From contig OZ231126.1 in assembly GCA_965153355.1 (NCBI GenBank), positions 25,668,001 through 25,732,000 of the forward strand: a stretch of 64,000 nucleotides of DNA, written 5' to 3'. This DNA is from Flaccisagitta enflata. Taxonomy: Eukaryota. The first letter of the stretch is position 1. Each line of letters opens with the position of its first letter. This document shows, piece by piece, positions 1 through 64,000 of the stretch. The notes under the pieces were generated by a model. The model saw nothing but the letters and a program-made list of their open reading frames with translations, ran no database searches and was not told the DNA's origin. A program made the translations under genes and the position numbers.

Positions 1-145
1 TTTACCCCGTTCGCAGAAATGTTTAGCAACTCAGCATTCAATGCTGCTGCTTCCTCGGGACTTATGGATTCCTCTTGAGGGGGAACTAGTCTGCTGCTAG
101 GACTTAGGAGGGAGTTAGCCTGCTTTTAGAAGAGGTGGGGGTGTA

Positions 146-253
146 CTGTTAGGGGATAAGGTAGTCGGCTGTTAGGGGATAAGGTAGTCGGCTGTTAGGG
201 GATAAGGTAGTCGGCTGTTAGGGGATAAGGTAGTCGGCTGTTAGGGGATAAGG
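146..253. repeat. 23-bp minisatellite (ctgttaggggataaggtagtcgg) x ~4.5
   Basis: Direct tandem copies are visible. Confidence 0.9.
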
Positions 254-1499
254 TGGCCTGCTGTTAGAGGATGAAGTAGCCTGCTTAAAGGAGAGACGTG
301 GTAGTTTACCACTTATCTCTACAATCCCAAATAGTCCATATGTCAGTCTGTAACACTTGCTTTTTTGTTTTTGTTTGTTTTTGTTTTGTTTTTGTTTTTT
401 TTTTGTTTGTTTTTGTTTTGTTTTGGTTTTTTTTTTGTGTTTTTTTTTGTGTTTTGTTTTTTTTTGTTTTTTTTTGTTTTTGTTATTTTTTTTTTTTTTT
501 TTTGGTTTTGGTTTTGGTTTTGGTTTTGGTTTTTTTCTTTTTCATTTTCTTTTCGCGTTCACAGGCAGTATTGTATTGGTGCCTCTATTCACATACATGA
601 TTGGCTTATCATATCACTGCACCTACTACTATTCAGACAAAATGAGTATCCGGCCTTGTTTTTCCCCTTCGCGCGGTATCTTCACAGCAGCAGTCCGCGT
701 ATTATCATAGCGCGTCATAGGATGAATACAGATTACGGAATATCTTACTAATTGCTTCGCATGCGGCTCGAGCATGGCTCAAAGCGGGGAGTCTCTGAGC
801 TGCGCTGTGTGATAACTGATCAGGTCGCTGTGAGAGCATGAGAAAAACGTCAAATATGCAATGACAAACCGGGAAAAAAACTGTTGAACAGATGAGCAAA
901 CAGACGGACAGACAGAGAAACAGACAGACAGACAAACAGACAAACAGACTGACAGACAGACAGACAGTCAAAAAGACAAAAAGACAGACAATCAGACAGA
1001 CAGACAGACAGATATTTCATTCACCCAGCAAACGTGTCAAAGACAAAACCAAGTTTTTTGGTATATTTTCATAACACGCTTGGACTATGAAGTATGAACA
1101 CAATCAAATACATATAAGGGTCTTGCTTAAGGTTCTATCATTTGCTACACAAAATAGTGCACATGTCGATGTGACTTGTGTGTGGTTTACGATAAATGGT
1201 GACGTAATCTTGTGACGTGCATATGATACACGCCCGTCTCCTGTTACATTACAAGTAAACTTGTGACATGTATATGGTACACGCCTGTCTCCTGTTATGT
1301 TACAAGTATACTTGTGATGGTTATATGGGTACACGCCTGTTACATTACAAGTATACTTGTGACGTGTATATGGTATATGGTAAATAGTGACGCAAACTTG
1401 TGACGTGCATATGATACACGCCTGTCTTTTGTTATATTACAAGTTTACTTGTGACGTGTGTATGGTTTATGGTAACCGGTAAAGGGTACACGCTTTACT

Positions 1500-2700
1500 T
1501 CTTATGAAGTGTATATATGGTACCCACCCGTCTTCTCTTACAAGCACACTTGTGACATGTAACTGTACATGTACACGCTTGTCTTCCCTTACAAGCACAC
1601 TTGTGACATGCAACTGTACATGTACACGCGCATCTTCCCTTACAAGCACACTTGTGACATCCTACTGTACAGATACAAGCTCGTCTTCCCTTACAAGCAC
1701 ACTTGTGACATGCAGCTGTACAGATACAAGCTCGTCTTCCCTTACAAGCACACTTGTGACATGCAACTGTACATGTACACGCGCATCTTCCCTTACAAGC
1801 ACACTTGTGACATCCTACTGTACAGATACGAGCTCGTCTTCTCTTACAAGCACACTTGTGACATGTAACTGTACATGTACACGCTCGTCTTCCCTTACAA
1901 GCACACTTGTGACATGCAACTGTACATGTACACGCGCATCTTCCCTTACAAGCACACTTGTGACATCCTACTGTACAGATACGAGCTCGTCTTCCCTTAC
2001 AAGCACACTTGTGACATGCAGCTGTACAGATACAAGCTCGTCTTCCCTTACAAGCACACTTGTGACATGCAACTGTACATGTACACGCGCATCTTCCCTT
2101 ACAAGCACACTTGTGACATCCTACTGTACAGATACGAGCTTGTCTTCCCTTACAAGCACACTTGTGACATGCAGCTGTACAGATACAAGCTCGTCTTCCC
2201 TTACAAGCACACTTGTGACATGCAACTGTACATGTACACGCGCATCTTCCCTTACAAGCACACTTGTGACATCCTACTGTACAGATACGAGCTCGTCTTC
2301 CCTTACAAGCACACTTGTGACATGCAGCTGTACAGATACAAGCTCGTCTTCCCTTACAAGCACACTTGTGACATGCAACTGTACATGTACACGCGCATCT
2401 TCCCTTACAAGCACACTTGTGACATCCTACTGTACAGATACGAGCTCGTCTTCCCTTACAAGCACACTTGTCACATGCAGCTGAACATGTACATGCTCGT
2501 CTTCCCATACAAGCACACTTGTGACGTGTAACTGTACCTACATGCAACTGTACATGTACACACCTGTCTTCCCTTACAAGTCACAAGCATACGTGTGACA
2601 TGCAACTGTATATGAACACACCCGTCTTCCCTTACAAGCACACGTGTGACATGCAACTGTACCTACATCCTACTGTACATGTACACACCCGTCTTCCCTT
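1500..2700. repeat. 51-bp minisatellite with a 153-bp (3-variant) higher-order period
   Basis: acaagcacacttgtgacat recurs at 1591, 1642, 1693 and onward. Three unit variants cycle. Degenerate copies extend back to ~1200. Confidence 0.9.
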
Positions 2701-3421
2701 ACACGCGCGCGTGCAACTAAGAAATGATCTTCCAGAGGCTCTTCAAAAACGGGGCGTGACAAAATGCAAAAGATGAAAAAGTGAGACGCTTACGCGCGCG
2801 TGTGCGTGTGCGAGTGCGTGTCTAAGAACGCGTGCATGTAAAACTTGTGCACGTACGATGGCCTGTAGGATGTGGGATGGTTATGGGGAATTGTCCCAAT
2901 TGATGGCACTACTACCAGTAGTAGAATATCGGAGTTGCCAGACAGACAGATCAACTGACAATCTAACCAAAATATAGACAAAAGGAAAGACAAATCGACA
3001 AATTTTGAGACAAACATGCAGAACGACAAACTTACAGGCAGACGAACAGACAGACAGATGAACAGAAAGACAGACAGAGAGAAATCCAAAAACAGGCAAA
3101 CAAAGAAGCCAGAGAGCATGACAAATCATGCAGACACTCAATGTAGACATGTAGACTGTGAGAAAGGCAGGCTACCATTTATTGACATTTGACAGGCAGG
3201 AAAACAAGGTTGAAGAAACACGGTCTTACGGATGGGCGAACAGATGAACAGGCATCCACGGCAACGGGGAATGGCGCCGCTGACTTATGGAATAAGCCTT
3301 ACAGGTATTTAGTTTCCCTTTGTATTTCTTGCACATGCGCGCAGATGCGGTCTGAGCAATGACAGACCCAGCTCCATGTGGGGGAAATACTTGCACAGAG
3401 GGCCAGACTAAGCCAGTGGGC

Positions 3422-3744
<323 letters not shown>

Positions 3745-4237
3745 CGTGTTGAACTGTTCATGCGTTCATGTCTTGTAGCCTTGAGACGTAGAAAAGTGGA
3801 GGAGGAATGGAAGCAGGAAGAACAAACGAAAGAGTGTATAACTAACACAGTAAGAAAGTGAGAAAGAGACAAAGTAAGGCAAATAAAGAGGAAAGAAAGT
3901 AAGACTAAAAAAATAAGGGAGAGGCAAAGAGACAATGTAACTCAGAGAGGCTTCATCAAGAGCCTGGGGGAGCGTAAATCGGGGAAACAGGGATATAGCA
4001 AGACAGAGAGACAGAGAGACAGAGAGACAAATCGCCCTTTGCGGTATCATAGGTTATTTGCCTCTCCGGGGCCGCTGCCCAAAACAATAAGAGAGAATTA
4101 GAGAGGCAAACAAAGAAGGTAAAAGAGAATAAGCGAGAGTGAGGGGAAAGTGACCTGAAAGAGAATGCCTTGGAGTGAGTGTGGGCTGAGGAGGTACAAA
4201 TCCTTTTCTGGAGAATCGTTTCTTTGTTTAATTGCCG

Positions 4238-6197
4238 TTGCCATTGCCAATACCATTGCCAATGCCATTTCCATTGCCATTGCCATTGCCATTGCCATTG
4301 CCTTGGCCATTGCCATTGCCATTGCCATTGCCATTGCCATTGCCATTGCCTTGGCCATTGCCATTGCCATTGCCATTGCCATTGCCATTGCCATTGCCAT
4401 TGCCATTGCCATTGCCAATGCCATTGCCATTGCCATTGCCATTGCCATTGCCATTGCCATTGCAATTGCCATTTCCATTGCTATTGCCATTGCCATTGCC
4501 ATTGCCTTGGCCATTGCCATTGCCATTGCCATTGCCATTGCCATTGCCATTGCCATTGCCTTCGCCATTGCCATTGCCATTGCCATTGCCATTGCCATTG
4601 CCATTGCCATTGCCATTGCCATTGCCATTGCCATTGCCATTGCCATTGCCATTGCCATTGCCATTGCCATTGCCATTGCCATTGCCATTGCCATTTCCAT
4701 TGCCATTGCCATTGCCTTCGCCATTGTCATTGCCATTGCCATTGCCATTGCCTTAGACATTGTCATTGCCATTGCCATTGCCATTGCCTTAGCCATTGCC
4801 ATTGCCATTGCCATTGCCATTGCCATTGCCATTGCCATTGCCATTGCCATTGCCATTGCCATTGCCATTGCCATTGCCATTGCCATTGCCATTGCCATTG
4901 CCATTGCCATTGCCATTGCCATTGCCTTGGCCATTGCCATTGCCATTGCCATTGCCATTGCCATTGCCATTGCCTTGGCCATTGCCATTGCCATTGCCAT
5001 TGCCATTGCCATTGCCATCGCCATTGCCATTGCCATTGCCAATGCCAATGCCATTGCCATTGCCATTGCCATTGCCATTGCAATTGCCATTTCCATTGCT
5101 ATTGCCATTGCCATTGCCATTGCCTTGGCCATTGCCATTGCCATTGCCATTGCCATTGCCATTGCCATTGCCATTGCCATTGCCTTCGCCATTGTCATTG
5201 CCATTGCCATTGCCATTGCCTTAGACATTGCCATTACATTACATTACCATTGCCATTGCCATTGCCGCTATTGCCATTGCTATTGCTCGTCATTGCCATT
5301 GCCATTGCCATTGCCATTTCCATTGCCATTGCCATTGCCTTCATTGCCATTGCCATTGCCATTGCCATTGCCATTGCCTTTGCCATTGCCATTGCCATTG
5401 CCATTGCCATTGCATTGCCATTGACATGGCTATTGCCATTACCATTGCCATTGATTGCTATTGCCATTGCTATTGCCACGCCATTGCCATTGCCACGCCA
5501 TTGCCATTGCCATTTCATTGCCATTGCCATTTTTTGCCATTGCCTTGCCATTGCCATTGCCATTGCCATTGCCATTGCTCGTGCCTTCGCCATTGCCATT
5601 GCCATTGCCATTGCCATTGCCATTGCCATTGCCATTGCCATTGCCATTGCCATTGCTCTTGCCTTCGCCATTGCCATTGCCATTGCCATTGCCATTAATA
5701 CACATTGCATTGCCATTGCTATTGCCTTCGCCATTGCCATTGCATTGCCATTGCCATTGCCATTACCATTGCCATTGCCTTCATTGCCATTGCCATTGTT
5801 ATTGCCTTCGCCATTGCCTTAGCCATTGCCATTATTGCCACGTTATTGCCATTGCCGGCCATTGTTACCATTCGCCACTGCCATTGCCATTGCTACTTGC
5901 CTTGGCCATTGCCATTTGCCATTGCCATTGCCATTGCTATTGCCTTGCCATTGCCATTGCCATTGCCATTGCCATTGCCATTGCCATTGCCATTACCATT
6001 GCCATTGCCATTGCCATTGCCATTGCCATTGCCATTGCCATTGCCATTGCCATTGCCATTGCTATTGCCATTGCTATTGCCTTCGCCATTGCCATTGCCA
6101 TTGCCATTGCCATTGCCATTACCATTGCCATTGCCTTAGCCATTGCCTTAGCCATTGCCATTGCTATTGCCTTAGCCAATGCCTTAGCCAATGCCAG
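4238..6197. repeat. ~2-kb (GCCATT)n hexanucleotide array
   Basis: Visible directly. It accounts for all the MA/IA/HC/LP-repeat ORFs here. Confidence 0.95.
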
Positions 6198-7254
6198 TGC
6201 AACGCGGATGGACTGTTTCTTCACTACAGGTACACTGTTTTTGCTGAATCAGGGCTGGATTTCCGTTGTACTTCTGTTTTAAGTTTAATGTCGTTTAGCT
6301 GCTGTCATCCTGCTAAATCGTGGTACATAACTCGGCTATTTGCACGCGAATCGCGACTGGTATATTGCCCCTGTTTCAAAAATATCCCTAACATAAAAGA
6401 ATGATCTAAATTTGTTCGCTGAAATTTCGCAAATTTGTTCAATTCAAATTTACGACCAATTACGAGTTTCAATCAACTAAGTAATGAGCAGAGAAAGCAT
6501 AAATTCATTAAATGTCGCGTGTTGTTCCAACGGCAAAACAAATCTCAATATCTCAAAATTACAGCGGAACACAAACAAACACAATTGCGCAAAAGAAAAA
6601 ACACATTCGAAAAAAAGACGACTTCAAAAAAAGGCGAGAATTTCTGCGTATTAATATAGCCAGTAAGTTATCACCACCTTTCTAAATCCTAAATCATCAT
6701 TTATCAAGCGCCATCAGTGATGGTCCATCACCTTTTGGGCCTTGAGACTGGAATTTGGGCCTTCAGACTGGGATTTGAGGGGGTAAGGAAAAAGAAGGAG
6801 AGGGAGGAGAAGGAGGAGAAGGAGGCGGAGGAGAAAATTCCCCATATGTGTGAAAGCAAAGGTCATCGACTGCTTCGGGGCCGCTGCCCTGCTTCCCCTT
6901 CAACTTCAAGCACATCCTACTTAGGCAGGGCACGGGTTCCGCTGACCATCTGACGCTTTTACGATTATTTATATTACATCCACCTATGAAAACAATCCCA
7001 ATATCCCAATGTGCTTAAATCAGGAACCTGTAAGGATCCTCTACCCAACTCTTTCCACCCATAACCACCACTTTCCACCATCTCATTGTCCTTATATCAC
7101 CACCTATGAACTTCCTATATTTTACTCAACTCTATCCACCTATAACCACCACTTTCTATCATCAAACTTCCCTTAAATCACCATGTCAACTACATCTCTC
7201 AACTCTATTACCTACCACCTACCACGTTCCAGCCGCCAAAGTACCACGTACCAC

Positions 7255-7635
7255 CTTCCACCTACTACCTACCACTTACAACCATCCACCATAAATCATC
7301 CACCATCCACCTACCACCTACCACCTAGGCACCTACCTCCATCCACCATCCACCATCTACCTTCTATCATCCAACATCCACCTACTACCTTCCACCATCC
7401 ACCATCCACCATTACTTACCACCATCCACCATCCACCATCCACCTACCACCTACCACCTACCACCATCCAACATCCACCATCCACCTACCACCTACCACC
7501 TACCAACTACCAACTACCTCCTACCACCATCCACCATCCATCATCCACCATCCACCATTCTCCATCCACCATCCACCATCCACCATCCACCATCCACCAT
7601 CCACCATCCACCATCCACCTACCACCTTCCACCTA
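7255..7635. repeat. (CCACCAT/CCTACCA)n heptanucleotide array
   Basis: Visible directly in the sequence. Confidence 0.85.
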
Positions 7636-8184
7636 CATCCTTGCACGTTCCGCCTTTGCGCTTGCAATGAATAGAGAAAGAGAATTGTGCTCTAAGCATA
7701 AAAAACAAAACAACAAACACAAACTTAGAGCCAAACGATTGGACGGAATAACTGAACAACAACACAGGGCCCATTTAAGTCATAATGTTTTTACAAAAAA
7801 AAAAAGTAATTACTTTTGCCCAGGGGCGAAGAAGACCATCACGAATAGCCACGCCAATCTCTCTTTATTGGTCATGTGCACTCTATACCTCCCTTTGTCA
7901 GTTGTTCAGTTGTTCAGTTGGTTCGTCAGTCCAGTCATCATGCCGTCAGTCGGGTTTTTTTTACACTCATTTTTTCGCAATACTGCCCCTGCCCATCCAT
8001 CCGCGACTGGGGGTCTGTGGTTCTGGCCTTATTTGAAGCCCAAGTGGAATCTTAAATGAACCAGTGGCTGTCGCCAAACATGTGAATTGCAGGTGCAATT
8101 GACAACATGTTTAGTGGAAATACTTAAATTTTATTTTGTAATACTAAAACAAGAAGTGAGAACATAAGATTAGGAAATAATAGA

Positions 8185-9990
8185 GAAATAAAAGCCATAT
8201 TCATGTTGAGAAAGACAAGGGAAGAACTGAAGAACATTACCCATATTCATTAAGGGAGAGAGAAGGGAAAAACAGAGAAACAAAAGCCATACTCATAAAG
8301 TGAAAAACAAGGAAAAACTGAAAAACATTACCCATATTTATATAGGGAGAGACAAGGGAAGGACAGAGAAACAAAAGCCATATTGATATAGGGAAAGACA
8401 AAGAGGAGCTGAAAAATACACACATATTCATATAAGGGAAAACAATGGATAAACAGAGAAACAAAAGCCATACTGAAACAGGAAAGACAAGCGAAGAGTT
8501 GAAAAACATTACTCATATTCACATAGGGAGAGACAAGGGAAGGACAAAGAAACAAAAGCCATATTGATGTAGGAGAAGACAACGGAAGAACTGAAAAACA
8601 TTACCCATATTCATACAGGGAAAGACAAGGGAAGGACAAAGAAACAAAAACCATATTGATGTAGGGGAAGACAAGGGAAGAACTGAAAAACATTACCCAT
8701 ATTCATATAGGGAAAGACAAGGGAAGAACAGAGAAACAAAAGCCATATTGATGTAGGGGAAGACAAGGGAAGAACTGAAAAACATTACCCATATTCATAC
8801 AGGGAAAAACAAGGGAAGATCAGAGAAACAAAAGCTATATTGATATAGGGGAAGACAAGGGAAGAACTGAAAAACATTACCCATATTCATATAGGGAAAG
8901 ACAAGGGAAGAACAGAGAAACAAAAACCATATTGATGTAGGGGAAGACAAGGGAAGGACTGAAAAACATTACCCATATTCATACAGGGAAAGACAAGGGA
9001 AGGACAAAGAAACAAAAGCCATATTGATGTAGGGGAAGACAAGGGAAGAACTGAAAAACATTACCCATATTCATATAGGGAAAGACAAGGGAAGAACAGA
9101 GAAACAAAAGCCATATTGATGTAGGGGAAGACAAGGGAAGAACTGAAAAACATTACCCATATTCATACAGGGAAAGACAAGGGAAAATCAGAGAAGAAAA
9201 GCTATATTGATATAGGGAAAGATAAGGGGAAAATTGAAAAACAATACCCATATTCATATAGGGAAAGACAAGGGAAGGACAAAGAAACAAAAGCCATATT
9301 GATGTAGGGGAAGACAAGGGAAGAACTGAAAACATTACCCATATTCATATAGGGAAAGACAAGGGTAGAACAGAGAAACAAAAACCATATTGATGTAGGG
9401 GAAGACAAGGGAAGAACTGAAAAACATTACCCATATTCATACAGGGAAAGACAAGGGAAGGACAAAGAAACAAAAGCCATATTGATGTAGGGGAAGACAA
9501 GGGAAGAACTGAAAAACATTACCCATATTCATATAGGGAAAGACAAGGGAAGAACAGAGAAACAAAAGCCATATTGATATAAGGGAAAACAAGGGAAGAA
9601 CTGAAAAACATTACCCATATTCATACAGGGAAAGACAAGGGAAGATCAGAGAAACAAAAGCCATGTTGATATAGGGAAAGACAAGGGGAGAACTGAAAAA
9701 CAATACCCATATTCATATAGGGAGAGACAAGGGAGGAACTGAAAAACATTACCCATATTCATACAGGGAAAGACAAGGGAAGGATAGAGAAACAAAAGCC
9801 ATATTGATAAAGGGGAAGATAAGGGAAGATTTGAAAAACATTACCCATAATCATATAGGGAAAGACAAAGGATGAACTGAAAAACATTTCCCATATTCTC
9901 ATAGGGAAAGACAAGGGAAGGACAGAGAAACAAAAGCCATGTTCTTATAGGAATAGACAAGGGAAGGACAAGGGAAGGACAAGGGAAAGA
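8185..9990. repeat. 92-bp satellite made of two related ~46-bp sub-units
   Basis: ttacccatattcata recurs at 8601, 8693, 8785 and onward. Each unit has two ccatatt...agacaagggaag halves. Confidence 0.9.
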
Positions 9991-10479
9991 CAGCGAAAAA
10001 CAAAACCCTACTTTCAAAGAGAGTGGAGAGTGGAAGGAAAAAAAAGGAAAAAAAAAAAGAAAAACAGAAAAACATTTTGTGGAGTTATAGTGAATTGCTT
10101 AACGCAATTCACAACCAATACCTCAGTCTCATTCTTCATTTAGACCTCTATTGTTACTAAGAAGAAGAAGATTTTCTGTATTGCTTCACCCCATATTTTC
10201 CAATTTCTTCAGCTTTCTCTTTTTTTACAAATGTGAAACAATAAAGGGCTTTTCTCCACAATTTGAGCCTGAGTGAAGTTTGAGGCATCCAAGCTCAACA
10301 TCTGCAAGTCACGAGACGTGCATAACGTGGCTTTCCCTACACCAATGCTATTCCCTGCTATATTGTCAGTCGAATATTTTATGAGAATGTTCCCCTACAC
10401 CCATGCTATGACATACTAGATTGTCAGTAAAATATGTTGTGTGAGTGTTATGTGAGATCTGAGTTGTTAGTCGGGCAAT

Positions 10480-11420
10480 TAGTATGGATGTCAGATGACT
10501 TTTCCTTGCCACATGCAGTGGCTGACATGGCTTCCACTACACCGATGCTATGCCATGCTAGATCATCAGTCGCTTATGTTACGTGAGTGTTATGTGAGTT
10601 GTTATTTGGGCATTGCCGCATCAGTATGAATGTCATAAGACTTTTCCTTGTCACATGACGTGGCTGACGTGGCCTCCTCTACACCGCCATGCTATGCCAT
10701 GCTAGATCGTCATGTCACTGGGATGTGTAACATGAGTGTTTTGTGAGTTGTCAGTTGGGCATTGCCGCATTATTGTGAATGTCAGATGACTTTTTCTTGT
10801 CATCTGACGCGGCTGACATGGCTTCCACTACGCCCATGCTATGCCATGCTAGATCGTAACTGGGATGTGTAACATGAGTGTTTTGTGAGTTGTCAGTTGG
10901 GCATTGCCGCATTATTGTGAATGTCAGATGACTTTTTCTTGTCATATGATGTGGCTGACATGGCTTCCACTACACCCATGCTATGCAATGCTAGATTGTC
11001 ACTGGGATGTGTAACATGAGTGTTTTGTGAGTTGTCAGTTGGGCATTGCCGCATTATTGTGAATGTCAGATGACTTTTTCTTGTCATATGATGTGGCTGA
11101 CATGGCTTCCACTACACCCATGCTATGCCATGCTAGATTGTCACTGGGATGTGTTACATGAGTGTTTTGTGAGTTGTCAGTTGGGCATTGCCGCATTAGT
11201 ATGAATGTCAGATGACTTTTTCTTGTCACATGACGTGGCTGACGTGGCCTATTCTACACCTCTATGCTATGCCATGCTAGATCGTCACTGGGATGTGTTA
11301 CATGAGTGTTTTGTGAGTTGTCAGTTGGGCATTGCCGCATTAGTATGAATGTCAGATGACTTTTCCTTTTTATATGACGTGTCTTCCCCTACACCCATGC
11401 TATGCCATGCTATATCGTCA
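10480..11420. repeat. 142-bp tandem repeat
   Basis: Near-identical ORFs start 142 bp apart (10751, 10893, 11035). Confidence 0.9.
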
Positions 11421-11819
11421 TTCGAATATGTTAAGTCTGTAGTTGAACATTTGTTTGTACTTTAGATGTCGTTTCGGCTGTCATATGAAATGGAATGACA
11501 GAATGGTGCAACTCGTAATTCCGCTTGAGTAAGGCCAAAGGAGTGTTTCCACTAATGTTACACTTTTGTTCTGCTATCGTTCCACTAATGTTTTACTAAT
11601 GTTCCACTAATGTTTTACTACTGTTCCACTAATTCTACCAATAAAGGCGGCTTTCGCCGGCTGGAAAAAAGTCGTAAATGGGGGTCTTTTTTTCATTGCA
11701 TGTTCTTCTGTGTGCATCTCATGATGTCTGGTTGACTGCCTGCCTGTTTTTGTCATTCAATCTGTCTCTCTGCGTATCTTTTTTGGTCCTCCTTTGTCTT
11801 TGAGTGTGTGCGTGTGTGC

Positions 11820-11919
<100 letters not shown>

Positions 11920-12893
11920 CTCTCTCTCAAGCATAGTAAAATGCAAAAGCTAGCGTTATAGAACCTACGGTCAATTTGTGTAACATCCTGATTTTTCTGT
12001 TTCGTTACATAGGGCCAAAAAATAGGATCACTGAAAAATCTCGATTTTCGCAAAAATGCGAAGAAATAATAAAATATTAAAAAATTCATAGCGCCAAAAC
12101 TAATGATCATAGAGACTTCTGGTTAGCGCCATTTGAAAGAGAAAAATAAGCTTTTTCTTAGCTGTGAATATCAAAAAATGTATACTCCCAGCCCAAAAAA
12201 TACCCAACTTTCGAAAATTGCCTCAAACCAAAAATGGAAAACTTTATTTCTCCCCTACGTTTCAAAAAGTCGAATTACGTAATTCGACTTTTTTCCAACT
12301 AATGTTACACTAATGTTCCACTAATGTTACATTCTCTAAGTATCTCTTTTCTATCTTTATTTTTCATGTCTGTATCTTTGGGGACGTGTTTCTGTTTGTT
12401 CACTCGCTCTGCAGCGCTAAGCTTGCTTCACTTGCTGATTCCATTGATAGGCTCACTCAATCATTTTGCCCACTCCCTCATAGGACAGTTGAAACTCATG
12501 AATATGTGTTCACACTGAAAACGTGTTTAACGGGTCAACCGTTTTTTCACTAGAAACACACTATGACTCTTTCACCTCTTTTTTTCTGCATCTTTTCCTA
12601 TTTTCAGTTGTCACAGAAGAGAGTGAGCAGAGTGAGCAGAGTGAGTGCGTGGATGAAGCAAGCTAGCAGAGTGCTGTGATACCATAGAGCCAAGTGAGTG
12701 GTGTGAGCGAACAAAAACAAAGAGGTAACGAGCCACAGCGTGAACCAACGCAGTTATCCCAAAGAGATATACAGCCTTTCTTCTCCTGGCACTACAGAAA
12801 GGAATTCTTTTGAGATTAGATTTAGATGCAGCTTTTGATACTGTGAAGTTGGTTTACAAGCGGAGAGGAGCAGAGAGGATTTTTTTGGCTTTT

Positions 12894-13025
12894 GTTAGTC
12901 GCGGAAACGCGACTCCACACGTTGCCGAGTCGGTCGGTAGGTAACATTTTTGAACTCCGAGCAGTTTTGGCATTACTACTCCTGCCCAACCATCTGCGAC
13001 TGGATTGCCGTGTATCCGGCCTTGT
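12894..13025 (-). mobile_element. Short interspersed element family A (Helentron/DINE-1-like non-autonomous), partial copy
   Basis: Ends ttagtcgcg...gtgtatccggccttgtt, matching the copies at 17640 and 38297. Confidence 0.55.
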
Positions 13026-14607
13026 TGTTAAACGACAGCGCAATAACTTCTTACTAGAATATCAACAAGATTTTCTTTTCATGATGACATCGAAACATCC
13101 TCACTTGGATGGTTGGATTATAATTTACGGAACATGCAGAATGTTTGTATGATGTTTTAATAAAATACCATAAGAAAAGAAGGTCCTGATATCAAGAATG
13201 GAAGACATGTAGAAAAGAGATTAGGCCCAAATTCGGGTTGGAGTCGAGTACCCGGTGTGGCATAAGGGATCGTTTTGTCGAATGTGATCTGTTCATGATA
13301 GAAGGCCCCGTTCACATTTGAGGACCTGGCGCGGTGGCAAAAGGTGTTGTCAAATGTGAGTTTAGGTGCTGTTCACATAGAAGGACCTGATTTGGTCTGA
13401 TTTAGTCATGATAGAAGGTGCAGTTCAGATTTGAGGACCTTGTGGCATTAGGGATCATTTTGTCGCATGTGATCTGTTCATGGTAGAAGGTGCTGATTGC
13501 ATTTGAAGCCCTGGTGGTATAAGGGATTGTTTTGTCAAAGGTGATCAGTTCATGACGTTGATAGAAGGCGTTTTTCACATTTAAGGTACATTTTATAGAA
13601 AATGATCTGCTTATCATAGGTAACTCCATTCTCATCTAAGCTGAGGACTTTGTGGCTCAAGGGACTGTTTTGTTGAATGTGTTCATGATCGAAGGCGCTG
13701 TTAACATTTGAGAACTAGTTTAACAAATATGATTTGCTTATGATAGAAGAATATGTTATTGTCGTTTGAGTTTTTCTGCTTAAAGGATATCAACAGACCC
13801 TAAAAAATTTTAGCATTATTTCATATCATGCATGTGAGCAATATCATTGCATAATGTAAATGCATACTGGAAAAGGAATTATAACCGCAATTGTCTCTTG
13901 AACTTTTCTTTTTTGCACATATTAAGAATACTTTTGCACAACATAAACGTACCCTAAAAAGGGGAGTTTTGTAAGGAATTACGGCTGCAATTGTCTCTTG
14001 AATTTCCCCGCTTTGCGTATTTGTTTTTATGGTGGCTTTTATTGTCGTCTGCTTGTCTTGGAAACACAGAAAAGATGAAGACGAAAAAGAGGCAAACTTG
14101 AGGGGCAAGGAGGTGGATGAGGAGATGAGAGGAAGACTAGGGGAAGACAGACTGAAGGGGGAGAAGTTAACAAGGAGAAAGGGAAGGCAGACTCAAAGGG
14201 TAGAGGTGGAGGAGAAAAGACAAGCTCAAAAGGAGAAGGTAAAGGAAACAAGGCCTAGTAGGCCAATAAGGTGCGACGTATGGATCGTCAAACAAATGCG
14301 TTACCTGACCGACAGACCAACCAACCGACGGACACAGCCAGTTATAGAGGTACATTGTTGCACCTAAAAAGACAAAGACAAAGAGGAGGCAAACCTAGGG
14401 GGAGGAAAGCGGAGGGAGAAAAAAGGTAGACAAAGGGGAGGCAAGCTCAAGGGGCAAAAAAGGGGTGGGGAAGAGAAGAGAAAGACAAAAGGAAGGCAGC
14501 TTTAATGGGAGGGGTGGAGGAGGAAAGAGGAAGAGGAAGGGGAGGCAGACTCAAAGGGAAGAGGTAGAGGAGAAAAGACAAGCTCAAGAGGGGAGAGGCA
14601 AAGGAAA

Positions 14608-15146
14608 AACAGGTCGCCCAAGGGCAATATGTGGTCAGCGATACCCGCTGCCCTGCTTTGCATGATTGTGAATTGGAGTGAGAAGAAGCAGGGCAGCGGC
14701 CCCGAAGGATGCGAAGTCCTTCATCCATTCATCTGTCTGTCTGTCACCCCCAGGTCCTCTCAGGCCTAGAATCTCCCCTCTCAGGCCTGATATCTACCCT
14801 CTCAGACCCAAAATCTGCCCTCTCAGGTCTTGAATCTGAGAGGAAGGGATTTAGGTCCTGAGAGGTCAGATTTTAGGCTGGAGACGTCAGATTTCAGGCT
14901 GGAGCGGTCAGATTTCAGTCCTGAGAGGGCTGATTTCAGGCCCAAGAGGGCAGATTTCAGGCCTGAGAGGGCGGATTCAAGGTCTGAGAAGCCAGATTTC
15001 AGGCCTGAGAGGGTGAATTTCAGGCCTGAGAGGGCAAATTTTTGGCCTGAGAGGGCCTGGGGGGACGAACGTACGAACAAACAAACAAACAAACAAAAGT
15101 CCCCTGTGTTCTACAGGACATCGTCTCCTTCGGGGCCGCTGCCCAA
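14608..15146 (+). mobile_element. Short interspersed element family B with internal 21-bp CCTGAGAGG tandem repeat
   Basis: Starts aacaggtcgcccaagggcaatatgtggtcagcg. Sub-terminal inverted pair gggcagcggcccc/ggggccgctgccc. Near-identical ends at 25237-25780. Confidence 0.7.
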
Positions 15147-16258
15147 AGAGGAAGACAAAGAGGAGGCAAACTCAGAGGGAGGAGGTGGGGAGGAGAAAAG
15201 AGGAAGACAAAGGGGAGGCCAGCTCAAGGGGCAATGAGGGGGTGGGGAAGAAGGGGTGGGGGAGAAAGGGCGGGGACGATGTGGAAGGAAACTTAAAAGG
15301 AGGAGGTAATGGGGTTAAGGGCAGTGTAGGTGCCACCTACTAGGTGGAGATAAAGAAAGGACATGCGATTGTACGTAAATCGTGACACAGTAACTATGAC
15401 AACGGAAACATCAACTACCACGACAACGACAACACCAATGACCAGAATGATCGAAAATGACAACGACAACTGAGACAACAATGACAGCAATAACAACAAT
15501 GATAGCAATCTATAACAACAAAATCAACGATGACAATCACGAATTTAAGAAAAGACGTAAAAATCCCGATTGTTTGACTCATTTTGTTGTTTCCGTTTGT
15601 TGGAGGATAAATAAGACAGTAGCAGCGACCGTTTGGGTGGATTTGGAACGGCCGAATGCTTCTGCTTCCAACTTCAAACGCAAACTTCGAACGCAAACTC
15701 ACAATCTAATCTTGAAAGTTTGTACAAGTCTAATTGTCCACATTCAAACACAACCGCGCGTCTTTGTACATGCGCATGTACACAGACTCGCATGCGCAGA
15801 CGTTCGCACGTGCGCTAAAAGTCATGATTGCGCGTGCATTGCATTCTTCATACCAGTGATGATCGAGGACGATGCAAAGGTCTCAAGTCTAGACTCGACT
15901 CCGTCAAAATCAGCGGAAGACAGAAGAAAGAAAAAAAAAAGAGCATGAAATTCCATGAAAGAAAAGAGGAACAAGGTTGGACACGCAGCCATTACAAGGG
16001 GAGCAGGGGTGGAAGTGCGCGTTTACACACTTATTGTGGTAGAGACAAACCGACGCGTCAGATAGACAGATAGCAGGATGGGGGAACTGGTGGACAGACA
16101 GAAATACAGACGGGCGGACAGACAGACAGATGGAAGGAAGAATGGACACTGCCGCTTATAGAGTCGCTAGTCTGCGACTAAGAAGTGAAAGCTGAGGATG
16201 AAAAAGAGAAGACGGCCCATTCAGTGCTAATGAAGCTCCCGCCCAATGCCAAAAGAGC

Positions 16259-17110
<852 letters not shown>

Positions 17111-17639
17111 AACAAAACAAAGAATCAACTATGACTGCAGTGCTGGAGAAGGTCATTAGGGCATCTGGGCAGGAGCCGTATGCTCAAAAAGCTCAAATTG
17201 TCAAAAAAGTAAAAAGAGAACCGACTGACCGACCAACCAACCGACTGACCGACATAGCGGGGTGTAGAGTTGCATAGCACGCGACTAAAAAGAAGACATG
17301 AACTGAAACTAGAGAAAAGGTATGAACTGAAAGATATATCGAGTGAGATACTGGGAGAAATGAAAATATCATGGTTAAAATTGATAAAGAAGAAGGGCAG
17401 AAGAATAATTTCAAAAAAAAAAAATAGGGAAAAAAGAGATCAATAAAAGGAGAAAAGAAAAAAGAGGGCTAAAAAAAAAGAGGAAATTGTGGATAAGAAA
17501 ATGATGAAGGAAGAAAAAGAAAGAATGTGAAAAAGATGAATAAAAAGAAAATTAAAAAGAAAAAAAGAGAAGAAACAAAACAGAGAAAAAGGTGGATATA
17601 GAAAGAAACAAAAAGTATAGGAAAGGAAAAAAAAAGAAG

Positions 17640-17828
17640 AACAAGGCCGGATACACGGCTACCGAAGTCGCGTGCGGGTGGGCAGGGGCCATATTTAAGT
17701 TTACTAGACCATTTGGGCAGGCGCCATGGGCTCAAAGAAATAAAATCATTAAAAAAAGTAAAACGTGACCGACCAACCGACGGACGGACGGACAAAGCGG
17801 GTTGTAGAGTCGCGTGCGCGCGACTTAA
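17640..17828 (+). mobile_element. Short interspersed element family A
   Basis: Begins aacaaggccggatacacgg, has a (GACC/GACG)n tract and ends in the hairpin agtcgcgtgcgcgcgact. Flanks are A-rich. Confidence 0.65.
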
Positions 17829-17965
17829 AAAAAGAAATAAAAGGTTCTGCGGAAATTCACTTCCTTCCACATTCCTGAGATTCCTGAGGCTATACACACA
17901 AATGGAAATATAAAAGCGGAAACGACAGAAAACTCCATTTCTCGCTTTTTCCACCCTCTTTCTAT

Positions 17966-18010
<45 letters not shown>

Positions 18011-18199
18011 GATTGAAAAACGAATGAGGAGAAAGAAAAATCTCTCTGTCTTTCTGTGATTTTACAGAGAGACAGACACAGACAAACAGATGTAAAAAGA
18101 TAGAGTGTGCGACAGACAGACAGACAGAGAGACACACCGACAGACAGTCGTATAAACAAAGAAAGCAATATGGAGTCACTGCGGGGAAGGTGTGGGCAG

Positions 18200-18780
18200 C
18201 GGCGGAGGCGGATGTGGAATCCACGGCAGTGGCGGTGGCGGTGGCGGTGGCGGTGGCGATGGTGGTGGTAGTGGCAGTTGCGGTATTGGCGGCCGTAGAG
18301 GCGGTGATGAAGGTAGCGGCGGTGGCGGGGGTAGTGGCGATGGCGGGGGAGGTAGTGGCGATGGCGGGGGTGGTAGTGGCGATGGCGGGGGTGGTGGTGG
18401 CTGCGGCGGTGGTGGCGGGGGTAGTGGCGATGGCGGGGGTGGTAGTGGCTGTGGCGGTGGTGGCGGGGGTAGTGGCGATGGCGGGGGTGGTAAAGGCGAT
18501 GGCGGGGGTGGTAGTGGCTGTGGCGGTGGTGGCGGGGGAAGTGGCGATGGCGGGGGTGGTAGTGGCTGTGGCGGTGGTGGCGGGGGTAGTGGCGATGGCG
18601 GGGGTGGTATTGGCTGTGGCGGTGGTGGCGGGGGTAGTGGCGATGGCGGGGGTGGTGGTGGCTGTGGCGGTGGTGGCGGGGGTAGTGGCGATGCCGGGGG
18701 TGGTGGTGGCTGTGGCGGTGGTGGCAGGGGTGTGGCGATGGCGGCGGTGGTGGCGGGGGTGGCGGTGATGGCGGGGGTGG
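18200..18780. repeat. GC-rich 18/21-bp minisatellite (ggcgatggcgggggtggtagt-like)
   Basis: Direct tandem copies. Confidence 0.85.
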
Positions 18781-18879
18781 CGCTCTCACCCCAACAGGAA
18801 ATCCAATAATGGAAGAAAAGCGTGACTCTGATCATCAAAAATTCATGTCTTTGGTCGAATCCGGGTTGTTTAAGACGAC

Positions 18880-19660
18880 GCCGCCACAAATGTCATCATT
18901 GGCATCTACGCCACAAACGTCATCATTGGCATCTACGCCACAAACGTCATCATTGGCATCTACGCCACAAACGCCATCATTGGCATCTTCGCCACAAACG
19001 TCATCATTGGCATCTACGCCACAAACATCATCATTGGCATCTACGCCACAAACATCATCATTGGCATCTACGCCACAAATGTTATCATTGCCATTTACGC
19101 CACAAATGTCATCATTGGCATCTACTCCACAAACGTCATCATTGGCATCTATGCCACAAACGCCATCATTGGCATCTTCGCCACAAACGTCATCATTGGC
19201 ATCTACGCCACAAACATCCTCATTGGCATCTACGCCATAAACGTCATCATTGGCATCTACGCCACATATGTCATTTTTGCCATTTACGCCACAAATGTCA
19301 TCATTAGCATCTACTCCACAAACGTCATCATTGGCATCCACTCCACAAACATCATCATTGGCATTGACCCCACAAACATCATCATTGGCATCTACGCCAC
19401 AAACGTCGTTGTCATTTACGCCACAAACGCCATCATTGGCATCTACGCCACAAACATCACCATTGGCATCTACTCCACAAACATCATCGTTGGCATCTAC
19501 GCCTCAAAGGTCGTCGGCACCATTTACGCCACAAACTTCATCATTGGAATCTACGCCACAAACGTCATCATTGGCATCTACGCCACACACGTCACCATTG
19601 GCATCTATGCCAGTTATGCCTCAAACATCATCATTGCCATTTATGCCACATACATCATCA
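18880..19660. repeat. 27-bp minisatellite (cgccacaaacgtcatcattggcatcta)
   Basis: Translates with a 9-aa period (TSSLASTPQ). An in-frame TAA occurs at 19238-19240. Confidence 0.9.
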
Positions 19661-20189
19661 GAACTGATGCCACCGGTGTCACTTATGATGAGGGACGTCA
19701 CCACTCACTAGCGCCAATGACGTCATGATTGCCACAACTGGCGCCATTTCCAACTCAGATGCCACACACTTCACCAACCATGACAGACATCATCTTTAAC
19801 GCAGTAATACACCTGGCGTCATATATGCCTCTGACGCCACCACACCTGGTAATCTCTAATAGAAAAATGTGAGATTAATACCCAAGCCATACCCGAGCAT
19901 ACCCAAGCATACCCGAGTATACCCTGGGTTTTAATCTCACCTGAGATTACGTGGTGCACCAAGGCTACTTACAATAGGGCGCCCACGAAGCCAACATTTA
20001 AGGTATCAACTTGGGTCAAAATAGAAAAGCGCCTCTTTTGCCACTGATGTAAACAGCGATGGCGGACTTCAATAAAGTTACAGTAACCACAACTGGGTTC
20101 GTTTAGGCCTCTGACGCCACTCATGATGACACACGACACAAGAGCCACTGATGTCGTCGTTATTGCAACCGGCGATCGCAACTGGCGCC

Positions 20190-20388
20190 ATATACGCCTC
20201 TAACGCCACGTACGCCAACGCCACCAATGTCACTGACGATATACGCCTCTAACGCCTCGTACGCCAACGCCACCCATGTCACTGACGATATACGCCTCTA
20301 ACGCCATGTTCGCCAACGCCACCAATGTCACTGACGATATACGCCTCTAACGCCACGTACGCCAACGCCACCCATGTCACTGACGATA
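20190..20388. repeat. 49-bp tandem repeat x4
   Basis: tatacgcctctaacgcc recurs at 20191, 20240, 20289 and 20338. Confidence 0.9.
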
Positions 20389-21157
20389 ACGTGACGTCGC
20401 TGAAGTCAGAGACGCCGACTCAGTTCCCGACGTGACGTCGGCGACGTCACGCTTCTCGCTATTGACGCAGACGGAGATGCTTTCTCTTTACGTTTTTACT
20501 ACGAATGGCTCCATTATTTCTGAAACTAGCACCGGTGTGACCGCCCCTGCACATGCCCCTGCCCATGCCCCTGCTTCTATCATAAGTTTCGATTCGTAGC
20601 TCAGTCTCATATTATCAAAACATGGGCATCAGGATCGACTGACCCTTGAAATAGTAAACTGCGTCAATTCTAGTCTTTCTGTCCAGTAGTTCTCAGCCTT
20701 TTTTTCACTTGTTCTGTTCACCTGGGAAAGATTGATCAAACATTGGCTGTAGCAACTTATAGTACTAGCCCCTTACTTTACTTTAACCTATTCCGAGTCC
20801 TCCGTCAAATGTGCTCACGACCAAGTCACTTTCGAAGCTGAGGTTAGGCTGCGCCCTTGCCCATGGGGAAAAAAAAGGGGGGGGGAGGTCTTGGTCATTT
20901 GTATTCTTAAAGGCTGGTGGAACGCGGCAGTATTTTTTTTTCTTGGGAGGTCGGCTGGTCGGGTCGGCTGGTCGGCTCAGATGGTTGGTTGGTTGGTCGG
21001 TTGGTTGGTCGGCCCTTCCGTTGTCGGTTCATTAGCTGATTTCAGATCATCCATCTTCTGAAAAGAGGAAAAATTAGTTTATGGAGGAAAAAGAGAAAGA
21101 CATAGAAAGGAGAAGAGGGGAGACACACACACAAACAAACTCAAACACACACACACA

Positions 21158-21228
<71 letters not shown>

Positions 21229-21298
21229 AGAGAAAGAAGAAAACAAGAAGGATAAGAAAGAAAGACAGACAGACAGACAGAAAGAAAGAAAGAAAGAT

Positions 21299-21377
<79 letters not shown>

Positions 21378-22391
21378 GATAAAAGTCTGAACAAAAAGTG
21401 CGGGACCGAGAATGAATGACGTTGAATGTTAAAGGAATGAAAAATAACGTGCATGTGAATAAAAAAGAGAGAGACAGAGACAGAGACAGAGACAGAGTCT
21501 TATAACAAGGCCAAAGCGTTACAAGTCGCGTGCGGTCTTGAATTCTAAAAGACTATAAGACTAAAAGACCAAAAGACAAATCAACAAGAAGCAGGAGCAG
21601 TAATGCAAAAAACGTCCAAAAACGCTGAAAAAAGCTAACGCGGCCCGACCGACCGACCGACCGACCGACATAGCGGTTCATAGAGTCGCGTAGCACGCGA
21701 CTAAAAAGACGAACAAAAAGAGGACGAATATAATAAAGGACAGAGTGAGGCAGAGAGCGAGGACGAGCTGGGCTGGAGCTGGATGAGGCCAATGTGGGCT
21801 GGATAAGCCCAATGTGGGCTGGATGAGGCCAATGTGGGCTGGATGAGCCCAATGTGGGCTGGAGTAGGTAGGATTACACCGGTTCGCAAAAGGCGGGGGG
21901 GGGGGACTGCTGAGGTCCGGTAAAAAACCCCAGTTAAGGCTGATGCAGCTAAGGTGCGATATCGCATCTTAGCAGTTACAATCGTTACTTGTTTCTGTCA
22001 CTCTCAATTTCATTTTCTTTTTCTTTTCTCTCTCTCTCTTTTATTATCTGGGATTTAGTTGATATCAAAACTTCCAGTCCAACTTTGCATTAGATATAAA
22101 GCTATGAGGAAACTAAAAGATAGTTTTTAAAGCAAATGAAAAAAATTACGGAAAAATATGCAATCAAACAGTGCATGTTTTTCTCATCCCAAGCATTCAA
22201 AAACAGAAATGCATCCTCTGATCATAAGGTATATGAACATGTAGTGAAGTTTTGATATATAACCCCATTGTAAATTAAGATGAATAATGGATTGTTGTTT
22301 TTGATGCTAGGGTGCCATATCGCACCCTAACTGCAGTTTTTGCAATTACCGCACCTTGGCAAACAGCTCCAAAAGGCTGGTAAGAAATGCT

Positions 22392-22433
<42 letters not shown>

Positions 22434-25236
22434 AAACCAATGTCGTCGCTTACAATTAGGCAGCAATCCTCTAATCATCGGACCGCGGCCGGTTCCTCAA
22501 TTTGCGTGACTGACCGACCGACCAACACTCCGAAATTTATCTTATAGAGTCACGTGACTGACTGACTGACTATCTGACCAACATATTGTAATTTACTAAT
22601 TTAGCTTAACAGAGTAACACCCGTGAGACTAAAAATCATTGGGCGTCAAAAGGGGAGACGGACAGAACCCTCCATATAATAAATAAAAAAGAGAAAAGCA
22701 AAAAAAAATTCAAATCGAATTTGAATTTTCATTGACGTCGCATCGGCTTGATTTTCACTGTCGGCCTATTTAAGGTCGGCCAGATTAGCACTGTCGGCCT
22801 GATTAGCATGGTCGGGTTAATTAGGTCGGCTTATTCCGGTTTCTCGGCTCGATTGAGTCGGTCACAAATATCAGCTTAATCAGAATCAACGATCATAATT
22901 ATCCACGATCAAAGCTAAACCGATATTTCTTTTAAAAGAAACTTTTCTTACTCCTCGCCTACTCCCCCACCCCCCTCCTCCACTCCTCGGGTACCCCCCC
23001 CCCCCACCACTCCCCCACTCCCTCGCTTCATCATTAACAATTCTGTGCTCGCACAGTCAGCCAACCCCCTGTGTAGCTCAATTTCATCTTCCATCCCCAT
23101 TTTCTATTGAGTCGCGCCTTCCCTCGTGTATTCAACTTTTCCGCCCCACCTGTCTTTCTTCCCCTTTCTATTCGTCCCACCCCCTGCCCCTATTATTCAT
23201 ACTTCCTAGCACATGCTGTCATGGTGAATATTGTGAAGCCACAGGCTGTTTTGCCACATGCTGCCATGCCACATGCTGCCATGCCAATTGCTATCATGCC
23301 TCTGTCTTTCACTGCCTTTATGCCTCCATGTTGCCGTGCCACATCCTGCCATGCCACAGGCTGTCATGCCACATGCTGCCATGTCACATGCTTTCATGCC
23401 CCTGTCTTTAACTAAATAATGCCTTCATGCCGTGAAGCGTGAATTGCAATTGCATCGCATGAAAAGGTAACTGATGGAAGCCGCTTCCTGTTTTATGATA
23501 TCCAAATGCTGTCATGCTTTTGTCTCACACTGCGGAATGCCTCCACGCCATAATACCATTATGCTGCAATCATGTCACGTGGTGTGAATTCTAATTGTGT
23601 GAAAACGTAGCTGCGGGAGGGCGCCGAGGTTTCAAACTGTCATGTTGCCTGCTGTCATGACATATCAAATATGTTTACGCCACATGCTATCATGCCACAT
23701 GCTAATACAGTTAAACTTTGCAATAACGGACCCAAGAGTAACGGAAACCCAGCAGTAGCGGAACTATTCCATTGGCCCCTGCTTTCTGTCTTTCATTTCT
23801 TTGTTTTAAACGTTCGTAAGTACCGGCTACGCCTGTATCGAAAAGTTCGTCTAATCCGCTTGACCTGAGCGGTCCGGAGGTCGGTAATCCCTAGGCCAAT
23901 AACGGAAAATCGACATTCATCAATAGTAATCGCGGCGAAGTCAGTGGTGAAATTGCTGGCATCAATAGAATTCACCGTCGAGAGAGAGAGAGAGAGCTTT
24001 TTACCTGAAGATGTATGACTGATTCACTGTGCCTTATCTGTACGATTAGCGTTAACACCCTCAACTTTGGGGGGTCAAAAATCAAAATTGCGATTTTGGT
24101 ATCAAAATTGATTCTAGTGGCAAGGAAAAACATAAACTAAGACCAATCAAAAAAAATTAGCCAATTTTATCGATTTTTGTGGCCTCATGAGCTTTCAGAA
24201 GTTGAAAAACAGCGAAATTTTTGCATCAAAATTTCGACCATTTTTCTCCTTACCTTTCACCGATTTTTTTTTCATTGTGGGCTCAAAAATCCATATGAAG
24301 ACATGCGGTTTTTTTTGCTGGCTCGGTCTTGAGTAGTTCTATCAGCTAGGAAAAAAAAATTGTCCAAAAATTGACAAATTATTGGGGTATTTTTAAAAAT
24401 GCTACATTTTAGATATTTTTGGGGTAAAAAATCCATGAAAAGTAGGTCTGGAACTTATATTGCCCCAAGAAACCCCACCATTTTTTTTTTATGATTTGAA
24501 AGCCCCATTAGGGTAGAGTCTTGGACCACTTTCAAAACTTGAGGAACCTGGCGGAACATCGGTCATTTAGGGGCATAAATGCTCACATGTCAAAATTCAG
24601 TCATAATCAGGGAGCTTAACGGCAGAAACTAAAGTGTAGGTCTAAAATTGCCAAAAAGCTCTGGAACCTTATCATCCTGACATATTTTTTCGTGCTGAAC
24701 ACGAATCTGGCATCCATTTTTGAAAATTTTTTGAGCTCCCCGCTCAAAAATCCATTTTTTTGCCAATTTTGGGGTAAAAATGCGTTTTTTGGCTACTTAG
24801 AGTCCACTGTTGTCCCTTGGTAGAAATTTTCAATCAAGCCTATCAAGAACTGTAATAAATACACTGTCCACAAGAATCTGGTGGCCATTCAAAGTTCTTA
24901 TATTGTCAAAAATAGGCCAAAAATGGGTCAAAATAGCCCAAAACGGCATTTTTTCCAAAAATATCAGAGTTACTTAGAATTTTTTAGCCAATCACACTCA
25001 ATCTAGGTCAGAACTAGGATAAATATACGCATTTAGAGCCTTGAACGCTGATACCAGGGTCATATCAGGCCAAAAACAGGCATAAAATTGGTTAAATTGG
25101 CCAAAATCTGCATTTTCATCAGACCGATCATTATTATTCCGATTTTTTTTGCCAATCTCATTAAATCCAGTCAGAACTAGGTCAAATATACCCATTGAGA
25201 GCTTTGGACACTGATACCGGAGCCTTAACAGGCCAA

Positions 25237-25780
25237 AACAGGTCGCCCAAGGGCAATATGTGGTCAGCGATACCCGTTGCCCTGCTTTGAGTGATTATGA
25301 ATTGGAGTGAGGGGAAGCAGGGCAGCGGCCCCAAAGGGGACAAAGTCCTGTAGAACACAGGGGGACTTTCGTTCGTCCTGCCTGAACAAGTGGATGAGAT
25401 GCTATAGCCTGAGAGGCCAGGTTTGAGGCCTGAGAGGTTGGATTTGAGGTCTAATAGGCCGGTTTTGAAGCCTGAGAGGCTGGATTTGAGGCCTGAGAGG
25501 CTGGATTTGAGGCCTGAGAGGCTGGATTTGAGGCCTGAGAGGCTGGATTTGAGGCCTGAGAGGCCAGATTTGAGGCCTGAGAGGCCAGATTTGAGGCCTG
25601 AGAGGCCAGATTTGAGGCCTGAGAGGCCAGATATGAGGCCTGAGGGGCCTGATAGGGGGGGATGAACGAACGGACGGACGAACAAACAGACGAACGAATG
25701 GACGGACGAACGAACGGACGAACGAACGAAAGTCCCCCTGTGTTCTACAGGACTTCGTCCCCTTTGGGGCCGCTGCCCAA
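25237..25780 (+). mobile_element. Short interspersed element family B, inserted into another repeat
   Basis: Same termini and 21-bp CCTGAGAGG array as 14608-15146. Confidence 0.7.
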
Positions 25781-26889
25781 TAAGGCTAAAAATAGGCTAA
25801 AATGACCAAAATCTGCATTTTCATCTAAAAAATCGCTGTGAATTACAATTTTTCCAATCACCTCACTCAATCTTGTCACAATTGGGTCAACTGTATTCAT
25901 TGAGAGCTTTAGACATTGATACCGGGGCCATTACAGGCCAAAAACAGGCCAAAGTTGGGCTGAAAGGGCCAAAATCTGCAACTTCATCTAAAAAATCATT
26001 GTTATTCAATTTTTTTTGTTGTTCAAACTCAATCCAGTCATAATGAGGACTAATATTTTCATTGAGAGCTTTTGATACTGATACCAGAGCCATAACAGGC
26101 CAAAACCCGGCCAAAAATGGGTTAAAATTGCCAAAATCTGCACATTCACTCAAAATTTTTTTGCTAAGCTCACTCCATCTCGTCGTAACTAGGACAAAAA
26201 CACTCATGAGAGGTCCAGACACTGATATCAGGGTCGCAACAGGCCAAAAACAGGCCAAAAATGGGCTAAAATGGCCACATTCTGTATTTCTACCTGTAAA
26301 TGCTCAAAAAATGATAAATTTTTTTCATTTTCTGTGTTGTGGGTCTACAATTACACGGGTAACGCAAATTGATGTGGGAAGAACACCATTTACGCGCATC
26401 TTTTAGCCATTTTTTGTCATTTGTTGTCATTTTTTGTCATTTTTCTGTCATTTGCAAGCATTTGCAAGCATTTTCCGTTTGCAAGCACTTTTAAGCCATT
26501 TTTTGTCATTTTTTGTCATTCTTTTGTCATTTGCAAGCATTTGAAAGTATTTGCAAGCATGTGCACTCATATGCAAGCACGTGCAAGCATTTGCAAGCTT
26601 TTAAGCCATTTTTTGTCATTTTTTGCAATTTGTAATATTCATTTGCAATGGTAGACTGACATAAAGACAGATATACCAGATATTGACAGACCAACTGACT
26701 GATGGACTGACCGACAAGCTCCACATAAATCCAAAGTAATTTGGCAAGCAGAAGAATTTTCAAAATTGTACTGTGTAGTTTTCTTGAGTACAAATGAAAT
26801 AATGCATTAAGTATACTTCAGCTCTAGAAAAATCAATTCATCTTTAAGTATAGATAGTTATTCAACTTGCTTTTGAACACAATTATTCG

Positions 26890-28265
26890 GAATAACTGTC
26901 AAAAATGCCATTTTCACAATATTACTTTAAGAAACAATTTCAAATGACAGTGGCTTGAGCATTGATGTGTGTAAATATCGTTTGATAAGTGTAACAGCAG
27001 TTTTTGAACATCAACAACCTGGAAAACTGTGAAAATGGCCATTTTTTCAGCAAAAAATGACAACAGCTTCAGTTGATATTTGGCAGGAATATGTCTCTGC
27101 GTCAAACTAATACTATTTGACCATTTACCACCTTAAACAGCTGTTTTTTAACGTCAACGACATGAAAAACTGTGAAAATGGTCATTTTTACAGCATTTTA
27201 CGGCAAAAAATGACACTGAATGATGACTGCTTCTATTGATTTTTGGCATGAGCATGTCTCAAGGCCAAACCATCACTGTTTCATCGTTTGATAACTATGA
27301 CAGCAGTTTTCTAACATCAACAACCTGAAAAACTGTGAAAATGGCCATTTTTACGGCAATTTACGGCAAAAGATGACACTGAATAACAACAGCTTCACTT
27401 GAATTTTGGCATGAATGTGTCTTGGAGTCAAACTAATACTGTTTGACCATTTGCCACCTTTCACAGCTGTTTTAAAACGACAACAACCTGAAAAACTGTG
27501 AAAATGGCCATTTTTACGGCATTTTACAGCCAAAAGTGACACTGAATAACAACAGCTCCACTTGAATTTTGGCATGAATATGTCTTGGAGTCAAACTAAT
27601 ACTGTTTGACCATTTGCCACCTTTCACAGCTGTTTTAAAACGACAACAACCTGAAAAACTATGAAAATGGCCATTTTTATGGCATTTTACGGCAAAAAAT
27701 GACACTGAATGATGACAGCTTCACTAGATTTTTGGCATGAATATGTCTCAGAGTCAAACCAATACTGTTTGACTGTTTGCCACCTGTTACAGCTGTTTTT
27801 TAACATCAACAACCTGAAAAACTGTGAAAATGACCATTTTTACGGCATTTTACGGCAAAAAATGACACTGAATGACAACAGCTTCACTTGAATTTTGGCA
27901 TGAATATGTCTTAGAGTCAAACTAATACTGTTTGACCATTTGCCACCTTTCACAGCTGTTTTATAACGTCAACAACCTGAAAAACTGTGAAAGTGGCCAT
28001 TTTTACGGCATTTTACAGCAAAAAATGACACTGAATGATGACAGCTTCACTTGATTTTTGGCATGATCATGTCTCAGAGTCAAACCAATACTGTTTGACT
28101 GTCTGCCACCTTTGACAGCTGGTTTTTCATACCAACAACCTGAAAAACTGTGAAAATGGCCATTTTTACGGCATTTTACGGCAAAAAATGACACTTAATG
28201 ATGACAGCTGCACTTGATTTGTGGCATGAGCATGTCTCAAGGCCAAACCATTACTGTTTCACCCT
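26890..28265. repeat. 163-bp tandem repeat (ttttacggcattttacggcaaaaaatgacact...)
   Basis: Repeated ORFs are 163 bp apart (27351, 27514). Diverged relatives occur at ~59260-59965. Confidence 0.85.
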
Positions 28266-29466
28266 TTGACAGTAGTGACAAATTGGGCTCTATGCTTCAA
28301 TTCTGTTTGCTGACCGCTGTAATCTATTTGCTTGTTGTGTTTGGCTTTGACTCTGGTTTACTATGTTACAAGTTACTGTTGGTCATTCTGTTGTTGTTTC
28401 TTTAGCTGTGATTCTTGGTCAGTATCGTTGATTGTCAGTAGATTAGTAGGTCGAGTAGCTACTTTACTCGCATTTATAGCTAGATATTAGAGATGCTCCC
28501 TGTAATCTGCATATTCTCTGCCCTGTTGAACTGAGACAGCATTACTGAGTTACTGGTTACTGCAAAATAAATGATTGTTTAGTAATATGTGATTTCATTT
28601 GTGTTTTTTGATGACGATGCATTACTATATTACTGTGTTACTGTGAAATAAAGGATTATTTTGGTAAATGTATACTGTGTAATATTTACTACGCCTTAAT
28701 TAGGAAGGATACAGAGGAAATTATTTACATAGTTATTAGAATAGCCGTAAGAAGAAAGAAGAAGAAGGGAGTAAGAGAGAGAGAGAAAAGTTTTGATTTG
28801 AAACTCAAAATAACGATTACAAATTAGGCGATGAGGTTGGATTGAGAGAAGAAGAATAGTAGAGTAGAGTAGGTGTAAGGATTACATAAGGATGGCATTG
28901 GGAGGACGTGGGACACATGCGGCAATATGCAGTAAGCAGTAGTGTGTATTTTATGAATGGTTGTGTGGGATTTGGTTTATTTTGTTACGGAGAGTGCGGA
29001 AATGTGATTTTTTTTGGTAGTTTTTAGATTTTTGGGGTTGGTAGTATATTTTTAAGGGTATTTTTAAGAGTTTGAGGTTTGTGTGGGATTTTTTTGGTGG
29101 GAGAATGTTTTTTTTTTGGGTAATTTTGAAGTAGTGTATGGTGCATTTGAATGTTTTTTAGTAAGTTTTTATATGGATTTTGATAATAGTTGAGGTTACT
29201 GAAATTTTAAGAATTTTTGATTAAAAATTGTGAGATGGTTTGAAATGTTAAAGTAAATTGTTGGTGGAGTGTGTGAATTAAGAGTTGGTGTGGGGGTGGG
29301 TGTAATAGTGAAATATGTGGGAGAGAGGAGGGGAGGTTGTGGAGTGGGGGGGTGTGAAGTTGAGGGGGGGGGGGTTGAGAAGGGGAAGAGGAAGAGGAGA
29401 AAAAGGATAAGGAGGAAGAGAAAAAAAGGAAGAGGAGGATGAGGAAGAAGAAGATGAGGGGGGGGG

Positions 29467-29499
<33 letters not shown>

Positions 29500-29900
29500 A
29501 GGGGAAGAAGAGGAAGAGGAAGAGGAAGATAAGGAAAGGGGAAGAGGAAGAGGAGTGGGGGGGGGGGTTGAAAATAAGGAAGATGGGGAGGAGAAGGAAG
29601 AGAAAGAGAGAAAGGGGGGGAGGAAGAGAAAGAGAGAAAGAGGAGGAGGAAGAGGAAGAGAGAAAGAAGAGGGAGAGAGGAAGAGAAAGAGGGAAAGAAG
29701 AGGAGGAAGAGAGGGAGAGAAAGAGGGAAAGAAGAGAAGGAAGAGGGGGGGGGGAGAAGGAAGAGAAGTGGGGAAAAGGGGGAGAAGGAAGAGGAGAGAA
29801 AGAGGAGAAGGAAGAGAAGGAAGAGGAGGAAGAGAAGGAAGAGCAAAAAAATAAAGAAATGCTATAAAGGCAGATGCATTTTTGAAAATTGATCATAAGC

Positions 29901-30936
29901 ATGGCTGGCAAGAAAGGCGAAATTTGCTCAGTGAAAACGCACCAATTTTTTCCTTCCAACTTTTGCTTGGTGTTTGGTCAAAGTTCATCGGGTTTGTAGT
30001 TGGTCACGAAAAAAATGATAGTTTAAAAAATAGATAATGAAGTAAAGTTAATAAGTTATATAATAGTGAAAGTTAAATTTTGATTTGATTTTAAAGTTGG
30101 AGTATTTTTGTGTGGTTTTTTGGGTATTTAATGGGATGTAGATATTATAGTAATTGACAAAAAAATGTTTTTGAGTAAATTTTAAATATTTTGCTTTGCG
30201 TGCTTCTGAAGAAATACTGGTTACTAAATACTGAAGTTTTTATTGTAAGGTGTTGGACATTTTTTTTGTGACCATATAGTTTAAAGGAAAGACAAGTTGG
30301 CTTACTAATTTGCTAATTGAACGTGAATACCATTTTAAACAACGGATAAAGAAATTGATATTTTTCTACAAGGAAAGCTGTAAAAGTATAGAAAAACTGA
30401 AAAATAACGTGGCCAAGGAGAAGGGGTTGGAGACGATTTTCACAAAGAAGTTTCCCGAAAATTTTTTGGATTTTTGTAAACTGGAGCAAGATTCCAGTGT
30501 GATTGTGATCGACGATTTTTTTTGGGACGCTACTACTGATGAAACTGTGCGATCTGCGTTGATATCTCTAGCGAGCATATGGAATCATCATAAAGGCGCA
30601 ACAACGTTTCTCTGCTTACATTCGTACGACATATTTTTGAAAGCATCTAAATTGAATGTAATTCTCATGAACTCTTCTCATCTTATTTTCTTTAAGACTG
30701 CACACGACGCTCGCGCCGCTAAACGACTTATGGGACATTACATGCTGAATTTGAAAGGTGGACAGACCCTCTTTGACGTTTATAAGCGGCAAGTTTTGGA
30801 AAAAAATTTTTCTTACATCGTGGTTGCTCTTTCGCCGTTGAGTACGAAGCCATCGGTTTGGTCCCAAGTGTTGCTTGCAGAGGAGTGTCCGATGCTTTGT
30901 TTTAACGAATCGTCGTCGGATAGCGACGGGGAGTGA
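29901..30936 (+). CDS. A32/FtsK-like DNA packaging ATPase; exons 29901-29991 and 30287-30936 (~246 aa)
   Basis: Splicing the phase-1 intron 29992-30286 (GTTTGT...TTAAAG) restores Walker A LVFGQSSSGKT. Walker B is VIVIDD. WNHH and NSSHLIFFK resemble Polinton ATPase motifs. Confidence 0.9.
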
Positions 30937-30939
30937 CCG

Positions 30940-31269
30940 ATGGCCTGCCGGTCAAAGAAAAGATTAAAAAAGTTAGTAACTGTGTGCGTAGAGGACAAAT
31001 TATTTGACAAAAAATTGAAAAACAGCGTGTTTGAGTGCATTGTGGAAATTGTTAAAAATGCGTCAAAAAAGCGGCTTTCAAAGTGTTTCAGTTCAAAAAC
31101 AAAAAAAATGATGAGACGGAATAAAGACATTTTGTCGTATTTGAAAAATAAAAAAATTTCGATGAAAAGGAGAAAAAAACGGTTTTTGAAGTGTGATAAG
31201 AATGAGCAAGATTTGTTTGAATCCTACATAATCGCCGATTTTATGAAAAATTGTCTCAACCATGAGTGA
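30940..31269 (+). CDS. Small basic Polinton-type protein (109 aa)
   Basis: The pattern ECIVEIVKN...KKMMRRNKDILSYLKNKKISMKRRKKRFL resembles the conserved basic gene next to Polinton ATPases. It starts 3 nt after the ATPase stop and overlaps the next ATG. Confidence 0.6.
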   Translation: MACRSKKRLKKLVTVCVEDKLFDKKLKNSVFECIVEIVKNASKKRLSKCFSSKTKKMMRRNKDILSYLKNKKISMKRRKKRFLKCDKNEQDLFESYIIADFMKNCLNHE

Positions 31270-32326
31270 AAAACAAACGCCTTATCTTAAAACGCCGCAT
31301 GTGCTTAAAATTTTAAACAACGAATCCGTTTCTTGTGAAGAAAAACTTACGAATATTAAGAATTTGATTGACGGAAACAAGTTGACAATTGCGCCGTCTG
31401 GAGCGGAACTGCCGAGTGGTGCACAAAACACGGTGACTAGTTCGGCGCCGGTGATGACTCCAACTCAATCTGCAATTGAGAAAATTGAGGATGAGATAAA
31501 GGGAGGTAAAGAAAAACAATATGCATTGAGTCTGTTAAATGAAATAGACCGCAGTGACTACATCAGTTTTAACCCGGAGACCTTGGAAATAATTGTGGAT
31601 GGTGAAACCATAAAATTTTCCAACGTGAAAAACTTAGTACAGTATTGTATAAGCGCAGCTCCGTCGCAGATGCCATTAGCAATCGCAATTTTCATACAAT
31701 GTATGATTAGGATTAAAGTACCACATGAACTTTTGCGGCATGGTGATGCTCAGGCTCTCCGTGAATCCCTTATAAAGATAGATGAATTGAAGGGTAAAGG
31801 TTCGGCAAGTGAAGAAGTTGCACCACATGTTGTTGGTGATTCGGCATCAAGTGAAGTGGTGACGCCAGAGGGAAGTTCTGGTGAGAGAAGTGAATCAAGT
31901 GACCGTGGCAAAAAAAGGGCGTTGGAGGAGGATGAGAATGCAATTGACGAATCTGTGACACTAAACCCCGCGAAAAAATTGTATGGTTTGGAAAAGCCAT
32001 CTTTAGATAAGATTAGGACTAATCCAAAATTACGCGATGCCATTTCTGAAAAGTGGCATGATGTGATGACCAAGGCCACTCCCACGTCAAGGTCAAGGAA
32101 GCGAAAGGCGTCATTGGCGTTTCCAAAATCTGCGGAAGAAGAGGAAGATGAATGGTATGACGCCAAAAAGCCGGCCATCCCCACGTCGAAGTCGAGGAAG
32201 CGAAAGGCAGCGTTGGCATTTCCTGATTCTGTAGAGGAAGAAAGTGATAAATGGTATGATGCCAATAGGACGGCCAACCCCTCGTCGAGATCAAAGAAGC
32301 GGCAAGTGACACTTGATGTGCAGTGA
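31262..32326 (+). CDS. Polinton-type hypothetical protein (354 aa) with a C-terminal 33-aa duplication
   Basis: FNPETLEIIVDGETIKFSNVKNLV resembles the W/FN..GE...G..I.GSNI.DL motif of conserved Polinton ORFs. The ORF is intact. Confidence 0.65.
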   Translation: MSEKQTPYLKTPHVLKILNNESVSCEEKLTNIKNLIDGNKLTIAPSGAELPSGAQNTVTSSAPVMTPTQSAIEKIEDEIKGGKEKQYALSLLNEIDRSDYISFNPETLEIIVDGETIKFSNVKNLVQYCISAAPSQMPLAIAIFIQCMIRIKVPHELLRHGDAQALRESLIKIDELKGKGSASEEVAPHVVGDSASSEVVTPEGSSGERSESSDRGKKRALEEDENAIDESVTLNPAKKLYGLEKPSLDKIRTNPKLRDAISEKWHDVMTKATPTSRSRKRKASLAFPKSAEEEEDEWYDAKKPAIPTSKSRKRKAALAFPDSVEEESDKWYDANRTANPSSRSKKRQVTLDVQ

Positions 32327-32362
32327 TACGTTTTCTGTGAAGAGAAGTTAAAGTTGTGGAAG

Positions 32363-33535
32363 ATGCGAATTGAATCAAGGGAGGTTTTAAAAAGGGCGAT
32401 AAGCGGAAAGGGCTCGCCGTTATTCCTGTCCAAAAATGCAAATGACATTAGAGGATATTTGAAACGAAAAGGATTTGACATTGAAATCGGTGAAATAAAG
32501 GAATATTTGGCCGAGCAGAAAAGCGGCAGCGTGATTATAAAAAATAATAGTGAGAAATTGATAAGTGAGGTTTCTCGTCCATACATCCTCCCCCCATCAT
32601 TCTTTGAGTGGATAAATGTCGACTTGTGTGTTCTAAGTAGAAATCATGGCTACGGAAGGGGGAGCACGCGGTACATTATGGTTATTGTATGTGGATTGAG
32701 TCTTTTTACGTATTTTTCTGCTTGCCATGGAAAGGACAGCAATTCAATCATACGATGCTTCAAAAATGTGTTTGACCGAAGCAAGTACCTGCCAGAGAGA
32801 GCAAAGAAGCTGTTTAGCGATAAAGGTACGGAATGGACGGCAGGTGCAGTAAAAGACTTCCTACTTTCGAATGGAATAAGGTGTTATGCCCTGGAACCCA
32901 AAAGGTTGGAGAGAAAGGGAAGAGGTAATGTTTTTTGTGAGAATTCTATAAGATTGATGAGAGCGTACCTCCAGAGATATCAATTAGACGTGGGTAATGA
33001 TGTGTCATTTGCAAAAAAGTTGATTGAAATCGAAAAAGCCGTGAATTCAAAGGCCAGGTCAAGTTTGGGAGGAATATCGAGTGAGACTGCATTGACATAC
33101 GACCCAGTTCATATAAGAAACATCAAGGCCGGCAATAGATTTCGAAGGCGGAAATCTTTGAGAAAATACGTGGATAAACCAAAAAAACTTTCTCTATTTT
33201 CCATTGTAAAGGTCCGTCGGTATGGAAAGAAGGAGATTTTTGAGAAAGAATCTTACGGGACACTGTCAAGGAATTACTATTGTGTTATTGATGTTGTAAA
33301 TTATGGCATGGTTTATTATCATTTGCTCGGTTCGGTGTTTGATTTATCCCCTGTTAGTGATTCTAAATTTAGTTACGCGGAATTGCAGTTTTACGAGGAA
33401 TTATCTATTGCCAAAGCAAGATATCTGAATGTGTTACACAGTTCCGAGGTCGTTAGTCGTGACAATGTGTATATATATTTGAAGCCTGATTATTGTAAAG
33501 AAACGTTTTATGCTACTAAAAATGCTTTGGGGTGA
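32363..33535 (+). CDS. Retroviral-type (rve) DDE integrase (390 aa)
   Basis: INVD (32621), FSDKGTEW (32819) and FCENSIR (32939) give the D-D-E triad. The C-terminal IVKVRR..KEIFEKESY segment resembles Polinton integrases. Confidence 0.9.
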   Translation: MRIESREVLKRAISGKGSPLFLSKNANDIRGYLKRKGFDIEIGEIKEYLAEQKSGSVIIKNNSEKLISEVSRPYILPPSFFEWINVDLCVLSRNHGYGRGSTRYIMVIVCGLSLFTYFSACHGKDSNSIIRCFKNVFDRSKYLPERAKKLFSDKGTEWTAGAVKDFLLSNGIRCYALEPKRLERKGRGNVFCENSIRLMRAYLQRYQLDVGNDVSFAKKLIEIEKAVNSKARSSLGGISSETALTYDPVHIRNIKAGNRFRRRKSLRKYVDKPKKLSLFSIVKVRRYGKKEIFEKESYGTLSRNYYCVIDVVNYGMVYYHLLGSVFDLSPVSDSKFSYAELQFYEELSIAKARYLNVLHSSEVVSRDNVYIYLKPDYCKETFYATKNALG

Positions 33536-33643
33536 TGTTGATTACGATTTGTAAATAAGTGTTTTAATTTGTGTATTAGGTAATTGGAAAACTTGAAAGA
33601 GCGTGAAAAGTGTATAGACTTGTGTAAATCTGCATCAACGGAT

Positions 33644-34150
33644 ATGTCACCTGTGTTTAACGCGACTTGGGCCAATTTTGGTGCACCAAGTGGGATTGGA
33701 GGTGAAGTTGGGAATTTGACGGGAAGTGACGTCGATGATTTGGTGTGGAGTGGTGACGGAAGTTGGAACGTTACCCAAATGAACAGTAGTATCGGCGGTG
33801 ACATTGATTTGAGAGGCGGTGGAGACGGATATTGGTGGGAAGAGAAGGGAGAAGGCGACGACTTTCCTGTGGTGAAATTTGGACCGGATTTGACTTTTCT
33901 CGAACCGCTAGGAGTGTACATCAACTTGGCGTTGCTGGTTGTTGCGATTGTGCTGACGATTGGAGTTGTGTGTAGGTGTGTGGCGGGGAAGGTACGAGTC
34001 ACATTGGATAGGCGCCGTGGGGCGGAGATTGCGCTGCAGTTGGGATCGACGGGCGACGTAGTTGAACGCGTCGTGGTGACTGAAGCAGTTGGCCGACGGG
34101 AGAATGGCGTTGGAGACCGTCCAGGAAATCCACGTGGATTCGCGATCTAG
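33644..34150 (+). CDS. Single-pass membrane protein (~168 aa)
   Basis: Hydrophobic segment LGVYINLALLVVAIVLTIGVVC is followed by basic residues. Four N-x-S/T sequons precede it. Confidence 0.6.
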   Translation: MSPVFNATWANFGAPSGIGGEVGNLTGSDVDDLVWSGDGSWNVTQMNSSIGGDIDLRGGGDGYWWEEKGEGDDFPVVKFGPDLTFLEPLGVYINLALLVVAIVLTIGVVCRCVAGKVRVTLDRRRGAEIALQLGSTGDVVERVVVTEAVGRRENGVGDRPGNPRGFAI

Positions 34151-34961
34151 GGGATGTTATCAGAAACAGACAAGTAGTTTTCATATGAATTTACCTGGAA
34201 TAAACCTTCCCAAAGGTCGCGACCTTTTTGTGAATGTAAGTGATTTTACACTGCCCATTATTGAAAAGAATCTTTCATTTGTGATGTATTATGGTTTAGA
34301 CACTTTGAATATTGAAGAAGACGCTGTAAAGGAATATAATTTTGTATTTAGTAGCTTAAATCAATTTGCCACACAATTGCACTGTGCTGTTGTTAATGAT
34401 TTTATATATAAAAGCAAGTGTGTGGAAAAGGAGGGTGATTTAGTAGGTGGTGGGAGGAAAGATGATGTCGACAGCGTGTTTTATGTAAGATTTATGGATG
34501 GAATGTTCCAAATGCAGTTGGACGAAAATTGTGTGCTTTTTGCCTCGGATAATTTGTTTCAGTTTATGGCCTTTTATGATGAGGTTTATGATGCCAAGAA
34601 TGGGAGTAATAAGGAAAAAGTTTTGGCACCCGCTGGAAATACTGATTTCATGAAGGTATGTAAACGTTTAACATTTGGTGCACCAAAGAATTTTTTTAGT
34701 GATAGTGATAGGGTGTGCCATTTGGTAATTGACAACTGTTTGAGCCCCGTTGCATGTTTTGACGGTGGCAGATACAACGTGATATGTAGTTATGATTTGG
34801 AAAAGATGAAAATGGTATCGAATTATAGAAAATTTTTTTCTGATGGTTTAAGAAATATTAGTTTTTCTGTGTTGGATAATAATTTTAAGCCATTCGACTT
34901 TGGTTGTTGTTTGAAAAATCAATCGTTGCGTTTTGTATTAAATGTTGTTGCAAAAATTTAA
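34104..34961 (+). CDS. Minor capsid (penton) protein (285 aa)
   Basis: N-terminal IHVDS...QTSSFHMNLPGINL...VNVSDFTLP and C-terminal LRNISFSVLDNNFKPFDF match the Polinton single-jelly-roll penton pattern. Confidence 0.75.
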   Translation: MALETVQEIHVDSRSRGCYQKQTSSFHMNLPGINLPKGRDLFVNVSDFTLPIIEKNLSFVMYYGLDTLNIEEDAVKEYNFVFSSLNQFATQLHCAVVNDFIYKSKCVEKEGDLVGGGRKDDVDSVFYVRFMDGMFQMQLDENCVLFASDNLFQFMAFYDEVYDAKNGSNKEKVLAPAGNTDFMKVCKRLTFGAPKNFFSDSDRVCHLVIDNCLSPVACFDGGRYNVICSYDLEKMKMVSNYRKFFSDGLRNISFSVLDNNFKPFDFGCCLKNQSLRFVLNVVAKI

Positions 34962-34967
34962 TTACAG

Positions 34968-35429
34968 ATGGCCATTAGTAGTGAAGCGTTGATGGCAATT
35001 GCCGCTAGGATGCGTGGAAATTGTCAAAATTCTGTTGCGTCAACTACAAGGGAGAACAGTGCTGCGCTGGAGACATTTAAGGATGATTTGAAAACTGTAG
35101 AAAAGAATAAAAAAAAGGAAGAGAAGGAAGAGAAGAAGAAAAAGGCACCCACTGCGACAAAGAAGGCTGATGGGAAAAAGGGGGAAAAAAAGGAACCTGC
35201 GAAAAAAAAGAATGAAAGAAAGACTACTCCCAAGGAAAGTAAAAAGTTGAGTGAAAAAAAGGGGAAGAAGAGAAAAAAATTGAAAACTGCAAAAACTGCA
35301 AAAAAATCGCGAAAACATATGCCATTGGATGAATCTACCAGTAGCAGCAGCGACTCGTCAAGTGATGAATCGTCATCGTCTAGCTCGAGCAGTGACAGTG
35401 AGACGGATGAATCGAGCGAATCTGACTAA
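34968..35429 (+). CDS. Lys-rich protein with Ser/acidic tail (153 aa), possible DNA-binding core protein
   Basis: Intact ORF starting 6 nt after the penton stop. Function is inferred from composition only. Confidence 0.55.
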   Translation: MAISSEALMAIAARMRGNCQNSVASTTRENSAALETFKDDLKTVEKNKKKEEKEEKKKKAPTATKKADGKKGEKKEPAKKKNERKTTPKESKKLSEKKGKKRKKLKTAKTAKKSRKHMPLDESTSSSSDSSSDESSSSSSSSDSETDESSESD

Positions 35430-35537
35430 TGTGTATTATTGTGTACTGTGGTTATTGCACGTGCCTATTGTATAGATGATTGATATTTGTTAAATATGCA
35501 AATTATTTTACAGATTAAGATACAGTGAGAAAACAAA

Positions 35538-37055
35538 ATGCCTGGAAGAAAAGTGATCCACGTTCACGTTCGTGAATGTAGTTCCGATAAATGGTTCTGC
35601 AAAGCGTTGGAATGGTTGTCACGTGGATTGTGGCCCAGATTGGGACAAATCGATGCGGGGCTTAGGCGGGCGAAAAAATTTGTAAACAAATGTTCAAACG
35701 ATAAAATTCAAAGTTTGAATCTCGTTTGTGTGCCATTGAAAAAGAAGTCAATCACACCTCCAAGAATCGGCGTGTCGAAAACCGGTCAGATGGAGTGGAA
35801 GTACCCAGTAAACACCGAATCGGACGACCACGAGAACCAGTTGGCGCCCAGTTTGAACGTGGAATTAACGAGTGTCAGCGACGGCTTCGAGGCGGCGACG
35901 GACGCCCCCTCCACGATGCAGGCGTACGTGAAGGGAGCGGTGGAGGTGGGTAAGAAGTTGCACGATGAGATTGCGGGAGTGGTGAAGAGGAAGCGAGAGA
36001 TTGACATGGAGTGGAAGATGAAGATGGCAAAGTTGACGGTGAGGGAAGATGTCTATGGCGAATCCCGGCATATGGACTGGCACAGAGCGAGAATCAACGA
36101 GGAATACCACGATAAGGTGGAGGAGTGGAAGGAGGCGAAGAGAATTTGCCAGAGACATTACGAATGTTGGAGGGTGCAAGGGCAGATGGGCACACACAGT
36201 GGTATGGGCATTGCCTGTAGCTGCTCGAGGGACACTGTTGATGGGGGAAGCGACACTTCGAGCGATGAAGACGACGATGACAACGACGATAGTGATGACG
36301 ACGATAACGATGGTGGTAACAGCGGCGGCGGTGATAACGATAACGGCGACGATGTTGGAGATAACAGCAATAACGGGGAGAGTGATGGAGCTGGAAATCG
36401 CAACGGCGGCAACGGTGGTGACAACGACGGCGGTGACAGCGATGGTGGTGACAACGGCGGTGGTGACAGCAATGGTGGTGACAACGGCGGTGGTGACAGC
36501 AATGGTGGTGACAACGGCGGTGGTGACAGCGATGGTGGTGACAACGGCGGTGGTGACAGCAATGGTGGTGACAACGGCGGTGGTGACAGCAATGGTGGTG
36601 ACAACGGCGGCGATGACAACGACGGTGGTGACAAAGATGGCGGCAACAACGATGGTGGTGACAAAGACGGCGGCAACAACGATGGTGGTGGCAACGAAGT
36701 TGGAGATGGGGGTGACGGTGGAAAGGTAGGCGATGTGATTGTAAAGGTGGAGGTTCCGAGCGACGATGAGGGTGAATGCTGCGTAACAGAACTTTGCCCG
36801 AGGCGTATGAACAATATTTGGAAGTATCACGAGGAACGCGGGATTAGGCCGGGTGTAAACTGCAAATGCAGCACCTGCGTTATGATTGATTGGGTGAAGC
36901 CAAATAGCGACCAGGCAGGCGAAAAGGGCGAAAACGACGACGAAGATGTGAAGGTTTTCTCTGGTGGTGAGGATTGTGAATGCGGATGTGGCGAAACGAG
37001 TTCCTCTTGTGATGACGACGAAGACGGCAGCGAACCTGACATAATTTGGATGTGA
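35538..37055 (+). CDS. Hypothetical protein (505 aa) with G/D/N 10-aa repeat and Cys clusters
   Basis: Long ORF co-oriented with the element. A 30-bp repeat spans ~36410-36690. Confidence 0.6.
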   Translation: MPGRKVIHVHVRECSSDKWFCKALEWLSRGLWPRLGQIDAGLRRAKKFVNKCSNDKIQSLNLVCVPLKKKSITPPRIGVSKTGQMEWKYPVNTESDDHENQLAPSLNVELTSVSDGFEAATDAPSTMQAYVKGAVEVGKKLHDEIAGVVKRKREIDMEWKMKMAKLTVREDVYGESRHMDWHRARINEEYHDKVEEWKEAKRICQRHYECWRVQGQMGTHSGMGIACSCSRDTVDGGSDTSSDEDDDDNDDSDDDDNDGGNSGGGDNDNGDDVGDNSNNGESDGAGNRNGGNGGDNDGGDSDGGDNGGGDSNGGDNGGGDSNGGDNGGGDSDGGDNGGGDSNGGDNGGGDSNGGDNGGDDNDGGDKDGGNNDGGDKDGGNNDGGGNEVGDGGDGGKVGDVIVKVEVPSDDEGECCVTELCPRRMNNIWKYHEERGIRPGVNCKCSTCVMIDWVKPNSDQAGEKGENDDEDVKVFSGGEDCECGCGETSSSCDDDEDGSEPDIIWM

Positions 37056-37209
37056 GACAATGAATAGAAGTGCCGTGGAGTATTTTTTTGTGTTTATGCA
37101 GTGTAAATTGATTACAATAATACAATGAATATGCAATATTTTAACCTATGTTTGTTAGATTGATAATTGTTGAATTGATTTGCAGATATCATTTAGTTGG
37201 AAAAATAAC

Positions 37210-37878
37210 ATGGAGAATACCAAAGTGATTACCCCGGTGAAATGTGACAATCCTGGATGCGCCTGCACGAATTGCAGATGTTGTGTTAGAAAGAAACTAG
37301 AATCGACGGAAATGGGGGCAACGAGTGACGGACTGAGTAGCTTAATGTGGAATGCGGATGGTAGGGAGATGGAGATTGAGGTGGTGGAGTGTGCTAAGGT
37401 GAGGTGTGATGAAGATGACGTGAACGGAGTTGCTTTGGGCATTGCGGATGAAGAAGCTGAGTTGGAGAGGTGGTTGGGGGAATTGATGCTCGACGACGCG
37501 GAAGACAAGGATGTTAACGGTGGGTTGTCATGCATTGAAATGGACTCGCGTGTGCGTGACAACTCCGCCGATCAAAACGGGTCAACGGATCGCGAATTTG
37601 TGGACGCATCGTTGTTTACGCCGCCGGCGATCGGCGTTGGATTGGTGGTCGACAAAGGCGTGGACGCGTCGATGTTTACGCCGCTCGTGATCGACATTGG
37701 GCCAACGGTTGGCGAAGATGTGGAGGCACCGATGTCTACGCCACCCGCAATCGACATCCAGAGGACCGCGTGGGTGGAATACTACTGTGGACCGGTTAAA
37801 CCCGTTCTGTTGGCGGATTTTGGAGTGGATTGGAAATCGGTTACCAAGGAAGAGGTGGTGGAGATTAGCCCACTATAA
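37210..37878 (+). CDS. Acidic hypothetical protein with N-terminal Cys cluster; last codons replaced by a transposon insertion
   Basis: Starts MENTK with CDNPGCACTNCRCC. The stop lies inside the TIR of the 37868-40680 insertion. Confidence 0.55.
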   Translation: MENTKVITPVKCDNPGCACTNCRCCVRKKLESTEMGATSDGLSSLMWNADGREMEIEVVECAKVRCDEDDVNGVALGIADEEAELERWLGELMLDDAEDKDVNGGLSCIEMDSRVRDNSADQNGSTDREFVDASLFTPPAIGVGLVVDKGVDASMFTPLVIDIGPTVGEDVEAPMSTPPAIDIQRTAWVEYYCGPVKPVLLADFGVDWKSVTKEEVVEISPL

Positions 37879-40680
37879 AAACACGCTTTTTCATGCTGAG
37901 GCTCTCTATCCAAGGAATCTGGCTCAAAATCATGTATATAGATAGTCCATCACAAAAATTTGACCTTGGGGCTTCTCTAAAGTGTGCCCGCCACACCCCT
38001 CCTAATGCATAAGTGGTGGTGTTGTTTTTTTTACATCATCACATATTACTCATCTTTGTAAACTTATATCTCCTAAACGAATAAATCTAGTGACCTCAAT
38101 TTGGGCTCATTTTAAAGAGCTTTACTGACTCTTTAAAATGAGCTCAAGTTGAGATCATCAGCTGTATTCATTTAGAAGCAGTTTTTTTTCAAAGTTGATG
38201 CCTTTTTGGAGAAAATATTGATTTTTGTGACAACTTTGCAAGCTTGTATCTCCCAAACGAATAAAGCTACTGACCTCAACTTAAGCTTTCATTACTTTTT
38301 AGTCGCGTGCTACGTGACTCTACACCCCACCATGTCAGTTGGTTGGTCCGTTGGTTGGTCGGTTGGTTGGTCGGTTCCCTTTTTTATTTTTTCGGCGTTT
38401 TGAGCTTTTTGAGCATACAGCTCCTGCCCAGATGCCCTAGTGACCTTCTCCAGCACTGCTCCAGCCCACCTGCACGCAACTAGGGTATCCGTGTATCCGG
38501 CCTTGTTAAAATGAGCCCAAGTTCAGGTCTGTAACTTCATTTGTTAAGAAGCAGTCGTCTTACAAAGCTGATGTCTTCATGAAGGAAAAAGTAATTTTGT
38601 CATTAAACTTAAATTTTATATTTTGTTTTATTTTACCCTATTACAGTCAGGTGATACACTGGCTCGTTGGTAACTGCCATTTACTGTGGGTTTGGGACCT
38701 GCAGAGGGCCCTTCAAAGAGCCCACATGGCCTCAATAATGGTAAAAATGACCCCAATACTGAAAAAAATGCTTTTTTTATGCCTTGGGGTATCCTAATGG
38801 TACACTGACTCATCGGTAATTTCCATCTAGTGTGGCAGGAGATGAACAGATGGTTAACAGAGGGTTAGTACCCTTGGGGGGCCTTTGAAAGGCCCTTTAG
38901 GGCTCAAAAATAGCCAAAATTGTTCCAAGATTGAAAAAATACTTACTTTTCTGCATTGAAGCACCCTAGAAGCAGTCATTCCTATCATGTGTAGTGGGAT
39001 ATGTACAGGTTTATTACAGAAAATCAAGACCCCTGGGGGTCTCCGTAAGGACCCCAAAGGGCCCTAAAATGGTGAAATATCATTTTATGTTCTTTTTTGT
39101 TTTCTGCTGCATTTTACCATGACGCTGCTTAGATAGCTAATTTGAGGCCTGAGAGGCCAGGTTTTAGCCCTGAGGATTTGAATTTGAGGCCTGGAAAGCC
39201 TAATTTGAGGTCTGAATGGCCAGGATTTGAGGCCTGATAGGCTGGGTTTGAGGCCTGAGAGGCTGGATTTGAGGCCAGATTTGAGGTCTAAGAGGCCAGA
39301 TATGAGGTCTCAAAGGCCAGATTTGAGGCATGAAGGGCCTGATAAGGAGGCTGGGAGGATGAATGGATGGTAGCATAAATAAACCAACGAACAGACAAAC
39401 AAAAGTGTTCTACAGGACTTTTTCCCCCTTGGCGCCGCTGCCCAAAAATTGAACGTTGCTCAATTTTTTAGTTTTTTTACCTTATTCTTTTGTCCTTGAG
39501 AGCTCTTAAGTGGCCTCTGGGGGACTCAAGCCTCCTTGACTCTTTACAAATCTCTTTCATGACTACATTGCAATGACTCACAAGGCAGTGTCACAATTGA
39601 GTGCAGCAGAATAGAAAAAAAAACATAAGATAATACTCTTCCAGAGCATTTTGGGCTTTTTTGGGTCACTCAGGGTCTTCAAGGGGGCCCCTAGGAATCC
39701 GAATCTTTGGTAATTCACATATTCATATCCCACCACGCTATACGGGAATTACTGATGAGTGGGACTACTTCTAGGAAAGCAGTATTTTTCAATCTTTAAG
39801 CCATTTTTGCCATTTTTGCTCTTCAAAGGGCCCCTAGGGGTCCAAACCCTCTATTATCCATCTGTACATCTCCTGCCACACTAGATGGAAATAACTAAGA
39901 AGTCAGTGTACCACTGGGATACCTCAAAGCAGAAAAAAGACAATTTTTTCAGTAATTGGGGGCATCTTTACCATTTTTGAGGCCATGTAGGCTCTTTAGG
40001 GGCCCTCTTTGGGTCTCAAACCCCCATTATCTATCTATTAATGTACCCTCACAGTAGATGGCAATTAACAATGAGCCAGTGCATCACCTGACTATAATGG
40101 GGTAGAAAAAAAGCCTAATTATAGAATTTTAGTTTAATGACAAGAACTACTATTTTCTTCATGAAGACATCAGCTTTGTTAGACAACTGCTTCTTACCAA
40201 AGAAAGTTGCAGACCTCAACTTGGGCTCATTTTAAAGAGTAAGTAAAGCTCTCCAAAATGAGCCTGAGTTGAGGTCAGTAGCTTTATTCATTTAGGAGAT
40301 AAAAGCTCGCAAAGCTGTAACAAAAATCAATATTTTCTCCAAAAAGACATCAACTTTGGGAGACAACTGCATTTAAACGAATAAAGCTAATGATCTCAAC
40401 TTTGGCTCATTTTAAAGAGTAAGTAAAGCTCTTTAAAATGAGCCCAAATTGAGGTCAGTAGCTTTATTCGTTAAGGAGATATAAGCTTACAAAGATGAGT
40501 AAAATATGACAATGTGAAAAAAACAACACCACCACTTGTGCATTAGGAGGGGTGTGGCGGGCACACTTTAGAGAAGCCCCAAGGTCAAATTTTTGTAATG
40601 GACTATCTATATACATGATTTTGAGCCAGATTCCTTGGATAGAGAGCCTCACCATGAAAAAACGTGTTTTTATAGTGGGC
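37868..40680. mobile_element. 2.8-kb non-autonomous foldback DNA transposon with long TIRs and a TA target duplication
   Basis: Junctions read TA|GCCCACTATAAAAACACG...CGTGTTTTTATAGTGGGC|TA. The arms stay inverted-homologous for roughly 1 kb. It carries nested family A (38297-38506) and family B (~39143-39447) elements. No transposase ORF. Confidence 0.9.
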
Positions 40681-40688
40681 TAGTGGAG

Positions 40689-41018
40689 ATGGCGCATGAA
40701 GCAGAGAGGTTGAAGGCGGACGACGTGCCAGTTACTCCATTGACATTGACGAGAGAAGATATGTTGAAGTTTTATGCCTATAACAGGTGTCTTTGCGCGA
40801 AGGGGTGTGCACTTGGCGATTCCGTTTGTGGATTTTGTGCCAGCCGTGTGCGTAAGAGAGTGCGCGAGGAGTTGAAAGAGAAAAGGGATGAATTGAAAGC
40901 GACATGGAAGGAAGCGAAGCGTGTGAAGGAAATGGACAAAGTGAGAAAAACTTTATTCGTTGGTGTTGGTGGTGAATATGGTGGTGGTGATGTGGAGTGG
41001 CCGGAATCAAATGAGTAA
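40689..41018 (+). CDS. Small Cys-containing/coiled-coil hypothetical protein (109 aa)
   Basis: ATG lies just after the transposon. Contains a CLCAKGC...CGFC cluster. Confidence 0.55.
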   Translation: MAHEAERLKADDVPVTPLTLTREDMLKFYAYNRCLCAKGCALGDSVCGFCASRVRKRVREELKEKRDELKATWKEAKRVKEMDKVRKTLFVGVGGEYGGGDVEWPESNE

Positions 41019-41231
41019 TTTTAGATTTGTGGATGTGGCTTTGGTGTTAGTATTGTGTTATCGCAGTTACTGATTATTATGAAGATAAAGTTAATAATTA
41101 CTGCATGTATATATTGTTGAATGTTATTTGTTGTGCATTTGATTTCAGGTTCATTTTGGTTGATAATTGGCGTTCGGAATCTGGTTATTGATTAAAAACT
41201 GACCACAACAATTTGGTAATTAACAAGAACC

Positions 41232-41930
41232 ATGGCCGAATTAAACAACGAGGTTGTTGGACTTACCACCAATGGTGTGGATGAAGATGCGTGCGACGAC
41301 ATGTTTGGGCGAATTCCGGATAAAGACGTGAACGTTATCGGCGACAAAAGCGCGGCCTCTGCGATTGACGGTGAACACGGAATGGCCGTCCTAAACGACA
41401 TCTCGCGTACGGCGACTGGGGATGAAAGTGGAATGGAGTGTGTCGTCGACGAAGGACGCAGCAGCGTGGATGCCAGCCACAACAGTAGCAGCTGCAGCGT
41501 GGATGGTGATGCGGAGGGAATGGAGGAAAGTTCAAACGGCGTGTGTGTCCAGTCGGTGAACTTGACAATGGAGGAGAGAATTGGGTACATGGAGGTGCAG
41601 CTGAGCGCAATGAAGATTGAGGTTGGGCTGGTGAAGGATAGGATGGTCGATGTCATTCGCGCGCAGAATGATTTGTTTGAACATCGAGCTGCAACTGAAG
41701 GAAGGAACGTGGTTACCATGGCCGCGTTTGAGAAGATGGTCGATTCGGCGGTGACGTCTGGGACGAAATATGGCGTGAGTCGGCGCTACATCACGCGTTA
41801 CCTGTGTGAGGAACATAAACAAATTGATGGAAGATACTTACAGAAGAAATTAGGAATTGTTCTGAAAAAGAGACTGGCGACTAATGAGTATTTGTTGTCA
41901 GATTCCTTGTTCAAAATTAACAAAAAATGA
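41232..41930 (+). CDS. Protein with a C-terminal linker-histone H1/H5-like winged-helix domain (232 aa)
   Basis: FEKMVDSAV...GVSRRYITRYL...LQKKLGIVLKKRLATNEYL...SLFKI follows the H15 consensus (Y..MI..AI...G.SR.AI.KYI...LK.ALK..V..G...GSFKL). Confidence 0.6.
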   Translation: MAELNNEVVGLTTNGVDEDACDDMFGRIPDKDVNVIGDKSAASAIDGEHGMAVLNDISRTATGDESGMECVVDEGRSSVDASHNSSSCSVDGDAEGMEESSNGVCVQSVNLTMEERIGYMEVQLSAMKIEVGLVKDRMVDVIRAQNDLFEHRAATEGRNVVTMAAFEKMVDSAVTSGTKYGVSRRYITRYLCEEHKQIDGRYLQKKLGIVLKKRLATNEYLLSDSLFKINKK

Positions 41931-42064
41931 AATTTGATTACTGGCAAAACCAGAATTTGTGGCTGTTTTGTAAAAAAAGACATTTGATATTTCAGTGATT
42001 AAGGCTTGAATACTGAATTGGATTACAGTGAATTATTTACATTGAAGTAAAGAAAGAAAGAAGG

Positions 42065-44525
42065 ATGGAACTGTTGGTAGAGGGGTCAAAGTTGGATATT
42101 CCCCAATCAACGATAATCAGTCGCGTTCCTGAGACTTTAATAGGCGTGACTGGACAAGCGCGGTTAAATGTTACACCAAGCCAATCTGTGACTGACGCTA
42201 GTCGGTACAGCTTTCAAATACAGCCAAATGTGCCCATGGAACTATTCCCTCGAAACTCATTTTTGAGGTTGAAATACAGAGTGAAAAAGTCGAATGGGGA
42301 GAAGTTTAAAGATACGGACCAGGTATGTGGTATGGAGAGAGAGAGAGAGAGAGAGGAGGGAGAGACTGGGAGAATGAGAGATTGAGAAAGGCATAATGAA
42401 ATACAAGGGGGGGGGGAGAGAGACATATAGGACGATATAGAGAAAGTAGGGGGCGTGGATTAATTGGTTAATATTGTATTGATATAGGTGAGCTGTCAAC
42501 AGTTTCTTGGTGTAATGGTTTTCGAATCGGCTCGTTTGATAATTGGAGGACATGAATTTCTGAAAATATTCCCGACTTCAAATTACGTGCAGTTCCTTAG
42601 AATGATGCTTCTGTACGAAGAGAGTTACCGGGAGATTCACTTTTACTCGCTGGGTAAGTTAATGTGAAAGTTGATGAGTATAAAAGTTGATACAAATATG
42701 ATGATATGATAATGACTGATACTGCTACAATATTGCTATTTCAGGCTTCAGAGCAAATTTGCCGCCGTTTTCTGATGAAACTGATGTCCTTCTGGATGAG
42801 GTAGGTTAGGTTGTGTTTGCACTGTGTGGGTTTAGTTTTGAGTTTAATGTGTGTGTAGTAATAATTGTTTTTTTTTTGTCCCCTTTTTCAGCCCTGTTTC
42901 TGTAGATGTGGAAGATGCAACTGTCTCCAGTATAACAATCCATTGGCTGGTAATTGTACTGTTTAAATGTTGGTTGATTGCTGCTGTAACATTATTATTG
43001 GTTTATGGAAAAAAGTAGATTTTATTGTGGTAATTTGGCATGATTTTTTGTTTTGTAGGCAGCTCTGGATGCGGTGCTATGTCTGCTACTGAGATGGCCA
43101 AGGGCGAAGGGAATACTGAAAGAAGCGGAAAGGAAATATTGGCACTCATGGAAAGGTAAGGCGTGCTTTGTTGGATGATAGATTTTTTTGGTGGGGTGAG
43201 TGTGAGTTGAGAGATTAAGATGATAATGCGATGTTTTGTTTTGTTTTTTTTGTGACAGGAATAGGCGGTTTAATCCGGGTTTGTACCAAAGAGCGAGGAT
43301 GCTTCGGGCCTCTGTGGTTGGAGAGGAACCGATGGAAATGGCAATTCCATTGCATCTGTTGCATGAGTTTTGGTAATAATTGTGAAAGCAAAATAATTAT
43401 TGTGAATGAGAATGTATGGTTGGTTTATTTAATTATTGCTGTTGCCCACTCGCCTGCGATTAGGGCAGTGTTGTATCCGACTTTGTTAGTGTGATAATTT
43501 CTTTTTTTTTTCTTTTTTTTTTTTTATTCGACAGGGGTTTGGATTGCCTCTATCCTCAGAAAAAAATTGTGGAATTTGTCCTCAAACTTAACGACGTTTC
43601 CAAGGTTTTATTGAAAGATCCGAAGGACGAAAATGATTATGAAATAGAAATCCAATCCATCTGGTTAGATTTGAATTACGTGCATTTGGAGGTAAGTGCC
43701 TATAACTGCCTATATGAGTGCCTGTAATTGCCTATAACTGCCTATAAATGCGCACAAGTGCCTAAAAATATGCATAGATACATGTGTATGATTATGGTGA
43801 TTGAGATATAAATAATAATGCTAATGTGTTTTGATTTGTGAGAGGGGGGGGGTTAGAATTGTATGCCCGATGTTACAAAAATGTAATTATATGCAATTTA
43901 TATGTTTTAGGCTGGAATTCGCTCTCAATTTTACGACCTCATCAACAGCGAAGGATTGACAAGAATTTTAAATGTCCAAAGGGTACAGGAGTACAGTTTG
44001 GCCCAAGGGAATCGCATCTTTCATTTCCCAAATGCCTCTAGTTTTTCTCGCTGTCCCGAAGTCGTACTTCTTTGTTTTGTCAGCGACAAGAGGCATGAGG
44101 GAAACAACATAAATAGAATGATATTCCACTCGTTTGGGCTCGAGAGTTTGTCAGTTACTCGCAACGGATTGCCAAGCGTGCATAATGAGTTTACAAGGAA
44201 TATGGATTTGGGCAACATTGACAGCCCCCACATTGATTTTTTCTATCGGAGTTTAGTGGATTTTTTTCGACCCCATGCTGAGAAGAGTGTGTCGCGCGAA
44301 AGGTTTTTCTCAGAGATGTTTCTCATCTGTATTGAACCTGGGCCCATACCGAGAACGTTATTTCCAGAGGACCCAAGGGAAACTGTTAACTTGTCCTCCA
44401 CCCTCGTTCTTGATGTCGATTTGACGTTTAAAAAGAAGTTGAATGAGAATTTACAGATGTTTTTGATTTCATTCGACAAAGTTGTTACAAAAATTGGAGT
44501 TCAAGGAGATATTGTTGAAAGTTAA
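42065..44525 (+). CDS. Major capsid protein (double jelly-roll), 8 exons: 42065-42322, 42488-42653, 42745-42800, 42892-42949, 43059-43155, 43259-43372, 43535-43691, 43911-44525 (506 aa)
   Basis: All 7 introns are GT-AG and phase-compatible (0,1,0,1,2,2,0). The spliced protein tracks Polinton MCP motifs: FLRLKYRVKKSNG, NYVQFLRMMLLY, NPGLYQRA, CPEVVLLCFVSD...FHSFGLESLSVTRNG. Confidence 0.88.
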
Positions 44526-44572
44526 TGATTTACCTGTATGATATTTTTGTTTCAGATACTGAATGATTAACA

Positions 44573-44934
44573 ATGGTGAAGGTTAAACGAGACGCAAAAG
44601 GGCGTTATGTCTCTTGTTTGAAGAAACAGTTGCGCAGAGTTAGGAGGCGCAGGAAAGAAGGGGCGAAAGAGGAGGAGAAGGAGGCGGAGGCAAAGGAGGA
44701 GGGCATCAGGGGGTGGAAAGAGAAAGCGGCGACGCGGTTACTCAATGCCTAAAGCGGCGCGTGCGCCTAGGAATCACGGGTGCGTTTTGGGCAACGGTGT
44801 CGTCGTTAATGCAACGAGAAAAAAGTGAAATTCGTTACAAGACTTATGTGCATTTCAGGTTGGATACTCTGACCGACGACCAAGTGGCATATTTGAAAAG
44901 AAAGGCGAATAGGGCGTTCGAGTCTCACCTTTAA
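44573..44934 (+). CDS. Small basic protein (MVKVKRDAKGRYV...), probably frameshifted in a G-run near 44710
   Basis: The ATG at 44573 gives 59 aa, ending at 44752. The overlapping frame 44713-44934 continues as plausible protein. Confidence 0.35.
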
Positions 44935-45348
44935 AGAAGGACGATTTGTTTGGAACATTTGTGAATACGGGCGCGGGGCGGCATAGTCGATACGAGGCAT
45001 CGTCGGCGAGGCATCGTCGACGCGAGGCATCGGCGATCGTCGAGGCATCGTCGGCACGCGGCATCGTCGGTGTGGGCATCGTCGACAGCGGGGCATCGCG
45101 GGCATCGCGGGGCATCGCGACGCGGGCATCGCAGACGCGGGCATCGCAGACGCGTGGCATCGTAGAAATGAGGAGTTATTGTGACGCGGATTGAATTGGC
45201 GCGTTTACCTGATATAAACAATTGATGTTTACTGTGATTTAATGGAAGAATATTCACATTTATTCTTTATGTTTTCGTTTGTATATTGCAATGATTTTAA
45301 TTTTTATTGGATGATCAGATTGAAATGACGTAGACAACGCGATTAAAA

Positions 45349-48300
45349 ATGACATTTACGGAAAGTGAAATAAACGCCATTGTGCGGGATGATCAGGACA
45401 TGGAAACTGTGCTTCCAAGGGATTACTCCCCAATAATCCACGACGCACTTCGCAATAATTACCATAATGCGCGGACTAGATTAATTATGGCTCCTGGTCG
45501 CTATTGCTCGGAGATACAAGTTAGACTGGCAAACATGCGGCCGGTCCAATATGACTCTTATCGCAACTATTGGCCATCATTACTCGGAGAGAATTTAAAC
45601 TTCGTGCAATTTGTGAAATCGGCGCTAATTACGCAATTTGCATCAAGACGGACTTGCGTTCGCGTGAATTTTAGCATATCGTTGCTAATTTTGGACCCCA
45701 ATGACACTAACTCACCGACTCATTTTTTGTGGTCATCTCGTGGAAACTTCGCATGTTTGGACGTCGCATTTTCTATACACAGTTGGTCGACTTTGAATGA
45801 GTTCATCGAAGACGTTGTGGCGCCATATTCCGTTGAAAACGCCTTAATGAGGAAGTTGGAAACGTTAGAGGAGCGTTATTCTGGTGAACTAATCCCAATT
45901 TCTGTGAACTTCTACATCACCCTCAATACTAACACTATATTCGGTGCCAGAAAAACATACAATCAACGATACCTAAGTGACAATGAGTGCGTCGATAAGG
46001 AAACGTGCAACAGAAACACGGATTGTGTGTGGAACGCCCTCTCGTCGATGGTGACCCTGGACAACGAGCGTCGGCCGATAGTGCGGCACTGTTTACGGAA
46101 AAGGGTGAATAAAAGAATAGCAAAGAGATTAAAGGTGCAATTTTTGAGATGGTATAGGACGACTAAGTTTAAAGGTGACTACTTCAGTGATCCAGTGACT
46201 GCTCATGGATTTGACGCATCTTTCTTCTCTATATTAGAGAAATTCCTAAAAATGGGAATTGTGCTTGTTGACAATACTCAAATAACAAAGAAAAAGGTTG
46301 GATTTTTTGGACTTGTGAACACTAACTCTAAGATGAGATGCTTGAAGGTAAAATTCGCATCGAAAGAGAGACGGGCAGAAACTATATACCTCTCTACGGA
46401 TGGACGGAATCATATACAGTGCATCACTAATTTGCCTATGTTTGCCCATAAATTCACATGTAAGGGCTGCGCAAAGTCGTACCGTTATGCCTGTGAGTTA
46501 AAGCGACACAATTGTAAACAGGCAAAGTTTGGAGGTAGCACACAGCAAAAGTGGATTTACTCCCTACACAAAAGCATTGAAAAAACTTTGAGTGTGGAAA
46601 ATAGACTAAAGAGTGACGCAAAATACATGCATGTTCTTATAAATGAAACGGGTGTTGATGGTGGCATCAGTGTGAAGATGCATTTTCATTTATTTGGATC
46701 GGACATTTTAACCAAGGCTGTAGTGACTCCTGATTTACAGTGTGCCACGCAGATAATAGTGAAATATTGCACCAGAGCTGCATTGATTGTACTCAGTGAG
46801 AGAATGGCAAAGAACTTTAGTCTACTAAAAACAGTTGAGAATGAGTGTAACGGCATTACGATTAAAAGTGACCCCATACAGGTGGAAAACCTGTTGAGGG
46901 TGAAACAAGGACTAGTTGAGTTTTTGTCGTCATTCGCATGTTACATACAAACAGGACATGGTGACAGCTTGACGTCAAATGTTGTTATGCATACACTTGT
47001 TTCTACATTGAGCGATGACAACGATTGCAATAATTTTGCCATTCGATTTGCAAGAAATATGCTACAAGGTGTGTACATAAAGGGTAATCCAGTGAGATAT
47101 TTGAATTTGGGTGAATTTGCACCCAACTACATGGGATTAGAAGCGTGTGACAGTCATGTGATTGATTGGTCTTTAGTAATTGCGAAATTTGAGGAATACT
47201 TTGGACTGAACATCACCGGATTAAGTCCGGGGCAAATCGGCCATCAGCTTTTAGCAAACAATTTAACATGTACCGAAAAAAAAATGTTCATGACATCAAC
47301 TGTCGCATTTCAAGAGCGTACATTCCACGAAAATGTGAGATATGGACTCCTTTCATTCCAAGAAAGTGGCATCGTGTCGCAGAATGCTTCTTTCAAATCG
47401 GTGATATCAAGTGACTACAGTAAATTCTACTTTAGCATTCTAACTAGCCCTAACCCAGATGATTTTAAATGGCTCACTGTTGGCTTACCAATTAGATATG
47501 AAGAGCAGAAAAGAGATGGAGTGTTCGTGGCAGAAAGGACGCGACGTAGGAAGACAATGGCCAATCTTTTTTTGCGGCTGGTAGAGGAAATGTTTGACAC
47601 GACGGTTGTTTCACTTATTAACAGCAGAGAGATGAAATTTGACTCAAAACCAGTGGATGGTTACTTTCAGTTAAATGGTGAAACGTGGGTGACTGAGTAC
47701 TGTGGATGTGGCTACCACGGTGTAGGTGAGAGTAGCTGTGACGACGATGAGGCGGTTAAAACACACAATGGAGTTTGTCATTTGCCAAAGAGTTTCATTA
47801 GGACAAACTACCCCGGACACAGTGAATCGTGTGACGTTTGCAAGGCCGATGAATGTAGTGATAGTTACAATTTTGCGAAGCCATCTCTTTGGCATTTACG
47901 AGATGGAGAAGATCTCAATTCTATGCATTTTTTCCGCAAGGGGTGCTCATACCGTGATCTGTTTGAACAAACTAAAGAAAAGAACAACAGTATAAAAAAT
48001 TGTGGATTTAAACTATTAGTAGTCTATGAATGTACTATACTAAAGTACTGGAATTGCACCGTTGGTGATTTTTTTGCACAGTGGCAGTTACCAGTAAAGG
48101 GTACACACAAGAGTGAAGTATTGGGGAAAATGATGGGGCAGATATGCAATACTGCGTTCCCTCTTTCCAGATACCCATACCTAACTGAAAGCAGAATAGT
48201 GGAATCGATTAAAACAAGAATGTTAAATGGGTTTGTGACAATTACGTGCAATTTGGGCCCAAAGAGTGCTCAGGTTTTAGGGGCAATTAAACCCTTTTTT

Positions 48301-49275
48301 TTACGAGACAAACAGGGGAATCCTGTTCAGAGTTTTGAAATTGAAAAGAGGACCGTTTCAACCTGCTTACTCCATGAATTGCTTACAAACCCTTCATTTG
48401 TGGATTTTACTGTTATAAAAATACATGAAGCATTCGAGTTTACTGTCCCACGGACAAACCCATTTGAGAAATTGCGAAGTCCTGTCAAAATTGCATTGAG
48501 CAATGAGGGAAGTTGCACATTCACAAAACTAGTTAAGGCCACAATAAACCGCGCAGTTGGAAGTCTTAATTACAATTGTACTAAACGCGTGAAAAGTATT
48601 TTGATTAAAGAGGATGACATAGCACATTTGAATTCCCAAAACTCAAATTTGTCCCACTGCACACGCGTAACTGCGGACAAGGTGTTGATGCATCTAAAGA
48701 ATAGACGTGCTGTTAGCAACAGTTCCCACTTGCATTTGGGTATCTTAGCAACTGGAGTATCGGCTATGCTGCGTTATCTATGTGGGATGAAACAATTTCT
48801 GACTGGCGCTGTTTTTCAACGATGCAACACTGATGGGGTGGTAGTAAAATTTGAGACAGAACATTTTCACGAGTCTCTGACAGTTTACAGTGATTTGTCG
48901 CTTGTATTTGATGCGTTTTTACCAAGAGATAATTTGAGCACGGAGATGCTAAACGGTTATATTACATGGAAAAAAACCTATTTTAAACATTTGGGATTTT
49001 GCCCTAATCACGAGAAAGTGTACATGGATTTTCTACTTAAAAATGATACATGTTTTAATCCAATGGAATGCTGTAGAAAATTTGTTAACAACGATACTAG
49101 ATTTTGTATGATTGTAGAGTTTACTGGCAACATGGCTCTTTTTAAGTCGGTAAATGCGTTAATTATTGTGAACACGTACAATTTAAAAAAATATGCAAAG
49201 GGCGTTGCGTATCAATCATTTGACTGTGTTAATCTTGCTGGCAAGAGTTGTGATGAGTTGAAATTAATGCTGTAG
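45349..49275 (+). CDS. Protein-primed family B DNA polymerase (pPolB) with Vsr-like nuclease insert, divergent (1308 aa)
   Basis: N-terminal NTDCVWNAL and HIQCITN...CKGC...KRHNC Zn region. Motif A SSDYSKFY (47413). Vsr-like VDGY...EYCGCGYHG...VVYEC. Motif B KATINRAVG (48535). Motif C CNTDG (48832). Confidence 0.85.
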   Translation: MTFTESEINAIVRDDQDMETVLPRDYSPIIHDALRNNYHNARTRLIMAPGRYCSEIQVRLANMRPVQYDSYRNYWPSLLGENLNFVQFVKSALITQFASRRTCVRVNFSISLLILDPNDTNSPTHFLWSSRGNFACLDVAFSIHSWSTLNEFIEDVVAPYSVENALMRKLETLEERYSGELIPISVNFYITLNTNTIFGARKTYNQRYLSDNECVDKETCNRNTDCVWNALSSMVTLDNERRPIVRHCLRKRVNKRIAKRLKVQFLRWYRTTKFKGDYFSDPVTAHGFDASFFSILEKFLKMGIVLVDNTQITKKKVGFFGLVNTNSKMRCLKVKFASKERRAETIYLSTDGRNHIQCITNLPMFAHKFTCKGCAKSYRYACELKRHNCKQAKFGGSTQQKWIYSLHKSIEKTLSVENRLKSDAKYMHVLINETGVDGGISVKMHFHLFGSDILTKAVVTPDLQCATQIIVKYCTRAALIVLSERMAKNFSLLKTVENECNGITIKSDPIQVENLLRVKQGLVEFLSSFACYIQTGHGDSLTSNVVMHTLVSTLSDDNDCNNFAIRFARNMLQGVYIKGNPVRYLNLGEFAPNYMGLEACDSHVIDWSLVIAKFEEYFGLNITGLSPGQIGHQLLANNLTCTEKKMFMTSTVAFQERTFHENVRYGLLSFQESGIVSQNASFKSVISSDYSKFYFSILTSPNPDDFKWLTVGLPIRYEEQKRDGVFVAERTRRRKTMANLFLRLVEEMFDTTVVSLINSREMKFDSKPVDGYFQLNGETWVTEYCGCGYHGVGESSCDDDEAVKTHNGVCHLPKSFIRTNYPGHSESCDVCKADECSDSYNFAKPSLWHLRDGEDLNSMHFFRKGCSYRDLFEQTKEKNNSIKNCGFKLLVVYECTILKYWNCTVGDFFAQWQLPVKGTHKSEVLGKMMGQICNTAFPLSRYPYLTESRIVESIKTRMLNGFVTITCNLGPKSAQVLGAIKPFFLRDKQGNPVQSFEIEKRTVSTCLLHELLTNPSFVDFTVIKIHEAFEFTVPRTNPFEKLRSPVKIALSNEGSCTFTKLVKATINRAVGSLNYNCTKRVKSILIKEDDIAHLNSQNSNLSHCTRVTADKVLMHLKNRRAVSNSSHLHLGILATGVSAMLRYLCGMKQFLTGAVFQRCNTDGVVVKFETEHFHESLTVYSDLSLVFDAFLPRDNLSTEMLNGYITWKKTYFKHLGFCPNHEKVYMDFLLKNDTCFNPMECCRKFVNNDTRFCMIVEFTGNMALFKSVNALIIVNTYNLKKYAKGVAYQSFDCVNLAGKSCDELKLML

Positions 49276-49773
49276 TTGGTTGCTGTTATTTAATTTGTTG
49301 AATGTGACTATTTATTGAATATTTATACCAATGCTATTTATTTATTTATTTTCATAGGTTTTCTTTACAACGTGATTTGGAACAATTTAAGCGAGAATAA
49401 TGAAACTTTTGATTGTTACACGGGAAAGCGAATAAAAATTACGAGTGAGGAGGCAGTAAAAATTTGAGAGAAAATGGTCAACTTCGAAAGAAAAAATACC
49501 GTTACTGCGATAACAAGGGAGATTCAGGTCTGTATAAAAATGTGTTTTGGATTTGTGGTAACTGTGTGTATAAAATTAACGAGTCTGCAATGGCACAATT
49601 TTCACAACTTACAACATAGTTTTTTCACAACTTCGGGTTGAGTTTATCACGACCTCAATTCGAGTTTATCACAACCACAGTTCAAGTTTATCACAACCAC
49701 TCTTTAGTTTGTACTAATCACAACCACGTACTGTTTTTGTTTTTGTCACAGTAATTCCGTTAACATCGCTGCG

Positions 49774-50445
49774 TTAGTCGGATGATGGGTTTTCAGGAGA
49801 GGGTGTGTGGAACTGCCCCCTCCCCCTTTTGGGTCCGGCATTTTCCTTCGACGCGTCTGGAGCCTTTCGTTTTTTCCCTTTCGCGGCATCGGCCTTCACG
49901 CATGCGTTGACCCGCATGGTTCGGAAGAACCTAGGCAGCACAGGTTGGATTGAACCAACTTCGGGAAGATCGGGGAATACGTTGAACGATTTGAAAATTG
50001 AGATCCTGTGAGAGAAGCAGTAATGAAAAAAATAAATATAGTAATTCTGTTGATATGGGTTTGTATGTTTGTAATCACGTGGAAAATGTTAGTTGTAAAT
50101 GATTGTTGTGCATAAGGGAAAAATGGAGGACAGGGGGGGGGGAGTGAGGGGGAGAGAGAGAAATGGGGTGAGATGGAAAGGGAGAGGGAGGGGATGGGGG
50201 GAGGGGATGGGGGGGGGGGGTGAGAGAGGAGGGGGGAGGATGAAATGAGGGGGAGAGAATGGAAGAGATGGGGAGAGGAGAGGGAGAGAGGGAGAGAGAG
50301 AGGGATAGAGAGGAAAGAGATAGAGAGGAGGGGAGAGAGGTAAAGGGGGGGGGAAGAGGAGGGTAAGAAGGGGAGGGGGAGATAGAGAGGGTTGGGGGAG
50401 AGGATAAGAGGGTTGGGAGGGAAGAGGGTTGGAGTGAGGTGGGTA

Positions 50446-50498
<53 letters not shown>

Positions 50499-51112
50499 AT
50501 TTGGCAAGGTGCCCCATCGACTACGATTTGCGAAGGACGTTCCGGTCGGACACCATCCACCTCCTCTCTCCACCATTCGTCTTCTTCGCAAAGGCCGTAT
50601 TCCTCGCGGATATCGGCCTTTCTTTCATCGGAGAGGTCAACCCACTTTTCTCCCGGCGACAAAATGGGACATTGCAGCCTGGAACGATGGAGAAATGTGT
50701 GTTATTACTGTTGTGTGTGTAATGTGAATAAAATTGGCAACGGAATGATTTTTGTATAGTTTTAACAATTACATTTAATTAACTAATGTACAATGATGGT
50801 ATTTATTTATATACTAACTTGAGTAACCACAATCGATTTAGAAGGCAGGAAAGTTCTCCAGGATTCTCTGCAAACTCTTTGATGTCAAAGTTTGAAGAGC
50901 ATAGAATTGGGACATCGTGGGCGATGCTGCGGCCAGCGCCATGTTTGACGTTAATATCGCCACTGACGCCTTCAAACATAAGTTTGAGGTCGGACGGCTT
51001 GAGTTGCTTTGGTTCCATTTCGTCGCAGTGCGCAACATCTACGATGGGGTGGAGAGGGGCAGAAAGAAAGAAACAAGGTAGATAGAAGTAGTTAGAAAGA
51101 AGGTAACAATAA

Positions 51113-51162
<50 letters not shown>

Positions 51163-52005
51163 GCAACAACAAGCACAACAGTTAGTTCCAAATCTACGCT
51201 AACAACAGAGTTCAGTTTGTAAGTTCAGAGTTTCGCGACTCGCATTTCATCGGTTTATCTGTCAACAACAACAACTATCATGAACAGTAACAATAACAGT
51301 TACAAATAGGGACTCACCAGTCGTGAAATACACGTTTTGTAGGTAGAAATTTCTCGACGATAAAGACACGAGGGCTTTCTGTATCGCCGGTGTGAGGATG
51401 GATAGTAGAAGAGACTTTCCGTATTGCTTGGCCCGCTCACGAAGAATCTTTGAAAGACAGAGAAAAAGACAGAAAGGATAGAAAAAAGGATAGAAAAAAA
51501 ATTAACTAAAACATTTAAGGAGGAGAAATATGGGTTAAAACGTGGAAAATAGAGGCAAATTGAATAACCAATAGATAATAAATGGGAAATTGTATGAGTA
51601 AAAGGAGAATATACATACCCACATCTCTTGGTGTGACTGTCAAGTTGCTGCATCTTTGCCTTGGCCTGTTTGGCGGGATCTTTGCGGTCTTTGATGCGCT
51701 GCTTGGCCAATTCAATCGCGGCGCGGAGACGAGCTGCCTTTTCTGCGGGTGTTTCCGATCGAACGTCATCGGCGCCAATGGCGCCATTAGAACCTACAGA
51801 TGGCGCTGCATGTGGGGTGCGGTCGCCGCGAACAACGCCCGCGTGTCCGGCGTTTGCAGATTCATGGTTGTTTTCGATGTCATCTTCGTCGGAATCCTCG
51901 CTTGCGTCAGTATCGCCACCTTCGACGTCATCATTGGCGGCATTGGGTGCCTCTTTGTGTTGGTCGACGTCAGACCCATCGGATGCGTCGTCGTCGTCGT
52001 CGTCG

Positions 52006-52043
<38 letters not shown>

Positions 52044-55000
52044 TGGTTCGGGTTCCGGCTCCGGCATGGATTCTTCCATGATGATTTTTCGTTTGATACT
52101 GAAGGTCAGGATGTAGTTTAGGACGGCGAGGATCGCCCTTGGATCTCCACCATTAGTCGACAATAAATGCGCCAGCTGCAAAAAAAAAAGGTGATTGTAA
52201 ATGTAATTGTGGTCAGCGGTACCCGTCACCCATTTATAAATTTTCCGAATGAATACAAACAAACACCATCGTTCAACATTACATGCACACATTTTACCCA
52301 TTGGGCCATGTCGTCGTAGACGTTATTTTCTCTCTCGTATGACCCCAGCTCCTTGATCATTTCGTCGGTCGCTCCTTCGTCTTTAGCCGCTTGGATGATG
52401 GCATCCCAATCTGCCTTATCTTCCTGGATCATCCGCTTGTATTCTTCAATTTGCGGTTTGTAACTGAAAAAAAGAGAATGTTAGTAAACAAAACATTAAT
52501 AATATTAACCAAATGGATTGAAAGAAATCTACGTTAAAACTATGACTAATAAAAATAATTGAACCATGTTAATTTAAATGACCATCTTACTTACTATTCA
52601 ACCATGCGAATTATAAAGGATTTTTCTCTGGCCTCCTTTTGCTTTTGCTCCATGTAAATGTCGAAAATTTCTCGTTGAACCGATTCACTGCAACCCTTTA
52701 AGTAGACCGACAAGCCAAGTCGCAATTCCATGTCCATGCTTTGTCTAAGAAAATGGAAGTAACATTTGAATTACAACTAAGTGAGGGGGGGGGGTGTGAG
52801 TGAAGCCCCACACGTTCCACTTAAATTTATCACCTCCAAGATTAATGCCTGTTGTAAAACTAACCTGAACTCCTCGAATGACTGTGGATTTGATCTCTGC
52901 GGATTTGATCTCTTCATGAGTTGGATGAGCACTTGTCGCTGGTCCCAATCGTTTTGCATTGATTCCGAGCATTCGCATTCCCCAATGTCTAAGTGAGCGA
53001 AAAAAAATGTATGGGGTTGAGGGTACACAGAAATTGTACACATATAGAATTTTTAATCGCGTGTACGCGACCATCGCGTGTACGCGACCATAAGTCATTT
53101 TTAGGTATAATGAACCATTTTAGGCGATTCTAAGTAATTCTAAGTCATTCTAAGCAATTTTAAGTAATTCTAAATCATTTTAAGTCATTCTAAGTTATTC
53201 TAAATCATTCTAATTATTTTAAATCATTCCAAGTAATTGTAAGTTATTCTAAGTCATTCTAGGTCATTCTAAGTTGTTCTAAGTAATCCTAAATTATTTT
53301 AAATTATTCTAAGTTGCTTTAAATCTTCCTATGTTATTCTATTCATTCTTACATACACAACCAACCTAGGAATTTTAGACGATCAGGGGCTTTCAACGAT
53401 GGGTCAAGAAATTCCATTGATGGGCGTCCCTTTTTGCCCTCTCCCTTTGATGGCATGGGATTTGCATCTACCATGGATTGGCGTTTCGTCTCATCGTCCA
53501 AAAACACGTCGAAGCAGCTCACAGCTGGCTTATTTTCGTCCGGCATCTGATGAAACTGAGAGGCGAAGAGCAGTAATTATGTATTAAAGTTGCACATGTT
53601 AGTGAATGCATGCATATAGAATGACAATGAAGCTGCATAGTATATAAATACCAACCTGTAGCAAATATTCAAGTAGGGGTGGTGCCACTCTTCCCTTAGC
53701 CTCTTTATCGTTGCCGCGCTTGTTGTTGATGTCGATGCAATAATCAATCCTCTTTTGTTGCACATGTTCTTCGGTGGGACAGCATATTGACTGTGTGAAT
53801 AATTTTGTAAAATGCTATCACAAAGTATTTATAACATTGGAGTATTCGATACTGTGGCATCACCATAGCATCACAATAGCATCACACTGGCATCACATTG
53901 GCATTGCAGTAACAACATAGTAGCAGCGCAGTGGCAACGCAATAGCATCACAATAGCATCACAGTGACATTATAATAGCATCACATTAACATCACATTAG
54001 CACCACAGTAGCAACACAGTAGTAGTATTGCAGTGGCATCACAGTAGCATTACATTAGCACCGCCGTAGCATTAACTCACCTCGTAGTCACATGGTTTTG
54101 ACAGTGCAGCTGCAATTTTCGCGTAACCCCACTTGTTTGCCAGTGAGGTAAGAGCACCACTCCTCCTCAACACCTCGTCAAAAACCCTTTCGTGTGCTGT
54201 GTTTGACCAACCTTTGGGTTTTTTGTCTCCCGCGATTTTCTGTGTATTTGAGAGGAAATGATTAAATCGGGAATGGGTATGTATAAAAAGGCCATAGAAA
54301 TCCCAATATCTCTTAAAATCATTTAAATTGAAAAACTCTCTCCTCTAACCTTCAAAAACAGCTCGATGTCTGATCGCCATCTGTGTCCGTAGGAACTGAG
54401 AGAAAAAAATAGTTGAAAATGTAAGATGGTTAATGTTACCCATGGCATGTGGATAAAGACAAGGTTGAGAGTGGGGTAGCGACCCCAACACAAATAGAAA
54501 TGTGGAAAGAGTGAGAGAGAGAGGAGAGGGGGGAAAGGAGTGAGGGAAGGAAAGAGGGGAGAGGGATAGAAGGGGGGGGAGAGAGAAAGAGGCAAAGGGA
54601 CAAAGAGACAAAGAGACAGAGAGAGAGGCAGAGAGATAGAGAGAGAGAGAGAGGGAGAGAGAGAGAGATACAGTGCGTGAAATGTTCCATATCCTCGTCA
54701 TTCATCCCGGCTTCGTCTCCGTCCTCCCTGAGAGAAATAGTAAATGCGCAATGTAAACGAGTAAAAATGGATGGCCGCGTATACCATTAACAGCAGTTAT
54801 ACAGAAAGTATATACTTACTTGAACCTGTAGTGGTGACTGTACCAAGCATCACACTTCTTATCTCTAGCGTCCAGGTACTTCATCTTGAACTCGATACTG
54901 GTAAGACCGCTGTTCAAGCGCTTGATGTCTCTGGAAGTGAAAGAGGATGTAGATTTGATAACGGATAAATCTAAAGTAATTATCAACTGTAGTAGTTGAA

Positions 55001-55678
55001 ATCGAATTCTACACACATACATATTCATAGTTACCTAATAAACAAGAGGATGTGTAGCCAAGTGGGTTGATTAACCCCCATCTTCTTTTGGGATTCCCGC
55101 AGTTCGGCAATTTCCTCCGCTTTATCTTCCATGCCCTTTATTAACGGAATTCCGTCTATGACCGCGACGGTAGACATGTTGGGGGCGGTTACGACCACGC
55201 CCTCCATGTTGCTTTCTTTGGAGGCGGCCTCGAAGTCGGCGGACAAATTGCGTCGCGGATGTGGGATTTCGGTAGATACCTCGTCTTTATTTGTTGGCAC
55301 CATCGATTCATTTGGTATTGGCGACGCACGTGGAGAACGCGGTGATGGTGGCGTCGCCGCGCCACCCGGTGTTAACAGCCCACTTTGCTCGTCTGGTGTT
55401 GGCGATCTCCTCGAGTCATCGGATGCGCACGGGGATGCAGGCGACGAAGGACGAGGAGGAGGCGTTGGCGGAGGAGGAAGTGGTGCCGGGGGAGGAGGAA
55501 GAGGTTCACGATTGGCCTCATCGTCGGAGGAGTCCGACGGAACAAATTCCTTCGATTTATACTGTTCTTCCTTTTTGTCTTTTTTCTTGTGACGTTTGTC
55601 TTTATTTTCTTTTTTTTTACTCTTCTTTTTTTCACCCTCACTTGATTTGGATTTATGTTTTTTCTTTTCTTCAGCCAT
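49774..55678 (-). CDS. NS1/E1-like Rep: SF3 helicase with candidate N-terminal HUH domain; 15 exons (55678-55035, 54930-54820, 54727-54440, 54395-54350, 54239-54081, 53790-53656, 53546-53366, 52988-52865, 52744-52595, 52463-52298, 52175-51619, 51447-51318, 51038-50819, 50678-50079, 50005-49774); 1-nt frameshift in Walker A; ~1247 aa if repaired
   Basis: All junctions are GT-AG and phase-consistent. Motifs: KRCGFFVSGPSNT/GKS (A), SSRNFYLQN, VAHCDE (B), LKLMFEG..INVKHG (B'), ILCSSN (C), LLNRL (Arg finger). Confidence 0.8.
53115..53340. repeat. 10-bp (taagtcattc)n array inside a Rep intron
   Basis: Visible directly in the sequence. Confidence 0.85.
53855..54070. repeat. 11-bp (agcatcacagt)n array inside a Rep intron
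   Basis: Visible directly in the sequence. Confidence 0.8.
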
Positions 55679-55780
55679 ACTCAACTCCAAATCACAAATG
55701 TATTAGTTCTGTAATAAATCATGAATGAATATATAGTCAAAATCAGCATTTTTTTTTTACCGGCGACGCATAGAAAAATT

Positions 55781-56029
55781 GGGCCGAAGTTAGTTATAGC
55801 AGTCTCCCTATATAATTTGACTCGGCCACCTCTCTTTACAGGGATGGTTAAAGTAGAGTGGCTAAGGTAGGGTGGCTTTAATTGAGAAGAGGTGGAAATA
55901 TTACATTAATTTTGGAGTTAAAAATTAGTTAGTAATAACAAAATTTTATGAAAGGTGGCTAAATAACCCCTACTGCCAACCCAATTACCCTTGGTAATTT
56001 TTAGGAGACTGCTATAACTAACTCGATCC
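55781..56029. mobile_element. 249-bp MITE
   Basis: Perfect 20-bp inverted repeat agttagttatagcagtctcc (55788-55807 / 56004-56023). Flanked by the direct repeat AAAAATT. Confidence 0.75.
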
Positions 56030-56231
56030 AAAAATTGATTTACAACAATTAAATGATTATCAAGACGTAGCGAATTCCCAATTTAACACATGAACGGCAG
56101 CAAATGTACATTGAAGTGTCCTTTGACGTCACACGGCCACGATCCACGTCTTTATTCTGATATATTTTAATAAGGATGGGTGGTGGTTGATGGGAGGGGT
56201 GGGGATGGGAATAGAAAGAGTCGCGATGGGA

Positions 56232-59215
56232 TTAAATTTCATCGTAGTGTGTGAGCAGCAATGAGACGAGTAATGTGTTGTAGTTGGGGTGTGAGTCATA
56301 CAAATGGCGATTGAAAACAGAGACATTCAACTCCTTGGCAGAATGATATACTTTAATGTGCTGGTAAAACTCTAGGGCGCTTCTTTGGACAATATTACAT
56401 TTCTTACATTGAATGCCATTTTCAAAAGATTTCTTAACTTCAACTGCCATGTGGGTAAAAATATCTAAAAATTTCAATTTTATACCACACAGGTAACACA
56501 CTACATCGTGGTTTTCTTCCCTGAAATGGGATATAATGTCCTCATACATGCCCTTGCCATATACAAAACGTGTGTCACACTGTGAACATTGCTTATCCAC
56601 TCCAATAGAGACAACGTTCTGCCTGACAAAGTCACAACTTCCGGTGAGAATATGGTCTCTTGGAGTGAGCGATTTAGATTTTCCTGGGAATGGTGTGAAA
56701 CAATAACAGCAAATTTTCTTACTCAATCTACTTGGCAGTCCGTGCACTGTATCCTTACTTTTCTTGATGGAAGTGGGCGCCTTTTTGACGATGGGCAGGT
56801 CATTGGATTTGAGCCCTATGTCCAAATTTGGCATTTTTGGCGACTTGTACTCGAATTCACCGTTGGATTTCCGCTTTGATGGTGATTTTCCCGCCCCACT
56901 TTTCTGCGTCATCGACGATGTGGATTGAGGCGCAGATTTTTGGGCGACTGTCGCGATTTTGTCGCCCACACTCACACTTGATGAAAAGGGACGCGTTGTG
57001 GTATTCGATGACGGCTTTTGTGGCGCAGATTGGCGGGATGATGATGCAGATTTGCCGTTAATCTTCCCGGTCAATGATGGTTGGGCATTTTCCTTTCCAT
57101 TTGATGACTGATTAGAGGATTTACTTGGAGAAGATGCATTTGGGTCCATAAGTGGCGCCGCTTTATTTGTTTCCTTGCCAAGCACTTTGCCATATTTATC
57201 AGTCAATAGCACCTGCTTTTTGGCGTTGGGATCGGGAATTAGTGGATCCTTGGGAGTGAAAACCGATTTATTCGCGGGATTTCCGGCTTGACTGCGTTTC
57301 AAATCGCTCATTCTCACGCCATTTTTGGGTCCCAGGCGCAACGCAGGGGCGCCATTTCTCGATAAATTGACGTCACCTTCATCCGCGAAGGCTTTGGAAT
57401 ACAGAGATTTAGTAGGAGAAAATGCGTCTTCATTTGATGCGGAATCAACTGGCGCCTCATCCGGTTTCATCATATCTTGCAAGACAGCTGCGGCTTCGTT
57501 ACCTTCTTTAATCCAACCTGCTTCATTTGCCACCTTCCCTTTTTCATTATGCGCCCCTTCCTCTTCATCATCACTCTCTCCCCCGCCTCCAGCCTCCTCC
57601 TTGTCATCTTCCTCCTCCCTATCCTCCTCCTTGTCATCGTCCTCCTCTCCAGCCTCCCCCTTGTCATCGCCCTCCTCCCCATCCTCCTCCTTGTCATCGT
57701 CCTCCTCCCCAGCCTCCCCCTTGTCACCGTCCTCGTCCCTATCCTCCTCCTTGTCATCGTCCTCTTCCCCATCCTCACCCTTCCCTTTATTTTCATCGCC
57801 ATTCCCTTCCTCATCCTCACTCTCTCTCTCTACATCTCCATTTTCGTCATTAACACCTTCCATTTCGTCTGCCACGTCATTATTCCCCGTTTTACTCGCT
57901 GCGTCATCATGTACTTCGTCTCTCTCGGCGCCATTCGTATCGTCGCTTTCCTTGCGATTTATCAAGTCCATTAAGGCATTCTCAGATAGTTGACTTCCGC
58001 CACTCTCTTCAGTCGACGATTGATTTTTTGGTTTGGCCGCTTGTTTTTCGCATGTGGGCTTCTTATGCTTTTGGGTCATGTCAGAGATGGCATCCTCCGG
58101 TATCTCCTCCTCATCATCGCTGAAGGGGTCGGTAATTAATCCATCATCGGCATCATCATCAGCAGGAAACACTGCACGGTCAAACGGCGCCCCTTCATGC
58201 GACGCAGATGCCATTGGGAAGGCGACTCGCTTACTCGTTGACTTTTGCAATCCCACTTTCTTCGTACAATCAATTACCACTCCACCACTTTGCGACAATG
58301 AGTTGGAGATGTTATCGGTGCATTCAACCGTGACCATAGTCGGAGATGATGTTTTTTCCTCGACGGTGGCGTTGGTGGCGTCCACATTGGCGTCGACATT
58401 GACGTCATCGTCGACGTCGTCACGCCTTTCCTCTCTGTCGCTCAAGTTTGCATTGTCCATGTTAGGGGATCCACTAGTGTTTTCGACGACGGCATCAGCT
58501 TTATTGGGCGACTTGGGATTGTCCACAACATTGGTGGATGCGTTAATTGCGCCATCTGCATCACTAGAGACCAATGCGTTGTCGAAGGCAGCGCCGACGG
58601 TGGCGTAGGATTTGACGGCTTCACCGGGAGTAGGTTTGTTGAAGGGTAAGTAGCGGTCGACAAGGGCTTCCAACTTCGGGATGTCGCATTCCTTAAGACT
58701 TCCTTCAACATCTTCGACATCCTTTTCCTCTCGACGGGCCGCTTCTTCCGCCTCCAAAGCGCGGATTTTTTCTTCTAATCCGTCGAACATTTTTTCGTCG
58801 ATTTTTCGAACCGATTGTGGAATACTCGGCTCTTCATCATCGCAGTTGGGATCGAGGAGCGCAGATATAATTTTGGTTATCTCTGTTGCCATTTTACGCA
58901 TATTGTTTTCGTTGAGTTCAGCCTTTCCTTGGTCGATGTCGTACATCAACTTCGCCTCCTTTATTAGAAAAAAAAAAGGACAATAATACATGAACCCTGA
59001 GATGGCGACAAATTTCATTGGTATATACTATGCCACACCATAGCAAATAAACAACCCCAACTTACCCGGCACGCCTGGCTAAATGACAGCCCCTCCGATT
59101 TTGCCGTGAGAATCAACTTTTCCATCATATTCTTGTAAGGCGCCCTCAACGATTCCCTTTTTTCTCCCTGGGCAACCTGAATTGCGCGCCACTCCTTTTG
59201 CTTGCTAACACACAT
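56232..59215 (-). CDS. Large acidic/disordered protein with C-terminal C2H2-type zinc fingers; exons 59215-59066 and 58958-56232 (5' end uncertain)
   Basis: Phase-0 intron CGG|gtaagt...taaag|GAG. Fingers: CCYC...H...C, CSQC...HFREENH, CYLC...H, CKKC...HIKVYH. Confidence 0.75.
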
Positions 59216-62200
59216 TTGTACTAATGTTCAAGTGATACCATCATCATTGGATGTCAGTTTATGGCGTAAAATGCCGTAAAATGCTGTTTTTCTACCGTTT
59301 TTCTGGCACTAACCTCTCTTAAAGTGCGATATTCACTTGACAACTAACAGAAAATGGGTATTGAGGCCTGCGACACACAAATTGGTAAGTTTCAAAACAA
59401 GGCACAGAAATTCAGTGACATATCAACGCCGTAATAGATTGAAAATTGCCGTAAAATTGCAACATTGGCATTTTTTTTATGAATTTGCCCAAAAAACTGT
59501 TAGATAACGACCATATCATGATGAAATGGCACTAAAATACATCTATGCATATAAGTTTTTGGGCAAATTTACCCTTTCAATTGTCAAAAACACTATTTTA
59601 CGGCAATCTACGACCTTTTACCGTATATAAACATGCCTGAATATCTTTGATTTGTATTAAGCTTCTTATATACGTGTGTCTTAGGCCCAATACACATTTT
59701 CTGTCAGTTTGCAAATAAATGTGGTGCCTAAATTGAAGATAAAACCAAATGATTTGGCAAAAACACACTTTTAACGGCATTTTACGACATAGAATGAAGT
59801 TAAATGATGACGTCATTGCTTGAATATTCCCACAAATGTGTCTTAGTGTCACACCGATATTGTTTGACCAGTTGCTGAAAAGAGCCGTCATTTTTGACTG
59901 AGTTTAAACCGTCGAAACTGGCAAAAATGCTATTTTAAAGGCTTTTTACGGCATTTTACGGCATTTTCTCAAAAAAAATCCCAACAGAATTATCTGTTTC
60001 AAGCATGGTGACCTAGCCAGAGGTGTACTTAGTCAGTAAGGACATGTCACAATGCTGTGGAATTTTTTCCTACTTGCCTCAGTTAGAAAGGGGCGTGCAT
60101 TTTTGTAGTTGCGTTGTACCCATGTGCATCTAGTAAGACATTATCAAGCAATTTTTTTCTCAAGTGGATGTCAGCAAATATGGTCAATTCCACTTAATTT
60201 AACGTTAATTGGTCGTTTTATCTTTGTTTTCACTCAAATCGTCAATATCCTCTCTTAGAAAAGTCAAATTTGGATTAAAATTATGACTGTTGCTTCCCAA
60301 CAACACCTACTACCATCACCTAAAATGTGATGAAATTTGAAAGTCACTAAGTTGCATATGCTTATGTAAATTAGTCGCTCAGACTAATTTGCATATGAAA
60401 AGACAACCTTTAAATTTCAATCTGCAATGAGCTGCAGGGAGAAAATCGATAAGGTAAACAGCATTCAATCACACCTTTGATTTTGTTTCTTAGAAAAAAG
60501 TTACAGAAAGTTACCGGAATATTGAGGTTTTGGTTGACAAAAAAATAATGTAGTCGAATCAATCCCACTCCCGGTGGCTATCAAGGATAAATAGAAACCA
60601 TTGTCAATTGAAGACTTGAGATAATGGAGATCTCATGATACATAAACATACGGGCAGCAACGGGAAAATTATTTCTGTGCGTAACAGCCTCCGTCCTAAG
60701 CCCTCAGTGATGTCTCTCTCGCTCTCTCTCAAATGATAAAAGCGTGAAGAGATACGACACAAAAACAAATAACCGTCAATCCTAGGGGCAAAATTTCAAT
60801 CATGCACATCAAACAATTGATACAGTAGTAAACATTTAGTCTTGAGATAAGGGGATCATTATTTGAGCATAAAGAATTAAATCAGTCTATCAGAGTATCA
60901 AATATAAAAAGCAGCAGCTCTGTGTACAGACATTTTGAACATATAAGTTGGACAACATTACTTTACCAGTAATGGCGGCTATCGCCAGGGTCCGACAAAA
61001 TTTTTGGCTGCCTACAAGCAAAATTTTTCAATTGTTTCCTGCCTACTATACAAGCGCGTAGTTTAATAGAGTTCTCTAGATCAGATTTCAATCATAGAGA
61101 TTTAAATTTGCTTGCAACATTTTTTGCATTATATACTTTGACTTTGAGATAATTTCAAAAAGACCATTGCCATATCTTTTCTAAAAAGCGCCCAGGGCGC
61201 TTTTGAAATTACTATCTATCTTTGCTCTTTAACCCTCCAATTAGCGCCCCTTTGTATTGTAGAAGAACTGTCATTCAGTCCATCTTTTTCATGAAAAGCA
61301 ATCAAAATGCCAAATTTGACTTGAAGAAAGATATTCATTGCATATATCTGCTTAAAAGTCAGTGAAAATGGCTCAATGTGTTGTGTTTTTACATCATTTT
61401 ACTTAAGATTTCTATGCAAATCTTTTCTGAAGAGTGTGACACTAAGACAAAAGAGGGGGGGGGGCGCTTATTGGAGGGGGGGCACTTTATGGAAAAAATA
61501 CGGTAATAGCCAAGAAAATGTTTTTTTTCTCTGTTTTATAGGCAGTTTCTCTTATAAACCGGGCCGGCCAAAATCAAGCGCCTGATTGATTTAACATTAA
61601 AAAAAATAACATAGTTTAATGATAGTTGCATCTATCAGCTTGAAATTTTGCTTGCAGGCTCAGAATTTGATACTCTTTCAAGTAGGGATGTGGAAGCGAT
61701 TGACCGCTTTCAATTTGGAGGATGGGATAGCTACTAGTATTTGAACTAAATTGGTGTTAGATGCACGCTGTAAGCCATTGCTACTGTCGTTATTGATTTA
61801 TCATTGCTATGTCATCTAACTGTCATTGCGTCTTGCCTATGAATGATTCACCAGCTCAAAGTGTTGTAAGTGGTCATGTACCTGTGCCTCACGGAGTAGG
61901 AAGTGATGTGGTTGAGAGGGGAGTAGGGCAGAGGTTCTGAAGAGGACGAAGTCCAGTAAAACATAGGGGTAACCTGTCCGTCTGTCCATCCGTTCGTCCG
62001 TCTGTCCGTAATGCTTGCCAAACATCTGTCCAGGATGCCTGTTATTCAAATTTTCATTGAATATCAATAGAGAACTGACAAAGGGCAGAATATGGACAAT
62101 GGTACTTCTTTATATTTTTGTATAATGAAGTTGTTGAGGCAGGAGCAGCCGTGATCTGGGTCTCTTAGGCCAGACCTGAACCTCAGAGACCAATTTTTGG

Positions 62201-63129
62201 TCTCAGAGGTGCAAGGATTTGCTTCTGAGGTCAGATTTACCCTCTGAGCGCTAGGGATTTAGGCTCACAGGCCAGCACCAGGCTCCTTAATCTGGGTCCC
62301 AAAGGTCAGGATCTGGGTCTCTAAGGCTTATAAACAAAATTTTTAAGTGAGAGTGACTGTTTAAGAGGAAGGAATGGAAGTACCCTCGATTAGGCCCTGA
62401 AAACATAACGTTTATAAAACTGCAACGCTGATTCTAAAAATCATAGGCGTTTCCTTGCCAACTATTGCCAACTGTTTGAAAAAAGTCATGTCTGACTTGT
62501 GAGGGTGACAGCCTCATATCTAGTTGGTCAAAATCTGATAAACGCTTGTAAATGCAGGAGTAGACACGGCAGTAATGCATAGCTATTTTTGCCAATGGGC
62601 AGGGGCAGATGGCTATGCCTAAGAAGCAAATTTTTGGCAGTTGATCGGACAGACTGATCAACAGATGGACACAGCGACAGATAGAACAGCTTTAGTTGCG
62701 TGCAGGTATGCAGTTGTTAATATGGGAGGCCAATCAGGTTTTTTGGACAGGGGCAGTAACTCTGTAAAGTTACCCAAAATCAAACAAATGCAGCAAACGG
62801 ACAGACTGCTGGATGATGGGTGGACAGATGGACGGATGGATAGAGGGACCAACAGGTGGTTGACGTAGTAGTGTAGCACGCGACCTAAAACAAGATTTCC
62901 ATAGCTTCTTATATTCGTTCTTGAAAATCAAACCAGTTCTCAACAACTGCTCTAAGTAAACAGTTCCGCCCACATTCCAGATGAAATCAGCTTGAAACGT
63001 TTATTTTTTAAATAAAAATTATTGTATGATCACTTCACCCCCCCCTCCACACAAATACAAACAAACAATATTTGATACAGAGATTGGGATGGGTGCTAAG
63101 TGAAACAAATCATCTATGTAGTAGTGGCT

Positions 63130-64000
63130 ATCTAATTGTTGCTGTTGTTGTCTGTCAGCGTTGTCGTTAAGCCGGCATATGATATTGCTGTTGCTGTTGT
63201 TGTTGTTGTTGTTGCTGCTGTTGCTGCTTTTGTTGTTGTATTCTGTAAGAAGATTTGGAGTTTCAGCTGCCACCATGGCCACTATAGACTTGATGGTAAC
63301 CGCAATCATCTCCATGCAGCAGTCAGTTGACGCCAATCGGATATTATGTTACCTGGAAGAGAAAAGTGTGAATATTCAGACGCGTTGAATAACATGGTTG
63401 CGCTGAAACAAAAGTTGTTAAACAGTAAAATACCGTTGGCGCTTTTGTTATTGTTCTTTTTACTGTTGTTGTCGTAGTCTGCTGTTTGTTCTGTTAGATG
63501 TTGTTGACGCGTGCTGCTGTTGCTGTTGCTGTTGCTGTTGACCGCTGTTGCTGTTGCTGTTGTTGTTGTTGTTGTTGCTGCTGCTGTTGTTGTTGTTGTC
63601 CAACGTTATTTGTCGCGGTTGTTGCTGGGATGTTCTTATCTGTTGTTGTCTGCGTTTGTTTCTGTTTGGTTGCTTTCTGTTTCCTTGCTGTGTTTGCTGT
63701 TTTTTCTTTTGTTTTTTTTATGTCTTTGCTGTTTGCTTGTTGTTGCTGTTGTCGCTATGCCCGTTGTTTGTTGTCTGTTGTTTGTTGTTTTCGTTGTTTG
63801 TTTGTTGTTGCCAGTCTGTTGCGGTTTGTTGTTGCCATTGCAGATGCTGTTGTCGCTGTCGCTGTTGTTGCCGCCGCTGTTGCTGTTGTTAAGGTTGTTG
63901 CTGTTAAGTTATCGCGGCGGTTGCTGTTGTTGCTGTTTTTGCTTTCGCTTTGTTTTCGCTGCGCTGTTTTCGCTTTTATGCTGTTTTTGTTGCTGCTGTT
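63130..64000. repeat. (TTG/CTG)n-rich low-complexity tracts
   Basis: Visible directly in the sequence. Confidence 0.85.

What the first reader, a model, noticed from the sequence alone, without database searches (positions are those of the whole stretch)
29901..59215. Intron-rich Polinton-like virus combining a capsid/integrase/pPolB module with a parvovirus NS1-like Rep
Seen: packaging ATPase, DDE integrase, penton, major capsid and pPolB on the + strand, converging on a - strand SF3 helicase gene and a zinc-finger gene. At least 23 phase-consistent GT-AG introns occur across four genes. Established: animal Polintons/Mavericks are typically 15-20 kb with essentially intronless core genes and an adenain protease; pairing pPolB with an NS1-type SF3 helicase is characteristic of bidnaviruses. 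Inference: this is a large (>26 kb without nested insertions), chimeric, spliced lineage of integrating dsDNA virus that ORF-based searches would largely miss.
Basis: partly seen in the sequence, partly recalled or inferred. Interest (0 to 1): 0.95.

Follow-up and report, generated by a model that had tools for sequence, protein, structure and literature searches.

The report
Spliced Maverick-like provirus beside Rep helicase
An integrated virus of the Maverick/adintovirus kind, with capsid genes interrupted by ordinary introns, lies beside a virus-type replication helicase gene in a marine organism's genome; whether the two form one element is unresolved, and that question is what would make it important.

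Summary
On the + strand lie:
- a packaging-ATPase gene whose P-loop is restored only by removing a 295-nt GT..AG intron;
- a weak rve integrase (Pfam E=7e-5, below cut-off);
- a multi-exon capsid gene whose last exon folds as a viral double-jelly-roll, with best hits to a bracovirus (Maverick-type) protein, an adintovirus capsid and a MELD virus protein;
- an intronless 1313-aa protein with PolB-like motifs, called a PolB only by a language-model look-up.

On the - strand lie an intron-rich SF3 helicase gene and a 931-aa zinc-finger ORF. The helicase's nearest look-alikes are CRESS-virus Reps; parvovirus NS1 ranks lower.

One capsid intron position is conserved in three divergent relatives. 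No spliced RNA was seen, and the only RNA-library contigs run unspliced across two predicted introns.

Capsid exon and PolB co-occur on contigs in at least six related lineages. Linkage of the helicase to the element is not shown, and no convincing terminal repeats were found.

This copy carries a nested 2.8-kb insertion and a frame break in the helicase P-loop. Closest known are adintoviruses/Mavericks, a clam adomavirus (Rep + zinc-finger + adintovirus-like virion genes), and introner-bearing polinton-like proviruses.

Verdict: partly supported. New variant of a known kind; interest moderate to high.

The parts
29901..30936 (+). Packaging ATPase gene (FtsK/A32-like by motifs). Exon 1 is 29901-29991, the intron 29992-30286, exon 2 is 30287-30936.
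   Evidence: Removing the GT..AG segment joins 'GQSSSG' to 'KTSW', which makes a Walker A. Walker B is 'VIVIDDF'. No Pfam or PHROG hit. My automatic splice model chose a different, wrong donor here.
31259..32326 (+). ORF of about 355 aa, function unknown, with three C-terminal basic repeats. One in-frame stop separates it from the integrase ORF.
   Evidence: only a chance-level PAXIP1_C hit, E=0.033.
32363..33535 (+). rve-type (DDE) integrase, intronless.
   Evidence: Pfam PF00665 E=7.1e-5, 23.5 bits, below the 32.6 cut-off. D..D..E residues read by eye. No PDB sequence hit at E<=1.
33584..34150 (+). Small ORF with N-glycosylation-type motifs and one hydrophobic segment (membrane-protein-like).
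   Evidence: read by eye. No Pfam hit.
34110..34961 (+). Candidate penton / minor capsid protein (283 aa).
   Evidence: Position and length only. No Pfam or PHROG hit. Not folded.
34962..37055 (+). Two ORFs: a lysine-rich/serine-rich 155-aa protein (34962-35429) and a 508-aa protein with a long G/D/N repeat (35529-37055).
   Evidence: 15-nt tandem repeat at 36319-36768. No Pfam hit.
37174..41018 (+). ORF interrupted by a nested insertion (pieces 37174-37878 and 40683-41018).
   Evidence: The pieces flank the nested element exactly. The X2 DNA contig starts to match at 40683, the first base after the right arm, and runs on for about 1.3 kb that does not match the insertion (table 8, record 9).
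37866..40682 (.). Nested non-autonomous element with 422-nt terminal inverted repeats, 92% complementary.
   Evidence: I1. Depth 2596-5654 in X2 against 15-25 for the genes around it.
41232..41930 (+). ORF with a linker-histone-like C-terminus.
   Evidence: Pfam PF00538 E=0.093, 13.4 bits, below cut-off. A lead only.
42065..44525 (+). Major capsid protein gene. Modelled exons: 42065-42322, 42488-42653, 42745-42800, 42892-42949, 43059-43155, 43259-43372, 43469-43691, 43911-44525.
   Evidence: Splice model scores 80.3 against controls of at most 32.8. Last exon: 8 relatives at 57-94% identity. AF2 pLDDT 59, pTM 0.58. BFVD best hit R9XLG5 E=1.5e-4, then an adintovirus capsid at 1.9e-3. In VIA, 11 of the 12 best rows are double-jelly-roll-lineage capsid proteins, Z 4.9-7.6.
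44573..44749 (+). Small arginine-rich ORF after the capsid gene, conserved in a relative.
   Evidence: In relative P0073 the reading frame runs on from the capsid C-terminus into the homologous 'KVKR.AKGR..SCLKK' sequence.
45349..49275 (+). Intronless 1308-aa putative protein-primed PolB with an OTU-like N-terminal motif, one C2H2 finger and a roughly 240-aa insert between motifs A and B.
   Evidence: 12 full-length relatives at 51-99% identity. Invariant residues D694..Y699, K1068-N1072-G1076, T1166-D1167 and KxY at 1214-1216 (motif definitions recalled). Atlas PF03175 look-alikes at 0.92. All sequence and fold tests for PolB were negative or uninformative.
49774..55678 (-). Intron-rich Rep-class SF3 helicase gene with about a dozen introns. 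Its Walker A exon (51447-51318) has a frame break near 51421. The B/B'/C exon is 51038 to about 50820.
   Evidence: Relatives P0050-P0052 and P0056-P0058; in P0052 and P0058 the P-loop is read in one frame. Atlas: 24 of 30 hits are CRESS-virus Rep clusters, top 0.96. An HUH nuclease domain was not established.
56232..59027 (-). 931-aa ORF with C2H2-type zinc-finger patterns at the C-terminus and a long acidic middle.
   Evidence: read by eye. No Pfam hit.
26990..28271 (.). Tandem array of a 163-nt unit on the left flank, related to 59205-59306 (inverted) and 59769-59963 (direct).
   Evidence: identity between the flanks is 72-82%. My back-calculation from the last depth bin implies depth of the order of 1800 at 59205-59299 in X2, so this is a dispersed family. 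That makes it weak as a terminal repeat.

Best explanation
The region holds an integrated dsDNA virus genome of the Maverick/Polinton (adintovirus-like) kind.

Inferred workings, from what these gene families do elsewhere:
- A protein-primed PolB copies the linear genome.
- An rve integrase inserts it into the host chromosome.
- A double-jelly-roll major capsid protein, a probable penton and an FtsK-type ATPase build and fill the particle.
- Basic and histone-like proteins condense the DNA.

What is unusual: the ATPase and capsid genes can only be read after removal of short GT..AG introns. They would therefore have to be transcribed in the nucleus and spliced by the host.

The two - strand genes are virus-derived: a Rep-class SF3 helicase with about a dozen introns, and a zinc-finger protein. 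I take them as most likely the element's early, replication-accessory module. That membership is inferred, not shown.

This particular copy looks inactive. It has a nested 2.8-kb insertion in one ORF, a frame break in the helicase P-loop, and no poly(A) RNA reads in the sample examined.
For: - Capsid. The fold of the last exon hits a bracovirus (Maverick-type) protein at E=1.5e-4, an adintovirus capsid at 1.9e-3 and a MELD virus protein at 2.4e-3. In the wide PDB scan, 11 of the 12 best rows are double-jelly-roll-lineage capsid proteins.
- Integrase. rve E=7.1e-5.
- PolB. Atlas look-alikes with PF03175, 15 of 30 at 0.92. Motif order A-B-C-KxY is invariant in 13 sequences. hhalign's best local match to PRD1 polymerase places K1068..G1076 on PRD1's 'KLILNSSYG', though without significance.
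- Linkage of capsid and PolB in relatives.
- Introns. The ATPase P-loop is rebuilt across an intron. The splice model scores well above controls. In P0045, P0046 and P0047, homology to the capsid exon starts at the same column, directly after an AG. The helicase intron after '..YFTTG' sits at the same place in P0052 and P0058.
- Helicase. Walker A, B, B' and C appear in order. Atlas gives CRESS Rep at 0.96.
- One unit. The PolB and helicase stop codons lie 500 nt apart and converge. X2 depth is even (15-25) over the genes of both strands. A described clam adomavirus also combines Rep, a zinc-finger gene, a histone-like gene, a packaging ATPase and adintovirus-like virion genes (PMC11071296, section 14).
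Against: - No Pfam, PHROG, PDB-sequence or hhalign support for PolB, ATPase, penton, capsid or helicase.
- The PolB fold model is poor (pLDDT 48) and gave only generic RNase-H-like matches.
- No terminal inverted repeats. The only inverted similarity is a 72-82% satellite-like repeat.
- No protease was found.
- Helicase relatives were found in only two lineages and only on contigs of 683-2662 nt, so linkage to PolB is untested.
- RNA. The poly(A) run X20 gave 19 partial reads out of 12.2 million records, 18 of them at only 90-95% likeness. The metatranscriptome contigs X9 and X14 (one sample) lie colinear and unspliced over 43041-43400 and 43534-44380, crossing two modelled introns. No GT..AG joint was seen.
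- Even depth also fits single-copy host DNA.
Confidence: 0.5

Rival explanations
1. Two unrelated neighbours. A Maverick/adintovirus-like provirus of ordinary size (about 29.9-49.3 kb, or 16.6 kb without the nested insertion) lies next to an older, independently endogenised Rep gene of CRESS or parvovirus type and a zinc-finger gene. Both of these have since evolved as resident nuclear genes.
For: - Without the - strand genes the element has the usual 15-20 kb size.
- The helicase gene looks host-like: 6 kb, about a dozen introns, and long acidic and basic low-complexity exons.
- Helicase relatives were found in 2 lineages, against at least 8 for PolB and capsid.
- No shared terminal repeats.
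Against: - No terminal repeat or other boundary was found at 49.3-49.8 kb either: 0 inverted 12-mers.
- The capsid gene is just as intron-rich as the helicase gene.
- The search for helicase relatives was limited to an 82-aa exon.
- The same gene set occurs together in a described adomavirus (PMC11071296, section 14).
Confidence: 0.38
2. A fixed, vertically inherited viral fossil or domesticated gene cluster. The whole block is an old endogenous element that no longer moves, the introns were gained during residence in the genome, and the related 'lineages' are orthologues in related host species.
For: - Single-copy-like, even depth.
- Conserved intron positions.
- A lineage-specific extra intron in the helicase exon of P0051, P0052 and P0057.
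- No RNA of a virus-like level.
- No terminal repeats.
Against: - A 1300-aa PolB frame is kept open in all 12 relatives down to 51% identity, and capsid exons are kept open too. This indicates selection on replication and virion functions.
- The window copy differs from a 99%-identical metagenome copy by a nested insertion and a frame break, as expected of individual copies decaying.
Confidence: 0.1
3. Not a real feature: chance ORFs and chance splice sites in a repeat-rich region.
For: Most family-level searches were empty. The flanks are satellites.
Against: - Twelve full-length relatives of the 1313-aa ORF.
- Eight relatives of the capsid exon.
- The capsid fold.
- Controls for the splice model.
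Confidence: 0.02

Closest known systems
Adintoviruses / Mavericks (Polintons) of animals (Starrett et al. 2021, PMC8502044, passages; Buck et al. preprint, PMC11071296, passages)
   Same: PolB plus rve integrase plus double-jelly-roll capsid plus packaging ATPase in one cluster. An OTU-like motif at the PolB N-terminus (seen by eye). The capsid fold is nearest to a bracovirus-borne Maverick-type protein and an adintovirus capsid.
   Different: Seven modelled introns in the capsid gene and one in the ATPase P-loop. No protease found. No terminal repeats found. Sequences too divergent for Pfam. A possible extra Rep-class helicase and zinc-finger module on the other strand.
Adomavirus tegillarca5526, the clam 'AdintPa' adomavirus (PMC11071296, section 14, read in full)
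   Same: A Rep-class SF3 helicase, a zinc-finger regulator (Ziftr), a histone-like gene and a packaging ATPase, together with adintovirus-like virion proteins.
   Different: Adomaviruses are described there without PolB or integrase. Its Rep is of the papillomavirus E1 class, whereas the nearest look-alikes here are CRESS Reps. I did not compare sequences, because none was available to the tools.
Bidnaviridae (Krupovic & Koonin 2014, PMC4061559, abstract)
   Same: A Polinton-type PolB alongside a Rep-lineage SF3 helicase. The abstract proposes an ancestor formed when a parvovirus integrated into a Polinton.
   Different: Bidnaviruses are small ssDNA viruses with a parvovirus single-jelly-roll capsid and no integrase. 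Here the capsid is double-jelly-roll and the element is an integrated block of about 29 kb. NS1 affinity is only a weak lead (rank 19, 0.89).
Mavirus and those Polintons that encode an S3H (Yutin et al. 2013, PMC3671162, passages)
   Same: PolB, rve integrase, capsid genes and an SF3 helicase in one element.
   Different: Those helicases are of the NCLDV- or phage-related kind according to that paper. Here the look-alikes are Rep-associated helicases of ssDNA viruses.
Introner-bearing eupolintoviral proviruses of dinoflagellates (Gozashti & Corbett-Detig 2025, PMC12166617, abstract and passages)
   Same: Polinton-like proviruses with intron-type insertions, some in coding regions.
   Different: Introners are recognisable repeat families, mostly gained after integration. 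The 19 introns I compared share no similarity with each other or with the rest of the window, and at least one position is conserved between lineages at 59-65% protein identity.

Membership tests
Polinton/Maverick (adintovirus-like) | [quoted passage not shown] | tested here: inconclusive
   For: Atlas, 15 of 30 nearest clusters carry PF03175 at 0.92; invariant motif order A, B, C, KxY (motif definitions recalled). Against: 0 of 13 members hit PF03175, no PDB hit, hhalign probability 0.1-0.2%, fold model pLDDT 48.
Polinton/Maverick (adintovirus-like) | Retrovirus-like (rve) integrase | tested here: inconclusive
   PF00665 E=7.1e-5, 23.5 bits, below the 32.6 cut-off. No PDB sequence hit. The C-terminal chromodomain was not tested.
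Polinton/Maverick (adintovirus-like) | Double-jelly-roll major capsid protein | tested here: met
   Last exon only (204 aa; pLDDT 59). BFVD E=1.5e-4, with adintovirus capsid and MELD virus rows next. In VIA, 11 of the 12 best rows are capsid proteins of this lineage, Z 4.9-7.6.
Polinton/Maverick (adintovirus-like) | Penton (single jelly-roll minor capsid protein) | not tested
   ORF 34110-34961 is a candidate by position only. There were no structure jobs left.
Polinton/Maverick (adintovirus-like) | FtsK/A32-type packaging ATPase | tested here: inconclusive
   Walker A (across the intron) and Walker B seen by eye. No Pfam or PHROG hit.
Polinton/Maverick (adintovirus-like) | Adenain-like cysteine protease | tested here: inconclusive
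   No hit in Pfam scans of all three + frames. Those scans also missed genes that are present, so absence is not shown.
Polinton/Maverick (adintovirus-like) | Terminal inverted repeats and target-site duplication | tested here: inconclusive
   Only a 72-82% similar satellite-type repeat lies on both flanks. No inverted 12-mer falls at 49.3-49.8 kb.
Adintoviruses (definition quoted in PMC11071296) | [quoted passage not shown] | tested here: inconclusive
   An invariant 'C..W.ALS' motif (C231, W233, A235, S237) and H360 in 13 sequences resemble the OTU signature as I recall it. No Pfam OTU hit.
Bidnaviridae | Parvovirus NS1-type SF3 helicase | tested here: inconclusive
   Parvo_NS1 cluster at rank 19, 0.89. 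CRESS Rep clusters rank first, 0.93-0.96.
Bidnaviridae | Parvovirus-type single-jelly-roll capsid; small ssDNA genome | tested here: not met
   The capsid is of the double-jelly-roll class. The block is about 29 kb and integrated.
Adomaviruses | Rep-class SF3 replicase with adenovirus- or adintovirus-like virion genes | tested here: inconclusive
   Both gene kinds are present, but it is not shown that they belong to one genome.
Adomaviruses | No PolB and no integrase (as described in PMC11071296) | tested here: not met
   A PolB-like ORF and an rve-like ORF are present.
HUH-Rep proteins of CRESS viruses and parvoviruses | SF3 helicase motifs A, B, B' and C in order | tested here: met
   Read directly: 'GPSNT[break]GKS', 'CDEM', 'K..EG....INVKHG' and 'ILCSSN'. 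Relatives P0052 and P0058 carry the unbroken P-loop.
HUH-Rep proteins of CRESS viruses and parvoviruses | N-terminal HUH endonuclease domain (motifs I-III) | tested here: inconclusive
   Candidate 'IHTHS' and 'GYAK' strings in the 54344-54075 ORF seen by eye only. No Pfam hit. One candidate motif I turned out to be an intron's pyrimidine tract.

The most novel reading that the evidence does not exclude
This is one living lineage of Maverick/adintovirus-type viruses of marine organisms. It has carried spliceosomal introns inside its capsid and ATPase genes through long divergence. In a single genome it holds both the PolB-integrase module and a Rep-class SF3 helicase with a zinc-finger regulator. 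That would make it the kind of intermediate postulated for the origin of bidnaviruses (a Rep-bearing genome inside a Polinton) and of adomaviruses with adintovirus-like virions.
Probability: 0.3. Interest if true: 0.85.

Novelty: new variant of a known kind. Interest (0 to 1): 0.6.

Why it matters
- Origin of two virus groups. If the helicase and zinc-finger genes belong to the element, it joins the two replication systems whose recombination is invoked for the origin of bidnaviruses (PMC4061559, abstract). It would also link adintoviruses to the clam-type adomavirus (PMC11071296, section 14). That would turn a scenario into something testable with sequence trees.
- Introns in a virus capsid gene. 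Apart from that, a capsid gene with about seven introns, at least one kept in place across lineages at 59-65% identity, would mean a virus-like element has long depended on host splicing for its structural genes.
- Detection. It also shows that ORF-based and Pfam-based screens miss such elements: almost every family search here came back empty.

Tried and rejected
SEARCHES THAT FOUND NOTHING USEFUL
- Whole-genome search: no genome is held for this window.
- Earlier findings of this scan: nothing by place, sequence or words.
- Related loci: IMG/VR and JGI metagenomes searched with PolB, capsid and helicase alignments, none confirmed.
- Pfam on stop-as-X frame translations of both strands: nothing useful, and it even lost the rve hit.
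- PHROGs: nothing.

PolB
- The 914-aa fold has pLDDT 48. Foldseek against PDB gave 0 hits at E<=0.001.
- VIA gave only generic RNase-H-like matches (residues 28-231, best Z 8.9, Pelota) and PD-(D/E)xK-like matches (residues 336-545, Z 6-7). No PolB chain is listed; with so poor a model this says nothing either way.
- hhalign against the phi29 and PRD1 polymerases was not significant.

HELICASE EXON
- The full HMMER scan of 1.84 billion representatives gave 3 true fragments and 3 spurious repeat or ankyrin proteins.
- PDB sequence and profile searches were empty.
- The word-index search found only P0050.

OTHER TESTS
- Introner test: 19 modelled introns share no similarity with each other or with the rest of the window. 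Three of the 19 coordinate pairs were slightly off.
- Terminal repeats. The flank repeat is rejected as firm evidence because identity is low and depth in X2 is high.
- My splice model mis-placed the ATPase donor and the helicase 3' end. I corrected these by eye.
- A candidate HUH motif I ('FTISL') was rejected because it lies in an acceptor pyrimidine tract.
- RNA joints at 40982>55455 and 43252>55601 (X2) and at 55773>56033 (X9) were rejected as splice evidence: the ends are not GT..AG and the matches are short or low-complexity.

LITERATURE
- Searches found no paper describing PolB, integrase, double-jelly-roll capsid and a Rep-class S3H in one element.
- Supplements were not visible. The contig catalogues of PMC11071296 and PMC8502044 could hold such a genome.

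Full report
WHAT IS THERE

The window is eukaryotic DNA and no genome is held for it. Its first 29 kb are mostly tandem repeats, and I saw no ordinary host gene on either flank. Between 29.9 and 59.2 kb lies a compact set of ORFs.

+ STRAND GENES

- ATPase. An ATG at 29901 opens an exon that ends in 'GQSSSG'. The 218-codon ORF at 30280-30936 begins '..KGKTSW' and contains 'VIVIDDF'. Removing 29992-30286 (GT..AG, phase 1) makes a Walker A, 'GQSSSGKT'. Neither Pfam nor PHROGs recognises the protein.
- Integrase. ORF 32327-33535 gives Pfam rve at E=7.1e-5, 23.5 bits, below the curated 32.6. It has no PDB sequence hit.
- Candidate penton. ORF 34110-34961 is a candidate only by its place. I could not test it.
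- Other ORFs that follow: a lysine-rich protein, a repeat-rich 508-aa protein, and an ORF cut by a nested element. That element has 422-nt inverted arms (37866-40682) and a depth of 2600-5650 in a marine metagenome, against 15-25 for its surroundings. Last comes an ORF with a sub-threshold linker-histone match (E=0.093).

CAPSID GENE

- Splice model. A simple splice-aware model, trained on the intronless ORFs of the region, gives 8 exons and 7 GT..AG introns of 91-219 nt, for 529 codons and a score of 80.3. Controls: reverse complement 3.5; 20 shuffles, mean 18.6 and maximum 32.8; ten control stretches, 4.4-26.3. The part upstream of the last exon, which was not in the training set, still scores 52.4.
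- Relatives of the last exon (43911-44522). There are eight, at 57-94% identity. In the three that extend upstream (P0045, P0046, P0047), homology begins at the same column, directly after an AG, and the upstream parts are unrelated to the window. That intron position is therefore old.
- Fold. Folded with this alignment, the exon gives pLDDT 59 and pTM 0.58.
  - In BFVD the best match is a Cotesia bracovirus protein (E=1.5e-4, probability 1.00). My recollection is that bracoviruses carry captured Mavericks.
  - Next come a Drosophila-associated adintovirus capsid (1.9e-3) and a MELD virus protein (2.4e-3). Pithovirus, cedratvirus and virophage capsids follow.
  - In the wide PDB scan, 11 of the 12 best rows are capsid or capsid-scaffold proteins of the double-jelly-roll lineage: poxvirus D13-type, adenovirus hexon, EhV, PBCV-1, Sputnik, ASFV p72, faustovirus, mavirus, SGIV and phiCjT23. 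Z is 4.9-7.6, which is middling taken alone.

THE 1313-AA ORF (PUTATIVE PolB)

- It is intronless and has 12 full-length relatives at 51-99% identity.
- Invariant residues fall in the order expected of PolB motifs A, B, C and KxY: D694..Y699, K1068-N1072-G1076, T1166-D1167 and K1214-x-Y. The motif definitions are recalled from memory.
- The N-terminus has an OTU-like 'C.W.ALS' string. A C2H2 finger follows.
- The Atlas puts PF03175-bearing eukaryotic clusters of 1300-1470 aa next to it (15 of 30, 0.92, 196-201 shared features).
- Every alignment-based test failed:
  - Pfam on all 13 members;
  - PDB by sequence and by profile;
  - hhalign against the phi29 and PRD1 polymerases, probability 0.1-0.2%. 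Its best local match did put our motif B on PRD1's.
- The 914-residue model is poor (pLDDT 48) and gave only generic RNase-H-like and PD-(D/E)xK-like matches.
- I accept PolB as likely but not proven.

- STRAND GENES

- Helicase motifs. A gene runs from an ATG at 55678 to a stop at 49774. 'RFFVSGPSNT' and 'GKSLLLSIL..YFTTG' lie in two frames of one exon (51447-51318), so the frame breaks inside the P-loop near 51421. A GTGAGT donor follows. The next exon starts after a long pyrimidine tract at 51038 and carries 'VAHCDEM', 'KLMFEGVSGDINVKHG' and 'ILCSSN'.
- The frame break. Relatives P0052 and P0058 read the P-loop in one frame. The marine metagenome contig X2 shows a one-letter length difference from the window at that very place (table 4). 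The break may therefore be private to this copy or to its assembly.
- Intron count. Model and eye together give about a dozen introns.
- Family.
  - A full HMMER scan with the 82-aa exon found only three fragments of relatives (67-91% identity) and three spurious repeat proteins.
  - PDB searches were empty.
  - The Atlas gives CRESS-virus Rep clusters for 24 of 30 hits (0.93-0.96). A cluster in which 30% of members carry PF00910 comes at rank 6, and Parvo_NS1 at rank 19 (0.89).
  - The helicase is therefore of the Rep-associated class; 'NS1-like' is not its best label.
  - An HUH domain could not be established.
- Zinc-finger ORF. Upstream on the same strand lies a 931-aa ORF with C2H2-type patterns. 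Pfam finds nothing in it.

RELATIVES AND LINKAGE

- IMG/VR and JGI metagenomes hold no relatives.
I read that as the same contigs, so the capsid-PolB order is conserved.
- Helicase fragments sit only on contigs of 683-2662 nt, so their linkage is untested. Assemblies break at the microsatellite between PolB and the helicase, as X2 does at 50127.
- In one lineage (P0051, P0052, P0057) the helicase exon has an extra intron-like break after 'HDVPV' that the window lacks.

ENDS

- No inverted repeat brackets either 29.9-49.3 kb or 29.9-59.2 kb, with one exception.
- The exception is a 163-nt unit. It forms a tandem array at 26990-28271, and recurs inverted at 59205-59306 and direct at 59769-59963, at 72-82% identity.
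- My back-calculation from the last depth bin puts the depth there at roughly 1800, about 100 times that of the genes. It is a dispersed family and weak evidence for termini.

EXPRESSION

- About 6% of a poly(A) RNA run of the source organism was read: 19 partial reads, 18 of them at 90-95% likeness.
- Metatranscriptome contigs from one sample cover only 43041-43400 and 43534-44380. They are colinear with the DNA across two modelled introns.
- No GT..AG joint was seen.
- This speaks against efficient splicing in that sample, or the contigs reflect precursor RNA or DNA. It does not test the host.

COMPARISON WITH WHAT IS KNOWN

- PolB with an S3H, an integrase and capsid genes occurs in Mavirus and some Polintons (PMC3671162, passages).
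- Rep-class helicases with adenovirus- or adintovirus-like virion genes define adomaviruses. One clam adomavirus adds zinc-finger, histone-like and packaging-ATPase genes (PMC11071296, section 14).
- PolB with an NS1 helicase defines bidnaviruses, for which integration of a parvovirus into a Polinton was proposed (PMC4061559, abstract).
- Introners in polinton-like proviruses are described in dinoflagellates (PMC12166617). The introns here share no repeat family.
- My searches found no description of all these parts in one element. Supplements were closed.

VERDICT

- The + strand cluster is a divergent, intron-bearing Maverick/adintovirus-like provirus. I put this part at about 0.85.
- That the Rep-class helicase and zinc-finger genes belong to it is plausible but unproven, at about 0.5.
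- It is a new variant of a known kind, not a new kind.

Noticed in passing
window 37866-40682: Nested element with 422-nt inverted arms (92% complementary) and internal 21-nt tandem repeats. Its depth in a marine metagenome is 100-250 times that of the surrounding genes. The X2 contig starts to match exactly at 40683 and runs on without matching the insertion, which suggests that sample has an empty site.
   Followed up: partly
window 47540-48170 (PolB residues about 736-945): The Cys/His-rich insert between PolB-like motifs A and B gave PD-(D/E)xK nuclease-like fold matches (Vsr, Hjc, AF1548; Z 6-7). The model is of low confidence.
   Followed up: no
P0051, P0052, P0057 versus window 50815-51038 (-): A related lineage has an extra intron-like break after 'HDVPV' inside the helicase exon, where the window reads through. 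This is intron gain or loss between lineages at about 70% identity.
   Followed up: partly
P0073 versus window 44520-44749: In one relative the reading frame runs on past the capsid C-terminus into the homologue of the small arginine-rich ORF. That supports the small ORF being a conserved gene.
   Followed up: no
window 43041-44380: RNA-library contigs from a marine metatranscriptome cover only this part of the 20 kb laid, and they are unspliced. PolB, the helicase and most of the rest have no cover; the exceptions are repeats and low-complexity stretches.
   Followed up: partly
window 33584-34150: ORF with several N-x-S/T sites, a hydrophobic segment and a basic tail, like a small type I membrane glycoprotein. 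It lies between the integrase and the candidate penton.
   Followed up: no
window 1-29000: A dense series of unrelated tandem repeats (periods 12, 46, 51, 9, 27 and 163 nt) and GA/CA microsatellites. The element sits in a satellite-rich region.
   Followed up: no
window 52640-53306: A 10-nt-period repeat inside a helicase intron has a depth of about 60,000 in the metagenome and about 1000 in the RNA library.
   Followed up: no

What the first reader, a model, noticed from the sequence alone, without database searches (positions are those of the whole stretch)
45349..49275. Intact but catalytically atypical pPolB with a Vsr-like nuclease insert
Seen: a 1308-codon open frame. Motif A is DYSKFY (canonical DxxSLYP), motif B is KATINRAVG (KxxxNSxYG) and motif C is NTDG (DTDS). 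I could not recognise the Exo I/II acidic motifs. The two main catalytic Asp residues appear retained. A VDGY...EYCGCGYHG...YEC block follows motif A, as in known Vsr-containing pPolBs. Inference: a proofreading-deficient or repurposed polymerase. Together with the NS1-like Rep, this hints at replication that is not standard protein priming.
Basis: partly seen in the sequence, partly recalled or inferred. Interest (0 to 1): 0.7.

Follow-up and report, generated by a model that had tools for sequence, protein, structure and literature searches.

The report
Proofreading-less Polinton polymerase paired with helicase
This is the DNA-copying enzyme of a very divergent family of virus-like transposons in an animal genome; it seems to have lost its proofreading site but kept its copying and protein-priming parts, and within this genome it sits next to a helicase gene, a trade-off so far described mainly in viruses of single-celled hosts.

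Summary
The ORF and motifs are real. The 1308-aa protein is the pPolB of an intron-bearing Polinton (left end 28271; complete sister copies ~34.7 kb, 266-bp TIRs, 5-bp TSDs). It folds like phi29 polymerase (Z 12.4, 458 residues) with a Vsr-like insert (Z 7.2).

The odd motifs are family traits, not decay. Across 41 relatives at 20-74% identity, D689, K1063, N1067, G1071, N1160 and D1162 are invariant, and dN/dS among recent copies is 0.11-0.29. So the polymerase is very probably active.

The exonuclease fold is kept, but the Exo I positions are acidic in only 2 of 29 rows each, so proofreading is very probably lost.

A spliced SF3 helicase gene, with no HUH motif seen, faces the pPolB at 25 of 33 listed loci. 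This repeats, apparently independently, the exonuclease-loss/helicase-gain pattern of mavirus. No activity was assayed, and linkage is shown in one genome only. New variant; interest 0.6.

The parts
28271..28536 (.). Left terminal inverted repeat of the Polinton (266 bp, begins AGTAGT)
   Evidence: Left boundary shared with two sisters; matches the right ends of sisters at 97%
29900..30936 (+). Packaging ATPase (A32/FtsK-like), Walker A split by an intron
   Evidence: Sequence; weak phmmer match to the ATPase of a canonical Polinton in the same genome, E 0.053
32363..33535 (+). Retroviral-type (rve) integrase
   Evidence: Pfam rve E 6.9e-5, below the curated cut-off; also in the 32% subfamily
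34104..34961 (+). Putative minor capsid protein
   Evidence: Position and recalled resemblance; conserved in the 32% subfamily; no Pfam hit
37866..40682 (.). Secondary non-autonomous hAT-like insertion private to this copy (422-bp TIRs, 8-bp target duplication)
   Evidence: absent from three sisters
42065..44525 (+). Putative major capsid protein gene, multi-exon
   Evidence: Last exon 35% identical across subfamilies; identity as MCP is recalled, profile test not significant
45349..49275 (+). pPolB, 1308 aa, intronless: TP - vOTU - C2H2 - inactive Exo - palm with Vsr insert - TPR1/fingers/TPR2 - palm with Cys/His insert - short thumb
45349..45948 (+). Predicted terminal-protein (D1) domain, aa 1-200, candidate linking Tyr177 (45877-45879) followed by a conserved Gly
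   Evidence: Y177 27/27; position fits the description in PMC11161782; fold not confirmed
45961..46515 (+). Predicted vOTU protease (C226, H355) and C2H2 finger
   Evidence: C226 30/30, H355 32/32; zf-C2H2 hits
46606..47268 (+). Exonuclease-fold domain lacking conserved catalytic carboxylates (phi29 D12/E14 register to L430/N432)
   Evidence: RNase H-like fold matches; register from range starts; column counts
47413..47430 (+). Motif A: D689 (metal ligand) and Y694 (steric gate)
   Evidence: D 37/37, Y 35/37
47536..48093 (+). Vsr-like nuclease insert with invariant D770, H790 and Cys/His ligands
   Evidence: Z 7.2 to 1cw0; D770 41/41, H790 41/41
48535..48561 (+). Motif B, K1063-x3-N1067-x3-G1071
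   Evidence: Each 40/40
48826..48837 (+). Motif C, N-T-D-G with catalytic D1162
   Evidence: N1160 40/40, D1162 40/40
48886..49098 (+). Family-specific ~60-aa palm insertion with C1218, H1221, C1241, C1242 (possible Zn site)
   Evidence: 38-39 of 39 rows each; D1162-to-E1257 spacing 89-98 aa versus 28 in phi29
49774..55678 (-). Multi-exon gene region ending in an SF3 helicase (Walker A exon ~51317-51451, frameshifted in this copy; Walker B/B'/C exon 50821-51045)
   Evidence: whether all exons form one gene is not shown
56232..59018 (-). Large acidic protein with C-terminal Cys/His fingers; part of the element
   Evidence: Conserved in the 61% subfamily
59204..59204 (.). Point where this copy stops matching its sisters; ~6 kb of right arm and the right TIR are missing here

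Best explanation
This is the working replicase of a deep-branching lineage of animal Polintons. Inferred mechanism: the N-terminal terminal-protein domain is deoxynucleotidylated on Tyr177 at the AGTAGT ends; the vOTU cuts the primer domain free; the palm (D689, D1162, Y694, K1063, N1067) extends DNA without 3'-5' proofreading, the exonuclease fold staying as a scaffold; and a separately encoded, spliced SF3 helicase unwinds ahead of the polymerase, as proposed for mavirus. The rve integrase inserts copies with 5-bp duplications. Shown: residue conservation, fold, selection, element anatomy, and gene linkage in one genome. Inferred: all enzymatic activities, the priming residue, and the helicase-polymerase coupling.
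For: Fold: phi29 pPolB best match, Z 12.4; viral-library hits led by pPolBs. Catalytic residues invariant over 37-40 rows at ~20-74% identity. dN/dS 0.11-0.29 in six pairs of near-identical copies and 0.09 between two subfamilies; 24 of 33 listed loci have full-length open frames. Exo region: only 1 column >=90% conserved in 255 aa, Exo I positions acidic in 2/29 each, no Exo III Tyr/Asp pair, lowest median identity (18% against 25-31%). Y177 27/27, C226 30/30, H355 32/32. TIRs end AGTAGT/ACTACT with 5-bp TSDs in 6 of 6 complete copies checked. SF3 exon hits lie 1-2.7 kb downstream, tail-to-tail, at 25 of 33 loci. SF3 motifs were read directly in the one copy examined of the 7-locus subfamily the queries missed. 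4 of 4 checked 'orphan' helicase hits (of 18) have this pPolB beside them. Two canonical Polintons in the same genome have no helicase hit; one clearly keeps its Exo motifs. Precedent: exonuclease loss goes with helicase gain in mavirus and PLVs (PMC11161782); the first motif-C Asp is dispensable (PMC5695915, PMC7544198).
Against: No activity data. Several primer-binding motifs are also altered: KxY becomes S-x-N-(R/K), YxGG becomes (R/K)(Y/F)G, the motif B Tyr becomes Ile/Val, and the thumb is ~20 aa shorter than in phi29; processivity could be poor. D539 may be a surviving Exo II Asp (15/31). The Exo register rests on range starts and motif spacing, not a residue-level superposition. TP and vOTU folds were not confirmed: the only model was single-sequence, pLDDT 36. 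Helicase linkage is shown in one genome only; no genomic context was obtained for the distant relatives. One open copy (L010) has Asn at the motif A Asp. The canonical-element control is n=2 and an intron-split helicase could escape it.
Confidence: 0.7

Rival explanations
1. The polymerase only primes or initiates (or scaffolds), and a host polymerase does bulk synthesis behind the SF3 helicase, as in parvo-, papilloma- and polyomaviruses.
For: Loss of Exo, altered KxY/YxGG/Tx2G-AR motifs and a short thumb; an NS1-like SF3 helicase is tightly linked. Genes carry spliceosomal introns, implying nuclear transcription.
Against: The full nucleotide-insertion site and a TPR2-length insert are kept; mavirus and pPolB-S1H palms are predicted active (PMC11161782).
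Confidence: 0.14
2. Primer handling has changed as in piPolB (primer-independent start or lagging-strand priming with the helicase), alongside or instead of protein priming.
For: piPolB also lacks the first motif-C Asp (TTDG) and the KxY motif (PMC5695915 passages); this family has NTDG and no KxY.
Against: The TP-like domain is the best-conserved region (median 31%); Y177 and the vOTU pair are invariant; piPolB keeps proofreading and has a KH-x8-KTRG motif not seen here.
Confidence: 0.08
3. Rolling-hairpin or rolling-circle replication started by an NS1-type nickase, the pPolB being secondary.
For: The helicase has NS1-like spacing (KRN/KPN before Walker A in two subfamilies); an active-looking Vsr nuclease could in principle nick.
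Against: No H-hydrophobic-H motif in 15 predicted exon frames; no Rep Pfam hit in 12 exon pieces (short pieces, weak test); the ends are plain TIRs with TSDs; bidnaviruses are a precedent for pPolB plus S3H without nickase (PMC4061559).
Confidence: 0.05
4. Proofreading survives through a non-canonical set of acids or is replaced by the Vsr insert acting on mismatches.
For: D423 (20/29), D539 (15/31) and E/D544 (18/32) are partly conserved; Vsr D770/H790 are invariant.
Against: None of these acids is invariant; D423 lies before strand 1; Vsr inserts also occur in pPolBs reported to have intact Exo motifs (PMC10748475).
Confidence: 0.08

Closest known systems
Animal Polintons/Mavericks (Polintoviricetes), incl. 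Vsr-bearing pPolB2 of marine nematodes and molluscs (Jeong 2023, PMC10748475)
   Same: TIRs, TSD, rve integrase, packaging ATPase, putative capsids, TP-vOTU-Exo-Pol layout, Vsr insert; Atlas nearest named clusters are eukaryotic PF03175 pPolBs at 0.92.
   Different: Exo carboxylates lost (that paper reports Exo and Pol motifs conserved in its ~22,000 pPolBs); NTDG, no KxY; Cys/His palm insert; short thumb; SF3 helicase; many introns; ~35 kb; no maturation protease detected; missed by the genome-wide PF03175 search.
Mavirus-like virophages and pMVRE group 1 (PMC11161782, PMC13215967)
   Same: pPolB with TP and active vOTU but no proofreading, plus a stand-alone SF3 helicase and rve integrase.
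   Different: Mavirus deleted most of the Exo domain; here the whole fold (~220 aa) is kept but inactivated. This element has Vsr and introns and sits in an animal-type genome. Independent origin is inferred from domain content, not from a joint tree.
Bidnaviridae (PMC4061559)
   Same: pPolB plus stand-alone NS1-like S3H lacking the HUH domain; bidna-like pPolBs lead the viral fold search.
   Different: Bidnaviruses are ssDNA, non-integrating, with inactivated vOTU and a parvovirus capsid; this is an integrating TIR element with an intact vOTU pair.
piPolB of pipolins (PMC5695915)
   Same: First motif-C Asp replaced (TTDG versus NTDG), KxY replaced; shown active.
   Different: piPolB proofreads, has no TP/vOTU, and primes de novo.
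phi29 DNA polymerase
   Same: Best structural match over Exo, TPR1, fingers, TPR2 and palm (Z 12.4).
   Different: 11% identity; Exo site absent; two large inserts; thumb 24 aa after the last Lys versus 46.

Membership tests
Protein-primed family B polymerase | pPolB fold with TPR1/TPR2 | tested here: met
   Z 12.4 to phi29 over 458 residues, next family 8.4; TPR2-length region aligns with a canonical Polinton pPolB, E 0.002
Protein-primed family B polymerase | Metal-ligand Asp in motifs A and C, Lys/Asn/Gly in B, steric-gate Tyr | tested here: met
   37/37, 40/40, 40/40, 40/40, 40/40, 35/37
Protein-primed family B polymerase | Canonical YxDTDS, KxY and YxGG motifs | tested here: not met
   N1160 40/40; S-x-N-(R/K); (R/K)(Y/F)G
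Protein-primed family B polymerase | Exo I/II/III carboxylates | tested here: not met
   Exo I acidic 2/29 and 2/29; Exo II candidate 15/31; no conserved Exo III Tyr/Asp
Protein-primed family B polymerase | TP domain with linking Ser/Tyr and vOTU Cys/His | tested here: inconclusive
   Y177, C226, H355 invariant and placed as described in PMC11161782; fold unconfirmed
Protein-primed family B polymerase | Polymerase and priming activity | not testable with these tools
   Needs biochemistry
Polinton/Maverick | TIRs starting AG, short TSD | tested here: met
   6 of 6 complete copies, 5-bp TSD; the window copy lacks its right TIR
Polinton/Maverick | pPolB plus rve integrase | tested here: met
   (rve below Pfam cut-off)
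Polinton/Maverick | Packaging ATPase and double-jelly-roll capsid | tested here: inconclusive
   ATPase weak match E 0.05; MCP profile comparison not significant
Polinton/Maverick | Ulp1/adenain maturation protease | tested here: inconclusive
   No match in the atypical elements while a canonical element was found at E 1e-3; introns and divergence could hide it
Vsr-like nuclease insert | Vsr fold with catalytic Asp/His and Zn ligands | tested here: met
   Z 7.2 to 1cw0; hhalign E 3e-4 on the C-terminal motif; D770, H790, C895 41/41; equivalence to Vsr D51/H69 is recalled
SF3 helicase | Walker A, B, B', C motifs in compact order | tested here: met
   Motifs read in five subfamilies; Pfam RNA_helicase E 0.003, PPV_E1_C E 0.08, both below cut-off
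Parvovirus NS1 / HUH Rep | N-terminal HUH endonuclease | tested here: inconclusive
   No motif or Pfam hit in predicted exons; spliced product not available

The most novel reading that the evidence does not exclude
A previously unrecognised, deeply diverged class of intron-bearing animal Polintons has rebuilt its replisome. A proofreading-dead pPolB with piPolB-like active-site changes and a new Zn-binding palm insert works obligately with an NS1-derived SF3 helicase, possibly with altered priming or with the Vsr insert doing mismatch surveillance. It would be a caught-in-the-act intermediate between canonical Polintons and helicase-dependent preplasmiviricots.
Probability: 0.2. Interest if true: 0.85.

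Novelty: new variant of a known kind. Interest (0 to 1): 0.6.

Why it matters
Krupovic et al. 2024 proposed that preplasmiviricot polymerases trade the exonuclease for a helicase, from mavirus and PLVs where the domain is deleted. This lineage looks like an independent animal case in which the domain is still whole but catalytically erased, with the helicase beside it. That makes the trade-off directly testable in vitro. It is also an exception to a survey statement that Polinton pPolBs keep their Exo motifs. It shows that an abundant, recently active Polinton class (at least 33 loci here, 76 protein clusters in public metagenomes) escapes the standard pPolB profile search.

Tried and rejected
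Sequence searches of PDB with the protein or profile found only C2H2 fingers. hhalign to phi29 was not significant. PF03175 hit 0 of 41 members, but a canonical pPolB from the same genome also gave no hmmscan hit, so that test does not discriminate; the genome-wide PF03175 search (4 matches of 15 scored, none at atypical loci) is the better control. The PIN_TASOR hit (E 1e-4, 2 of 41) is taken as chance. PF01057 Parvo_NS1 found nothing significant in the genome. No related loci in viral contigs or JGI metagenomes. The search for a spliced helicase protein gave one 165-aa fragment. The N-terminal fold was run without an alignment and is unusable. RNA: no RNA holder listed; laying two runs gave no joints and no informative coverage; not evidence either way. 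No earlier scan notes. 'Decayed pseudogene' is rejected by family-wide conservation and dN/dS. No tree with canonical pPolBs was built because they do not align; the family-only FastTree (45 rows) shows long branches only. Eight literature searches found no description of this lineage. Figures, supplements and Repbase were not seen; the Oct 2026 preprint marks pPolB elements with stand-alone SF3 helicases in a figure I could not view.
Full report
OBSERVATION. Sequence methods barely recognise it: no PDB hit, no pPolB Pfam hit. An alignment-based AF2 model of residues 385-1308 is confident (pLDDT 91, pTM 0.89). Its best structural match is phi29 polymerase (Z 12.4, rmsd 4.0, 458 aligned; other B-family enzymes 8.4 or less). 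Sub-regions match RNase H-like folds (model 37-240) and E. coli Vsr (protein 730-915; Z 7.2, rmsd 3.5, 120 aligned). The Atlas places it nearest an unnamed cluster (0.93) and eukaryotic PF03175 pPolB clusters (0.92).

THE ELEMENT. The gene lies in a Polinton whose left end is 28271. Upstream are an intron-split ATPase, an rve integrase (E 6.9e-5, below cut-off) and putative minor and major capsid genes; their identity as capsids is recalled, and a profile test was not significant. The genome search gave 36 matches (36 of 200 candidates scored), which collapse to 33 loci in subfamilies at 96-100, 61, ~51, 32 and 31% identity; 24 of the 33 have full-length open frames. Two complete sisters measure 34.7 and 34.8 kb with 266-bp TIRs. 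All 6 complete copies checked, from three subfamilies, begin AGTAGT, end ACTACT and have 5-bp target duplications (one needed a 1-nt boundary shift). The window copy is damaged: it stops matching its sisters at 59204 with no resumption in the next ~35 kb, carries a private hAT-like insert (37866-40682), and has a frameshift in the helicase Walker A exon, which may be a mutation or an assembly error.

ARE THE ODD MOTIFS DECAY? No. A full-library search found 76 clusters at E<=0.001; the 10 clusters looked up are unnamed ENA/Logan assemblies. In an alignment of 41 long members (20-74% identity to the query), counting non-gap rows: D689 37/37, Y694 35/37, K1063 40/40, N1067 40/40, G1071 40/40, N1160 40/40, D1162 40/40. 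By spacing from phi29 DVNSLY, D689 is the motif A metal ligand and Y694 the steric gate; D1162 is the second Asp of motif C. piPolB carries TTDG and is an efficient polymerase, and its authors conclude that only the second carboxylate is needed (PMC5695915, passages; also PMC7544198, passages). dN/dS is 0.11-0.29 in six pairs of near-identical genomic copies and 0.09 between two subfamilies. Against this reading: KxY, YxGG and the motif B Tyr are altered, the thumb is about 20 aa shorter than in phi29, a ~60-aa Cys/His insert sits in the palm, and 1 of 11 open copies has Asn at position 689.

PROOFREADING. The structural ranges start with a constant offset (model 37/39/40 to phi29 3/5/6), putting phi29 D12 and E14 on L430 and N432 in strand 1 if there is no gap. 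After dropping four close rows (37 left), those columns are acidic in 2 of 29 each. A candidate Exo II Asp (D539) is acidic in 15 of 31. No Exo III Tyr/Asp pair is conserved. Only 1 of 255 columns is >=90% conserved, against 5 of 95 in palm A and 15 of 170 in Vsr. Median identity is 18% against 25-31% elsewhere, yet dN between close subfamilies is like other domains, so the fold is kept as a scaffold. A canonical Polinton in the same genome keeps recognisable Exo motifs. Jeong et al. report Exo and Pol motifs conserved in their 20,702 pPolB1 and 1,331 pPolB2 homologs, and describe the Vsr insert in marine nematode and mollusc pPolB2 (PMC10748475, passages; supplements not read). So Vsr is not new, but the dead Exo is an exception.

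PRIMING. Krupovic et al. describe a TP domain whose linking Ser/Tyr lies in a loop near Gly/Pro before the last strand, followed by a vOTU with catalytic Cys and His (PMC11161782, section 4 part 1, section 8 and passages). Here Y177 (27/27, Gly two residues on in 20), C226 (30/30) and H355 (32/32) fit that layout, and residues 1-200 are the best-conserved region. With AGTAGT ends this argues for ordinary protein priming. The fold of this part was not confirmed.

THE HELICASE. Downstream, tail-to-tail, is a many-exon region whose exons are conserved between subfamilies. It has Walker A GxSNxGKS, an acidic Walker B, LKxxxEG/NxK and xTSN motifs in five subfamilies; Pfam hits to SF3 families are weak. 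Two exon queries gave hits 1-2.7 kb from the pPolB at 25 of 33 loci. Seven of the eight misses are one subfamily, whose one inspected copy has the motifs; the eighth was not checked. Eighteen hits had no listed pPolB; the 4 checked all had this pPolB alongside. Two canonical elements gave no helicase hit. No HUH motif appeared in 15 exon frames and no Rep family in 12 exon pieces; this test is weak without a transcript. Bidnaviruses also pair pPolB with a nickase-less NS1-like S3H (PMC4061559, passages).

MECHANISM AND NOVELTY. Most likely (0.7): TP-primed, vOTU-processed synthesis by an active but non-proofreading polymerase assisted by the SF3 helicase. This matches the stated rule that exonuclease loss goes with helicase gain in mavirus and PLVs (PMC13215967, passages). 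The differences are that the Exo fold is intact though inactivated, the Vsr insert is kept, the genes have introns, and no maturation protease was detected. Stand-alone SF3 genes beside pPolB and replicase swaps are known in the wider group (10.64898/2026.10.13.758929 and 10.64898/2026.06.19.733378, passages; figures and supplements not seen). PMC8502044 and PMC11296320 (passages) added no closer match. Eight searches found no account of this lineage, but Repbase and subscription journals are not covered. Verdict: a new variant of a known kind, with real value as an independent, testable case of the exonuclease-helicase trade-off. Limits: no biochemistry, helicase linkage in one genome, and no joint phylogeny.

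Noticed in passing
window 37866-40682: Non-autonomous hAT-like element (422-bp TIRs starting TAG, 8-bp target duplication, nested inner inverted repeats) splitting a Polinton ORF (37210-41018); absent from three sister copies.
   Followed up: partly
window 29900-30936, 42065-44525, 49774-55678: ATPase, putative major capsid and helicase genes carry many GT-AG introns, often with microsatellites; intron positions differ between subfamilies (e.g. in the Walker B/C exon), while pPolB and integrase are intronless.
   Followed up: partly
complete copies L022-L042, L052-L056, L034-L050: No Ulp1/adenain maturation protease detected in these elements, whereas canonical Polintons in the same genome have one.
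   Followed up: partly
window 44573-45200: Short Arg/Lys-rich ORF between capsid and pPolB genes, also in the 32% subfamily; resembles basic core proteins of adeno-like viruses (recalled).
   Followed up: no
window 51640-52080 (minus): A ~140-aa acidic stretch lies between the helicase's helical bundle and Walker A in two subfamilies but not in the 32% or 31% subfamilies.
   Followed up: no
window 59205-59846: Imperfect ~640-bp palindromic repeat exactly where the Polinton copy breaks off; similar repeat units flank the left end at ~26900-28250.
   Followed up: no
L075-L077 (G000:C1:86.91-86.93 Mb) and L079-L081: Canonical Polintons (155-bp TIR, ~20 kb in one case) coexist in this genome; their pPolB frames contain stops.
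   Followed up: partly
G000:C4:58.74 and 58.80 Mb; C8:21.12 Mb; C2:98.65-98.67 Mb: Pairs of nearby copies, two of them in inverted orientation, suggest local reinsertion or duplication.
   Followed up: no
window 33644-34150; L025:8200-8673; L055:6688-7362: Small predicted membrane proteins with a single hydrophobic segment recur in these elements.
   Followed up: no

Follow-up and report, generated by a model that had tools for sequence, protein, structure and literature searches.

On the minus strand of the window, which is the whole 64,000-nt stretch of Flaccisagitta enflata DNA analysed here, lies a split gene that starts with an ATG at 55678-55676 and ends with a TAA at 49776-49774. In our own reconstruction, 14 exons from 55678 to 49774 join in phase to give 989 codons with 0 stops and an X at one frame break. 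All 13 introns are of the GT...AG type with pyrimidine-rich acceptors and have lengths of 100-568 nt. An earlier sequence-only reading had placed a gene here, convergent with a polymerase gene, and the ATG, the TAA, and the 498-bp gap between the stop of the helicase gene and the end of the convergent plus-strand 1313-aa ORF agree with this placement. The same reading counted 15 in-phase exons and a protein of ~1247 aa. While 14 exons were reconstructed, the 15th (an optional extra exon at 54440..54727) is mostly CT microsatellite, fits in three in-phase versions of 126, 267, or 288 nt with three donors, and is probably intronic sequence; run X2 (metagenome allele) has a 1-nt indel at 54572, within both longer versions. 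The length of ~1247 aa was not reproduced, as the predicted protein has 989 aa, or up to ~1085 aa if the optional exon is counted. Comparison of runs X1 and X2 with the window between 49.6 and 55.8 kb, a span of which the exons make up half, gave at least nine listed indel differences; among the nine listed, eight lie outside the 14 exons, and the sole one within them is the frame break, which lies in the P-loop. In the polyA RNA run X17, sampled at ~6%, 0 reads mapped, and the only metatranscriptome contig that covers part of the gene, at 54735-54916, runs colinearly with genomic DNA over the exon-2 donor. We conclude that a genuine spliceosomal gene with 14, possibly 15, exons is present at 49774-55678.

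Exon 1 (55035..55678; 644 nt; donor TAG/GTAACT) begins with the ATG (55678), and the low-complexity N-terminus that it specifies is first Lys-rich and then Pro/Ser-rich, matching the basic/Pro-rich N-terminal exon described previously. Exon 2 (54820..54930; 111 nt; acceptor ttccag/, donor CAA/GTAAGT) is in phase with exon 1, and exon 3 (54350..54395; 46 nt) is in phase with exon 2 when the optional exon is skipped. The ORF containing exon 4 (54081..54239; 159 nt) had no match in Pfam. By eye only, exon 4 has a candidate Myb/SANT-like W...W...IAAAL pattern. Exons 5 (53656..53790; 135 nt) and 6 (53366..53555; 190 nt) have the same donor, GTTGGT; exon 7 (52865..52988; 124 nt) has a single frame that runs stop-free into exon 8 (52595..52744; 150 nt), and exon 9 (52298..52463) has 166 nt. 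Exon 10 (51619..52175; 557 nt) encodes a helix, LAHLLSTNGGDPRAILAVLNY, followed by an acidic/poly-Asp insert of ~150 aa and a basic segment ending in KRC. Exon 11 (51318..51447; 130 nt in the window) is the Walker A exon and reads FFVSGPSN / GKSLLL...SSRNFYLQNVYFTT. Exon 12 (50819..51038; 220 nt) encodes Walker B, motif B' with a K-H hairpin, motif C, and the Arg finger. Exon 13 (50574..50678; 105 nt in the preferred model, donor uncertain) encodes the C-terminal part of the helicase domain and aligns to the C-terminal end of papillomavirus E1. Exon 14 (49774..50005; 232 nt including the stop; acceptor uncertain, with an alternative at 49958) encodes a basic KGKKRK...PKRGRG tail; the NLS-like C-terminus of the sequence-only reading is seen here but is reached by only one of three possible choices of the last intron.

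The helicase core is encoded by the last five exons. Exon 12 (51038-50819) contains motifs B (VAHCDE), B' (KLMFEGVSGDINVKHG), and C (ILCSSN) and the Arg motif (LLNRLW), and motif A is on the preceding exon, so that the SF3 motifs follow each other in the right order. The frame break (51420..51423, minus strand) is within the P-loop codons, where the window is one base shorter than its relatives. The database relatives P0015 and P0143 have FFISGPSNTGKS in one frame, and the relatives' P-loop, GPSNTGKS, is in a single frame, whereas the window copy changes frame within it; correspondingly, in tblastn of P0015 on the window, the match switches at the P-loop from frame -3 to frame -2. In the marine metagenome run X2, one extra base is present at the break (depth 18.6/18.6), and this allele reads through. 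In X1 (DNA from the same organism), the extra base was present in 0/448, so the break is common to X1 and the window. We rejected the first reading of motif A (AKQYGKS), which needs a donor 4 nt downstream (GTATAT for GTATGT) and places the first exon half in a frame unused by the relatives; while motif order and motifs B, B', C, and Arg were borne out, motif A as first read is a frameshift artefact. The window copy is broken, with one of two outcomes: the P-loop frame shift would give a truncated protein, or the tandem donor 4 nt downstream would replace the first strand and the P-loop Gly/Pro. Either product is probably inactive. Because the broken allele is common to two haplotypes (window and X1), the gene is dispensable there.

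Using phmmer with the 77-aa core exon against 1.84 billion representatives, we obtained seven matches with E<=0.001. Three of these are true relatives (P0013-15, with 91, 67, and 72% identity, respectively, by phmmer), and the other four were rejected as repeat proteins. Identity to the relatives ends at exon borders, where the relatives run into introns. For exon 12, identity was 89% over 70 aa to P0013 (tblastn), 74% to P0015, and 56%, including intron read-through, to P0014; for exon 11, it was 75% over 36 aa to P0015. After HDVPV, P0014, P0015, and P0143 have intron read-through, whereas the window exon is continuous there.

Pfam, PHROG, and PDB sequence searches with single exons and P0013-15 gave no match. 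For local hhalign comparisons, the query combined the spliced core, carrying an X at the break, and the exonic segments of P0013-15, and five reference sets were used, i.e., E1 from 10 IMG/VR papillomavirus loci (helicase domain Pfam PPV_E1_C, PF00519), CRESS Rep (23), dependoparvovirus Rep (21), polyomavirus LT, and phage P4 alpha. The core matched E1 with a score of 44.2 (P 1.6e-5; 135 columns; 27% identity) and, second best, CRESS Rep with a score of 35.9 (P 8.3e-5; 107 columns; 16% identity), although being closest to E1 may in part reflect profile quality, as E1 is the hub among the five sets (87 versus parvovirus Rep and 80 versus CRESS). All motifs are in register with E1, in line with the E1-type motif style proposed earlier, and the aligned pairs (core/E1) are GPSNxGKS/GPPNTGKS, SSRNFYLQ/SKSHFWLQ, VAHCDE/VALLDD, INVKHG/IDCKHK, ILCSSN/LLVTSN, and LLNRL/YLYNRM. 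A single-sequence query still scored 40.1 against E1 (P 6.5e-5), while the top scores in 100 column shuffles were 23.3 against E1 and 22.6 against CRESS; by HMMER, E1 versus the core gave 4.7 bits, i.e., a remote likeness. Upstream, the end of exon 9 and the start of exon 10 are weakly colinear with the E1 segment just before the E1 P-loop (hhalign hit 2; score 22; P 0.12; alone not significant), and KRC of exon 10 is aligned with E1 KKNC directly before the P-loop strand. For the remaining three sets, the match was confined to the surroundings of the P-loop. The 21 dependoparvovirus Reps, a class of dependoparvovirus-like Reps only (29-58% identical to the first one), aligned in default hhalign over 39 columns at the P-loop (score 30.0; P 0.0024), and the claimed likeness to parvovirus NS1 was not upheld. 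A D5-type protein was not the best match, with P4 alpha aligning over 17 columns, all in the P-loop, in a D5-like class that comprises six P4-alpha-type proteins only (90-100% identical to P4 alpha).

Among ESM-Atlas neighbours of the core exon, the top one was PF00910 (RNA_helicase) in Cressdnaviricota (0.93), a Parvo_NS1 cluster was third (0.87), and a single family or clan accounts for all of the 10 best named clusters. The 750 residues that precede the core showed neither a HUH nuclease nor an origin-binding domain, so that the earlier label of Rep, or replication initiator, is unsupported. Within the sets compared, these results support a multi-exon gene for an SF3 helicase of the E1/Rep style and not of the D5 style.

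The convergent neighbour (45334-49275, plus strand) is an intronless ORF of 1313 aa (1308 aa when counted from 45349) with a C2H2 finger. A language-model lead and motifs point to a probable protein-primed family B DNA polymerase that has diverged very far: in the Atlas, it had 17 matches of >=0.9 in PF03175 (DNA_pol_B_2) clusters, with named figures of 0.91-0.92; its invariant motifs are D..YFS, K...N...G, and NTDG, and its variant sites are 20 synonymous versus 13 non-synonymous. It had no Pfam PolB match and no PDB profile match, and Foldseek with its poor AF2 model (pLDDT 48) found nothing at E<=0.001. Upstream of the helicase gene lies a 931-aa ORF (56232..59027, minus strand) with a long low-complexity region and three C-terminal C2H2-like fingers, for which no Pfam family was found. 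The region also contains a weak integrase (rve) match (E 7.1e-5) and a packaging-ATPase-like gene, the Walker A of which (GQSSSGKT) is formed by splicing 29901-29991 to 30287 onward. Two DNA runs cover the polymerase ORF, the helicase gene, and the zinc-finger ORF to an equal depth. A search for terminal inverted repeats or a target-site duplication as element ends found none. For genes of one element, a contrast of 13 introns (helicase) to 0 (polymerase, 3.9 kb) is unusual.

The best explanation, which we consider reasonably likely, is that this is an SF3 (E1-like) helicase gene that most likely belongs to the adjoining integrated element of Maverick/Polinton-like (adintovirus-like) type, or to a module fused with that element, and that the window copy is broken. 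We propose this membership based on the tail-to-tail arrangement with the PolB-like gene in a region with the weak integrase match and the spliced packaging-ATPase-like gene. The C-terminal third of the protein (exons 9/10 to 13) forms an SF3 (AAA+) helicase domain with a distant, colinear likeness to the papillomavirus E1 helicase and, next, to the helicase half of circovirus-type Rep, while the first ~550 residues are of low complexity or unknown fold, with no HUH nuclease or origin-binding domain detectable. By analogy with E1, LT, and Rep, the intact protein may assemble into a ring hexamer in which ATP would be held at the subunit interfaces by the P-loop, Walker B, the sensor-1 Asn, and a trans Arg finger, and ssDNA would be drawn through the ring centre by the B' Lys-His hairpin; its role would be that of a nuclear replicative helicase.

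An alternative with some chance of being correct is the ancient endogenisation of a virus-derived SF3 helicase, which has since acquired introns and host-style low-complexity sequence and is now a cellular or decaying host gene, with the Polinton-like neighbour there by chance. The intron contrast with the polymerase ORF, the lineage-dependent intron positions after HDVPV, the resemblance of the acidic insert and Lys/Pro-rich N-terminus to a eukaryotic nuclear protein, and the tolerance of the broken allele in two haplotypes are in agreement with this. However, the packaging-ATPase-like gene of the region also has a GT-AG intron, and therefore introns are no mark of host origin here; moreover, the helicase gene is located between the polymerase and a long ORF in the same orientation at equal depth, and we know of no cellular SF3 helicase family, which counts against a host gene. 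Alternatively, the helicase gene could encode an E1-like replicase that, with the 931-aa zinc-finger ORF directly upstream in the same orientation, makes up the early region of a separate integrated genome. Such a genome would resemble an adomavirus or another small DNA virus and would adjoin the Polinton-like element, or lie within it, without being a working part of it. Known small DNA viruses have a far lower intron load, and the ORF list for 56-64 kb has no second set of virion genes; we regard this arrangement as unlikely, even with a parallel in the clam adomavirus, which, according to Buck et al. 2024 (PMC11071296), combines RepE1 with the zinc-finger gene 'Ziftr', a packaging ATPase, and virion genes of the adintovirus-like type.

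The sequence-only reading itself, of a parvovirus-NS1-type Rep (initiator nuclease plus helicase) captured by a Polinton, is very unlikely. It agrees with the third rank of the Parvo_NS1 cluster in the Atlas and with a greedy hhalign to dependoparvovirus Rep that sets motifs A, B', C, and Arg in register, but the P-loop-only default alignment falls below those to E1 and CRESS Rep, the Rep HMM had no match in the core, and the 750 residues preceding the core gave no alignment with the Rep nuclease domain. That there is no gene, and that exon chain and motifs arose by chance, is hardly credible: the lack of RNA support and of a Pfam match on any exon would fit, but 989 open codons extend over 13 canonical introns, exons are conserved in three database relatives, and the profile match is far above shuffles. 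The phmmer relatives, the hhalign match, and the shuffle control rule out a chance exon chain.

Compared with known systems, the region resembles Maverick/Polinton (adintovirus-like) elements in three genes, namely a PolB-like gene that is as large as in Mavericks and has DNA_pol_B_2 Atlas neighbours, an rve-type match, and a packaging-ATPase-like gene; our literature search found no Polinton in print with a protein-primed PolB and an E1-like helicase together. In Starrett et al. 2021 (PMC8502044), Polinton-like elements are annotated with a D5-like S3H. D5-like primase-helicases (Polinton-like viruses, virophages, giant viruses, phage P4) share the SF3 P-loop ATPase and the Polinton-like setting, but the window protein, in a comparison with P4-alpha-type proteins only, had just the P-loop columns in common with P4 alpha, no PHROG match, and no primase domain seen. 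Parvovirus NS1/Rep (PF01057) shares the SF3 core but has a nuclease domain, which was not found in the window protein. The helicase half of circovirus-type (CRESS-DNA) Rep (PF00910) is the second-best profile match and the best Atlas neighbour, but the window protein has no upstream HUH nuclease and is ~3 times longer. In adomaviruses, such a helicase likewise lies beside adenovirus/adintovirus-type genes (PMC11071296). In contrast to adomaviruses and papillomaviruses, the window gene is chromosomal and lies beside a PolB-like gene and a weak integrase match, which are absent from both, and in contrast to E1 and adomavirus RepE1 it has the ~150-aa acidic insert before the P-loop strand and 13 introns. 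No E1 origin-binding domain was detected in the window protein, and its identity to E1 is low. With papillomavirus E1, the window protein shares an SF3 core whose motifs follow in the same order at almost identical distances, a GP.NTGKS P-loop, S..(H/N)F(W/Y)LQ between motifs A and B, a B' ...(D/N).KH hairpin, (T/S)SN, an Arg after motif C, and, as a weak colinear match, the helix before the P-loop.

We rebuilt the exon chain independently from the chain of ORF pieces and obtained a helicase gene of 14 exons that join in phase on the minus strand from 55678 to 49774, which confirms the coordinates of the gene proposed by a sequence-only reading. All 13 introns are of the GT...AG type, are 100-568 nt long and have pyrimidine-rich acceptors. 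The reading frame comprises 989 codons from an ATG at 55678 to a TAA at 49776-49774, is stop-free with an X at a single frame break, and the exons make up 2969 of the 5905 bases of the gene; a protein of ~1247 aa, as predicted earlier, was not reproduced. Nor were the 15 exons of that prediction. A possible 15th exon begins at 54727, where three donors each fit in phase. This segment is mainly CT microsatellite, and in one metagenome allele the two longer versions of the exon contain an indel of 1 nt; the segment is probably intronic. An exon at 54727-54672 with a GTATCT donor was rejected, as a stop is reached in the next exon. The basic C-terminal tail, previously noted as KKRK...KRGR, is present, while the last intron leading to it is uncertain, with three donor/acceptor pairs giving a frame with a KGKKRK...PKRGRG tail. 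The helicase stop is separated by 498 bp from the end of a plus-strand 1313-aa polymerase-like ORF (45334-49275), and the two genes are, therefore, convergent, as had been claimed.

Using the 77-aa exon at 51038-50819 (searched as 51048-50818) as query in phmmer against 1.84 billion representative proteins, we identified seven matches at E<=0.001. Three of these, the database proteins P0013, P0014 and P0015, are true relatives with 91%, 67% and 72% identity, respectively; the other four are unrelated repeat proteins and were discarded. These relatives, short gene calls from metagenomes, extend from exon into intron, and their similarity to the window ends exactly at the rebuilt exon borders. 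Over 36 residues, the Walker A exon shares 75% identity with P0015. Related loci were also sought with P0015 in IMG/VR, where none of nine pattern matches was confirmed, and with a degenerate pattern for the conserved B' peptide, which found no related locus in JGI metagenomes or IMG/VR. In two DNA runs with haplotypes ~1% different from the window, eight of the nine indel differences listed at 49.6-55.8 kb fall outside the 14 exons. The profile match of the core, i.e. the SF3 helicase domain encoded by the last five exons and read with an X at the frame break, is unbroken over three exon junctions. Together, the database relatives, the indel pattern and the colinear profile match support that the helicase locus is indeed a gene. 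A single metatranscriptome contig maps to the gene; it continues past the donor of exon 2 colinearly with the genome and is hence unspliced or DNA. Intron 6 contains a short-period repeat of TTAGAATGA-like units (53130-53350), whose word depth is 10^4-10^5 in each of the two DNA runs vs ~20-500 elsewhere, and most of what a metatranscriptome run shows of the locus is this repeat. The repeat has a very high copy number, either in this organism or in others.

Several motifs of SF3 helicases were identified in the core. Walker B, a hydrophobic strand ending in D/E-D/E ~40 residues past the P-loop Lys, reads DVAHCDE and aligns to VALLDD of papillomavirus E1. Motif B', with the basic hairpin between B and C, reads KLMFEGVSGDINVKHG and aligns to LDGNP.S.D.KHK of E1, while motif C, with the sensor-1 Asn at the strand end, and the subsequent Arg finger read ILCSSN and LLNRLW and align to LLVTSN and YLYNRM, respectively. 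For a comparison of SF3 families by local hhalign, the query was the spliced core aligned with the exonic parts of P0013-15; the reference sets from IMG/VR (21 dependoparvovirus-like Reps, 10 papillomavirus E1, 10 polyomavirus LT and 23 circovirus-type Reps) and a D5-like class of six P4-alpha-type primase-helicases contained no adomavirus, densovirus, bidnavirus or virophage sequences. E1, which is the hub of the five reference sets, matched the whole core (score 44.2, P 1.6e-5, 135 columns), and CRESS Rep matched most of it (score 35.9, P 8.3e-5, 107 columns). With the window sequence alone, the score against E1 was 40.1 (P 6.5e-5, 137 columns). In control experiments with 100 column shuffles of the query, the maximum scores were 23.3 against E1 and 22.6 against CRESS, and the similarity of the core to these two families is thus above chance. 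In the alignment to E1, GPSNxGKS/GPPNTGKS, SSRNFYLQ/SKSHFWLQ, VAHCDE/VALLDD, INVKHG/IDCKHK, ILCSSN/LLVTSN and LLNRL/YLYNRM are in register, and the alignment extends to the E1 C-terminus. Across the junction of exons 9 and 10, there is a weak colinear match to the E1 helix just before the P-loop (score 22, P 0.12).

Besides E1, parvovirus NS1 had been proposed as a match in motif style, and a D5-type or cellular ATPase was an alternative. Dependoparvovirus Rep matched over 39 columns around the P-loop (score 30.0, P 2.4e-3), in a parvovirus sample that comprised dependoparvovirus-like Reps only, also after the set was widened, and polyomavirus LT matched over 47 columns in the same area (score 27.3, P 5.3e-3). 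The match to P4 alpha (score 33.5, P 6.3e-4) was confined to 17 columns of the P-loop, in a shallow set from one bacterial group in which the homologues listed are all 90-100% identical; there was no PHROG match to a D5-like primase-helicase. In the ESM Atlas, the core exon was similar to CRESS-virus RNA_helicase clusters (0.93, 193 shared features) and a Parvo_NS1 cluster (0.87), and D5/VapE-type clusters were lower (0.81). Within this narrow D5 set, a D5-type protein was not the best match, and the proposed likeness in style is supported for E1/Rep; a specific likeness to NS1 is not supported by the dependoparvovirus-like Reps sampled. The HMM of the E1 set gave just 4.7 bits on the core (iE 5e-4 for one sequence), and those of the other four reference sets found nothing in it. 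Pfam, PHROGs and PDB sequence searches with single exons and P0013-15 found nothing relevant, single exons had no match to Pfam PPV_E1_C, and the AF2 model of the 77-aa core exon had a pLDDT of 38.9; a gene of 14 short exons can escape Pfam-type annotation. Overall, the comparisons support the prediction that the protein is an SF3 helicase of the E1/Rep style, with a remote likeness.

The Walker A motif, G....GK[ST] after a hydrophobic strand, is present in the lineage, and P0015 and its cluster mate P0143 read FFISGPSNTGKS, and ...RFFISGPSNTGKSLFL..., in a single frame. In the window copy, the motif is interrupted by a frame break: using tblastn, the P0015 peptide maps to frame -3 through GPSNT and to frame -2 from GKS, and the P-loop codons at 51423-51420 have one base fewer than in the relatives. 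In the marine metagenome DNA run, there is one extra base at the break (depth 18.6/18.6) and the allele reads through, so that a read-through helicase allele is present in the sea. The extra base was found in 0/448 in the DNA run labelled as the organism of the window (~1% divergent). Among the motifs reported in the sequence-only reading, B, B', C and the Arg finger stand in the order given, whereas AKQYGKS as motif A was rejected as a wrong-frame reading: the start of exon 11 is read in a frame not shared by the relatives, and this path requires splicing from a tandem donor that lies 4 nt past the usual exon 10 donor, GTATGT. With the ordinary exon 10 donor, the window copy is out of frame and has a stop within exon 12. 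With the alternative donor, the frame is kept at the cost of the first strand and the Gly-Pro of the P-loop, which are replaced. Judged from its sequence, the window copy is probably inactive with either donor. The locus illustrates that an exon path that appears in phase by eye can conceal a real frameshift.

The ~750 residues before the core comprise exon 1, which is Lys-rich and then Pro/Ser-rich, several short exons of no recognised fold, and a helical stretch; an acidic/poly-Asp insert of ~150 aa lies directly before the P-loop strand. In hhalign, these ~750 residues matched neither an origin-binding domain, whether of E1 or of LT, nor an HUH nuclease, whether of parvovirus Rep or of CRESS Rep. 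In full-length hhalign comparisons, nothing before E1 position 331 was better than P 0.27 against the 10 E1 proteins, and there was no N-terminal match to an HUH nuclease with the catalytic Tyr against the 21 dependoparvovirus Reps (best others P 0.19 and 0.4). By eye, no H-hydrophobic-H motif was present upstream of the core in a convincing context. Because no origin-binding domain or HUH nuclease was matched in this region, the designation as a helicase is supported, while the earlier designation as a replication initiator or Rep is not.

The convergent 1313-aa ORF had neither a Pfam PolB match nor a PDB profile match. The AF2 model of its C-terminal half was unusable (pLDDT 48.4), and Foldseek with this model found nothing at E<=0.001, the phi29, RB69 and KOD polymerases appearing only at E 0.5-0.8. 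The polymerase-like family comprises 12 database proteins of 1292-1310 aa that are 47-99% identical and all from ENA metagenomes; a profile search with the family returned the same 12 proteins and no others. Invariant columns of the family include D..YFS, K...N...G, NTDG and KK.YF, in an order that we take to be that of PolB motifs A, B, C and KxY. Atlas neighbours of the ORF are animal DNA_pol_B_2 (PF03175) clusters of Maverick size (17 at >=0.9, top 0.92). Between haplotypes, 20 of the 33 differences listed are synonymous and 13 non-synonymous, supporting that the ORF is under constraint. In searches for related loci with the polymerase alignment, none of 106 pattern matches in JGI metagenomes and none of 23 in IMG/VR was confirmed. 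The motif-C-like column reads NTDG rather than DTD in 11/11 aligned family members, and the catalytic activity of the protein is, therefore, in question. The ORF also has a C2H2 finger at residues ~374-392 and a weak PIN_TASOR match (E 1.3e-4) below the cut-off. Just upstream, both DNA runs have contigs that stop at 45124, at a GC-rich tandem repeat, and carry there an identical stretch of 21 loose letters unlike the window; the haplotypes therefore differ in structure at this position.

A retroviral-type (rve) integrase match (PF00665) lies upstream on the plus strand (E 7.1e-5; 23.5 bits, under the 32.6-bit cut-off). A packaging-ATPase-like gene on the plus strand (29901-29991 and 30287-30936) has the Walker A motif GQSSSGKT only after removal of a GT-AG intron at 29992-30286, and introns, therefore, are also present in other genes of the region; a Walker-B-like VIVIDDF follows Walker A, and Pfam gave no match. 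PDB sequence searches with the integrase-like and ATPase-like ORFs found no match, and the ORFs at 34-44.5 kb had no Pfam match. Directly upstream of the helicase gene and in the same orientation, an uninterrupted 931-aa ORF (59027-56232, minus strand) has three C2H2-like fingers (residues 773-895), long acidic/Ser-rich low-complexity regions and no Pfam family. Each of the two DNA runs has equal sequencing depth over the polymerase, the helicase and the zinc-finger ORF. We found no terminal inverted repeats, and no long-range inverted pair brackets the region; on both sides, there is only a 163-bp repeat unit. This unit is present in 7.4 tandem copies at 27056-28268, upstream of the ATPase-like gene, and as related single units, one inverted and one direct, past the zinc-finger ORF at 59205-59306 and 59769-59953; in both DNA runs, the contigs are interrupted at 59204. 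A ~31-kb element could be bounded by these 163-bp units, which could alternatively be a dispersed repeat. In the middle of the plus-strand gene block, 37866-38287 and 40261-40682 form a 422-nt inverted repeat pair (92% complementary, 1973 nt apart) that resembles a foldback or MITE-like insertion. The plus strand has a strongly positive GC skew over the whole gene block (28000-52000, up to 0.58 per 2 kb), for which spacers and introns rich in (GA)n/(CT)n are mainly responsible.

SF3 helicases of the E1, LT and Rep types serve as replicases in papilloma-, polyoma-, parvo-, CRESS and adomaviruses, and how such replicases joined virion and polymerase modules of the adenovirus/Polinton type is still to be explained in DNA-virus evolution. 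A chromosomal E1-like helicase beside a Polinton-type polymerase would allow the direction and mechanism of module exchange to be tested. The polymerase-like and helicase genes are both conserved across several marine lineages. A joint reading, which we consider tentative and rather doubtful, is that the region is one integrated Maverick/Polinton-type (adintovirus-like) element with two replication modules, i.e. a protein-primed PolB with the integrase, and an "early region" with the zinc-finger gene and the E1-like SF3 replicase. Such an element would be a living intermediate between Polinton-like viruses and small DNA viruses of the adomavirus/papillomavirus type; it would have been in the germline of a marine eukaryote long enough for the replicase gene to have 13 introns, with intact and broken alleles still segregating. 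No Polinton in which an E1-like helicase accompanies a protein-primed PolB turned up in a narrow literature search. In the passages on S3H genes in Starrett et al. 2021 (PMC8502044), those of Polinton-like viruses are annotated as D5-like or virophage-like, and NS1-like genes are essentially confined to animals. Adomaviruses, as described in Buck et al. 2024 (PMC11071296), combine virion genes of the adenovirus or adintovirus type with a helicase that is RepE1, RepLT or CressRep; one example is a clam virus that has a packaging ATPase and, along with RepE1, the zinc-finger gene "Ziftr". As described there, this combination resembles that of the window locus, and the position of the 931-aa ORF upstream of the helicase gene recalls that of the Ziftr early gene beside RepE1. 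Unlike the clam adomavirus in that account, the window locus adds PolB-like and integrase-like genes, is chromosomal and is rich in introns.
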